A stretch of DNA of 52,635 bases from Girardia tigrina (taxonomy: Eukaryota). The notes under the pieces are model-generated. The model ran no database searches. It was not told the origin of the DNA and saw nothing but the letters and a program-made list of their open reading frames with translations. Positions within the stretch are counted from its first letter, which is position 1, and each line of letters begins with the position of its first letter. The stretch lies in NCBI GenBank assembly GCA_001938485.1, contig MQRK01246015.1, positions 1 to 52,635 of the forward strand. Reading direction: 5' to 3'. Below, one piece after another: positions 1-52,635 of the stretch. Position numbers and translations under genes: made by a program.

Positions 1-149
1 AACGCTCTAAATCCTTCAGAATATGGAATTTTAATGATTTGTTTGTATTCTTCAGTATTTTCTTCTTTTAATTGTTTTTTAACTCGTGCATCTGTACATA
101 ATTTATCTAATGTTACCCTTATGTTGTGTTCTATTTGCAAATATTCTCT

Positions 150-586
150 GCATGCCTGGCGGCGATCTTCCTTCTAAAGATCCCCGAGGTGGTCCTCATC
201 CATCTCGACTGGTCTTCCGGAACGAGGAGCATCGTTGAGGTCGATATTAACGTGTTTGAAAATGGCAAACCAATCCCGAGAAGTTCTCTCAGCTACAGCG
301 TCCTCTCCATACACGGCACAAATATCTCTCATAGTTTCACTCGCTTTTTGACCTCGATTAAAGGCGAAAAGAAGGAGGTGTCGAAAATGCGATTTTGGTC
401 GACTTGAATATCCATTTGACGGTTCTAAAAGAAGACAAAAAATAATATAGGCAAAAGCGATTACTTTAATCTTGTAGAGCATAGCAAGGGCTTTCTAATG
501 GTATATAACACTGCGCCAAACATCAAAAAGTCTTTGTAGAACAATTAGTTTCATGTAACGGCGGGAACTTATGCAACAACCCAATA
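150..586 (-). mobile_element. Truncated mariner (Tc1/mariner) element: 5' TIR plus N-terminal HTH of transposase, frameshifted
   Basis: ORF 174-482 encodes HFRHLLLFAFNRGQKASE...WFAIFK...DAPRSGRP (mariner N-terminus). TIR-like TATTGGGTTGTTGCATAAGTTCCCGC on the minus strand at 561-586. Confidence 0.85.
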
Positions 587-589
587 TTT

Positions 590-3064
590 TAGTGGTTTCC
601 AACCTCCGGTTCGTGTTAAAATTTTTACTCTTTAAAAGTTTTTGACAATTTGAACTTTAAACCAAAATATAAAGAATGCAAAATTATCACTGAAGACAAG
701 AATTCAGTTCAAAATAGAAAAATCATTTCAAAATAATAAATCTCAAGTCAAAGTAAAAAAGAATAGCTTCAAAATAAAAAATCAATTCAAATTCAAAGTC
801 TCAATTTAAAATAAAAAATTCTCAATTTAAAGTGAAAACCCTATAAGTACAAAATTTATAAGTTTTATTGATAATTGTTTGAATCAGTATAATTAATTTA
901 GAATTTAAATTGTTTATTTTTACATTTTCAAATCTAGGGGTTGAAAAAGTTACAGAATGAAACAGAAAAAGTTTGAAAGCTTTTTTAAACGCGGGTTTCG
1001 TCGAAAAGAATAACGTAGTACTGATACAAGTGCTGAATGTGTGCCGAGTATATTGAGTTCTGATGTTCAGTTGATAAAGCAATCAGATAATGATGGTAGA
1101 GAAATTCATACAAGAAAGAAGCTGAGACAAAGTTTTGTTCGACATTATGATAAAGAGTATACGAAGTTTGGTTTCATTATCGCACCAGGAAGTGATATTT
1201 TACCTCGACCACTTTGCGTCATTTGTTCTGAGATGTTGTCTAATGATGCCATAAGATCATCAAAGCTTGGTTGACATTTGAATACGAAGCACCGAGATCT
1301 TGCAATGAAATCATTGTCATTTTTTGGGGCGACTATGTAAATATTTAGATAATCAGTCAAGATCTATGATGAAAAAGAAGACTGCTGATAAATTTCTCCT
1401 GGAAGCATCGTTCTGTGGTGCTTTGAACACTGCCAAATGTAAAAAAGTATTCACAGTTGCTAAAAACTTATTAAAACCGAGTCTCATTGAGGTTGCAACT
1501 AAAATTCTGGGTTCTTAAGCTGCTGATAAACTGAAGATGATTCCTCTTTCTAATAACACAATTCAAAGAAGAATAGAGGAGATGGCTGCAGATGTGGAAG
1601 AGCTTGTGATCGAAGGAATTAAAAACTCACCATACTTGGCAATCCAGTTGGATGAATCTACAGACCTCAGCAACTATGCCATTCTTCTCTGTTTTGTCCG
1701 TTATGAAGATGAAGGAGACATTAAAGAAAAACTTCTGCGTGTCCTCGACTTGCCTGGACGCAAAACCAGCTCAGAGATATTTGGTGCTTTATTAGTTTAT
1801 TTTGAAGAACACAACCTAGATTTAAGAAAGTGTGTTGGAGCATGCACAAATGGTGCTGCTAGCATAAGTGAATTGCATTCAGGTACTTTTGCAAAATTGA
1901 AGCAAGTGGGTCATACAGACATGTTGTTCACTCATTGTATGATCCATCGAGAACAACTAGCGACAAAAAGACTGTCTTTTGACTTAAATAGGATACTGAA
2001 TGAGGTGGTGAAGATTGAGAATGAAATTCAAAGTCGATCTTTGAATTCTCGTCTGTTTCAGATGCTGTGTGAGAATATGGATTCTGAGCACCAGCAATTG
2101 ATATTACATTCTGAAATGAGGTGGTTATCAAGAGGTAAGGTTCTTTTAAGATTCTTTGAATTGAGAGTAGAAATAAAAGAATTTCTACATGTTCAAAAGT
2201 CCGTTCATGTGTACTTTCTAGAAAATAAGGAATGGATTGCGTAGGTTACTTACTTGGCTGAAATATTCTCAATTTTCAATAATTTCAACTTGTCTCTCCT
2301 AGACAGTATGGCGAATATTTTCACATTTTGGAATAAGGTGGAAGCATTAAAAAATAAACTGTTATTGTGAAAGCAGTTCTTAATAAAAAAAGAATTGCCG
2401 ATGTTTATCCTTCTGGATGACTATTTGATGTCTACTGACTTGAACCGAACAGTTATTTGCAGTGTAGTAAATCAGCATCTGCAAGCTTTGACGAGTAATT
2501 ACCCTAAAGGTGAAGATTCTCGCACCTAAAACGTTTGAATTTGTGATCCATTAAAAAGAAACAATAACTATACGAAACTTACACCAAAAGAGGAAAATCT
2601 CATTGAATTGTCAGCTGACTGCACCCTAAAAATAAATTTTAAATCAATGCCTTTGACACAGTTCTGGAAGAGTATTCGATTATCAATGAAAAGGTTTTGA
2701 AGATTTTGATTACTTTTGCAACAATATACCTTTGTGAAAAAAACGTTTTCTTCCATAAAGGCTCTTAAAACCAAATATCGAAACCGACTTCAAGAAAATA
2801 CTGCCTATCTGAAACATCGTTAAACCCGCGCCTTGAAAAGATTTTAAATAAAAAGCAGCAGTATATTTTACATTGATTCGATATGATTGTATTGCGTTGT
2901 GATTTGTGTCCCACTGTAATTTTTAAATAAAATTGATGTGAAATTTATTAAATTTATTTCTATATGATATGCATCAAGTAATATAATTAATATATGCTGA
3001 CCGGTCCGCAAAGAAATTAATATAATTTTACAGGTCCGCGATCAAAAAAGGTTGGGAATCGCTT
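590..3064 (+). mobile_element. Decayed hAT Buster/Charlie-type (ZBED5/SCAND3-like) DNA transposon
   Basis: Imperfect TIRs TAGTGGTTTCCAACCT (590) and AGGTTGGGAATCGCTT (3049-3064). Transposase pieces: PRPLCVICSEMLSN..KL..HL..KH, LSNNTIQRRI, IQLDESTD, HCMIHREQL, EMRWLSRGKVL. Confidence 0.9.
1041..2876 (+). pseudogene. Buster-type hAT transposase pseudogene (ORF pieces 1041-1274, 1324-1518, 1537-2244 and downstream remnants)
   Basis: Collinear hAT motifs broken by stops and frameshifts. Confidence 0.9.
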
Positions 3065-3399
3065 ATCTATATCATACTAACGAGAGCTGATTTTGGCCTC
3101 ATACACCTGGCATTAAGCTTGTGTATGTCTTGAATAAGGAAAGTCTTCATCATCTGTTACTGGTTGCTAATGACTGGGGATTGAGCGGCAAGTTGAAGAT
3201 ATTAAGCTCAGAGTAGATTATATAAATCAATAATACATGTAAACATATTTCATTGGTGGTTACCAATAGACTGGGGACTCATAATCAAATTTTTTAAGTT
3301 CTCGAAAATGTTCAAAAGAAGACCGCCTCAACAAATGATTTTTTGGATTTGTATTGATCTAAATTCAGATGTTATTAAAAATTCTACTTTCATAAACAT

Positions 3400-4263
3400 T
3401 ATTACGTGAGCTTGAGTTCAACAAAAATCCCACTTGTTACGCTGGAGATCCTGAGCAACCCAATAACGCCGCCAGCCCACATGCCAGGAGCCTTTGAGAG
3501 AAGAGTAAGTTGGTTATAGTCTAACTCGACTATAACTATCATTTAAAAATAGGTCCCTAGAGCATGTGGGACGACAACAGAAATTGAGGATCCGCTGTCC
3601 CTTTGTATCCATCAAGAGAACCTTCAGATTGATTACAAGCTAAAAATGAATTAATTAAAAGTCAGAATTTTCGAAAGGTTCATAAAAACTGACCCGAAAG
3701 CGATAGAGGCCCGAAAAACTAGACAGGTGTAGCTCTCCCGCAGTAGATCCAGTACAGCCTCGAACACAGTCATAGAACATCTGGCAACCCCTTAGATAGG
3801 TCCTTGAAAAAGCTGAAAAATCAAAACAAAGATGAAGTTAAACTAATTAAGAAAATTAATTAAAATCAAACCATCATCCGATTGCCAGACAGCTGTGGAG
3901 ATGGATTCCGGGTCGTTCTGGGTGAGAGATAATTAAATAAGGACATCTTTATGACATGCTTACCAGAACTGCACAGTCCACTTGAATGCCGTTACAGTCG
4001 CGGAGATAGGGAGGCCAGTCCTCAATGAACAGCGATACAACGGCATAATTATCTAAATTAAAAAATAATAAGATAAACAGCTGTTAATAATAAGGACAAA
4101 CAATTACCAATAGGCGATCATATCTGCTAAATGCATTGCAGATGAGTGGGTGATGTTCTGTCAGGGGTGACAAAACTGTGACGGCTCGCATTTCCGACAA
4201 TCCCGATTGGCGTGCATGCACCGACGGACAGGTGGCATCGGTGTCCTTAAGTCGGGTGGCAGT
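3400..4263 (-). pseudogene. Cryptic multi-exon gene or pseudogene of unknown product
   Basis: Four AT-rich minus-strand GT-AG introns (4053-4107, 3918-3963, 3813-3871, 3640-3693) separate GC-richer exons. Spliced frame: DNYAVVSLFIEDWPPYLRDCNGIQVDCAVL|NDPESISTAVWQSDD|AFSRTYL...YRFR|LVINLKVLL. The upstream exon has stops in this frame. Confidence 0.5.
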
Positions 4264-5699
4264 CTGCAGATAAACGGACGATAATAATTATTATTATCCT
4301 CTCTCATCCTGTTCTTTGCAGTGTGTGTCGGGTTATATGTTAAGCCAATATTTTATAAATACCCGGCACACCGAACAAGAAATCCGCTACTTGCACATTA
4401 CACACACAACAGTAAATTGCAAAAATTATATAGCAAAGTTTATAAATCGCGCGCACACAATAAACTCTATTATATAACAGAATATATTCTATATTATATT
4501 ACAGAAATTTTGAAATCATTTTTTTCAACCATTGTGGAATCCTTCGACAAGTATGAATTTTGATTTTAGAATTTATAATTATTTATTATTTGATTGACCG
4601 TTTGTGTTTATTTAATTTAATACTTTTAATTGTTATTTTATTTTGTTATTTTATTCTACAATATATTTTATTGAAATATTGATTTATTTATTTAGAAGTT
4701 CTATTATTTAATTTTTTTTCTTCGTTTAAATTTATATAATTCACCCAATTTTATTTAATTTAATTTTGTATGAGAAGACTTATTGAGAGTTTTACGCGAG
4801 TTAGGGCTCGAGAAAGAAACATGCTGACTAAGGAGGAGATAGCTTGGTGAGAGAGGGAGACCCATGTACAGATTATAAATAGTAATAATTAAGTATTAAC
4901 TGATAAGGGACTCAAAACGAATAATATATATTTGTTTTTAGTTGCATTTCGGATAGGACGAAATAAATACTTTGCATTAGGTATTTCGTCATTATAGGGT
5001 ATTTTCTTTCAGTACTATTGTTAATTTTAAATGAAAAGTTCTTTCATTCTTATTTTTAATTAAACTTAATAAAATTTTCATAAGAGGGTGAAAAATAATA
5101 TTTATATTTTTTGTAATACGTATTAATTATGTTATTAATTTTCTTCAGTAATTATGGTTCAAGCGACAATAAACAATTCAATTTATTAATCAGTGTGTAT
5201 AACAACAATGGATTTCATCAAAAATTTAGATACTTAAAGAGTATTAAATGATAAATGATATTATATAAATGATATGAAATTATATAAAGAGTATTAAATG
5301 ATATATTAAATAATATAAATGAATATAAATGAGATTTAACTGCGTGAATAAAGTTGAGTAATAATATAATTAACGATAATAAAACAATTAATATTAAGGA
5401 ATATTAAAAAATAATAAGTATTAAATGGTAATGATAATATTCATAGAGATAAATACGAATACAATTAAATATAAATATAATCAAGTGTATATATATGTAT
5501 AAATTGCTTAAACACAAAATATTTTTAATCACATTTGCTTATTTATTTCCCTAAAAAATTAACGGAATTTGAAATTCGGACGCTAAGAATTGTTCAAATT
5601 GTATTTTAATATTTCTAATTTCAACTTGATGTTTATGTTTTATTATCTGATTTTATTAACGTTTTTACCGTTTTCAAACAATATGAATTTCAATGGTTA

Positions 5700-6090
5700 T
5701 CCAACGATCATTATTGTGGAAAAATAATTTTCGGAATTATATATCGATAGATTGAGTATATGACGGTAAATAGGATTGCGATAACGGTTCCAACGAACGT
5801 AATTGTCCGAAATTTACTTGTGATTCAACGAAATTTGCTTTTCGAATTCAAACCAATGTTTTGAGAGATATTACCATTGTGATGGGACGCCTCCTTGTTT
5901 GGATGGTAGCGATGAAGTTTGTTGTAGTAAATTATGTGACAGAAGGACACAGTACGATAGTAAGAATGGTGTAAATTCATCATGTATTCCAGTCGAAAGT
6001 GTTTGCAATGAAGACGGAGATGCTTGAATAAACCGAATTATTCAATCGAATTATTCAGTATGCGAGGGGCACGCGGATTGATCGACGTTC
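5700..6090 (+). pseudogene. Decayed tandem LDL-receptor class A (LDLa) repeats
   Basis: Manual translation gives DCDNGSNERNC, QCFERYYHCDGTPPCLDGSDEVCC, SCIPVESVCNEDGD and VCEGHAD*, with stops and frameshifts. Confidence 0.75.
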
Positions 6091-7584
6091 TATATATCCT
6101 AAATAATAATTCTTGAGTACTATTTACGACCCAAGAAGGAAACAATTTCTACCCCTCAGGAACTGAGCTAACAGTCAGGCCATACTCAATACTGGTAGAG
6201 AACCCGAAGGCGCTCTGAAGCGCACACAACTTTTTGATGTGCGTGGAGGAGATGCGTCTGTTCTCCATGAGTGTAGTTTTAAGGTACTGGAGCGTAAATC
6301 GCGTGATAGAGTTGCCGTTGAACTCGAAAAAACGGATTGGGACACTGAGCTTACAAAATATTGGAAAAAGGGGAACACGACACACTGCTAGATATTCAAT
6401 CCGACAACATTTCGGAGACTATTTCCCAAAACAATGAGTTTGCCTATTCTACATATAGCATAAACAGAAAAAAAATTTTACTGCTCTTTATTACATTTTT
6501 GGCTCATGTGCCGTTTTTTTGTCAATTCCAGAACTGTATGTATTTTTTCTGAGATTTCGTGGTTAATGACATGTGTAGCATTTCTTATCGTTCGATAATG
6601 TTACTGTAGGTAATTGTCTTGACTGAACATTGTTTACACATTTTCTATCTACTCCTTGAATTCTGTGATTTCATAACACGATAACTTCAAACCACATCGA
6701 TCTGGCTCTTCTTCTTTTGGTTTATTTCGTAAACGAGTGCGACAAATTCAGATATTTCCTTTACACTTTTTTGTTTTGAAAATTTTATGGCACAGAGAAC
6801 AGTATTATCGTCAAAATCAAATTATTAACATTTGATTGTGTAGTTCTTCTTCTAGTCTTCGCAAAAACGCATATTTTTTTCTTTTTTCTAAATTAAAAAA
6901 TATATAAATGCTCTCAAGAATTTCTTTAAAAAATCAAAAATTGAAAATATTTATTTAAACAATTTTTCTTTAATTCTTTTTTTTACATTTTTAGTAATTT
7001 GTTTTAACAAAAAACACAAATTTTGATGTATCGCGTCTTTTTTGAAAATAATTAGTAACACTCTTTTACAACTATGAATTTTATTAAAAAATGTATTAAA
7101 CACAAAGATTATTTGTTTCAAAAAATCTTGTATTTTTCAGTTAAGTTTAATGTATAGATCATTTTAAAGAAAAAGATTTTTTTATTTTAATTAAAAACTT
7201 TAGGTTTTGACATAATCTTACTTTGCCCATTCTGAATGTTAATTGATAGGTTGTAGTGTCTTATTAGTAGACATTCACAAAACTGTCGTTTGTAATGTGA
7301 ATCAAATCCATTTTGTAGAACAGAAAATTCATCTTTTGAAATGGATGAGGTTCTATCCTTACAACATAACCAATGATCAAGAATCTTACTTTTTTAATTA
7401 AAATATTTTTGCCGTTATTACCAAATATAATACTTTAATAAATAATAATATTTAATTTGGAATATACCTTTTAAAGTTAATGTATCTATTAAAATTGTAT
7501 TAAAATTGTTGATGATGATGTATATAAACATCGAAAAATGTCCAATAATTATATAAAAAAGCTTTAATCAAATTATATTTTAAA

Positions 7585-7657
7585 TATATATATATATATA
7601 TATATATNNNNNNNNNNNNNNNNNNNNNNNNNNNNNNNNNNNNNNNNNNNNNNNNNN

Positions 7658-7692
<35 letters not shown>
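7585..7692. repeat. (TA)n microsatellite spanning an assembly gap
   Basis: Direct reading. Confidence 0.95.
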
Positions 7693-7695
<3 letters not shown>

Positions 7696-8203
7696 GAAAT
7701 TCTTCGGACAGAAGTAAATTAAAAAACGATTTTAACTAATAATTTAAAAGCTTCAACCTTTTTAAACTAATTTTTTTATTGAACAGTAAAAATGTAAAAA
7801 GTAATACCTCGAAATATTCTATTTAAGAAATTTTATCATTGAGAGTTTTCTAGTATTAAATGTAATGCACAAAATTTTTTTTTATCACTGAACTTTTTCT
7901 GGGATAAATATAACGAACAAAATTGACTTTTTCAAATAAGAAAAACATTTAAAAAGTTTATTATCAAATTCAATTTTTTAACACACATTTACTTTAAATA
8001 TTTGTAGTAAAATTTTGAATATCTTTTTATAATTAAAATTACAAAAACCTTTATTTATCGAGACAAAAAATATTTATATATTACCTTTAATATCATTAAA
8101 AAACAAAAACAAATTAAAAAAAGCTCAAAAATCCTAAATTTGTTTTAATAAATCAATTTCGCTAATTGTAAATATTCAAAATCAACAAACACGCTTTTAC
8201 CAA

Positions 8204-10654
8204 ATGTCACGTTATTCGTCCCGTCACAGCAACGACCGTTCATTGTTTTGCGATGAAAATTATGACCACAGAAACGATTATCGTGACGAAAACTACCCTC
8301 ACAGACCCGATTACCCACACGATCGATACGAATCGACCCGCCTATTACATAAACACGATTTTCACTCACGTTCACGTCGCTATGACGAATCAGAATATAC
8401 GAAATACCGACATCGATCGCGCTCTCGCTCACACTCTCGCTCTATCGATCGTCACTGTAAAGACATCAGCAACAGAACGAGTGAATTCGATTTTCATCGC
8501 CACAGATATAATTCATCACACTCGACATATAACGAAACTCGAATAATCAATTTCCGAAATCGACATGAAAATCGCGATTACAACAATCGATTTTACGATC
8601 ATTTGAATGATGTCAATGAAGAATTCGAAATCGATCGATATGAAACGCGTCGAGAACGCCAAAGGGAACTTTTCACACCGGACAGAAGAACAAGACGGAA
8701 ATCGATTTCTCGCGACGATTCACATGATCGATATTATCATAGCAACCGTGACGATTATCGATTTATGAATGGTGGTGAAAATGGGGTGAGGAAAACGTCA
8801 TTGTTAGGCGATGGACCGAAAGAGTGTTTGATTAGAGAACGGAAACGGAATAATGTGCCGTTGAAACGGAAGAAATTCGGGAATAAAATAATTAAGAGGC
8901 AAGTGGTCGATGAAAGAATTGGTCGGGAAATACAGAGTGATAGAAAGAGTGAATGGGCCGAAGAATCGGATGAGGAAACCAAGAACTCCGATTGGAATGG
9001 CAGTGATAAGTCAGTTGATCGGAAGGAATTTGGGGAAGAAAATGAGAGAAATTTTCGGGAAAAAATGATGGATAGAGAGAGCGAATGGCTCGGAAATTCG
9101 GATGAAAATGATAACCAAGTTAAGAATACCGATTCTATTGTTAGTCAGAAGTTAAACGATCAAAGTGTGATAGCAAAAAATTGGGGGATAATAAAAACGG
9201 ACAGAAAGGGCGAATGGCTTGAAGAATCAGACGAAAACGAAGAAGAAATAATAAAAAATTCCGATTACAATAACAGTCATCAGTTCTATCAAAATGGATT
9301 GGTTGATGGAAATGAAAGAAATTCTTCCGAAATAAAAATTGATGGAAAGAGCGAATCGCTTGGAAATTTGGATGAAAATGATAACGAAGTTAAGAAATCC
9401 GATTCCAATATAAATGAGAAGTTAAACGATCAAAGTGTAGTGACAAGAAATTGGGGGAAAATAAAGGCAGACAGAAAGAGTGAATGGCTTGAAGATTCGG
9501 ATGAAAGTGAAGAAGAAATAAAGAAATCCGATTTTAATAATATTCTGAAGGTAAACGATCACAATGTAACTGCCGAAAGGAAATTTCCGGAGGTAAATAT
9601 CGATAGAAAGAGTGAATGGATTCATGAGTCGGATGAAAATGAAATTAAGAAATCCGATTCTAATATAATTCCGAAGATAAATGATCAAAGTGTAATGCCA
9701 AGAAATTGGGGGAAAATAAAGGCAGACAGAAAGAGTGAATGGCTTGAAGATTCGGATGAAAATGAAGATGAAATAAATAAATCCGATATTAATATTAATC
9801 AGAACTTAAGCGATCAAAGTGTAACTTTAATAAAAGTTAATAACGATAAAAAAAGTAAATGGCTTCAGGAATCAAATGAAAATGAAGGAGTAATATTAAA
9901 AAAATCGGTTGCTAGTAACAATCATAAGTTTATATATCAAAATGGATATGTTGATGGTAACAACAGTAATTCTTTCGAAAAGAAGATTGATAGAACGAGC
10001 GAATTGTTTGAGGAATCAGATGAAAGAACGATTGGTAATAGTGGTCATAAATTAGTCGATCAGAATGGATTTGTGGGGGAAAGTGAAAGAAATTTTCGAG
10101 AATTAAAGATTGATAGAAAAAGCGAATGTCTCGAAGAATCAGCGGCAAACGAAAAAGAGATAATGAAATCGGATTGTAATAATAACTATGATAATAATTA
10201 TATTAATCTCCATGAAGATAAGAGTTACGATATTGAATACAATCCATTGAGAATTGATTTAGCTGATAATAGTCGTATAAATTACATGGATAAAACACAT
10301 TCATTAGTGCAAAATGAGCATTTAAATCAAGGTTATTATTTATTTAAGTGCAGCAATGTTATTTCTATGGAACATCCGACCGCCGGTTTTAAAGAATCAT
10401 ATTTAAATGATTTGAATATTAAATCGGAGTTAGATAAACAGATTAGGTCCTTAGCAAACATGTTGACTTCGTCCCCGTCCAACACCCCCAAGCAAGATCA
10501 ATCACCTAAAACCAAAGCAATCGTTAAAATGAAGTGGGCGCTGACGCCTCTTGAACCACCGATACGAAGGCTCATTTCCGAATCCGATGTCGATCTCAAG
10601 ACATGCAGCGAGGCCGACCCCAGACTCAGACACCTTTTGAGATTAACATTTTAA
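8204..10654 (+). CDS. Intronless 816-aa protein: Arg/Ser/Asp/His-rich (RS-like) N-terminus, ~10 central W-acidic repeats, C-terminal DPR motif
   Basis: Uninterrupted 2.45-kb ATG ORF in AT-rich DNA. Contains RHRSRSRSHSRS, repeats of DRKSEWLE(E/D)SDE, and ends CSEADPRLRHLLRLTF. AATAAA downstream at ~10951. Confidence 0.85.
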   Translation: MSRYSSRHSNDRSLFCDENYDHRNDYRDENYPHRPDYPHDRYESTRLLHKHDFHSRSRRYDESEYTKYRHRSRSRSHSRSIDRHCKDISNRTSEFDFHRHRYNSSHSTYNETRIINFRNRHENRDYNNRFYDHLNDVNEEFEIDRYETRRERQRELFTPDRRTRRKSISRDDSHDRYYHSNRDDYRFMNGGENGVRKTSLLGDGPKECLIRERKRNNVPLKRKKFGNKIIKRQVVDERIGREIQSDRKSEWAEESDEETKNSDWNGSDKSVDRKEFGEENERNFREKMMDRESEWLGNSDENDNQVKNTDSIVSQKLNDQSVIAKNWGIIKTDRKGEWLEESDENEEEIIKNSDYNNSHQFYQNGLVDGNERNSSEIKIDGKSESLGNLDENDNEVKKSDSNINEKLNDQSVVTRNWGKIKADRKSEWLEDSDESEEEIKKSDFNNILKVNDHNVTAERKFPEVNIDRKSEWIHESDENEIKKSDSNIIPKINDQSVMPRNWGKIKADRKSEWLEDSDENEDEINKSDININQNLSDQSVTLIKVNNDKKSKWLQESNENEGVILKKSVASNNHKFIYQNGYVDGNNSNSFEKKIDRTSELFEESDERTIGNSGHKLVDQNGFVGESERNFRELKIDRKSECLEESAANEKEIMKSDCNNNYDNNYINLHEDKSYDIEYNPLRIDLADNSRINYMDKTHSLVQNEHLNQGYYLFKCSNVISMEHPTAGFKESYLNDLNIKSELDKQIRSLANMLTSSPSNTPKQDQSPKTKAIVKMKWALTPLEPPIRRLISESDVDLKTCSEADPRLRHLLRLTF
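8935..10170 (+). repeat. Coding tandem repeat array (~120-140 bp units) inside the 816-aa ORF
   Basis: Ten DRKSEW/DRESEW/DRKGEW-like units; NWGKIKADRKSEWLEDSDE occurs twice identically. Confidence 0.9.
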
Positions 10655-12479
10655 ATCGAGATTATTATTTAATGTTTTCAATCGAGAAGAATGATATATG
10701 TGTGTGTGCGTGTGTATATAATTGAAGGTCCCTAGAATTATTGTTGAAACAAGGTCGGCATTTATTGAACATAGAGACCAATGATAATAATACGCCATTG
10801 AAGAACAAGATTATTTGTCATGTTTTCGTAATTTATCGATGTTATTTATCTGTGTTTGCGCTTTAAAAATAGCATTTCATTTGTATAAAATGTGAAACTG
10901 TTTTACATATTTGTACAAATTATTTTATCAATTTTACTGAAATTGAGTCGAATAAATGTTGATAAGTGTCGTCAGTGAATTGTGTTTTGTATTGGATTAA
11001 ATCAACTTGTGAACTAGAATGATAAGGAACAACAGGAACAATACATGGGCTTAACTCGATACATTTTTAATTACAATTGGTTTTCTAAGAAGATATTGTT
11101 ACTTTTTATTTTCCTTTACTAATTACAAAAAACAATTACATATGCAACTGGAAAAGCATTAAATAAACGTTTTCAAGCGGATTATTTTGTTGGACAGAAT
11201 ACAATGGAACTGTTACAATGCAATGATGCTTTGAGAAAATTTAGTTCTCGTTAACATTTTTTCATGCTTTATTACATCTTACTACATAGTAACACTGGTG
11301 ACAATGTGGTAATTAAGTAACTCAATCTGGAAAGTTTACTTTTGATGAGGATAGAACATTTGTAAATCAAACATTTACATATGGGATTGGGAAATCTTTC
11401 AACTCATAAAATTGAATAATGCATTGAGAAAATTTAATTCTCGTTATCATTTTATCACTTTCCACTAATATATACTTTAATATAAATAAATATGCGGCAG
11501 TATTTTTATTGACAACACCGGCCTCAAATGAAAACCCTTCTGTTTTTCTGTTAACAAGTTATTAAAATTATGTTTTTCTATAAGTGATAATATGACTAAC
11601 TTCAAGTGCTGAAATGTATTTTTAATTAATCATTCAGAGAAGAAAGCTGCTTATCACAATACATTATTTTTGATTTTCCTTCTTGAATATATTACTTTAA
11701 AAAAATTAACGAGTGTTTTCATAATTATATTTTCAAAAATATAACTTAAATATATTTATTTTTCTTATATTTATAAAAGATCAGTTAAACTTATGCTAAT
11801 TTTGTAACTTAACAAAATTAATTGTTATTTAAAATGTAGTGAGATTTAGATCTTCAAGATTTATCAACAAAAATAATTCTTAATCGAAAATGCATTTATC
11901 TTTCAGTGCAGTATTATAGCTGTTATGTAATTAAATGCGCATTTTCGTAATAATTATATGTGAATATGGTATAGCGTGTGATATATATAGGCGAGTATTA
12001 TACAAGTTGTTGCTTGTTCTTGTTCATTGTGTTTATGTTACATATATCTTGTTTCTTTTCACATTGAATTTTGTATCTTCAATAATATCTTGGTCAATTC
12101 CAATGATTGATTTATCGTTTGAATGTTTAAAATAATTTGATTATCTATTTGACAGAATTTTATAATAGTGTAAAGCAACTTTGACATCAAATGCAATTGA
12201 TTCATTACCCGACAAACATACCTTGTATCAATTTGTAGAAAGGGTTTTTTGACATTTTTGCGAGGGCGGCGTCTTTTTTGAAGTTTTTAAACGAATTTCA
12301 AATCAAAGTCTCAAATCAGTCGACGAAAAAATCATAAAAATTTTACTCTAAATTTTATAATTCAGAATAACAATGTATTCAAATCACACCAAAAAATTAA
12401 ATATATTAATAAATACTTATACTTCAATATAACCTTTGCTTAGATACTCTTTAATTAAAATTCGTTCGATTCGATTAAA

Positions 12480-13647
12480 ATTCGTGCGATTGGCTCATAT
12501 CAGATGGTCGGCCCACGATCCTTGTCCGACCAACAATCTGCAATATATCAGGCAATACAAGGCAGTGCAATATTTCATGATAATCAACTCTTACAAGTCT
12601 GCGAAGAAGGTATCTTAAAACGCTAGAGGAATCACTAAATTTAAGACGTGTGAAGCTATGATTCTGCCTTTCCGAATGAACTTTGACCTCAAATTCACTA
12701 TCCGACAAACTTACCTTCTATCAATCTGTAGGAAGTATTTTTTAAAATTTTTGTGCGAACGGCGTATTTGCCATCTGGACAAATATATAAACTTGTTTTG
12801 AAATAAAGTTTGAGAATTATATAGAAAGTTTTTGTTTCCAGTATCCAGATTTGTTTCAAGTATCCAGACAACAGCTTCTTAGAAAGTTTATCAGAAGAAT
12901 GACCAATAAGGAACCCTACTTTCTGAAGTTCTGCAAAGCTGTTCTTAAAGCATGTGGCTTCAACAAAACCAAAAACAATATAATAGGGCAATTCACCCGT
13001 CTCATTAGCCTTAATTGTGCCTCCTCCATTTCAAATATCCAGAGTAACTTTGCTGTTCAAGGTATCATCCAGAGAATTGTTCCGAAAGTTATCTCCATCA
13101 TTGAGGAGAATAAGGCTGCACCTCCCACATGATTAGGCCAGCCTATTGTTGTGCCTAATATCCCAGCCATGGCCAACGATATTTCTGATCTTTCTGCTGC
13201 TCTAAGCTGTTTATCGTTCTCCGGTTCTGCTTTTTGACTGCTTTTTGAGCTCCTTTATTTGCCGTCACACTCACATTCCTTGTTTATGTTGATTCCCCCC
13301 TAACATTGTTACCTCTACAAAGAACTTGACCAGCTAAATTTTGCTTTTCTGGTCATATTTACTCTATTAGACTTAAGAAGCCTCGTTCTCCATATCTTGG
13401 CTGCTCTGAAGTTAGCCCTAATAGAGTCTATCATGACAAAATTCAAAAGACTTATATTGTAAACCCTAAGGCTGCTATGGTCCTTATCAGACTACGGGTG
13501 AACGCATCTGCCAAACCCATTCCTGCGGATTTTACAAATTTTGTCAAACGAAATAATTGTCATTTTCAAGTCCTTCCTGACTCTTTTGATTATCCTATTA
13601 AGACAGATGCCGATCCCAATCAGATAAAGTCCCGAAAGGGCAAATGA
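12480..13647 (+). pseudogene. Decayed intronless ORF of unknown origin
   Basis: GC-richer block with protein-like frames (ORF 12851-13132; FCFSGHIYSIRLKKPRSPYLG...IKSRKGK*) followed by AATAAA. Confidence 0.35.
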
Positions 13648-13679
13648 AAAAATTTTTGTTTTGTAATAAATTTTTGGTA

Positions 13680-13801
13680 CCTTAAACTGAAGGGACTCCT
13701 TACCCTCGTCGGCTCTCAACTTCTGTCTTAATTGCAACTGCAGCTGTTCTGAATACAATCGCTCGAGCTCGCGGATTCGAGCTTCCATCACAACGCCCCA
13801 A
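13680..13801 (-). mobile_element. Possible PBS plus gag start of a truncated LTR retroelement
   Basis: TGGGGCGTTG immediately precedes MEARIRELERLYSEQ..., with an AT-rich LTR-like block upstream. Confidence 0.3.
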
Positions 13802-14355
13802 TTTATACTATTTTTGTATTTATTTGCTATTTTCTCTCGTTTTTTGATGTGATTATTATCTTTTATTATCTGTGGGCATTTTATAAGTATTTTAATGAAT
13901 TTTCCTACTATTTTATTTGTTTATTTCATCGTAATCCGTTCATTAATCGTTATTTATTGATTTATTATTTTTATTTCAATTTTGCTATTTCTCTGTCAAT
14001 TCTTAACGGATTTTTACACTTCTTGTTTCGTTTTACTCGTAAAATTATTCTGAAATTTTAAGATAATTTTGCAGATTGTTAACCGTTCATTTTTTGCGCA
14101 ATATTCCGATTTTACCGCCTATTGATTCGTATTTATTTATGTTTCTACCAATATTGACACTTTTCCTTTCATTTTGTACACATTTTGCCACTTCTTGTTA
14201 TCTATTTATTATAATTCTTGCATTTTTGTACGAATTCTCTTCGCTTTTTCTATTTTATGTTCTTTTCGAGTATTTTGTTTTAATTGTGCTTAAATTTTAT
14301 ATGTTCAAGTATTTTTTTAATTCAATATTTTTATTGAATTTTGATTCTATCGTGT

Positions 14356-17300
14356 TGTAGAGAATGACAATGAATAACAAGTTCCTAAATTGTATTAAAT
14401 AGAAAAAACACGTTTTTCACAAAGACCGGAATAATTAAACAAAATATAAAAATCGAATTAACGAGATTATTATTTTAGATTATATCATCTCATCGCACAT
14501 CCCAACCAGATTCGTCCGTACCCGAATCTCCATCTACGACGTAGTCATCCAAGTATTTAGGCCTTCTTCGCACACGCTTCATATGGGTAGTTGCTGGTTC
14601 ATCGACTTCTGACTCTGTGTCCCAAGACAAAGCTGTGGCCTTAACGTTCTCGCATTCGACTCTTCTCGGCCGTAAATCAGCAACATGCCGAGGGAACCTC
14701 GACCCATTACAATCCACTAAATATTTACAGTATGATAATTTTTTAATACTTGACCCTTTAACCATTGTTTCGTGCACCTTGTGCTTTCCATTGGTTTCAC
14801 CCAGACTAATTGATAGTCACAATACATTGTACCCTTTGTAGTGCCCTCTATCTCATTGTCACTTTCATGGCTTACAAGTTTCATACATTTATAACTGTAT
14901 ATCATCCAACTTGGTGGTTCTTTGTTCTCCGACAGCGTATTGTTGTACCACCATACTGCTTCTGCAATTGTAATGTTTGATCTCGCCGCAATTCTTTTGA
15001 TCATCCTATGGTTTCTTTAAACGATCCCGTTCCCACCAGGTCTATTGCTCGCTCGATAAATTAACTCTACTCCCCATCGATTGAAAACCTCAACAAACTC
15101 ATTTGAGTAAAAAGTGGTGTAATTGTCTACTAACAATTCGCTGGGGGCTCCGCGTTGAAAAAAATATAGAATCTATTACCGTGGAGATGGAGTACGAACT
15201 TTCGTCATCAATTTCTTTCCAAATTGCAAATCTGGATGGTCCACAATCGATTAAGCTTAAATACTTCCTGTCGTTGTATTTTGTCCAATCGATTACCAAT
15301 CTATACAAATTCTCCCTTACTGCCACGCAACCGTGATTCCATTTTACCGGTGCGGGATCAATTGACTGGCATTTTTGACATTTTGAAATCATGTTCGTGA
15401 TATCTTTATCCGTTACTTGAATGTTTTCAATCCCACAGAGAAATTTCATTCGTTTCGCTCCCAAATGGCATTTTTATGAAGGTTATCTAATCTCTCAATT
15501 TCACTTGTCGTGGTCACGCAGCATACGTTTTTAGTTAATGCCTTCGATATCCTCGTCATCTCATCCGCTTTATTCAGACTGCTCGCTACGAACTCTATCT
15601 TTATCATTATGTTAAAATCATCACAAATTTCCTTAAAGATTGATAACCGCCGTCTGATAAGCAATTCTGAAAAGGCGCTCGTATTCAACCTAAATTTACT
15701 TGTGATCGCGTCATTCACCCAGGAGACAACTGATTTATTGTCACACTTTATCGTGATGTCCGTCATTCCCCATTTCGCGCACAAATTAAACCCTTTCACG
15801 ACTGCCTCCAGCTCAGCGATATTTATATGTCTTGAATCGTCTTTTTTCCTCAACCATGATCCTTCTTCGATAATTTTACCATTAACTTCCAGTAATACAC
15901 CCATCGCTATTGAGCTTGCATCACACCACAAAGTGCCCACTTTACAATCGCCGATGCTTCACGTGCCACGATATGGGTCATTTTCTTCTATCCTTTCCAA
16001 AATCCATTTTACCTTCTCAACCACTGATTCGTCCACCGGCGAATCCCAATCCCCCTCCGAAGTTCGTTTGAGGAAGGAACACGCCAATCGTAACCATAAC
16101 GCTATGGGGTAAATGCCAGTGAGTTGTCCACACAGAGAATAAAGCTCTCGTCGCGACATCGATTCGGATAAGTGTTTGACCCGTATTCGGTTCGATCGGT
16201 CCCACATGATGCTCCCGTCAATGTTTTTAACATCCACTCCGAGAACTCTTACTTTTCTGACATCATTTACGCGCTCGGGCTGTTTGCTCTCTAACCCAAA
16301 TTTCTTGAACAAACATCTCACTTCATCCGCATTAACCTTGGACTCATCTACAAAAATATCATCAACGTAGGATCCAGTGGCAGCATCAATCGTTTGATCG
16401 GATGACAAGACTTTTCTCACAATTTCCGTCATGATGGTAGGGGCTGTATTTAGACCGAATCCCATCCGTGTTAACGCGAACTTTTTTCCGCTGATAATAC
16501 ATGACTGAAACCGCCACATGGCGGGATCAACATGAATTTGCATGTATGCATCAGATAAGTCCAAAATTGCAAAACTGTCACTCTTCCTTTTCCACTCACG
16601 TAACTTTTCTACACAAACGTCCGAAGAACCGCTGAAAACATCGATATATTTGTTCAATTCCCTGAAATCGAACACAGGTCTTATCTTATCCTTATTCATC
16701 TGGTCTATACCATAAATTGGGATCGACCCCACTGACGCACCAATTTTCTCGTCGTCATACTCTATTAAGTACCTTTTTTCCATCCATTTATTTAAAATAT
16801 CCATCGTTGATTTGTCTTTTGGTTTTGACTCTTTCAATACGGTTTTTCTCCACGGTAACTGATCGGGGACATCCGATTTCCAATCCCAAGAAACGGATTT
16901 GTTTGTTTTATGTTTGTCGAAACGAATCCTGCAATTATGTTTCTTCGTGCCTCCCTCTTCAGTAATTCTAGTCCCAGACAACTTGTCACTTGGACCCGAA
17001 CTACAAGCATTTACTAGATAGGAACTCACCCCAAACTTTACACTTCCATTATGGAATACCATTCCTCCTAATTTCGCAATCACATCAACACCCAACAATA
17101 AATCCTTATTTTCCGGCAACGTATTCATTACAATACAATTTTCGGTTACCTCTTTATCATCCACGTTGATCCTTGCTGTACATATACCCACAAACACTCG
17201 AGACTAATTAGCCAGAGTAACTTACTCTCAATTCCGCTGCATCAACGGTCCTTCCACATTGCATCTTCACGACCGATCGCGAACACTCGGTATCCACTAA

Positions 17301-17910
17301 TGCTCTGCAGTTTTTTCCATTGACGATACATCGAATAACTGGAAGCGCCTTTAATCCATCCGAGAAGCCGCTGACGACTCCTCGCTCACGTTTCCCACCC
17401 GACAGAATCTAGCAATGTGTCCCTTCCTTCGACATCTAAAACATATAATTTTTCTCTTGGAAGAACTTTTAGGACGATCCTCTTCCGTCTTTTGAACACC
17501 CTTTTCATCAGCTGCATACGGGTTTTTAACGCTCTGATCCGCGCTAACGCCGCTACGACTACGTCCTTCCAGCTTATTTATTCCCTTCCGATCGTATAAA
17601 CTCACCATTGACGTATGAGTTGTGTTTTTTGCAATACTAATATACGTGCGGGTCACTTCCACTATTTCACTCCATTCTCGGACTCCTCGTTTCTCGATTT
17701 CCAAAGCGATTTCCGTTGGTAATCCGGCTAAAAATGCAGCGATTTCTAGATTGTCGACCGTTTTTACCAATTTCGACACTTCCGCAGCGTACTTGTCAAT
17801 AGTGCTGAAATCTGAATATTTAATCTACTGTAATTTACGATACGCCTCTCGCGGTTTCACTCCAAACGCTGCATTCAATACTCGAAAAACTTCATCAATA
17901 TTCGATTGTT
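14356..17910 (-). mobile_element. LTR retrotransposon A (short-LTR clade), 5'-truncated: gag(CCHC)-PR-RT-RH-IN plus 3' LTR 14356-14499
   Basis: CFRCRRKGHIARFC; ALVDTECS; DLSDAYMQI, MGFGLNTAP, YVDD; WCDAS...HINIAELEA; HH..CQKC integrase; PPT-like TCTGGTTGGGA; TG..CA LTR. Confidence 0.9.
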
Positions 17911-18199
17911 GAAACTGGTAAACAACAGCGGAAACTGGCAAACAACAGCTGCAGGAGCCAATCGCAGTGCATTCGTTGGTGTTACAGACGTCCCAGTTTT
18001 TTCTAGATGACGACGGATCAACTCGAACCTGGTTTGGACTAATAGAGTGTTGTCTAAAAAGTGTGAGGAGTCAACATGTGCATTTTCTACACCTCACAGC
18101 CGCATTACCAGTCGATCAATTACAGGTGATAAACAAAGAACTACATGTGATCACTGCACATGACCGATTATGCGATCAGTTGTGCCACCACTTTCTCGT

Positions 18200-18425
18200 A
18201 CTGTCTGACCGACGCGTATAGGGCCAATTCCCCGAGTGAGTCTTGCGGCGCCTGACCGCTCTTCCACTTCCATACTGCTGTCCGCGAACGGCAGTCGAAC
18301 TCGGCCGAAAACACAGCATCATCGATTCACTTTCGTGCTGGTCGCTTCGCTGTGCTCAATGCCGCCCGGTGATCGATCCGTCCAAACGTTTGGGCACCGC
18401 TTCAGCTAGGCACCAACACGATCCC
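18200..18425 (-). mobile_element. Fragment of the PR-RT junction of a clade-B-like retroelement
   Basis: FSAEFDCRSRTAVWKWKSG resembles FPVKFDGESWTVAWKWK in element B. Confidence 0.55.
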
Positions 18426-21400
18426 TAGTTGAAAATTGTCGAGGTGACAATTCTTCGGGCATTTATGATCTGGGCGACAATTCGTCAAAGATTTTTTGTC
18501 GAGGCGACAAATTTTTTCCATTAATCGATATTTTTAAACTGGTGAGGACCATCAATATACACCCAAAATAATAAATAATGAAAATAATTTTAAAACATTC
18601 AAAAATATTAAAGAAAAGCTATGGGGCACAACACCAAGTATTTCGGAGAATACTTCCAAGGAATCACCAACAATTTTAAGATGGATTAAATTTTTAAATA
18701 ATTCTTAAATTTTGTGTAGCGACAAAATCCGAAAACAAGTCTTTATAATAAATAAGAATTTATTTTACTGCAATAATCTTTCGTTCGACTCAAATTTCCC
18801 GCCTAATTTATACGATTACATAAACAATTACGATTAATTGTTCATTTATATATTATCATTTGCTCTCACACTTCGTCTTGCCCTTAAGGCACATATATAC
18901 ACACCGCTCATGCATATGGGGGCTTTTTGTGTCGCTGGGTTCTGCAACCCTACACACACACAAAGTTTTTGAAGCGGGTCGGTCGAACAATCATTCGTTG
19001 TGACCGCAATTCTTCTTTCTCACCCGATTGTTCTCCTCCACTCTCTAAATCGGTTTCCGTCTCTGTCTTCTAATGCGCGTCGTCTTCTTCGAACTAAAGC
19101 TGTTGTAACTCATTATCGGTTGCTCATGGTTCTCTCTCAGTCCATGAGGCCCTCCGTTGTCAGCGCTTCGTCGTCCTCCGAGGTGCGCCTGACATATAAC
19201 CCTGTTGATCACCACTTGCTGATGAAGATGGACCTCGCCCACGACAGCGCATCGCCATCGCTTTGTACACCTTTGGTTCACCGGTTTCACAAACACTTCA
19301 TCGCCCGCTTGCAACTCCGAATTGTTCTTGACCTCTATCACTTTTAATATTCGGCTCGCAAAATCCCTCGGCAGTAGCAGCCGCCTCTGCTGTGCGAACA
19401 CTGTAGATGCAGGAATTATGCCAGCTGAATTTGGCGTCGCGTTGTACCAAGCTAGCATGTCATCGATTGATCCCCCGCTTCTTGCTGCCCTGCGCCATAT
19501 CGTTCGATGACAACGCTCGCCGATCCCGTTTCCACTCGACCGATTTGCACATCAAAACATGATTACGACCCACACTCCATTCAGCAATTCTCGGATTGCT
19601 GTTCCCCGATTGGTTGTGAAATTGTCCATCAGCAGTTCTCGCGGCGGCCCGAATTCAGAAAATATTGCCCTGAGAGATGCATACAGCTCTTCATCGCTTT
19701 CGGATCTAATTTCTCGCCCCACTGAGGACAGTCCTGGCCCGTAGTTCACCGACGTCATTAGCTTCCCTTCAGTGGTGTGCGTTACATCCATTGCAAGCCT
19801 GTGCTATGTTCATTTCACCCTCAGCTCGCCTTTCTCCCATTTCACTGCTGCGGAATCAATTGACGCACACTGAGAACACTTGTTTACAACCGCTCGGATT
19901 TGACTCTCATGTACACGGCCAGGGCCCCATAGTCTTCCGTCAGGAATTTCATTCTTTTCACTCCGAAATGGAGAATGTTGTGGAGTGTTTCTAGACTATC
20001 TGATGTCCCGTGCTCTACTTCAATTCCAACGGCCGCCACTTTCAGTGGCCCTTTTGCTAGTGACAACCATTCATTAGGTACTGTCATGAGGCAATCTGCT
20101 TTATTCTCCGCTGAACTCACTAACTTATATGTCACATTCAGTCGTTCTCCTTCAATTGTTTTGCTAATGATACTTATACTTCGTTTCACCAGAAGCTCGC
20201 TCATTCCTTTGGATTTGACTGGTCCGTCGCCCCTCAACAAATTTGCCATTCATCTGAAAACTGTGGTGGAGTCGGTCATGACCTCAAACTCGTCCATGCC
20301 CAATGTCACCGCCGCTTTAACTACTTTGATCTCTGTCTCCAGTTCTGCCAAGTTTACGTGCGCTGCGTCGTCCTCTTTTCACAGCAAAGTTGCATCCTCG
20401 ACCACTTCTTCCCCAATCTCTACAGAGATTCCAGTTGCAAGAGAACACGCATCGAACTTCACACACGTCCGCGTGTGAAGTTCGGAATGTTCCATCTTCC
20501 GGTTACCGGGTCCTTGCTCTCCAGCTGTTTCTCTAGCTTTTTTGAGATTTCCATCACATGCCAATCTAGAGACTCGTCCCATCCGCTGCCACTAGCTGCT
20601 TTGCAAAAACTACACGCTGACCTTAACCAACCGCCAACCGGGAAATGTCCCACTAGTGGACTAACCCAGGAGAAAAGTTTCCGCCCCGTCAACTGATCTG
20701 GTAGTGATGGGACTTTGCCGTCTCTGAACCATCACAGTTCACCTTTGGATTCCCGAACAGCGAGCCCGAGTACCCTTCCGCCGTTCATTTCGACTGGTAG
20801 TTTGGATTCAAGGTCAAACCTGCTGAAAACTGCAACCACTTGCTGCGCAGACACTTTGCTGGTGTCGACTATAACGTCATCGTAGTACGAATACGTTGCC
20901 ACTACCACCCTCTTGTCGGATCTGAGCACGTGGTTCATTATGAATCTGATTATTTTCGGTGCCCCGTTCAACCCGAAACCCAGTCGCGTCAAACACCATT
21001 CTTGATTTGCGATCTTGATCACCTGGTAAGGCTACAGACTCTGATCTATTTTTATTTGGAGGTACGTACACCTCAGGTCTATTACTTCTAGTGCCTTCCC
21101 CATTCGGTGGCACTTGCGTAACTTCTCTATGCACACCAGGCTATCAGTGGTATGACTCGACACGAAGTCGTTTATCGCCCGGTAGTCCAGAACCGGTTGC
21201 ACTTTCCCTTTGGCCGCCTGCAAGACCACCATGACTGGCAATACCGCTTTTGCTCCACCATGGAAATCTATGAACCACCCCTTGCTCTTCCACTCGGCCA
21301 ACTCCTGACTCATTTCCTCTTCGAATTGCCTTGCAGACGTATATGCAGCGATCCCCCTTATTGGTTCCGGATTTCCATTTCCACGCCACTGTCCATGATT

Positions 21401-23056
21401 CGCCATCGAACTTGACTGGAAAATCTACGTCTACCAACTGCGCTGATGCTGGTAGTCCCGTTACACAGTTAATTACACTGGTAGTCCCGATGCTCAGTGC
21501 AACCGAATCTCTGGACCTTGACCCCTCCTGGCACCCACACGCCTCCAAGCTTCTCTATGATGTCCATTCCGAGAAGCATCTCAACCCTCGAAGCTATGAC
21601 CTCTGGCACCACCAGTATGTTGCAATCGATTCGTCTTCCACCGCACTCGATCGTTGTTGCTACTCAAAATCTCACGCTGACAATCGAGTCAGATCAAGAG
21701 CCGTAATGATCTGCACTGTTTCCTTCACCAGAATGAGTTCAGATTTTGGGACCAATGTCTCTGCGACAGTTGTGGTAGAAAATCCTGTGTCGACGATGGC
21801 CCTCACCGCCCTACCACCCACGGTTGCCGGGATGATCATTATTCGCGCGTCTCAGAGTCCAGGTCCTCCACCCGCTCAGCAGTATGAGCCTGATGATCAT
21901 TTCCCGCCGGTTTGGACGTGACCATCAGCAGACGATAAACAAAGAACTGCCTGTGATCACTGCACATGACCGATTATACGATCAATTGTCCGATCATTAC
22001 TCGGTTACCGCTCGGTACGATCATTATCCGGCCGCAATTGTAGCATTGCAGACTCCTTGGACCGCCTTGGTCGGTTACTGCTCTTAGCTGCCCTCTTCCA
22101 GTCGCACATTCGCGTGCAACGTGCCCGCTCCATCCGCAACTATTTACAACATCAATGAGTTTTACAACATTTATTAATATCACAAGTGCATTCACAATTT
22201 GACATTTTTCTTGATCGATATATTTCTGAGTTCATTCTAATTATTTTCAATAAATGAAAATCTGTTAATAAAAATTATTAAGAATCTAATTGGTTAAAAT
22301 TAAATCTAAACATTTTTTAAAAAAGAACATATTAAATTAATATATAAAATTTTAAATTACATTAAAAAATAAATAATACATTCACAAATTATTTTAAAGC
22401 TTTTTACTTTAAAATTAAATTAAATTATTTTTAATTAGTAGGAATCAAAGTAAATACCAATTATCGATCTGTGTAGGAGAGACACATTCCGAATCAACAT
22501 AAAACATGCACAATATCAACACACGATTCAAAACATTCCTCACAGCAACAAAAGAATTTAAATACGCCGGCCGGTGCCAAAACCCGGGCTGATTGTCCCC
22601 CCGGCCGCGCCACGGCTGCAATGACTTCAGTGACTCCTCGTGCCACCGTGACGTGTATTCGGGCCAGTCAGACCAGTCAATACAGGTCTAGCGCTTTTCT
22701 CAGCGCCTCGGTTTAGACACTTTTCATGGCCGCCTCGGGTATTCCGTTTATAAACGCTTGAACTATGAATGCTTCCCCACTGCCAGCTCTCCCGAAAATG
22801 ACGGCGGCCATCCGTTTAAGCTCCGCCATAAAATAATCCACGCTCTCGCCATTTTCCAGACTACGCTTCAGTGAGTGCTGCAGTGCTCTTTTCGAAATCT
22901 TTTCTCATTGGTTCGTGTGATATTAAATGAATTATTTAATAAAATATTGAATTTAAATAAAAAGTGCTTGTTTAAATATTCAAAACATGATAGTTTTCAA
23001 ATATATGTTTATTACTATTGAATCTTAATTTTTAATTCGATTATATATATATAACA

Positions 23057-23071
23057 TGGCGTCACGAGCAG
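23057..23071 (+). promoter_or_regulatory. Primer-binding site of Gypsy E, complementary to a tRNA-Ser-like 3' end
   Basis: TGGCGTCACGAGCAG directly follows the 5' LTR; metazoan tRNA-Ser(CGA) ends ..CGTGACGCCA. Confidence 0.75.
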
Positions 23072-25327
23072 AAAAAAACAGCTTCATGGAGGAATTTCTG
23101 TTTAAAGAAAAGGAAGGTAAACTTTTTGTTTTTAAAAAAACATTCAGCGAACCAAACGAAAATTAGAGAACACCTGAAAATGTATTGGAATTCATCAAAT
23201 TATTTACGTTTGGTGAAAACGAAAAAAAAGGATGAATTGCAACTTTTCCAAAAATATTTTGATGATTTAATCAATAAAGAAATCAAAAGCGATCCATCAT
23301 ACGATTGTGGATCCGAAAATCTTGATGATTACATTCAACGAATGTTTAAATTATTAGAAAAGAAGGAGTCAAAAATAAGCAATATCAAACCAATATTTCA
23401 GATAACTCAGAATAAAAATGAAAATATCATAGAATACGCCAAAAGAATCCGCATATGAAGTTTGGGAATAAAAGAAATCAAGGAAGATATAATGATCGAA
23501 GCTTTCTTGGAAGGTTTGGCATCTAAGAAAATCGCAAAAATTGTCCGGTTATTTAAACCAAAAACATTAAAAGAAGTGATTGACCTTATAAAGGACGAAC
23601 AAGAACCAGAAAATATTTTCGAGAATGAGCAAAATTTTTATCACATTAAAAATGATCAGGAAAGTTTGAAACAGCTGAAACTTGAAAACGAAAAACTTCA
23701 GAATGAGATACGACAATTGAAATCGATAATATCGAGAATAAGAGAAAAACTTAAAACAGACAAGAAAATATGATCCAGTAAATATGACTAGAAATTTTCC
23801 TAAATATTCTATGGATAAAAGAGAGTGTTTCACCTATAAAAGGATATGACATATTGCTAAATTTTGCAGGGAACACAAATGTTACGGTTGTGGAGCGACA
23901 AACCACGTAATTCGAGATTGTGGAATAAAACGATTAAGATATTTTCAAGAAGATGAGCAAGAAATTTTAAGTAACAGTTTTAAGTAAGAAGTTTTAAAAA
24001 GAGATCAGAGAAGGAGAATAGTGAACTGCAGGATAATCAAATTAATATGATAAACAAGTCAGAATGGAACAAAGAAAAGTCAAAGGCCATTTTTATGAAC
24101 AAACCAACGTTGGAAGAAGCATATAGTAATTATATTCAATGTCAAGGAGCGCGGCCAAAAATAATTTGTATAAATACGAACCGACTTTAATATCAGAATC
24201 AAGACCCGATAAAGCGAGAAATAAACCGATCGTTCAGTGTAATACGACGAATATGCCAGTCAAAGTCATGTTCGACACAGGTGCTGACTTAAATGTCATC
24301 AGTCAAGAGTTGGTGGAGAAGATTTGTGAACGAAATCCAGACGTCAAAATTTATGATTCAAGAACCAAGANNNNNNNNNNAAATGGTACTACGGAAGAAT
24401 GCATAGGAAAGGTTCAACTTAATGTGGCAATCGGACCACATATTACAGCCCATGTTTTTGACATTATGCCTAAAATATTTCCTCACATTTTCATCGGGTT
24501 AAGAAGTATGAAAAAATACGAAATAAAAGTAAATGCTGGAGAGGATTGTATTGAAATACAGAATGTTAAGATTCCATTTATCTCAAAAACATTAACGGCG
24601 GAGTCTTTAAACTAGGATGGTTCGCTTTGGAGGGTCGTAATGCGGGGTTCAATCGGATAGAGACTCAAAATATCGATTTATATAAAATTATTGTATCAGA
24701 TAATGCTACTACGAGTGGTTATGAAGATTATTTTATTAAAGGAATGATAGTGGACAGTTACAACGAAAGAATGAGTGATGAAAACCGAGAATTTATTTTT
24801 ACAGGAGAAAAAGAGAAACTCAGCGAAAAAGGCCTGATGGCAATGGATAGCCTTATCAAGTGTTATGATGGATATGTTTGAATCAGATTAACTAATATTG
24901 AAGGAGGAAGAAGACAGATACGTACTGGGATGACCTTGGGTTATGTAGAGGTATATCATGAAGATAAACAAACGACAGAAAAAAAGATCAATATACAGCC
25001 TAGCGAAGGAGAATCAGAAAAAAAGAGAAAATCGAAATTGAAGAAACGCTGAAGAGCATTGAAGAATCCATTAAAGCACCGAATGAACAGGCAAGAAATA
25101 GTCTAATGGAAATTATACGGGCAAATAAAGATATTTTTAGTACGTATAGACTGGATATCGGGAAAAGTGATCTAATTGAACACACCATTGAGACCGAAAA
25201 TGAAAAGCCAATTAATTTTCAACCTAGAAGGATACCCCAGGGACTTGAAAAGAAAGTACAAGTAATGATCGAAGAAATGGAAAAGAAAGGAATTATCAGA
25301 CCTAGCACGTCCACTTGAAACTTTCCA

Positions 25328-26710
25328 GTGGTAGTGGCTAAGAAAAAGAATGGAGATATTCGACTATGCGTAGATTACAGAGCTCTGAATGCGAAAACAA
25401 ACAGACCGATATTTCCAATACCATCCTCGGAAGAGATTTTCGATAGTATTGGGGGATCCAAATATTTTTCTACTCTCGATTTATCAAGTGGGTATCACCA
25501 AGTACCAGTGGCAGCAGAAGATGTACATAAGACTGTATTCAGTACCAGACACGGTCAATACGAGTTTCTCAGAATGCCATTTGGGTTATGTGGTGCCCCC
25601 GCAACTTTTCAGAGATTAATGAACTTAATTTTAAGAAAAGAAAATTGGATCAACTGTGTTATATATCTTGATGATATTTTGATTTTTGGAAAGACGATAG
25701 AAGAACATAATCAAAGATTAGAAATGGTGTTATCGAGAATAAAACAAGCAGGACTAAAATTAGCTCCAACAAAATGCCGGTTTATGCAAACAGAGATAAA
25801 ATATTTAGGTCATGTAATCAACGAAGATGGCGTGAAGACAGATCCTGGTAAAATCAAGGGCATCAAAAAATGGAAGTTACCAGACTGCAAAAAAGAATTA
25901 CAGACATTCTTAGGATTTTGCAACTATTATCGCAGGTTTATCAAGAATTATGCTGAATTGTTTAGTCCTTTAAGTTCGATGTTAAAAAAAGATTCAAAAT
26001 TTGTGTGGACAGACGAATCGAGAAGTATGTTTTACAGACTCAAGAAACATCTCACACAACCTCCTGTGTTAGCTTTACCTATAAAAGACGGTAAATATAT
26101 TTTAAATACGGACGCATTCCATGATGCAATTGGTGCAGTGTTATCACAAATCCAAAATGGAGAAGAACGAGTTATTTATTATGCCACAAAAACACTTACT
26201 AAGAACCAAAGACAATATTGTATTACTCGAAAGGAACTGCTAGCCATCCATACGTTTGTTTTGAAATTTAAACATTACTTGATAGGATCACATTTTCTTG
26301 TCAGGACGGATCATCAGGCACTAAAATGGCTTTTAAACTGGAATAGCCTAAACATATCACAGTACTGTATTTGGAAATCAGAACTGGAAATATTTGATAT
26401 GGAGATAGAATTCAGAAAAGGAAAGGACCACAATAATGCCGATGGTCCTTCAAGACCAGCACCATGTGAACAGTGTGCCCTACAACATGAAGATCCAAAA
26501 AAGAAAAGAAACGTAAAAAAATATCACCCAGTGTACATAGAAAATGGGAAAACTCACAGCGAGTATTCGGAAAAGATTGTCAATGAGATTCAAAAACAAA
26601 ATAACGAGAGTCCAAACGAGTGGGAGCAGGAAACAGATGAAGAGTTACGGAAGTTACTGAATCCAATAACTTACAAAGACGAGAAAAAAATATCAATCTG
26701 GTGGATATGA
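25328..26710 (+). CDS. pol: Gypsy RT-RNase H segment (part of disrupted pol)
   Basis: RLCVDYRALN, FSTLDLSSGYHQ, MPFGL, YLDD, TDA..AIGAVL, TDHQAL. Confidence 0.95.
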   Translation: MVVAKKKNGDIRLCVDYRALNAKTNRPIFPIPSSEEIFDSIGGSKYFSTLDLSSGYHQVPVAAEDVHKTVFSTRHGQYEFLRMPFGLCGAPATFQRLMNLILRKENWINCVIYLDDILIFGKTIEEHNQRLEMVLSRIKQAGLKLAPTKCRFMQTEIKYLGHVINEDGVKTDPGKIKGIKKWKLPDCKKELQTFLGFCNYYRRFIKNYAELFSPLSSMLKKDSKFVWTDESRSMFYRLKKHLTQPPVLALPIKDGKYILNTDAFHDAIGAVLSQIQNGEERVIYYATKTLTKNQRQYCITRKELLAIHTFVLKFKHYLIGSHFLVRTDHQALKWLLNWNSLNISQYCIWKSELEIFDMEIEFRKGKDHNNADGPSRPAPCEQCALQHEDPKKKRNVKKYHPVYIENGKTHSEYSEKIVNEIQKQNNESPNEWEQETDEELRKLLNPITYKDEKKISIWWI

Positions 26711-26762
26711 AATCAGAATTCGTGGGGATATTATATATTTATTTAAGGATGGAATCTATAGA

Positions 26763-28069
26763 GTGATAGTGCCAAAACACAAAAGACAGGAAATAATTTG
26801 GAACTACCACCGACAATTGGGACATCCAGGAATGAAAAAAACAGCAGATGTTATTGCAAGAAATCATTACTGGGTGAACATGATTGAAGACATAAAAGAA
26901 ACATTAAGTAAATGCATACCATGCATTAGAAACAAAAATATCAATGGAAGAATTAAAGCGCCATTACAGAGCTTGATTACCAAAAAACCGTTTGAAGTAA
27001 TCGGAATAGATATCACAGTACCATTTACAAGAACGAGGAAGGGATACCGATACATCCTTGGTGTGATTGACTATTTCTCGAAATATGTATGCTTAATACC
27101 GATGAAGACAATAACAGCAGAAAAAGTGATAAAAAATTTATGGATTCATTGGATATCAAAATATGGGATTCCAGAACGAATACACTCGGACAGGGGTACT
27201 AATTTTACATCAAATTTATTTATTGAACATTGTCGAACACTGGGAATCAAGAAGACGTTTACTTCCCCATATTATCCACAGGGAAATGGATTAATAGAAA
27301 GGTTGTTTCAAACGGTAAAACCGATGATCAGCGCAGTGATGGAGGAAAGAAAAATTCAAGACTAGAATGAAACACTACCATTCATAGTGAACTTGGAATA
27401 CGAACAACAAAGCAAAAAACCACAAAGTATTCTCCATATGAGGTGTTGTTTGGACGCAAACCAAGAATCGACTTCATTCACTCTGAGCCTTTCTCGGACA
27501 CGGAATATCACAACACCAATGAATATGTGAATGAAATGAGAAGTAAGATAAAAATAGTTCACGAATTTGTTACTAGAAATTTGAGGGACCAAAATGTAAA
27601 AGATAAATTAAGGTATGACAAGCATAGAAGGAACGCAAAACTACAAGTCGGGCAGAAAGTTATGGTCAAAAATCAAGGAGCACAAGGATTTGAAAATAAA
27701 TACATTGGGCCATTCGTTATCAGGAGAATTATCGACGACTGGACATTCATTTTATATCATGAAGAAGCGAATAAAGAAATACAACATAACTACAACCAGA
27801 TCAAAGAAGTGAGGGAAACCGAAGATCAGAGTGGGAAACAAAGACTCAGACCAGTATACGAACTTGGAGAACAAAGGGCAAGGAAACAGCTCAGGTCAAA
27901 GAGAGAAGATACCCGATCAGAAATACGCGGAATCCAAGACCGATATACAGATGATTTCGAAGAGGGGAATGTGATATTAAATGAATTATTTAATAAAATA
28001 TTGAATTTAAATAAAAAGTGCTTGTTTAAATATTCAAAAAATGGTAGTTTTCAAATATATGTTTATTGA
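26763..28069 (+). pseudogene. Gypsy integrase (two ORF pieces split by a stop and frameshift)
   Basis: HRQLGH...CIPC, VIDYFSK, HSDRGTNF, YYPQGNGLIER, YIGPF. Confidence 0.9.
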
Positions 28070-28999
28070 ATCTTAATTTTTAATTCGATTATATATATAA
28101 CAGTTCGCTAAACCCTCGAAAAACGACTGCTGCCTCTCCTGATAGAGCCAGTGGCAGCATTGCTTGTTTATCTTCGTTAAGCATTGCGTTGCATTCGCGG
28201 AATCGTTCGATCCACACGGTGACGTTCTCGCGTGCGTCGAATGCAGGAATCAATTTTAAAGTCTTCATGTGCCGCGATAGCTTGTAGAGACAAAATCAGA
28301 AAACAAGGCTTGATAATAAATAAGATCTTCCGCTCGACTCAAATTTCCCGCCTAATATATACGACTAATTTAAACAACTACGATTAATTGTTGATCTATT
28401 TATTATCATTTACTCTCCCATTTTGTTTCGAAAAAATCCTTTATTAATTTTTTTAGATATTTTAAATAAATTAATAAATTTAATAAATTAATAAATTATT
28501 TTATTTTAATTCCAGAAAATTATTTTGAATTTTTGAATATTATATAAATTAATATCGGAATCATTTTTGTGTGTTATCGATGAGAACTTGTAAAAATAGT
28601 ATATAATATTTATAAAAATGATTAAATTTTTATTGGAGGCCAAACATTAACTAATTCAAAAATGTATTATAAAACATAAATATTACTACACAACAATTAA
28701 AATGAAAAGTTGTGAGCAATACCTCGTAAATAATATATTACGTTTTGAGCATCATAGTTTCTCATGGTGACATCCTATTATTCGTTTTTTTAAGAAATTC
28801 ATTAAAATATTTTGTCTAAAATTTTTTTAAAAAATTTTGTCTTTATTCATTTAAATTGTCTTCCAATCATAAATGGCTGACTAATTTTCGCCACTACCAA
28901 TAATCCTCGATGTATTGTAGCCCGGACAAAAAAATCCCGTATGAATTGTCAATCGGATCATAAATCCCCGAGGAATTGTGTCCCGACAATTTTCCACGA

Positions 29000-29190
29000 C
29001 CAATTGACGTGTTCCAATGACTAATGCCCTCGCGACGATCAATGTCGAACATCCTGTGTCGACCATTGCACTCACGGTCCTCCCACACACGTTCACCGGA
29101 ATAAATGTTAATCGTGCGTCACCGCAGCCAGGCTCCCCAGCCGCACAATAGTGGGTACTTGCTATTGCTCGGTTTTGCAGTGAGGGCATC
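29000..29190 (-). mobile_element. Retroelement protease fragment (short-LTR clade-like)
   Basis: VNVCGRTVSAMVDTGCSTLIV. Confidence 0.6.
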
Positions 29191-30846
29191 TCCTTGTAAT
29201 CAGAAAATTGGAAGGAGAACGCTTCTCCAACAACAAGTAGAAGTCAAAAGGGATCACCAAGATACCAATCGATATGGTTAAGATATAGATTCTCTCTGAC
29301 CAACATCAGCAGATTGATTAGAAGAGGAGAGCCGTGCGGAGGAACAGGGTCATCAAGTCAAAATCCCAATCAACACTGGAAATTTATCTCGACCGATCGA
29401 ACATGAACTGGAACTCCAACCAAATAAAAACGAGGATGTACTAGTCGGTGATTATTCGAAGGCCGGTTATTAAATTTATTATGTAATAATCACTTTTTAT
29501 TAAAATTATTTAACAATGATTTACTTAATTTATTTAACTCATTCATTAAAAACTGCATATTTAATTATTTTTTGAAAAAATAACATTTATTTAAACAAAC
29601 TGCAAACTTCTTTTTTAACAGATTTACCCTAATTTACTGCGTATAACCCGCGGGTAAAACGGTGGAAAAAGACGACTGTTCTTAAAATTTATTGGTGCGG
29701 GTTTTATACTAAAGTTTACAAAATGTACTAAATGACCAAAATTTAATTAAAAAAAATTTGACTGGGAATACTTTTCAAAAATATTTTTTTCTAAATAAAT
29801 ATGAAAAAAACTTTTAATGAAGCTTTTGCAGAGTTTTTTTAAGAAACGCTAATAAAGTTTTATAAATGAAAAAAAATATTAACAAATTTTATTTAACCAT
29901 CGATATAAACAAAAATATGGAACTAGATAAAATTAATTAAAACAAAATCTATAAAAATATTAAAAATGAAAATCCACCGAAATATGATCTTGGAGAATGT
30001 TTGATTGACTAATATAATAAATTAAAAAAGCTTTTCAAATACACCCAATCGGATAATAGCACATCATCCAAAAAAAACTTAGATTTTATGAACCTGAAAA
30101 TAAATTTTTTAATAATTCAAAAAAGATCCTGTATAGAATATTTTAAATGTTCGATGTCTTGTATTAAAATGTTGTATGTTGATTTAAAATTGTCTCTCGT
30201 ACCCAGATGGCTGATTAATATTTTAAATCTTATTATCGGAAACTATATAATGTTTAAATTTATTTCTAGCTTAAAATAATTGTAAAATTTTAAAAAAGTT
30301 TTAATAATTTTATTTACATTTTTTAAATAAATAGAATAATATATTTAAAAAAATGAATAATCATTTTAACTTTTAAGCAAAAGAATTTAGAAAAAATATT
30401 TTATCAATTTATATAATTCTCCATTTGCTCAAATAATAAGATTAAAATCATTAATTAATTAGATGGATGCAATCGTAAAATAGTTTTGACCAAGATTGTC
30501 CTGAGGACAATCAAACGTGTTGTATTATATTAAAAATAATAAAAGTCATATTATTGTTCTTAATATATTTAATTTCCGATAATATAAAAGCATTAATTCG
30601 GAAAATTATATTCCTGAAAAAAAATCAAAAAAATTGTTAAAAAACAATGCAGAAATTTTTTTAATTGGTTAAATAAGGGGGATCGAGAAAATGGTTATAA
30701 GTTGTGGTGGACCAAAATAAAGTTTCAGTTTTATCGTATGCTGCGTAAACTTTGAGTATCAGTTAAAATTTTCAAGCAATCGATTTAAATCACCCTACAA
30801 CAACACCTAAACAATTAAGTAGCTGGATTTCAGTCACTCAATAAAA

Positions 30847-31450
30847 TGTAAAGAATAGTGAAAATGCTGACTCAAATAGACTTTTACTTACATGAACCAA
30901 AGTCATCTTTATCAAAATCAAACATTAAAGTTCCTACTTGTCTGTTTAATTTATTTGTAATTCACCCAATTTACACCCGAAAACTAAAAAAACTGATTAA
31001 AATGCTTTATCACACTTCCTCTTGCCTTCAAAGTACATACAAATACACCACCTATGTACGGGAAAGTTCCCCCTTTTCTGATATCGAACACCACATAGAC
31101 AAAGTCTCTTGACCGAGCCGACGCGCAATCGCTCGACGTGGCCTCTCCTCCTGCATGTATTCATTTCGGTGCTCAAGGTTATCTGAATCGTTTGTTTTCA
31201 GAATGGGTATTGACGCTACATACATCTGCTTTGATAAACATATAAGGTATGATATGTGGTAAGGGATTCCTTCAATTTCAAATTGATTGGAATGAGACAC
31301 ATCACTCACTATGGCGAGCCTCTAATGCTCTGTGCATGTTGTCGGTTTTCAAAACAGGACCAATTTGCGTACCGATACTTTATCTCAACACTCATTGTAA
31401 GGTTAGGTGCATTTCTAATTCCTCTTCTATCCGGCCAATTCAATCTACGT
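30847..31450 (-). mobile_element. 3' end (integrase C-terminus, PPT, LTR 30847-31014) of another short-LTR clade member (D)
   Basis: KPTTCTEH*RLAIV..EIEGIPYHI parallels KP..CT..W of elements A and B. PPT GAAGGCAAGAGGAAG followed by TGTG, as in element B. Confidence 0.55.
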
Positions 31451-32132
31451 ATGTTCAAAATAATTTATTACTTTCTTAATAAATGCTTATTTTCTACAAA
31501 GAATTCACTGTCAATTAAGATTTCAAACGTCTTAATCACATCATTTTCTGGATCAAATGATGCCAATGGATGTAAGTTTAGGACAAAATTATAATTTTCT
31601 GTATAATATAATATATATTTTTATATAGAATGTAAAGTTTATGTTTTTTACTGTCACTGCGCTGAATAGACCCAAAAGATTTAGTGCGGATCCTCACCAT
31701 CTTCTAAAAATCCACCCACGTTACCTCCTCAAATATCCGTAATATGATCGACTGCTGCCACGAGACGAGTTTTTGAAATACAATTTAAGGGGAAACATAA
31801 TTTTCAAAGCATTTCACAAAATTTATTAAAACAAAATACAAAAAAAATTTCCAAAGTAGACAGTGATGATTAATCCACGTAACGACTCATTTAAAATCAA
31901 TCTGTTTAAAACATTTCGAAATAAGTAAAATTGATAAATAATCAAAACCAAAAAAACAATATCTTAATACCATAACCTTAAAACACTAGTATATCTATAA
32001 CCCGTCATGTATGACGGGTATAATTATATAGAATAAATTTTCGTGGTATAAATATAAACGTAAAATCTACAATTGTAAGTAGATAATATGAGCGTTCTTC
32101 ACAGAATCAGTCACATATCAAGACAAATTTTA

Positions 32133-32788
32133 TCTTATAAAAGCCCAAGTCACTCACTGCCTGCCTGCCTGCTTCACTAACGCTGACGTAATAATAGTAT
32201 TATTTGTTGAAAAATAAATGTGAAAAAATATCAATTTATTATGANNNNNNNNNNNNNNNNNNNNNNNNNNNNNNNNNNNNNNNNNNNNNNNNNNTATCAA
32301 TTTATTATGAAAAATTCTGTATTTAATGTGAAAAATATCAATTTATTATGAAAAATTCTGTATTTAATGTGGAAAAATATCAATTTATTATGAAAAAATT
32401 CTGTATTTAATGTTGAAAAATATCAATTTATTATGAAAAATTTTGTATTTAATGTGGAAAAATATCAATTTATTATGAAAAATTCTGTATTTAATATGAA
32501 AAACATCAATTTATTATGAAAAATTCTGTATTTNNNNNNNNNNNNNNNNNNNNNNNNNNNNNNNNNNNNNNNNNNNNNNNNNNNNNATATGAAAAACATC
32601 AATTTATTATGAAAAATTCTGTATTTAATGTGGAAAAAATATCAATTTATTATGAAAAATTCTGTTATTATTTCAAAAATTTACCTTACAGCATTAGTGA
32701 GGCAGGCAGTGAGTGACTTGGGCTTTTATAATATAAAAAAATTGAACCCCCGCCAAGAGAGGGCCGCGAAGCGGGCCGAGCGCGCTAG
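32133..32788 (+). mobile_element. Non-autonomous Helitron with internal inverted repeats and minisatellite
   Basis: A|TC start; GC hairpin GGCCGCGAAGCGGGCC shortly before CTAG|T; inverted repeats 32135-32185 / 32690-32731. Confidence 0.7.
32215..32665. repeat. ~41-bp AT-rich minisatellite (AAAAATATCAATTTATTATGAAAAATTCTGTATTTAATGTG), gapped
   Basis: Multiple tandem copies read directly. Confidence 0.95.
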
Positions 32789-32864
32789 TATATCTATAAT
32801 TATCATTTATGAGATAAATTATTTTGTTATAAAAACTCGTCGGATAACATTTATTTTATATATA

Positions 32865-32994
32865 TATATATATATTTGTCTTGATCTGTGACTGACTGAT
32901 TCTGTGAAGAACGCTCATATTATTTACTTACAATGGTAAGTAGATAATATGAGCGTTCTTCACAGAATCAGTCACAGATCAAGATAAATATATA
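32865..32994. repeat. ~125-bp near-perfect palindrome; a third arm copy lies at 32075-32128
   Basis: Arms ..CTTGATCTGTGAC..GAAGAACGCTCATATTATTTACTTAC and GTAAGTAGATAATATGAGCGTTCTTC..GATCAAG around a 4-nt loop. Confidence 0.9.
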
Positions 32995-33522
32995 TCTATA
33001 TTTTCAAATAAAGATAAACGCAATTTCAATTGTGAACAACATATTTTTTATTTATATAGGAGAGACACAATTCCAAATCAACACACAATACATAAATTGC
33101 ACGAAGTTTCACTCTTTGTCAATGAGTACAAAGATAAAAATATTCTATTTTCAATTCACAACAATTAGTAGTGCACAAACAGTTGGTATGTTTGTAAAAC
33201 CATAAAGATCAAAATTTTCGTTTATTACGATTTGAGATCGAGTGCCGTGGGATCATTAAGATCAGAAACTGTTAATTGTATTCGGCTTGATATAATTTTC
33301 AACATTGTCAATAAAGCAGCAAATGAATATACTATTAGAATGTTTGTATCGAAATTCATTTGACGATGAATATGGCTTTACTTTTTCCATTTTGAATGTT
33401 AATCAATATAAAATATTTTTTAGCTTTTCTGATTCGAAATTGAATATTTAAGAATGAATTTTTAAGAAGTCTTTTAAAAGCTCATAAAATATCTATTATG
33501 TACTTGGAAACAGAGCCACAGT

Positions 33523-34626
33523 TTAGATAATCAAATCTCTTCTTCTTGGATCCAATTCATGGCACTTTCCCACATTAAAATAATTTTTGGTGAGCTGAAT
33601 AGGAACGAGATCAAGTCTGATGAGACGCCATTCAACGTTTGGCAAAGTAATGAGAGATGTTTCTTTCTGTAAGTCAGAATAACTGAAATTAAAATTTTCG
33701 TAATATTGTTGAGCCATGGAGTTCTCAAAAATTTGCATATTTCGCGATAAAATATCGGTTTCTGGGTTCGTAACGCTTTTTTTGTGTGAAAACTGTTGAG
33801 TATTTATTTGATCGATATTCTGAAATTTTTTTTGTATTTGGTTCACTACCGTTTGAGGTATACAAAACCCTTTCTTTGATTCTTCTGGTACTTGTTTTTC
33901 AAAGGAAATATTTACATCGTGTTGGTAATCAACAACCTGATATTTTTTAGCTAAAAAATCGTATGGAGAGGGTTTTGGAACGATTGGAACTTCATGTTCA
34001 GGTTTATTTAAACATAAATTACTTTTATTACCAAAAGGAATACTTTGGGGAATTTCAGCTTCCGAAATGAAATTTATCTTAACCGGTGAATTAATTTTTA
34101 GGGGAGAGTGACTTTTCTGTGGTGAAATATTATCTTTTAGATCATTATCATACTCAGTAATTATAGGTTTTATACATTCTCTTTCAATTTTACTTTTTCT
34201 TTTAAATTGATCTACCTTAATTTCTTTGTCCCATTTCGAAGAAGTAAATTGTTTAAGTTCCACTTCAAAGTCTCTCTTGTTTTCAGTTTCACTGTTCGAA
34301 TCTGACTTCACGCAATCACTTTTCGATGCTACAATGGGTTCTGTTTTATACCACGGATAGTGTACTTGTGGTTTGTCGGGGTCTTCCTCTGTATAATTTT
34401 CTTCATCACTACTACATTCTTTCTTCATTGGTTTCCTTTCTCGATTTTTGTCAGATCTTTCTTTTCTCGGTCGAGATCTGCTTCGGTCTCTTTCTTTTAT
34501 TTTAGAATCGTCAAATTCGTGTCTTAATCTTTGACGATCGTTTTCATAATTTTTATACGAACACATTCTTCGTTCAAAATTTCTATTTCGTCTGTTTCTT
34601 TTCGAATGAAATTCTTTCTCAAACAT
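33523..34626 (-). CDS. Intronless 367-aa protein: basic RS-like N-terminus, C-terminal DPR motif; probable paralog of the 816-aa ORF
   Basis: Intact ATG ORF; RDRSRSRPRKERS; C-terminus EWRLIRLDLVPIQL...CHELDPRRRDLII. Confidence 0.8.
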   Translation of the reverse strand: MFEKEFHSKRNRRNRNFERRMCSYKNYENDRQRLRHEFDDSKIKERDRSRSRPRKERSDKNRERKPMKKECSSDEENYTEEDPDKPQVHYPWYKTEPIVASKSDCVKSDSNSETENKRDFEVELKQFTSSKWDKEIKVDQFKRKSKIERECIKPIITEYDNDLKDNISPQKSHSPLKINSPVKINFISEAEIPQSIPFGNKSNLCLNKPEHEVPIVPKPSPYDFLAKKYQVVDYQHDVNISFEKQVPEESKKGFCIPQTVVNQIQKKFQNIDQINTQQFSHKKSVTNPETDILSRNMQIFENSMAQQYYENFNFSYSDLQKETSLITLPNVEWRLIRLDLVPIQLTKNYFNVGKCHELDPRRRDLII

Positions 34627-35191
34627 TATTTCTTAAAAAAAGTATTGATATTTATAGAATTTTTATTTCCTGGTTTTTATTTAAACAAATTTTTTTATTG
34701 AAATTAAAACGTTTTTTTGTAATAATTTTAATTTTTTTTTAAATTGAAAATATTTCAAAATAGTAAAATTTTATTTAAATTTATAATGCAACTTATTTTC
34801 CGCTTTAAAAAAAATGATTTATTCTATTATTTTTTAGCAAAAAAATAAAAGATAAATTTTTAAAAATACTGTAAAAATCAATAAATAATTATTTGCCATT
34901 AGATTTATCTTTAGAAATCAATTATTTATTTAAATTATAATTCATATTTGCAAAAAAAGATTATTATAACATATTAATTTGAAAAACATTTTACATTAAA
35001 TTTGCAACAATTTATAATTTAAGCATAAAATCGCAGACAAAAATAATTCATTATTTAATTACACTAACTTAAATTAATTACCGTAAAAAATATTTGTTAA
35101 AATTTTTCTGCTATAAAAATTAGAATATTTTATTACAATTAAAATTTTTCTTTTATTTAAATTATAAAAAAATATCTTTTTTATTAACAGT

Positions 35192-35340
35192 TTACACAGT
35201 GTATTCTTTTTTTTGTTTCTTTGATTTTGACATCTTTCATATCTTTGATTATCTCTGCTTTAATAAAGTTGACTCGGGCTCCTGTATCAAATTGGCCATG
35301 TATATTTTATTCCTTACGCAAAAACTCTGTGCGATACTTT
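35192..35340 (-). mobile_element. Gypsy protease remnant
   Basis: GQFDTGARVNFIKAEII. Confidence 0.5.
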
Positions 35341-37383
35341 AAATAATTTTTAAAAATTATTTAAAAATTAGATTTATTTAACGATCATAGCAATTCTAAA
35401 TATTGGTCACTTAAATCATAGATAATCAAATTTTGAAGTATTAGAATAAAATATTTTAATTATTTCTCAAATTCATTATCTATTAATAAGTTTCCATCCG
35501 GATGAATTTTGTTATTAACAAAAATCATCATTTTATTTAAAAACAATAAAAAGCCATTTTAAAAGCAATAAATGATAAATTAAGTTAAAATTTTTTTCAC
35601 GATCTCATAAAATTTTGAATATGTTCAGTAATAAATCAATTATACCTTTTACGCAATGTTCGGATATTGTTTATGAATATAAATATAATTTGAAATAAGT
35701 ATTCATTGATCTGAAGACGGCGGTTGATCCATCGAAATTTTTTTTTATAATTAGATTACTTTTGTTCTTATTATTTGTTGAATTAATGAATGCTTATTTG
35801 TTATTTTTGATTAACAGTATGAAATTAAATAGTGTATTTGACATAAACGATTATTTCACATAACATAAAAACAATGAATATTTCTCAAAAACTTAAATTC
35901 GAGAACAAATACTAAAGCATTTTAAAAATTAATTTATGATATTGACAAAGTAAAAGCAACTTTAAAATAATGTATTTTTTCGAAATTTTTACAATTTTTT
36001 TAAAACAACACAAAAACAATATTTATTTTTAATATTATATCCAATTTAATCGAAATTTAATACATTATTTAACTAAAATTTATCGAATTTGTAGGGCCTG
36101 ATTTGACCAAGAAAAATATTCGTAATAAAATTTTAAAAATATATAAAAAAAATTAACACTTAAAACTTAAACAAAATTATGAATTTATTATTTAATGAAA
36201 TATTATTTACCGGATATTCCGGGATATTTAAAGTTGAAAAATATTTTAAAATTAAAAAAGACATTTAAATAAATATCCTAAATTGCTTAAGCATGGTAAA
36301 AAATATTAAAAAGATTTTTAATAAAAAATGATAACAATATAAAAGTAGAAAATTTTTCAATTTTATTTAAAGTCTCAAGAAATTTTGAAAATTATAGACA
36401 TATTATCTAAACCTCGAGATATTATCCCTGAAAAAATCTTTATGTGACGGGTTTGTCTGATAATTATTGTGTGTTAATTGAACTTCGTCGAGTATGTTGT
36501 TCTCTCCCGTTTAATGTAATAATATGTACGACGATCTGAATTGAAATTATTTAATGATATTGTTAGGGCACTGGTGTTATTTATATTAATTTATAAAAAA
36601 TGAAAAAAACTGTTTTGAATTAAATATAATTTTATTAACAATAATTAAAAGCTAATTTACAAATTAGATCAAAACGCTATTTCTTCACACAATATAATAT
36701 GGTATAATGTTGGACAATTACTCTCGGTATTAGACTTTTCTTTGTAGTCTTAAATAATGAACTTTCAATTTGTAATTCCTCGCGCTTTTATAGATTTAGA
36801 GTTTTTAAACTTGAAATCTCCGGAAAATGAGGTGGGGATCTCGGTATTCAAAAGTTATTTTCCTTTTTTTCAAAAATTGAAATTATTCAATATAAAGTTA
36901 CTTAAAATGACGTCAATATTATTGACTTTATTATTGAATCAATAAGACAAAATTTAATTGGTAACCAGACAATTCGACACAGACGATTCGACACACGTAC
37001 AATTCGACACAAATTTTTTAATTCGACACATTTTTTTAATGGGACAAAAATTTTATTTTGACATTTTTAAATTTCGATAGTTTTTTTAATTCAACACTTT
37101 TTTTTAATTAGACCAATAACTAAAATGAAATATTTTCATTATTACTACACATTTTTTGAAACTCGACATTTTCAATAACTATATTTTTAGTTAGACTAAT
37201 GAGTTATATCAATGAAAAAATATCCATTTAATATGAAAAAAATCAATTTTTATGAAAAAATATGTATTTAATATGAAAAATATGTATTTAATATAAAAAT
37301 ATCAATTTAATATGAAAAAAATCAATTTTTATGAAACAAATTTTTTAATTCGACACAGTAAAAGTTAATTTTTAACATTTTAT

Positions 37384-37655
37384 TCATTGCAGATTAACTA
37401 GCCAACGCAAGTATTTCAGTTTTTCATCATTCGATGCATTCAAATTGTATTCTTGCACAGCCATTGCAATAGCCTCACTCAATGATACATATTTTTTCTT
37501 TACAACTATAGGGCGACCTGACAGAGCATTTGCCAAAGTCAGTCTGCGACAAGCTATATTTCTTCCAAGTCCAAACACTGGGGTGGCTGCATTGAAATAT
37601 AGCATTAAGAGCATTGTGAAAACCTTCACAAAAATTTTTAGTTTTTGTAGTTTTT
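37384..37655 (-). pseudogene. MULE transposase C-terminal fragment
   Basis: TKNFCEGFHNALNAIFQCSHPSVW matches the TNNxxEGxH...HPxxW catalytic-Glu region, then frameshifts into ORF 37384-37629. Confidence 0.8.
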
Positions 37656-37674
37656 TTTAGTTAATGATTTAATT

Positions 37675-37711
<37 letters not shown>

Positions 37712-37886
37712 AGGACGTAATCAGCGCAAGCTAGTGACTTGCGCTTACTAAGAATTCCTCTTTCAAGTGGGATAATTTCAATCCACTATTCCTGACACGA
37801 CAGTGATTCAGCAGGTTACCCGGCCATTTCTAGCTAGGAATAAAACTCGCTGGTACTACCATTGTAGCGCGCGTGTACATCCAAGA
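37675..37886 (-). rRNA. 18S rRNA gene fragment (3' region), non-functional captured copy
   Basis: Universal SSU sequences CTTTGTACACACCGCCCGTCGCTACTACCGATT and CACGCGCGCTACAATG on the minus strand; small deletion and substitutions. Confidence 0.95.
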
Positions 37887-39317
37887 TAATCACTATTTAT
37901 ATGTTCGTATTTATATCGTTCATAGAGATATAAATAATAATTATAAACTTATAAAAAATCAATAACTTTGAATTTTTTTTGACTTGACTAGTGCTCTCGT
38001 ATTCGAATCCCAGATCTTCTTTGAAATCATCGTCTAAATCATCCTCGTAAATTATATCATGATCTTTGCCGACAATGTGAGACGCATCGATATTATTCTC
38101 CAATAAATGATCGGTATTATTCATTTAAACTAGAATTTTTATCTGAAAATTGATTTCAAAATAGAATTTTTTCTACTAAATTCGTTAGACCTTGCACAAT
38201 ATCCTGATCCATCACGCTTTAATATGATTGTAAATAATATTTCTAGATATTGTAATCAGTGCCACATAATTGTCACAACAAAATTGAAAAAACCGGACTT
38301 GATAAACAAAATAACAAAACATTTCAAATATCATTTATCAAACCACATCTTGTCGTAACGAATTACATGTCACGTATAATGCATTCAATAACACAAAATA
38401 TTTCAAATGAACATAATATACCAAGAGCACCCTCAATATAAGTTGATAAGAAATATTTGAGAATTGATTTTTTTCATATTAAAATGATATTTTTATATGA
38501 AATACATATTTTTATATTAAATACATATTTTTCATGTTAAATACATATTTTTTAATAAAATTTGATTTTTTCATATTAAAATGATATTTTTATATGAAAT
38601 ACATATTTTTATATTAAATACATATTTTTTTCATAAAAATTGATTTTTTTCATATTAAATTGATATTTTTTTTATATTAAATACAGAAAAACTCATTAGT
38701 CTAACCAAAAATATAGTTATTGAAAATGTCGAGTTTCAAAAAATGTATAGTAATAATGAAAATATTTCATTTTAGTTATTGGTCGAATTAAAAAAGAATT
38801 GTGTTGAATTAAAAAAAAACTAATCGAAATTTTAAAATGTCGAAATGAAATATTTGTCCCATTAAAAAAATGGGTCGAATTAAAAAATTTGTGTCGAATT
38901 GTCTTGTGTCGAATTGTACGTGTGTCGAATTGTCATGGAACCAATTTAATTATGGTATTTTAAAATCTATAATTTCAATCTATAAAAAGAAGAATTTCTT
39001 AAAAAAGATTTTAGTTTGTGAAAAAAAATTATTTTAGTTTATGAAAAAATGATTGTATTTGTATTTAATTGTATTAATGCCTGATGTTTGAGATTTAAAA
39101 TAAGATATCCAATTTTTAATAAAAAAATAATATATGTATATGAAAATCATTAATAATTAAACTACATTAAAAATTAAATTTAAATAAGTTAAAAAATTTA
39201 ATTTAAGTAAAGTAAAAAAATGATGCAATTTCGGAGTCCCGGGATTATGGTTAAATTTGGTTCCAAAATTCCTGGATCCGAAAATACCGGGATTTGGAAA
39301 CCCTAGTTTAAAGTTCG

Positions 39318-42300
39318 TGTAACACGTGAAAAGTTTATTCTTAACACACTGTTTAATTGATAATATTTAAACAAAATATTTATCAAAAAAGCATATATTA
39401 AATATTTTAAATAATCAAAATATCTCATATCCAACACTCCCACCAGATTCGTCTACAGAAGAATCTGAATCGACAATGTAATCATCTAGATAAGACGGTT
39501 TTCGTTTTTCTCTACTAGACCTACTGTTCAATGATTTTTCCTCTTGTGTTTGATTGCCTGGCAGTTTCCTCCATATTCATGTAGTGTGACTTGAAATTTT
39601 CAACCAAGTCAGGCTGTCTGGGTCGAATATCTGGGATATGTCTTGGATTGTAAAATCCGTTGCAATTTACTAGATATTTCCTTTGATCTATTCTTTTCAC
39701 GAAAACACCCTTGGCCCATTGCTGTGTACAGGGTGTACTGTACCGGTTTTACCAACACTAATTGATTCTCAATATAATCTGGATTTCCACAACACGGTTC
39801 CTTTTCACTTCTTCCAATTATATCTAACCCTATGGGCTATACAGCGCCGAGCTTGGTGTTTCCTTTCCTTCAGATGGCGTTATTTTACCACCATAAAGCT
39901 TCAAATATGCTGATATTTGATCTGGACTCAATTCTTTCGATTGTTCTGTGATTCCTTTCTATTATTCCGTTGCAGATAGATCGATTTATGGTACGACACA
40001 TGACTCGAACGTTCCACATTTTCATTAGCTTGTTGAATTCTACCGAATGAAATGTGGTATAATTATCGATGATTAGTTCCTTGGGAGACCCACGTTCACA
40101 GAACAAACTTGAGAATTCTGAGACAATTGACTTGACGTCTTCAGCTTAATTAATTTCCATATAGCAAAGCGAGAAGGACCACAATCGATTATACTTAAAA
40201 ATTCTTGTTGATTGTACTTTGTAACATCTGCAGCAAGTCTTGTCCAGTTTTTGTTGCCGCTTAGCCTACCGGTTTTCCATTTTACGGGTGCCGGATTGAT
40301 GGATTGACATTTTTGACATCTTGAAATCAGATCCTTAATATCCGTGTTTGACACACCTATTCCTTGCTTCGCACATAGATATCGCATTCTGTTTGCGCCT
40401 AAATGACACTTATCATGAAGTTGCTGCAGCTTGAGTAGATCGTCCATAACCATTAAAAAATAATTGCTTCTTTTTAATTGTTTTGGGATTCTTGTCAACT
40501 CGTCCGCCTTGTTATCTTCGCTACTAACAAACTCGATCTTCAACTCAATCTCATACTCCTGACACAGCTCCTTGATCATCGAAGTCTTCGTTTTATTAAA
40601 AGCTCAGATGAAGCCTTGGTATGTAATTTTTCGCGATCTGAGATTGTTGAGGTTAGCCACGAAATTACTGACTTATTATCTGATTTTACTATCACGCTCC
40701 TTAAACTCAATTTCACACATAAGTTTAAACCTTTTACAACTGCTTCTAGTTCTGCTACATTAATATGTCTAGAATCATCAGTTTTTTTCAACCATGATGC
40801 GTCCTTGATTATGTTCCCTTTGACTTCTAACGCTACACCAATGGCTATTGAAACTTGCATCGCACCATATAATACCTTCCCTGCAGTCATCAATGGCCCA
40901 TAAACCTCTGCAAGGATCACTCTCCCTCACTGTCTTTAAAACCCATTTAAAATTATTCTCATATTTAATGTTATTCTCAAATAATTCTTCGTCTATCTTT
41001 TCATCCCACCTTCCCTCACTAAGTCGTTTAAGGTATGAACAAGACGGACGTATCCAACTAGCTACCGGATGTATTCCAACTAATTGTCCGCATAACGAAT
41101 ATAACTCACGGCGTGAAATTGATTCCACATCCAGCTCATCCCTTAACTGATTGTCTCTCTTCCATCTCACTACATGTTGGTCCTTAAAGACTTTCATTCC
41201 TAAAACTTGAACCTCGTTGGCTTGTGACAGATTTTCCGGTTTCTTACATTTGAGACCAAAGTTATTGAGCACTTTTTCTCCTTTCTTCAACAGAAATGAA
41301 ACTTTCATTTATATAAATATCATCAATATAAGAGTCGGTTTAAACATTGCACCAACTATAATGACCGAAATCGTCAGGTGGATTCTGAAATTTGACACCA
41401 GGATGCGTGAAAATACCAAAAACCATCCTATTTAAAGCATATTTCTTGTTGTTAATGATACAAGATTGGTAACGCCACATCTCCTTATGAAAATGAATCT
41501 GCATGTACGCCTCTGACAAATCAAGCATTGAAAAAGTGGAACCCCTACGTCACATTTCGCGGAGCTTTTCTAAACATATATCCGCTGAACCATTATAAAC
41601 GTCCACGTAATTGTTTAATTTTCTAAAATCAAAAATGGGTCTTACCTTGGACTTATTGGTCTGCAATATTCCAAATATCGGTATGGATCCTATCGATTTA
41701 CCCATTTCTTTCTCATTGTACTTGATTAGATAATCCTTTTTTACCCAACCGTCTTAAATTTTCAACGTTGCAACATCTTTTAATTTGTTGTCCTTAAAAA
41801 CTGACTGCCGATTCAGAAGATGACTCGGAGCCTCACTTTTCCAATTCCATTTAATCGACCAATTTTCTTGAAACTCAATCTCAAAATTATGCTTTTTTAT
41901 ACTAACAAGAGGCGCATCCGATGCAGTACAACTCAAGCTACTATATGTCCCCTTTAATTTCTTCTTCACCGAACTCAATAACACCCTTATTTATTCTCAC
42001 GTCGCACAATTTACCTATGACATCTATACTTATTAAGATCCCTAAACCATACGGCAAATGTTCCATGACCGAACATTCCACCCTAAAGATCCTACCATTT
42101 ATAACCAGCCGCACTTCACCCAAACCCACTCTAACACCCTTTCAATTCGCCAAAACCATACTTTCTCCGTCAGAAAACAGCATGCAATCACTAACTAACC
42201 TTTTTAAAACAACCGTTTTCGAACAACCCGAATCAATCAATGCGATGGGCGATCTGTCATCAACGGTGACGATCATAATCAGCAACACCAGCAACTCATC

Positions 42301-43360
42301 TCTTCGTTTCCCGATCGATATGACCAAGTTTCTGACATTTTTAGCATATTGTATGTCTGTTTGATTGCCACTGAGAACCCTTATGATGCTTCCTTTCCTC
42401 CGATTCGGTGTCTCTCTCACAATAAACATATGATCCTTTGTGAAGATTTTCTCTGCGTTTATCGAGTTTTCTCTGACCTCCAGATCTCCCTATTTCTTTT
42501 TTGTTGTTTCCGTGTTGTATTACTGCCATTGAACCCTGTAATAAACCCTTTTTAATCCCCAAATACATATGGCTATACTCAATAATTTCGGATAATGGTT
42601 GGTCGCCGGCCCATTCCAAATCCACCGCAACTCAAAAGGCAGTTCAGTCATGAAGGCAGCCTTTGTTAGATCGTCGACCTTTGATGTTAGCATCTTCACC
42701 TGAGACGCGTATTCATCGATAGTCTCGCCCTCGTGATACTGTAAGTTTATCAATTGACTGTACGCAGAACGTCTAGTCAGGCCGAACAAATTGTTCAGTA
42801 TCTTGAAGATCCGATCGCAGCTGCTTTGTGACTTCTCGTCCGATTCCATAGTAAAAAAGGGAGATACGGGGCTGGATCAGTAATCTTCTGGATTCTCATG
42901 ACCATTTCAAATTTCTTCTGCCAGATCTTGAAGCTAACGCTTCCATCGAATTTTTCCAAAAACTCCAAAACGATTTTCATATCATTCATTATTCCCAAAT
43001 AGCTTGTAACACGCGAAAAAATTATTTTCAACACACAGTTTAATTGATAATATTTAAACAAAATATTTATCAAAAAGCATATATTAACCCTTCGTAACAT
43101 GGTGTGACACTTCTGTATCAAACCATTGTAACTCTTACAAGATCTCTAAATATTAACATATCACATTTTAAATCACTGTTGCATATCTGTTACACACCGA
43201 TCTATACAACATCGATGATTTATTAGTACCTAAAGGTGGCGTTGGTGATAGGATGATGAATTTTGCGAAGTTTTTTTTAATTTTAAGATGATGTTTTTTT
43301 AAGATATTGAGTTACGAAGTGTTAAATATTTTAAATAATCAAAATATCTAATATCCAACA
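39318..43360 (-). mobile_element. Full-length decayed LTR retrotransposon C (same family as A); 3' LTR 39318-39436, 5' LTR 43005-43360 split by a MITE
   Basis: Matching LTRs; TSD GTTCG (39313-39317 / 43361-43365); gag LEKFDGSVSFKIW; IDSGCS; DLSEAYMQI; WCDAS/HINVAELEA; CQKCQSINPAP integrase. Confidence 0.9.
43088..43321. mobile_element. piggyBac-type MITE inserted in the 5' LTR of element C
   Basis: TTAA TSD (43084-43087 / 43322-43325); TIRs CCCTTCGTAAC / GTTACGAAGTG; the LTR is contiguous at this site in the 3' copy. Confidence 0.9.
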
Positions 43361-43879
43361 GTTCGATTCGTGATGGTTAACGTCTAAACGTGATAATTGA
43401 AACAACCGTGCGTGAAATTACAAAACTAGTTAAAATTAATTATAAATTTTCCCCTTTTCTTCTTTTAGCCTTTTTTAATGTAGAATTTTTTTGGTGTTTT
43501 CCTTTCTTTTTATACTTGTCTTTTTAATTAAAAATCTCCTTTTTTACAAACTAAAATTATTATTTTCGTTTCTTATACAATTTTTTTTCTTTTATTAATA
43601 TTTACATTGTTAACATTTGATTCGTTACAATATTGATAAATTTGTGTGATCAATGTGCTTTATTTATGCAGATGAAAAATCAGTATATTTGTAATTGTAT
43701 GCTGGAATGTGCTTCTGAATTGTTAGTTTGGAAATACCCTCCTTGACATGTGAATGTTTAGATCTTGGAAAAATGATAAAACAGATATTCATTGTATGTC
43801 TGTAAATTTAAATTTTGCGAACAAGATAGTTGAATGACAAAAGGAAATAGTATCGGAACAATTACAAATCGATTATGAC

Positions 43880-44612
43880 AAGATGAGTGAAAGACCAAGT
43901 CTTCATTTTATAATAAATGGCCATAGTGTGAAAGGTCTACTGTACACTGGTGCGAAGATCAATGTAATAAAGAGAGGAATAATTCAAAATATCGAAAATT
44001 GAAATAATTCTGACGAAGAGAAGAACAAAGTGTGCCAATGATTCCGAAATGCATAATTTTGGAATTTCGAAAATTGAAATTACAATCGAAAATGTACATA
44101 AAGTAGTTAAATATGTAAATCCTGAGATGATTGTAGACGTTGATTTTTTAAAACAGTTTAAGATAACGTTAGAGAAAGAAAAAGTTAACTATTTTCAAAT
44201 CAATTTCTAGCTGTTAGAAAATCTGATAGTCATAGATTAAACAAAATTAATGATGGTTTTTTTGGAAAAAATGATTATGAAATACTTGAAATAGAAATCA
44301 GGTTTTATGGCCGACTCATGGATGCTACACAAGATAGATGTACTTGGACTAAATCTTCTTTTATAACCATGGGGATAGCCAAAGCATCTAGAATCAAAGC
44401 TGGATGATATGATAGAAATCTTCAAGAGAATGAAATAATTGAAAAATGCCAATCTGAATGGAATTTCCCGTCAGTAAGTGTCTGGAAGAAAAATAAAGAA
44501 GAAATTTTATTTTAGAAAATTAAATAAAATAACATGGAGACCGGCTTTCCTAATACCAAATATTGATGATATGCTCAATACTCTCAGTGGTTCACAATAT
44601 TTTAGTACAGTG
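43880..44612 (+). mobile_element. Highly decayed Gypsy protease-RT remnant
   Basis: INGHSVKGLLYTGAKINVI; SEWNFP; FRKLNKIT..FLIPNIDDMLNTLSGSQYFSTV. Confidence 0.75.
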
Positions 44613-46690
44613 ATGAATATTTTCTTATGGTGTTTATTGTATTTTGTGCTAGATATGTTGTTTTTAGGATTCTGTTTCTCCCACCTAGATTAAAGATTGA
44701 TATTTTAAATGTGTCATTCGATAATCTTACTTCAATTGACAATCAAAAATGTATCACTTTTATTCATATAATTATTGTTAGATTAAAAATTGATTCCGTT
44801 CATCCCTCGACGTATTAATTACTTTTTATCCCCTAACCGCCAATAAAATTCCCTATTTTGAAGAAAATGCATGAAATTTGTATTTGCGCATTATACATAA
44901 ATCCCTTACAGTCTGACTCGAAGTTAATTAAAAAAATATTCATTTTTAACCTATGTTCGATTTATTGCTGGAGGACAACATATGCTTTGGTAACAGCAGC
45001 TATACATTGTTTTTGTCTCCGAAAAAGAAAATAATCAGGATTTGTTCATTGATTATGAATTTGAAGAAGATCGGACATCAATGTAAGATATTCCAGACAA
45101 CGAAAAACAAATTCTTGATTACATATCACATGAAATATATAATATAACTGATTACGATCACTATGAAATGAACTAATGAGTGTACATATGACAAAATTGT
45201 GATAAATTTTATAAATTGTAAATTACTTTCGTGGTGTTTTGTATATCATTTGATAATATAAATAATTATATTAAGATTAAATAAAAGAATTTAAATAATT
45301 AAAAATTTAAGTAATAAAATTTATTATAATTTAAAAAATAAATATTATAATTAATATTAGAGGTTCTTGGAACATTGTCGGAATTATTACTATGAGATAT
45401 TTCAGACATCAAAACTTTTATTATACCACACAAAAAATGTTTAAATCTAATTTTTAAGCAAACTTATTATTTTTTTGAGAAACAATAATATAAATAAATC
45501 TTTTTATAAATCTTAAACCGATATAAATAAAAATACTTATAAATATTCATATTTGATTTTTTATTACTTTTATAAATCAATTTTAAATTAAGATAACATT
45601 TAAAAATATTTAATCGTTTCGTTTAATTTTATTAATTTTTTTAAAATCGTTCCACATAAAAAAAATTATACATTTTACTTTTTATATTATATTTAAAACT
45701 CTCAAAAAAATTTTATTATTAGCAATTTAATTAGATCTTCTTAATTTTAGTAATTTATTTTTTCAAACCTTACATATTTAATTATATAAAAAATTTAATT
45801 TGTACATATTTAATTAAACTTTCTTTCAAAAAATTTCCAAGCATTTTTAATTCCTAACAATTAAGTACAAAAGTTTTTTGAGAAAAATAAATAAAAATTC
45901 CTCACTACAGCCCATTTATTGCCTGATAATAATAAAGAAAATAGTCAAATGCAAATCAAATCCGATATTTCCAATGATAAAATCAATAAAATAATTTTCA
46001 TTGACTTGATGAAAAAGAAAAATTTATTTGGAAAAAGCTATCGGTACTACAAATCTAATCATCAGAATCGTCTAAATCAACATTATGTATATTTGTAATT
46101 GCATAAAACGATACACATAACAAAAGCGGAATTTTATTACACATTCTTTTTCTTCTTTCAGATTCTTTAAATTTTTATCATTACTATTCGATTTCTTTTC
46201 ACAAAATCAAAACTTGAGAACAATTTTTATTTAATTTTTTAATTAGTTTACTTAATTATTCATTTATTTATATTATCTTTTCGAAACTGGCAAAATGTTC
46301 GGCCAAACATTTAATTTTCCGCTCCACAAATTGTATTCAAGAACAGTATTTTATAATTTACAATGTGGGTTGAAATATGGATTGAAAGGGCCAGAGTTGA
46401 TTTCAATCATGGGTTGAAAGGGCTGACTACCAGACCAAACACAATCAAAACGAGAACTATCGGCTTTTTACCGAGGTGAGACACATTTTATAATTTTTCA
46501 TTCACCCATGCACCCCAAACTCAATTGCACACACCCTGCTAACACTACCAACCTATATATATTTAATTATATAAAAAATTATAGATTTTTTCTGCCTTTT
46601 TTCGATGCAAGACTAGGGACTTGTTGAACGTACTAAGTATATGCACACCAATGCATTATATATATTTGAATTTGAAAAAAATAAAAATGC

Positions 46691-46694
<4 letters not shown>

Positions 46695-46726
<32 letters not shown>
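46695..46726. repeat. (TA)n microsatellite before a gap
   Basis: Direct reading. Confidence 0.95.
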
Positions 46727-47039
46727 NNNNNNNNNNNNNNNNNNNNNNNNNNNNNNNNNNNNNNNNNNNNNNNNNNNNNNNNNNNNNNNNNNNNNNNNNN
46801 NNNNNNNNNNNNNNNNNNNNNNNNNNNNNNNNNNNNNNNNNNNNNNNNNNNNNNNNNNNNNNNNNNNNNNNNNNNNNNNNNNNNNNNNNNNNNNNNNNNN
46901 NNNNNNNNNNNNNNNNNNNNNNNNNNNNNNNNNNNNNNNNNNNNNNNNNNNNNNNNNNNNNNNNNNNNNNNNNNNNNNNNNNNNNNNNNNNNNNNNNNNN
47001 NNNNNNNNNNNNNNNNNNNNNNNNNNNNNNNNNNNNNNG

Positions 47040-48220
47040 AATTAAAAAAAAGAATTTACAAGCTTCTTCAATTTCTTCATGTGATTTGAAAACATGATTT
47101 TTAAAACTTTTCTTCATTTTTGAAAACAAGAATCTGTCACACAGATTAAAATCTGGATTACTGGGCGATTGATAATTTTTTTCAATTTTTCTTCTTTCAA
47201 AAAAAGAGTTGTTACTTTGCTAGAATGAGGTCTTGCATTATCATGCCACCACTTAGGTTCCTTTAGCTTGATGCTGTTAGATCTAAGTTTCCGCCATTTT
47301 AACCGGTCTCATGACAAAGTTCACATACGCCTCGGAATCAATCTTAGTACCATATGGCAGTGCTTTTACATTAAAACTTTTGTCGCAGGTAAAGGTTACG
47401 AAAACAATAGATTTTTTATCAGTCATTGGCGAAGGCTTTATCACCTTTGGTCGAACAGCATTAGAAGGAATCAAAACTTTGTCATCTTCTTTCTTTCCTT
47501 TACCTTGGAAAAAGACCCATTTTTCATCCTCGATCGCTATGTTGGAATATGCTTCATCACCCATCTGTGAAATTACATGGTATATATGCTTTGCAGTGTT
47601 AATGCGTTGTTGTTTATTAGCAGCAGAAAGTTCGTGAGGGACCCAAACAGAACAAACTTTTATGAAATGAAGTTTTTCACGCAAAATTTTGTGGACTGTA
47701 TTTTTGCCTAAAGAAAGTTCATATTCAATATAACGCAAAGACGCATTTGGAGCTTTATCAATCACTTCTTTGACTGCTTTAATATTTTCATCGTCTATTA
47801 ATGACGGCCTGCCACTTCTTGATGAATCGTCGAAGGACGTCCGCTTTTCTTTTTTAAAATCAGTCAACCATTGTTGAATAATTTTCAGTGCTGGGTGATT
47901 TGCGTCTTCCCATACCTGTTGAAGTTGTTGAAGAATTTCTGAAGTAGAGAATCCTCTTTTACTTTGAGTTAGAACAAAAAAACGCTGACAACATTTTTTT
48001 GTTCCATTTTTTAAAAACCGCTTGATTTGAATTCGCTGCAATTTTAAAATTTCAATACTTTAATAAAACCAAATTTTACTTTTTTTTAATTTTATGCTTT
48101 GAAATTTTAACACAGTATTTATGACAGTCTGAATAATACTCAGTCCAAATTTTGTTAAATTTGGTAAAATATTAGTGTGTTTTTAAAGGCCACCTGAGGA
48201 TTTTTGGGACAGCCTAAGTG
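47040..48220 (-). mobile_element. Mariner element (DD34D-like), frameshifted, 3' end lost in a gap
   Basis: SRSGRP, WVPHEL, IEDEKW, WHDNARPH, PDFNLCDRFLF; TIR-like CTTAGGCTGTCCCAAAAATCC near 48196-48216. Confidence 0.9.
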
Positions 48221-48575
48221 TATAAATGTTTACAAATAATTAGATTAAAGCATTTTTATTATTCTGGACGAGTTTCGATGTATTTTCACATCATCTGCAA
48301 TTTTTAATTGTAATCTAAAATTTCCTATAACATAATTTAATTTTACACTAAATTTAAATGGCATTTAAATTGATTTTAATTTACTTTAAAATTTCCAGTA
48401 AATGGTAACAAAATTTAAATTAATTATATTTTAAAGGTATATTATTATTCAAAATTTTGAATTTTAAATTTATAAAAGATATTTAAAATTGAGGCGGCTT
48501 TAGTTTGTCCATTTTGAATGTTAATTAATGGATTATAGTGCCTGATCAACTATTATTCACAAAACTGAAATAATC

Positions 48576-49058
48576 TCACCGGGGGAAGCTACGACACGCA
48601 ATCCGCGATACTGTTGAGATGAACACGGACACCCATTTATTATCATTCCTCTGAGGGCTAGCATCAGGTGAGCACCATTTCAGGTTACCATCATCTCTTT
48701 GCGGGCTAACATTATTGAAGCCCCATTTTTTATTATTCGCATCGTTATCATTGTTGTTATACGAGCCCCAACGTTTGTTAATATTATAACGAGAACCGTC
48801 ACGTGAAACCCATCGTGGTTTTTTATCATAATAATGCTTTACATCGATTTGATCGTGAAGATTTCTTTCGAAAACATATTTCAGACTTCCAGACGATGGC
48901 GACTTGCAACCGATATCTTCGATTTCCACCTTAAACGCATAACCTTCTGAACTACGTTTCTCAAAAATTTTTACTATTCGAAAAACACTTTCGTTTGAAT
49001 TAAAAGAAAGATCCGAAATTGACAAAATTTTATTAGTTTCAATAAACAAAACAATCAA
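48576..49058 (-). other. Open frame of unknown function (no in-frame ATG start) with KW...SPQRxD repeats
   Basis: 160 open codons; repeated KW and SPQR units; head-to-head with the ECHDC3-like fragment. Confidence 0.3.
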
Positions 49059-49299
49059 TGGCCACTTTCCAATTATTTACAAAAATTTCGCGCCGATTTA
49101 ATTTTATTACTCGATTTAAACAAATCGAAAATATATCATAAAAAAATAATAAAAACACAATTTTGAGTTCGAAATCACAATTCGAACCATTCCCAGATTG
49201 ACCAATCCCGTTTGATCTATTTTTAGATTGGCAAATCATTGGTCATTTATTAATAGATCGACTTGAAATTTGTTAAATCGAATCCAAACGAATCGATAT

Positions 49300-49578
49300 T
49301 GTGAAAATATTGACAAACATATAGTGAGAATCGTATTGAATAATGTCAAACGTCAATTTGTTATCTCTGAATTTTATGACTGAACTCGAGAATCATTTGT
49401 ACGGAATCGAGCAGTCGAACCAAGTCAATAAGACCGACATTAGGGCTGTCATCATTAAGTCGTCGAGTAACACGTTTTCCAGTGGACACGATTTACGAGA
49501 ATTTGATGAGAACGATTTTGAGCGACATCGAGAGATATTCGATAAAGCGAGTTCGCTCATGAAATTGATTACACACGC
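49300..49578 (+). pseudogene. ECHDC3: Enoyl-CoA hydratase/crotonase (ECHDC3-like) N-terminal fragment, frameshifted and truncated
   Basis: IVRIVLNN..NLLSLNFM..L...IRAVIIKSSSNTFSSGHDLRE...EIFDKASSLMKLI; FSSGHDL is the ECHDC3-type oxyanion motif. Confidence 0.75.
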
Positions 49579-49619
49579 TCGTTTCTGTTGATGCCAGTCT
49601 GGTCACCCTCCTCATTTAC

Positions 49620-50852
49620 AATCAAACAGTGATGGTGTGTGTTTGGTTGAATTTAAAAGGTATTCTTCATTTTGAACTCTTACCAAACAACCAAACCATT
49701 ACAAGTGAAGTGTACAGTGCACAATTGGAAAGGTTAGACTAAGCTTTGAGAAAATAACCCGCGTTGATTAATTGGAAGGGCATAATTCTTCATCATGATA
49801 ACGCAGGACCGCATACCGCATGATTCATGGCGAATAAAATACTCCAGTTGGTATGAGAAGTTCTACCACAACCTGCATGTAAGAGGTTTTTTAAAAATTG
49901 AGTTGTAAAATAAAAATCTTAATGTTTTAGTTACAATTAAAATGGTATCAAATTTGTATAAAAAATATAATTATAATTAAATGTTTTTTAAAAGTTTGGT
50001 GGTAAAATAAAAAAATCATAATGTTTATTTAAAATTGAAATATTGTCAATTTGTATTAAAAGAATAATTATTATTGAATGTTTAACCAATTAACAAAGCA
50101 TAAAATATTAAGAAATTTAATTTTAACAGTAGATGTACCATTCAAATATTATAAAAGATCTCAAATTGTATTTAAGTTAACTGGTTTTAGATAAATAATA
50201 TTGAAATAACAACATTTAAATAATTTTAGATTACTAGAAATTGTTGCAAAATACGTTTAAAAATGATGTAAAATAGAACAGTTATTATTTAGATTTTATA
50301 ATGTATTTTGAAGATTTTTATAAAATAATAAAATCTTAATATATAAATTAACGTAATCAAAAAATAAATTCAATTTTAATTAACGTTTTAATAAATAAGT
50401 TATCAGTATTATAATTCAGTATTTTTATGTACAATTAATCTGGTCAAAGAAAAGAAAACAAAAGAAAAGTTTCTCATGAAAAATTATTTAAATTATTGTT
50501 ATTGTTATAGAAATAAAATTTGGCGTTAATGAATTATAATTTTGATCAAGAACCCAACACTGCATATTCCCAGATATTGCACCATCCGATTATCATTTGT
50601 TTCGTTCATTGCAGCATTTTCTTAGTGGAAAAATTTCAAAAATGAAGAGTGCATCAAAAACGCCTTGACTGAATTTTTCGAATCTAAATCACAAGAATTT
50701 TATAACAGAGGTGTTAAGATGTTACCTGAACGTTGGGCACAAGTAGTTGAAAACAACAGCGACTATACTGTTGATTAAATTCTTTTGTTTGTTTAAATAA
50801 ATTTGTTTCAAATTTTTTTTTAAAACGACATTAATTAAGACTAGACCTAATA
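49620..50852 (+). mobile_element. 3' half of a mariner element split by a solo LTR
   Basis: VMVCVW..GILHFELLP..TITSEVY, HHDNAGPH, then PDIAPSDYHLF..LPERW..V..N.DY; TIR ending GACCTAATA at 50852. Confidence 0.9.
49878..50559. mobile_element. Solo LTR (682 bp)
   Basis: TGT...ACA termini; 5-bp TSD CTGCA (49873-49877 / 50560-50564); removal restores the mariner PA-YS-PD region. Confidence 0.85.
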
Positions 50853-51459
50853 TAATTATTATTTTGTTTCGTGAAGCTGATATAAAAGCTAAAAATGAGT
50901 TTCGGAAAAAAGAAGTAAATGGACTCCAGCAATTAAGAAAAAATAGAGTTTTTTATTCTTTAAGGACATAACTTATTCAATAAATATGCTAAATAGGGAT
51001 TCTTCAATGGGCTTCACAGAGAGTTTGTGATTCTCAGAATGGATCCAATGCCATCCAATAAATGGAAGACAGAGTTGAATTGTGAGTAGTTTATGTTATT
51101 TCACTTTATTTCGAAATATTTGGTAAAATTTTTGCGGATCATTTAATCAAAAACTACAAAAAGATTCAAAGATTATTTTCTATCTTTTTGCCTACTCATA
51201 AAAATTGGTAAGAAAATTTATAAATTATTTGTTTAAGATATAAACTTAATATACAACTATTTTATTAATTATTAATTTTTACCCTGTTTTCTGGACATAA
51301 GCTTAGTAAAATATAAAGTGCCCTTATTTATTGTGTATAACCCGCGGTTTATACGAAAAAGTAACTAGAAAATTTTATTGGCACTGGTTATACCAGGGCT
51401 GTGGATAATATAAATATTTGATATTATATATCAAATATATCTATTATATATTTATTACA

Positions 51460-51460
<1 letters not shown>

Positions 51461-51510
<50 letters not shown>

Positions 51511-51578
51511 GAAAAGAAAGGCCATTTTNNNNNNNNNNNNNNNNNNNNNNNNNNNNNNNNNNNNNNNNNNNNNNNNNN

Positions 51579-51618
<40 letters not shown>
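51461..51618. repeat. (TA)n tracts around a gap
   Basis: Direct reading. Confidence 0.9.
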
Positions 51619-51620
<2 letters not shown>

Positions 51621-51649
51621 GAAAAGAAAGGCCATTTTTTAATATTAAA

Positions 51650-52635
51650 TTTATTCCCAATACAAACGCGTTTCACCATTTCGGCATCTTCAGTGCAGTG
51701 AAATAAAGTGATTAATTGCTATTTATATAGTTGAAAACTATTACATCATACGTCTCAAAAACATGCTTTTTTTCATTTTTTTAAAAAAATAAGTATTTTA
51801 ATGATATTTAAAAATATTTTAAAAACTTTAATATGATTAGACGAATCACCTTGCACGTTTAAGCATGGTTTATGATGCTTTATTAACAATGCTTCGGCAA
51901 TGATCCTTTCATAATTTGTGTCAAAATTATTTAAAATCACTTTAAAATCTTTATTGTAATCCATAAGATTACCTTTACATCTTTTAATATGGCTCAATAT
52001 CGAACTATTTCTACTCGATTGAGTATGTTCAGCAATTCTAGTGCGGAGATGGCGACTTGTCTCTCCAATGTACAAGGCTTTGCACTTGTGACATTTGATT
52101 TGATAAACTAGATTTGCCTTAATACACAAATGAGTTTTTGATTTGTTGGAGAAATAGTTCCGGCATTTATTAGTTAAAAAGATTACTCTCAATTTTAAGC
52201 CAAAAGGTGTTCGATGTTCTAAAAATCGTTTGAACTCTTTTGCTCTCTCTGAGTACGGTAATTTTAGATTGATAGTCATTTGATTATCAATGTCATTTCC
52301 CGAAGTTATATTTGATGCATTATNNNNNNNNNNNNNNNNNNNNNNNNNNNNNNNNNNNNNNNNNNNNNNNNNNAATGTCATTTCCCGAAGTTATATTTGA
52401 TGCATTATTTGATTTTAAATAAATGGATTCAACAGTATCTTTTATAATTTTATTTAAATACTTTTTATTAAATCCATTTTTAGAAAGCCTATAATGAAGT
52501 TCATCAACTTCATTACCAAATATCTCAAAGGTTGATGTTAAACCCCAGACTCTATGTACCAAACCTTTAATCATGTTCCTATTGTATTTTGGGTCAGAAA
52601 AACTGTTTGGACAACTGTACAAACCGGTATCAGTT
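51650..52635 (-). mobile_element. Penelope-like retroelement 3' part (RT C-terminus plus GIY-YIG endonuclease), runs off the window
   Basis: NLVYQIKCHKCKALYIGETSRHLRTRIAEH..IAEALLIKHHKPCLN; TDTGLY..SF..K..MIKGLVHR. Confidence 0.92.
51661..51697 (-). ncRNA. Minimal type I hammerhead ribozyme motif in the 3' region of the Penelope-like element
   Basis: Minus strand TGCA-CTGAAGA-TGCCGAAATGGT-GAAA-CGCG-TT-TGTA: core CUGAnGA and GAAA, palindromic stem III. Confidence 0.75.

Follow-up and report, generated by a model that had tools for sequence, protein, structure and literature searches.

WDR82-binding adaptors and the genes of the Girardia locus

ZC3H4/Suppressor of sable (Su(s)), a subunit of Restrictor, terminates non-coding transcription by Pol II and combines an RS/RG-rich N-terminal region, tandem CCCH fingers, an acidic motif that binds ARS2 and a C-terminal DPR segment. 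Motifs with a Trp-led hydrophobic stretch and a DPR are described for PNUTS, Symplekin, SET1A and PCF11 in two reports (PMC13710762; PMC12187157), the former, a structural paper of 2026, presenting the sharing of WDR82 among Restrictor, SET1 and PNUTS-PP1 as an open question. According to a further source, a finger-less fragment of human ZC3H4 (residues 804-1303), with the WDR82-binding region present, accumulates in the cytoplasm and is dominant negative if overexpressed (PMC10760643). Judged by title and the start of the abstract, none of the papers listed on ZC3H4 paralogues and WDR82 concerns natural finger-less paralogues; likewise, no paper was found joining planarians and ZC3H4.

The stretch of DNA analysed here, henceforth the window, comprises 52,635 nucleotides from Girardia tigrina (contig MQRK01246015.1, assembly GCA_001938485.1) and contains two convergent genes, ORF1 and ORF2, ~23 kb apart (Table 1), which belong with three further genes, A, B and C, to the family described below. 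Like ZC3H4, ZC3H6 and Suppressor of sable, the family proteins are disordered and low in complexity, begin with a part that is basic or, to a varying degree, Arg/Ser-rich, and bear a DPR segment of the WDR82 type at the C-terminus. They differ from ZC3H4 in several respects: they lack CCCH fingers; they are encoded by a single uninterrupted frame rather than several exons; they have one DPR at the extreme end, whereas the last exon of the host ZC3H4-type gene Z1 has two; they possess extra repeated motifs not seen in the ZC3H4 exons compared; and at least five such genes exist beside three intact ZC3H4-type genes. The Trp-led stretch and the DPR are also common to the PNUTS, Symplekin, SET1A and PCF11 motifs, but no enzyme or folded domain is detectable in the family with Pfam. 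The human fragment, in contrast, is an engineered construct, whereas the family genes are natural, apparently old and selected, and have N-terminal regions of their own. Our best reading is that they form an offshoot of ZC3H4, devoid of fingers and confined to this lineage, whose members would sit on WDR82 either as decoys or as alternative adaptors.

Table 1. Features of ORF1 and ORF2 with their positions in the window
Feature	Positions	Strand	Remarks
ORF1	8204..10654	+	Uninterrupted frame of 816 aa, low-complexity; neither Pfam match nor CCCH finger
ORF1 RS/SR dipeptide cluster (aa 55-80)	8366..8443	+	Within Arg/His/Asp-rich N-terminal region
ORF1 acidic repeats	8939..10162	+	Ten repeats, in frame and 40-48 aa long, with the core DRKSEWLEDSDENE; dN/dS of the cores 0.20
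ORF1 predicted helix before tail	10415..10468	+	Aligns with genes A, B and C
ORF1 tail module W778...D805-P-R	10535..10624	+	Homologous to genes A, B and C; putative WDR82 docking, by extension from the family
AATAAA	10951..10956	+	15 nt before the end (10971) of a contig from a presumed-RNA run
ORF2	33523..34626	-	Uninterrupted frame of 367 aa; neither Pfam match nor CCCH finger
ORF2 short RS patch (aa 48-58)	34453..34485	-	
ORF2 KYQVVDYQH	33919..33945	-	Weak match to K[FY]DVFDYxHQ, a motif repeated in A, B and C
ORF2 tail module W333...D359-P-R	33544..33630	-	Predicted WDR82 docking via W-x-L-x-x-L strand and DPR

A family of finger-less genes with a common tail

As the original prediction held, both frames are intact and both match the pattern W-x-L-x-x-L-[DE]...C-x-E-x-DPR-x-R-x-L (at residue 778 of ORF1 and 333 of ORF2). 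Compared directly, the two proteins are not similar beyond chance (BLASTP E=0.18, 12/38 identical); the claimed C-terminal similarity is nevertheless significant because of third members. The ORF1 tail has 16 matches in the genome, including six contigs that represent the three distinct uninterrupted genes A, B and C, and the tail of gene A retrieves ORF1 from the whole genome (E=8.2e-4). Among 1147 six-frame peptides of the window, a profile of A, B and C placed ORF2 first (E=1.9e-5) and ORF1 second (E=7e-5), the next scoring 0.62; neither score was matched in 2000 shuffles, likewise when the DPR was held fixed, and the independent score in this test is that of ORF2, since ORF1 was the query that had found A, B and C. 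Searches with the ORF2 tail alone or with the middle region of ORF2 gave no relative. The DPR tripeptide is invariant in all five members, which stop 5-12 residues past it. At least five uninterrupted, zinc-finger-less genes with a common tail form one family.

The predicted absence of CCCH fingers was borne out in the window and in the examined flanks of A, B and C, where a profile built from the CCCH regions of the three host genes had no match under E=0.58, nor did a CCCH regular expression match; a Pfam scan of ORF1, ORF2, A and B matched no family. The possibility that the two ORFs are the last exons of CCCH genes was rejected, as 8 kb and 18 kb upstream are free of a CCCH exon.

N-terminal to the tail the members vary. 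RS/SR dipeptides in the first 200 residues number 14 in ORF1, eight in gene B, five (as a single short patch) in ORF2 and two in gene A, the sequence of gene C being without its start; thus, the RS-rich start ascribed to both window genes is strong in ORF1 but finds no support as a family-wide trait. Basic clusters are found in ORF1, ORF2 and gene A. A DYxH motif is repeated in A, B and C and does not occur in any of five ZC3H4 exons compared; its weak counterpart in ORF2 is equalled by 6 of 2000 shuffles, and a literature search on the motif returned nothing related. The ten acidic repeats of ORF1, which the original prediction had passed over, lie in a region that is single-copy in the genome. 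RVxF-like strings are present in both window genes and are too common to carry weight. Two further claims were not confirmed: the upstream segment Y..N...S(E/D)L.K...SL, attributed to both proteins, is matched by ORF2 only and is out of register in five-sequence alignments, and the tail of ORF1 is not a folded domain, AlphaFold2 yielding a non-globular model of its last 80 residues (pTM 0.25, mean pLDDT 67).

Outside the Girardia tigrina genome no homologue was found in the cluster, protein and word-indexed searches: the five-tail profile matched none of 1.84 billion cluster representatives, two family queries of a protein atlas gave no usable match, and a word-indexed search with the five-row alignment, covering proteins of 423-2000 aa and weak as evidence, recovered none among 7995 candidates. 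Two weak matches of the five-tail profile among PDB sequences, to stomatin, were rejected. A loose six-codon pattern search produced an uninformative 1477 matches.

Relationship of the tail to the ZC3H4-type genes of the host

Three host genes with CCCH fingers, Z1 (C177544), Z2 (C121565+C213209) and Z3 (C219796), exceed the cut-off of the Pfam family PF22623 'KIAA1064-like CCCH' and were compared with the tail. In all three, a W...DPR[LI]xxHP segment follows further downstream on that strand; a Pfam scan of the three last exons matched no family. A search with PF14608 was overwhelmed by fingers of retroelements and of the Nab2 type.

The last exon of Z1 carries the motif WKLILLEVP...DPR, near-identical to the family tail (Z1 WKLILLEVPIKIP...HKYTDPR versus gene A WKLILLHLPERIP...HPSDPR). 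The five-tail profile scores this exon at 17.5 bits, or 23.9 bits with the DPR fixed, values reached by none of 2000 shuffles in either case, and a profile of ORF1 and ORF2 alone scores it at 9.4 bits (0/1000 shuffles); Z2 and Z3 are not recognised by the family profile. In the reverse direction, against a profile of the Z1, Z2 and Z3 modules, ORF1 scores 0.0 bits, a value equalled in 155/2000 shuffles, and ORF2 reaches 6.0 bits (equalled in 2/2000 shuffles, or in 41/2000 when the DPR is fixed); because of these low scores, the window genes are tied to ZC3H4 mostly via A, B and C. The Z1 module as a single genome-wide query retrieved only Z1 itself and Z2 (E=6.8) and not the family. At the level of sequence, the link to ZC3H4 reaches significance when tested specifically and not when searched for blindly. 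A tree of the 44-column module with eight rows has no supported branch.

Alternatively, the tail might be a WDR82 motif pair taken from PCF11, SET1 or PNUTS, or one formed de novo, with its likeness to Z1 reflecting convergence on the binding sites, as would be compatible with the absence of any match to Z1 outside the tail, the absence of DYxH from the ZC3H4 exons compared, and the lack of genome-wide significance of the Z1 query. However, in Z2 and Z3 the W...DPR layout is made up of quite different residues; hence, WKLILL-x-x-P is not imposed by the binding site, yet Z1 shares it nearly letter-for-letter with A and B along with a similar W-to-D spacing (29 in Z1, 26-27 in the family). We regard convergence as quite improbable, and the family tail (~30 residues) as likely descended from the WDR82-binding segment of Z1. 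Set against the known motifs, the family is without the proline of the WxxPxxL/I consensus of PNUTS (ORF1 has a P one place later), which host Z2 fits; and whereas human ZC3H4 and SET1A have an LxxP motif after the DPR, the Trp stretch of the family stands 26-27 residues before it. The predicted lineage-restricted, ZC3H4-related family is retained on the strength of A, B and C, the Z1 motif and the missing fingers, with the reservation that ORF1 is connected mainly via its relatives.

Z1 also has W-acidic repeats, against which the ORF1 repeat profile is not significant (126/1000 shuffles as high); a pattern devised after viewing both repeat sets, with seven matches in ORF1 and seven in Z1, is a lead only.

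Predicted docking on WDR82

The proposal that the tails bind WDR82 is supported by modelling for ORF2. Its tail passed a complex prediction with an ipSAE of 0.80, as against 0.28 for the best of three controls, the model combining a stand-in WDR82 from another animal with a disordered 50-residue ORF2 peptide, a class for which the tool is uncalibrated. The mark used is reached by 51/78 solved versus 2/108 mismatched pairs and, in eukaryotes, by 71/105 versus 2/126. Model runs have at least 68% of contacts in common, with partner pLDDT of at least 53. The modelled interface involves partner residues 13-24 and 41-45 and F184 and F224 of WDR82, such that W-x-L-x-x-L would follow one edge of the WD40 propeller, with the DPR at the surface holding both phenylalanines. 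The latter align with F187 and F237 of S. pombe, identified as DPR-pocket residues in a crystal structure (PMC13710762), and both are kept in the two WDR82 genes of the host. In the model, then, the ORF2 tail docks on WDR82 and makes a contact to the two pocket phenylalanines comparable to that of the PNUTS, Symplekin, SET1A and PCF11 motifs. Solved complexes of WDR82 with such motifs exist, and the pass of the model may stem from likeness to them.

Selection, transcription and transposon context

By substitution patterns, the family appears to be old and diverged, with signs of purifying selection. The cores of the ORF1 repeats have a lower dN/dS (Table 1) than the same cores in shifted frames (0.60 and 1.23), genes B and C give 0.54 over 392 codons, and synonymous differences between the window tails and those of A, B, C and Z1 amount to 0.62-0.92 with the ORF1 and ORF2 frames still open. 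Seven contigs from two of three presumed-RNA runs cover parts of ORF1, all within 8179-10971, the silent flank examined being ~200 nt; they offer a weak hint that ORF1 is transcribed. The run search with ORF2 had no RNA run among the matches listed.

That these are non-functional or silent copies simply retaining an open frame would agree with the thin RNA evidence, the failure to find homologues outside the host genome and a B versus C ratio that is just 0.54. It is nonetheless highly improbable: ORF1 maintains 816 codons in DNA of 33% GC, where 1000 shuffles of positions 8000-11000 gave stop-free frames of 194 codons at most; all nine spacings of its repeats are in frame; near-saturated synonymous sites coexist with a conserved motif; and the presumed-RNA contigs are confined to ORF1 and end 15 nt past AATAAA.

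The window is TE-dense. The statement that it has no intact non-TE ORFs besides ORF1 and ORF2 largely holds: of 21 other ORFs scanned, 10 match transposon Pfam families, but 11 match none, being in or beside TE remnants or not assigned. This setting, the decayed pieces of the ORF1-type 3' end scattered over six distinct loci and the lowering of RNA from repetitive elements by Su(s) and Wdr82, as reported (PMC4691828), might suggest that the genes are cargo or helpers of mobile elements that block Restrictor-type silencing of element transcripts. A check for copies inside a larger TE was negative, however: no LTR-like repeat pair or inverted repeat among the top 20 direct families by size and the top 25 inverted pairs by length encloses either gene, and no element recurs in the window and the flanking DNA of A, B and C, the sole shared piece being a repeat of 228 nt located far from ORF1 and ORF2. 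Neither ORF1 nor ORF2 lies within a recognisable transposon. As the repeat region of ORF1 is moreover single-copy in the genome search and the members are old and diverged, we deem it very unlikely that the genes are cargo or helpers of mobile elements. The originally suggested part in transposon control, or in its antagonism, is conjectural.

Functional implications

On balance, we lean towards ORF1 and ORF2 being members of a finger-less family, with a tail likely from Z1 and a predicted WDR82 dock, that serve as alternative adaptors replacing ZC3H4. Under this model, the tail would fill both the WDR82 edge and the DPR surface, taking the place of ZC3H4; with both sites filled, ZC3H4 and SET1 would be kept off that WDR82 molecule, and PNUTS possibly off its groove too. 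The Arg/Ser-rich start and the conserved repeats (candidates are the acidic W repeats of ORF1 and DYxH in A, B, C and weakly ORF2) could then tether WDR82 to other RNAs or partners, such that a different set of nascent transcripts would be terminated early and the shutdown of unwanted transcripts would be redirected or dampened.

Another role, which we hold to be unlikely, is that of pure decoys titrating WDR82 from Restrictor, SET1 and PNUTS and thereby relieving early termination, with the N-terminal parts providing only nuclear entry, stability or condensates. It would explain why the members keep the WDR82 module only, ending so soon after the DPR, and why the ORF2 model occupies two separate WDR82 surfaces; yet the conserved repeated motifs beyond the tail and the purifying selection suggest further partners. 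The pattern [ED][ED]G[EQ][ILV], which we take to be the ARS2-type acidic motif, is found in none of the five members, as expected of decoys, but is missing from the tested Z1 exon as well. The human C-terminal fragment provides a precedent in raising ZC3H4-suppressed transcripts, but it may trap WDR82 in the cytoplasm (PMC10760643), whereas ORF1, ORF2 and gene A have their basic clusters.

It is possible, if doubtful, that the tail of one ZC3H4 copy gave rise to natural finger-less competitors by which Restrictor is switched off or redirected in particular cells. If so, they would represent a regulatory layer on early termination previously seen only as an engineered dominant-negative fragment, and a natural test of whether animals tune the termination of non-coding and repeat transcripts via competition for WDR82. 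The family offers five natural variants of the two-part WDR82 motif, and two unexplained conserved motifs in the form of DYxH and the W-acidic repeats.

Two diverged window genes belong to one family

The two window genes, ORF1 and ORF2, are convergent and about 23 kb apart, with mostly retroelement remains in between. In 1000 shuffles of 8000-11000 the longest stop-free frame was 194 codons; the 816-aa frame of ORF1 is not a product of chance. Neither protein has a Pfam match. The W...C...DPR pattern of the original prediction is present at the end of both. As to its RS-rich starts, ORF1 has an Arg/Ser-rich N-terminal start and ORF2 a single short RS patch; ORF1 further carries ten acidic repeats spaced at 40-48 codons. 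Direct comparison by BLASTP gives E=0.18, so that their kinship is unproven from the two sequences alone.

When the last 100 aa of ORF1 were compared with the host genome (1.43 Gb, 255,254 contigs), 16 of 17 scored candidates matched. One is ORF1 itself and nine are short relics; the other six are contigs whose long open frames finish with the same tail (the C-terminal W-x-L-x-x-L...C...DPR stretch). The long-frame contigs collapse to three genes: A (434 aa, identical protein on three contigs), B (957 aa counted from the first Met; one extra repeat on a second contig, a third partial) and C (start truncated by the contig end). Against 1147 six-frame window peptides, an A+B+C profile ranks ORF2 first (E=1.9e-5) and ORF1 second (E=7e-5; unlike the ORF2 score, not independent of the search, as A, B and C were found via ORF1), with the next-best peptide at 0.62. 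No shuffle in 2000 matched either score, also with DPR held fixed, and the shared C-terminal similarity is thus significant. All five tails keep W, L, L, P, C and DPR unchanged. The ORF2 tail as sole query retrieves no relative; hence five genes is a lower bound. Searches beyond the host genome, which have little power on short eukaryotic motifs, returned no homologue.

A second motif, K[FY]DVFDYxHQ, is common to A, B and C in up to three copies each; ORF2 has a weak version (6/2000 shuffles as high) and none was found in ORF1. Gene B also carries a 57-aa repeat whose copy number varies in frame between two contigs. Neither motif nor repeat has a match in Pfam, the protein atlas or the literature.

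Features of the window and contigs carrying decayed ORF1-type ends
Feature	Location	Strand	Description
ORF1	8204-10654	+	uninterrupted frame, 816 aa
LTR-type element	22916-28067	+	between ORF1 and ORF2; 98-nt direct repeats 98% identical; protease, RT-RNase H and integrase frames all broken
Tandem array	32190-32800		directly downstream of ORF2; gapped 21/42-nt units, bordered by short repeated GC-richer blocks
ORF2	33523-34626	-	uninterrupted frame, 367 aa
Inverted repeats	36999-38902		2.4 kb upstream of ORF2; long, imperfect, separated by ~1.1-1.7 kb; arrangement resembling a non-autonomous DNA transposon
Relics	C224188, C212773, C204039, C69116, C215992
Relics, near-identical	C81772, C104786, C124018, C141762

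Selection, expression and genomic setting

By the Nei-Gojobori method the ORF1 repeat cores show dN/dS of 0.20, versus 0.60 and 1.23 in shifted frames (computed over non-independent repeat pairs, with a core selected by its residues); B versus C gives 0.54 over 392 codons. These values are signs of purifying selection; dead copies are highly improbable in our estimate. Synonymous differences between the window tails and those of A, B, C and the host gene Z1 are 0.62-0.92. In two of three small runs, guessed to be RNA, seven contigs overlap ORF1, all within 8179-10971; the last stops 15 nt past AATAAA and one carries a 28-letter loose end resembling a cDNA adapter. The silent flank compared was short, so that this is a hint of transcription.

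As for the possible link to transposons first suggested, neither ORF1 nor ORF2 is inside any of the repeat pairs listed for the window, family members have no flanks in common, and the ORF1 repeat region is single-copy in the genome search. That the genes are helpers of mobile elements is very improbable in our estimate.

Relationship to ZC3H4-type genes

Pfam PF22623 (KIAA1064-like CCCH) scores above cut-off at 3 of 33 scored loci in the host genome; KIAA1064 is ZC3H4 according to PMC4691828. Each locus has a W...DPR[LI]xxHP exon downstream on the same strand, which from its position we infer to belong to the CCCH gene. Our comparison covered the host's ZC3H4-type genes Z1-Z3. The Z1 tail, WKLILLEVPIKIP...HKYTDPR, was compared with that of gene A, WKLILLHLPERIP...HPSDPR; the counterpart stretch in B is WKLILLDVPLR. 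Z1 scores 17.5 bits against the family profile (0/2000 shuffles as high, likewise 0/2000 with DPR fixed). The profile does not recognise Z2 or Z3, and the Z1 module as a blind genome query did not retrieve the family; a Z1-Z3 profile scores A, B and C well, ORF2 at 6.0 and ORF1 at 0.0 bits, and the module tree gave no resolution of branching order. Derivation of the tail from a source other than Z1 is quite improbable in our estimate.

CCCH fingers are absent from the window and from the examined flanks of A, B and C. The family genes are therefore not terminal exons of neighbouring finger genes, a reading that we rejected. With the Z1 match, this supports the proposed zinc-finger-less, ZC3H4-related character. 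Judged from sequence, the family most likely descends from the Z1 lineage and would have lost the fingers since; as the module is confined to one exon, retrocopy and exon capture both fit. The literature searched, largely outside subscription journals, described no natural ZC3H4 offshoots lacking the fingers.

Z1 itself has, ahead of the fingers, a very large exon (L109 2211-4928, C177544) whose repeats, of the [KR]WGS type and of the form W-x-x-[YF]-D-S-D-x-E, contain 32 Trp. A tandem CCCH gene resembling ZC3H14/Nab2 is present in many diverged long-frame copies (L076, L083-L085, L088-L092, L097-L099, L102) and may be a second RNA-surveillance factor to have expanded.

Predicted docking on WDR82

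Consensus forms of the WDR82-binding motif, in PMC12187157 and the preprint of PMC13710762, are LxxP and WxxPxxL/I. The host has two WDR82 genes, both retaining the two pocket phenylalanines. The second is more diverged and split over two contigs, and broken copies are also present (L125, L133, L134; L128, L136-L138); Schmidtea likewise has two copies, per PMC3549883. Because both host genes carry introns, a nemertean WDR82 (52-91% identity to five exons of the host gene) served as stand-in. With it, the last 50 aa of ORF2 give an ipSAE of 0.80 versus 0.28 for the best of three controls, the mark for this score being reached in 51/78 solved and 2/108 mismatched pairs; at least 68% of contacts agree between runs and partner pLDDT is at least 53. 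The predicted interface takes in the W-x-L-x-x-L stretch (peptide residues 13-24), LDPRR (41-45) and, on the WDR82 side, F184 and F224, equivalents of the DPR-pocket residues. The modelling thus supports the proposed WDR82 binding for the ORF2 tail, as a prediction on a stand-in partner; the tool is not calibrated for peptides, and complexes of similar make-up have been solved. The ORF1 tail modelled alone is not globular (pTM 0.25), so that the tail is a motif pair and not the C-terminal domain first claimed.

The tail would thus dock WDR82 at two surfaces, and a protein of this kind might displace ZC3H4 and SET1. In function the family would correspond to the portion of Restrictor that binds WDR82; without CCCH fingers it falls outside ZC3H4 proper. 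A pure decoy occupying WDR82 has a precedent in the human finger-less C-terminal ZC3H4 fragment, described as dominant negative in PMC10760643; the conserved motifs outside the tail point instead to an adaptor, and we regard the decoy as unlikely. Given those motifs, and Turnage 2000, whose title assigns the RNA binding of Su(s) to arginine-rich regions, we favour, at somewhat better than even chances, an alternative adaptor on WDR82.

Decayed relics of ORF1-type ends

The relics, at six distinct loci (L025-L033), match window 10581-10917. In each, an ORF1-type acidic repeat end is fused directly to the last 25 codons and the 3' UTR, without the Trp half of the tail; the junctions apparently arose by deletion at short shared sequence. 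Decayed pieces recognised by eye, which we take to be of 14-3-3, histone H2B and CDK-like genes, lie 0.2-2.4 kb from three relic loci.

Follow-up and report, generated by a model that had tools for sequence, protein, structure and literature searches.

Three primer types are named for LTR retrotransposons in the available text of PMC6317226, that is, a whole tRNA, a half tRNA cut in the anticodon, and a self-primer. The half-tRNA (Hemivirus-type) elements include Drosophila copia, yeast Ty5, plant Osser, Bryco, Bianca, fungal Copia, and Helenus, which use a 5′ tRNA fragment as primer and have no TGG (PMC6317226, PMC10886601, and PMC10275265, each as far as its accessible text goes); in fungal Copia several tRNAs prime through the anticodon loop (PMC10886601, accessible text), and Candida elements have internal tRNA sites (PMC4139406, accessible text). 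In the Tf1/sushi group (Tf1, Tj1, Tcn1, and TAR), the 5′ end of the element RNA pairs beside the LTR and needs cutting (PMC4600332, in its available part). Canonical priming, which is that of retroviruses and most Ty3/gypsy elements, uses the 3′ CCA end of a tRNA, paired with a TGG site adjacent to the LTR, and the choice of tRNA is family-specific. The Tf1 self-primer is 11 nt long, and RNase H is reportedly needed for its release.

The retrotransposon lineage described here would resemble each of these systems in part. As in the half-tRNA systems, the putative primer would be a 5′ tRNA fragment, and no TGG is present; however, the primers of those systems end in the anticodon arm and their sites pair internally in the tRNA, whereas the site here pairs with tRNA nt 1–12, ending in the D-stem, and half-tRNA users are Ty1/copia elements with integrase (IN) before reverse transcriptase (RT), whereas the order here is protease (PR)-RT-RNase H (RH)-IN. 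Two marks of copia/Ty5-type half-tRNA priming, anticodon-arm complementarity and the IN-before-RT order, were looked for and not found. The geometry beside the LTR would be the same as in Tf1/sushi elements, but their primer is their own transcript, whereas here it would be the 5′ end of a host tRNA, and the LTR contains no complement of the site. As in canonical priming, the primer would be tRNA-derived, LTR-adjacent, and chosen by family; in contrast, the opposite end of the tRNA is matched, no TGG is present, and a cut would be needed.

The window, i.e., the whole stretch of 52,635 nt of Girardia tigrina DNA that was analysed (contig MQRK01246015.1), holds elements B, C, and D of this lineage, and a Ty3/gypsy element A, which served as control with its TGG-type primer site (Table 1). 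Read on the minus strand, positions 28290–28266 consist of ..TCTCTACA (LTR end), AGCTATCGCGGC, AC, and ATG. It had been predicted that the B 5′ LTR, ending ..TACA (28283–28286), is followed directly by a 12-mer, with the gag ATG 2 nt further on and no TGG, and this was confirmed. The LTR end is taken as real because the two LTRs align (121 of 159 columns identical, with a 19-nt indel) and TTTTG flanks both ends of the element. That the gag ATG belongs to the nested element A was ruled out, since A stops at 28102. The remainder of B is disrupted by stops, frameshifts, and an AT-rich insert.

Table 1. Retrotransposon features of the window
Feature	Position	Strand	Remarks
Element D	14356..17910	minus	B's lineage; sister of the C family
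Element B, LTR retrotransposon	18715-28420	minus	LTR pair and 5-bp target duplication TTTTG
Target-site duplication of B, TTTTG	28421..28425, partner 18710-18714	none	
B 5′ LTR	28283..28420	minus	TG..CA, 138 nt; primer site flush at LTR end
B primer-binding site (putative), AGCTATCGCGGC	28271..28282	minus	exact complement of host tRNA-Phe nt 1-12
B gag start	28103..28268	minus	ATG 28268-28266; interrupted by nested element A; N-terminus resembles that of other family members
B remainder	18871..22915	minus	gag, zinc knuckle, protease, RT, RNase H, integrase, polypurine tract
B 3′ LTR	18715..18870	minus	from alignment with 5′ LTR
Element A, ordinary Ty3/gypsy	22916..28102	plus	nested within B gag; target duplication GTTCG; TGG-type primer site at 23057
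Element C	39318..43360	minus	B's lineage; 3′ LTR 39318-39436; 5′ LTR 43005-43360 holding an insert; target duplication GTTCG
Element C candidate primer site, decayed	42993..43004	minus	family form complements host tRNA-Lys(UUU) nt 1-12

Several further features of the window were observed. The unrelated elements A (22911-22915/28103-28107) and C (39313-39317/43361-43365) share the duplication GTTCG, which is probably a coincidence. The gag of element D is broken at 17911-18400 by a stretch related to the B gag zinc knuckle, within which 18128-18198 is 87% like 21934-22003 in B gag; the 5′ end and primer site of D were looked for within the window and were not found. A MITE- or foldback-like unit at 36948-38954 has long inverted repeats (~400 nt, 88%) flanking 1.2 kb, with internal 20-nt tandem units that are present too at 32290-32700, and at 8138-10654 an open frame of 838 codons contains about ten diverged repeats of ~130 nt.

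In element C, the predicted junction of ..TTACA with a 12-mer, AGCTATTTGGGA, is present. As written, AGCTATTTGGGA was not enriched in the host genome (307 matches vs. 619 for the control, the first 30 being unrelated), and it was rejected as the functional site of its family. It is a decayed copy, three changes away from the family form AGCTATCCGGGC, which fits tRNA-Lys(UUU), not tRNA-Phe, and was used instead. The form AGCTATCCGGGC was exact at 18 of 29 C-family sites and had one change at 10 more, the 29 sites coming from 28 of 30 loci, one of which yielded two.

The 12-mer of B was abundant in the 1.43-Gb host assembly, with 1122 copies of AGCTATCGCGGC vs. 8 of the reversed control. All 30 fetched loci were junctions of an LTR end with the 12-mer; CA preceded in 28 and an ATG followed within 32 nt in 29, the gag ATG lying 0–32 nt after the site. 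Base 13 was free at these 30 loci (A 17, T 7, C 6), and the 40 nt upstream fell into 20 LTR-end clusters among 29 loci. These diverse LTR ends with one 12-mer indicate that the 12-mer is conserved even where LTR and gag have diverged. When the four middle bases were left open, 3825 matches were obtained vs. 458 for the control; by hand count of the 100 listed among these 3825, 59 had the Lys form, 20 the Phe form, and 19 were one change away from either, with one at two changes and one unrelated.

To avoid circularity, a sample blind to the site was drawn, comprising 60 of 150 host copies found by the RT-thumb family DUF7047. Gag starts were located in 30 of them, where the site was the exact Phe form in 9 and had one or two changes in 11, was AGCTACTCGGCC in one and AGCTATCATCGG in two, and was decayed or partly deleted in five; a recognisable site was absent at 2 of these 30 starts. 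The 30 copies without a located gag start were mostly truncated; a site was recognised in 4 of them, by motif search in 3. From 40 longer host stretches, 13 two-LTR alignments were obtained, in 10 of which the site directly adjoins the LTR (gap 0), the other 3 being partial or gap artefacts. One young copy among the 10 (99.2% LTR identity, TAAAC duplication) has an exact Lys site and no TGG, so the doubt that young copies might carry a TGG primer site was answered by this 12-mer. No TGG site was found at the located gag starts of host copies and metagenome loci; CA..TGG flags at L266 and L171 were dismissed as canonical sites, being the ATGG of a probable gag start. Canonical 3′-CCA priming, in which a TGG 0–5 nt after the 5′ LTR complements a tRNA 3′ end, was rejected, as no such arrangement was found.

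A site flush with the LTR and the lack of TGG are also features of Tf1-type elements (PMC4600332, available text), so that self-priming from the element transcript, possibly via a spliced LTR, had to be considered. However, the longest perfect complement within 600 nt upstream did not exceed 7 nt at any of 104 sites (104/104), and one 12-mer is common to unrelated LTRs. For B, the maximum complement in both LTRs is 4 nt, which would not suffice even if the primer were spliced from two pieces, and self-priming was excluded for this element, a spliced self-primer included. The original prediction had likewise seen no LTR complement for self-priming, which for the lineage is extremely improbable.

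The predicted identity of the B 12-mer also held: AGCTATCGCGGC is the exact complement of nt 1–12 of host tRNA-Phe, which is known here from broken gene pieces. Four host loci open with GCCGCGATAGCTCAG and continue as the tRNA-Phe 5′ half, and other loci hold a tRNA-Phe 3′ part that overlaps the 5′ piece and ends in TCGCGGC, the acceptor strand pairing with GCCGCGA. An intact tRNA-Phe gene was not found in the host assembly, where three patterns gave 4, 3, and 8 matches, all of them pieces, which look like derivatives of a tandem array. In L095, L098, and L106 (contigs C181207, C56195, and C241992), several tRNA-Phe pieces are interrupted at one common point, where the anticodon loop begins, by related inserts of 1.5–1.8 kb, possibly a tRNA-targeted element. 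In a quick tree, the RT of B groups with the Phe-type copies of the host.

Intact host genes were found for other site forms. The form AGCTATCCGGGC is the exact complement of nt 1–12 of intact tRNA-Lys(UUU), and AGCTACTCGGCC that of tRNA-Ile(AAU), with 85 matches vs. 1 for the control (78 element sites and 7 tRNA-type starts). The Tyr form AGCTATCATCGG gave 183 matches vs. 8; the 100 listed among these 183 comprised 34 element sites with AGCTATCATCGG, 1 element site exactly fitting the major tRNA-Tyr, and 53 major and 12 minor tRNA-type starts. It pairs at 12/12 positions with the major tRNA-Tyr, with one G·U, and exactly with a minor variant; when 12 copies of this variant were fetched, 4 could still be recognised as tRNAs. 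These Tyr genes contain an intron and are named Asn by ARAGORN. Host tRNAs do begin with the complementary 12-mers, as the Phe pieces and the intact Lys, Ile, and Tyr genes attest. At the acceptor-stem G·U pairs of tRNA-Lys and tRNA-Ile, the site is complementary to the 5′ strand rather than identical with the 3′ strand; Tyr is an exception. No matches to Thr, Ala, or Cys tRNAs, which have the same sequence at positions 8–12, were seen in the samples read.

The best duplex of the site with the whole Lys, Ile, and Tyr tRNAs was again nt 1–12, and adding the complete tRNA together with the LTR end to the calculation did not extend the duplexes beyond nt 12. Pairing spans tRNA nt 1 to U12, with U12 opposite the base adjoining the LTR. 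The site:tRNA duplexes were calculated at -23.5, -23.4, and -18.5 kcal/mol, and the fold of the tRNA itself is about as stable. Extension of the pairing into the pre-tRNA leader was rejected, since base 13 is independent of the leader base. In one host family, AGCTATCGCGTG, which makes 10 of 12 pairs with tRNA-Phe, is fixed in 5/5 blind-picked copies; it had 87 host matches, none tRNA-type (control, 121), and a search for a host tRNA beginning with CACGCGATAGCT found none. Therefore, full 12-bp pairing is not required. In this family (L243, L248, L257, L279, L281, and L359–L373), the gag ATG stands directly after the site, and the quick tree pairs the family with the Ile family as sisters. Evidently, the primer sequence is not copied back into the site; neither the Tyr nor the AGCTATCGCGTG data gave a sign of such re-copying. 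The Ty1 primer is reportedly not inherited.

Sites of other hosts were examined in 69 metagenome loci, which a profile of 11 relatives had retrieved; several of these loci share a study of origin and do not count as independent observations. In 44 loci, a gag start was located blind to the site (25 gave none), and CA followed by AGCT(A/G) was found at 40 of these; two of the remaining four were decayed, one lay at a contig edge, and one had the site further upstream. Written as tRNA starts, the sites were GCCGAAATAGCT (12), GCCTAGATAGCT (11), GCCGCGATAGCT (5), CGCGTGATAGCT (2), and ten further forms seen singly, including GCCCGGCTAGCT and GCCCGGATAGCT. The first of these is the start of Drosophila tRNA-Phe (probe, PMC7038984, available part) and GCCCGGCTAGCT that of human tRNA-Lys(CUU) (probe, PMC8599901, available part), both from comparison species and not from the contig's own host; the 69 loci contain 0 tRNA genes. 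Variation was concentrated opposite tRNA positions 4–7, as in acceptor stems, with almost none opposite 8–12. Covariation across species was thus observed, in that the sites of metagenome contigs vary as tRNA acceptor stems do. In the quick tree, site types cluster, with several switches; this tree kept 68 of 98 rows, all lineage members without an outgroup, and shows clustering, not the order of events.

The first five site bases are nearly invariant at the metagenome gag starts, as would be expected if the 12-mer served as a signal in DNA or in translation (for integrase or as start-codon context) and its likeness to tRNA were accidental. However, the seven free bases are the complement of a host tRNA in the Phe, Lys, and Ile families; a chance match would have a probability of ~0.003 per family even if 50 tRNA starts are allowed for, and of ~3e-8 for the three, as rough values for families that are not fully independent. 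Because the sites covary with tRNAs, such a signal was regarded as refuted, and we consider it very improbable. The 12-mer that follows the 5′ LTR is likely the primer-binding site of this lineage.

The best explanation, which we consider reasonably probable, is that a 12-nt 5′ tRNA fragment ending at U12 primes, the cut being made probably after annealing by the RT-RNase H of the element. The element RNA would invade the acceptor stem and D-stem of the tRNA, its site mimicking the displaced 3′ strands. Pairing would halt at U12 because C13-A14-G15 of the tRNA are unable to pair with the LTR end, and a cut or trim between U12 and C13 would therefore be needed to leave a 3′-OH opposite the last LTR base, from which RT would then copy U5. 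As RT extends a 3′-OH at the LTR edge, the primer should end at U12, and the tRNA should be cut or trimmed in the D-stem. By analogy with Tf1, the element enzyme would make the cut, and the geometry would equal that of Tf1 self-priming, with a tRNA as the substrate in trans; at the sequence level, the RNase H of the lineage keeps D-E-D-D-type motifs (Pfam RVT_3). Of the earlier proposal that a ~12-nt 5′ tRNA fragment primes, the site and its tRNA complementarity stood, while the fragment and its cutting are deduced from sequence.

The same primer could also come from host nucleases, with 5′ tRNA fragments cut in the D-loop annealing to the site and being trimmed to U12 or used as they are. All the sequence evidence fits this source equally, a 5′ tRNA half primes copia (PMC10275265, accessible text), and a free fragment would spare the opening of a tRNA whose fold nearly equals the duplex in stability. 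However, the identical U12 end in four tRNAs of one host and in many hosts is more in keeping with a cut whose position the duplex sets. D-loop tRNA fragments of the common kind exceed 12 nt by a few bases, which are unable to pair with the LTR end; a host-nuclease source is considered unlikely. Little credence is given to a role of the intact tRNA, bound through its 5′ strand in packaging, dimerisation, or translation from the gag start, with priming left to the displaced CCA end or another molecule. The closeness of the gag ATG and the ten-pair family are in line with such a role, but it is U12 that lies flush with the LTR, no TGG accompanies any located gag start, and the variable end of the site is LTR-distal, as expected if synthesis proceeds from the 3′ end of the paired strand.

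Priming by a 12-nt 5′ tRNA fragment would be the property of a distinct lineage. Its members are ~3.6–3.8 kb long with LTRs of ~120 nt, and have one gag-pol frame of ~1150–1270 aa with zinc knuckle(s), PR, a weakly RVT_1-like RT, DUF7047, an RVT_3-type RNase H, and integrase. The PR-RT-RH-IN order was found in 8 long relatives as well as in the window, and the layout is of the Ty3/gypsy type (gag-PR-RT-RH-IN, TG..CA LTRs, duplication within 4–6 bp); in L340 and L341, the LTR of the Ile-type family seems to start with TA, not TG. A close relation of the RT-RNase H to Ty3 was rejected on PDB search, fold identity, and RNase H models. The best PDB match of relative P0002 was HIV-2 RT (2.7e-6), with Ty3 RT absent among the best 60 of 192 matches, whereas the RT of control element A matched Ty3 RT at 3e-74; the predicted fold showed 12–19% identity to all listed RTs; and the RNase H matched RVT_3, not the gypsy RT_RNaseH models, whose sole match was a second, fused RT in P0019. 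The RT of the D, B, and C lineage is at a similar distance from Ty3, foamy virus, and HIV, with a DUF7047 thumb and a cellular-type RNase H. The nearest features in the ESM Atlas were retroviral Pol clusters, which is a lead.

The lineage comprises 846 protein clusters at E up to 1e-30, with Hydra, Amphibalanus (barnacle), Trichuris (whipworm), Sycon (sponge), and Nymphon (sea spider) as named hosts, and no relatives were found among viral contigs in two scans. It is apparently deep-branching and without a published name that we found, and Repbase may file members under Gypsy. Troyka/Kuafuorterviruses are likewise a deep animal LTR lineage with one gag-pol frame, short LTRs, and the PR-RT-RH-IN order (PMC12440569 and PMC11673190, available text). 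However, Troyka has CG..CG ends and 3-bp duplications (PMC12440569, available text), whereas the present lineage has TG..CA and 5-bp ones, and the catalytic motif of Troyka/Kuafuorterviruses is IADD/VADD/LADD (PMC11673190, available text), whereas here it is Y/F-V/I-DD (YVDD, YIDD, and FVDD). Membership in Troyka/Kuafuorterviridae was rejected on termini, duplication length, and catalytic motif; the accessible main texts of PMC12440569 and PMC11673190 mention neither primers nor tRNA.

The original prediction was of a priming mode not known to be described, and the literature search agreed with it: it turned up no report of a primer site that fits the 5′ end of a tRNA, with Repbase Reports, subscription journals, and supplements lying outside the search. 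The 22 titles listed for five of the 12-mers and for DUF7047 deal with tRNA probes or unrelated work, and the accessible parts of PMC5408684, PMC12859917, and PMC4139406 hold nothing on a tRNA-5′-end primer type. It is put forward tentatively, as a proposal that might well hold but of which we are less than confident, that this is a pan-animal LTR lineage at superfamily level, defined by a fourth priming mode in which RT-RNase H would cut the tRNA after U12, a Tf1-type cleavage in trans.

The tRNA-5′-end site is real and lineage-wide, and likely represents a variant of tRNA-fragment priming with a Tf1-like cut, which is apparently undescribed. If true, this would be a fourth primer type, used throughout a lineage and bridging tRNA priming and Tf1 self-priming; it would imply that an RT or a host activity cleaves the D-stem of tRNA, and very short 5′ tRNA fragments would gain a concrete role. 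Primer-site searches based on tRNA 3′ ends would miss these elements, for which CA followed by AGCTA.. would be a simple diagnostic of a large neglected lineage.
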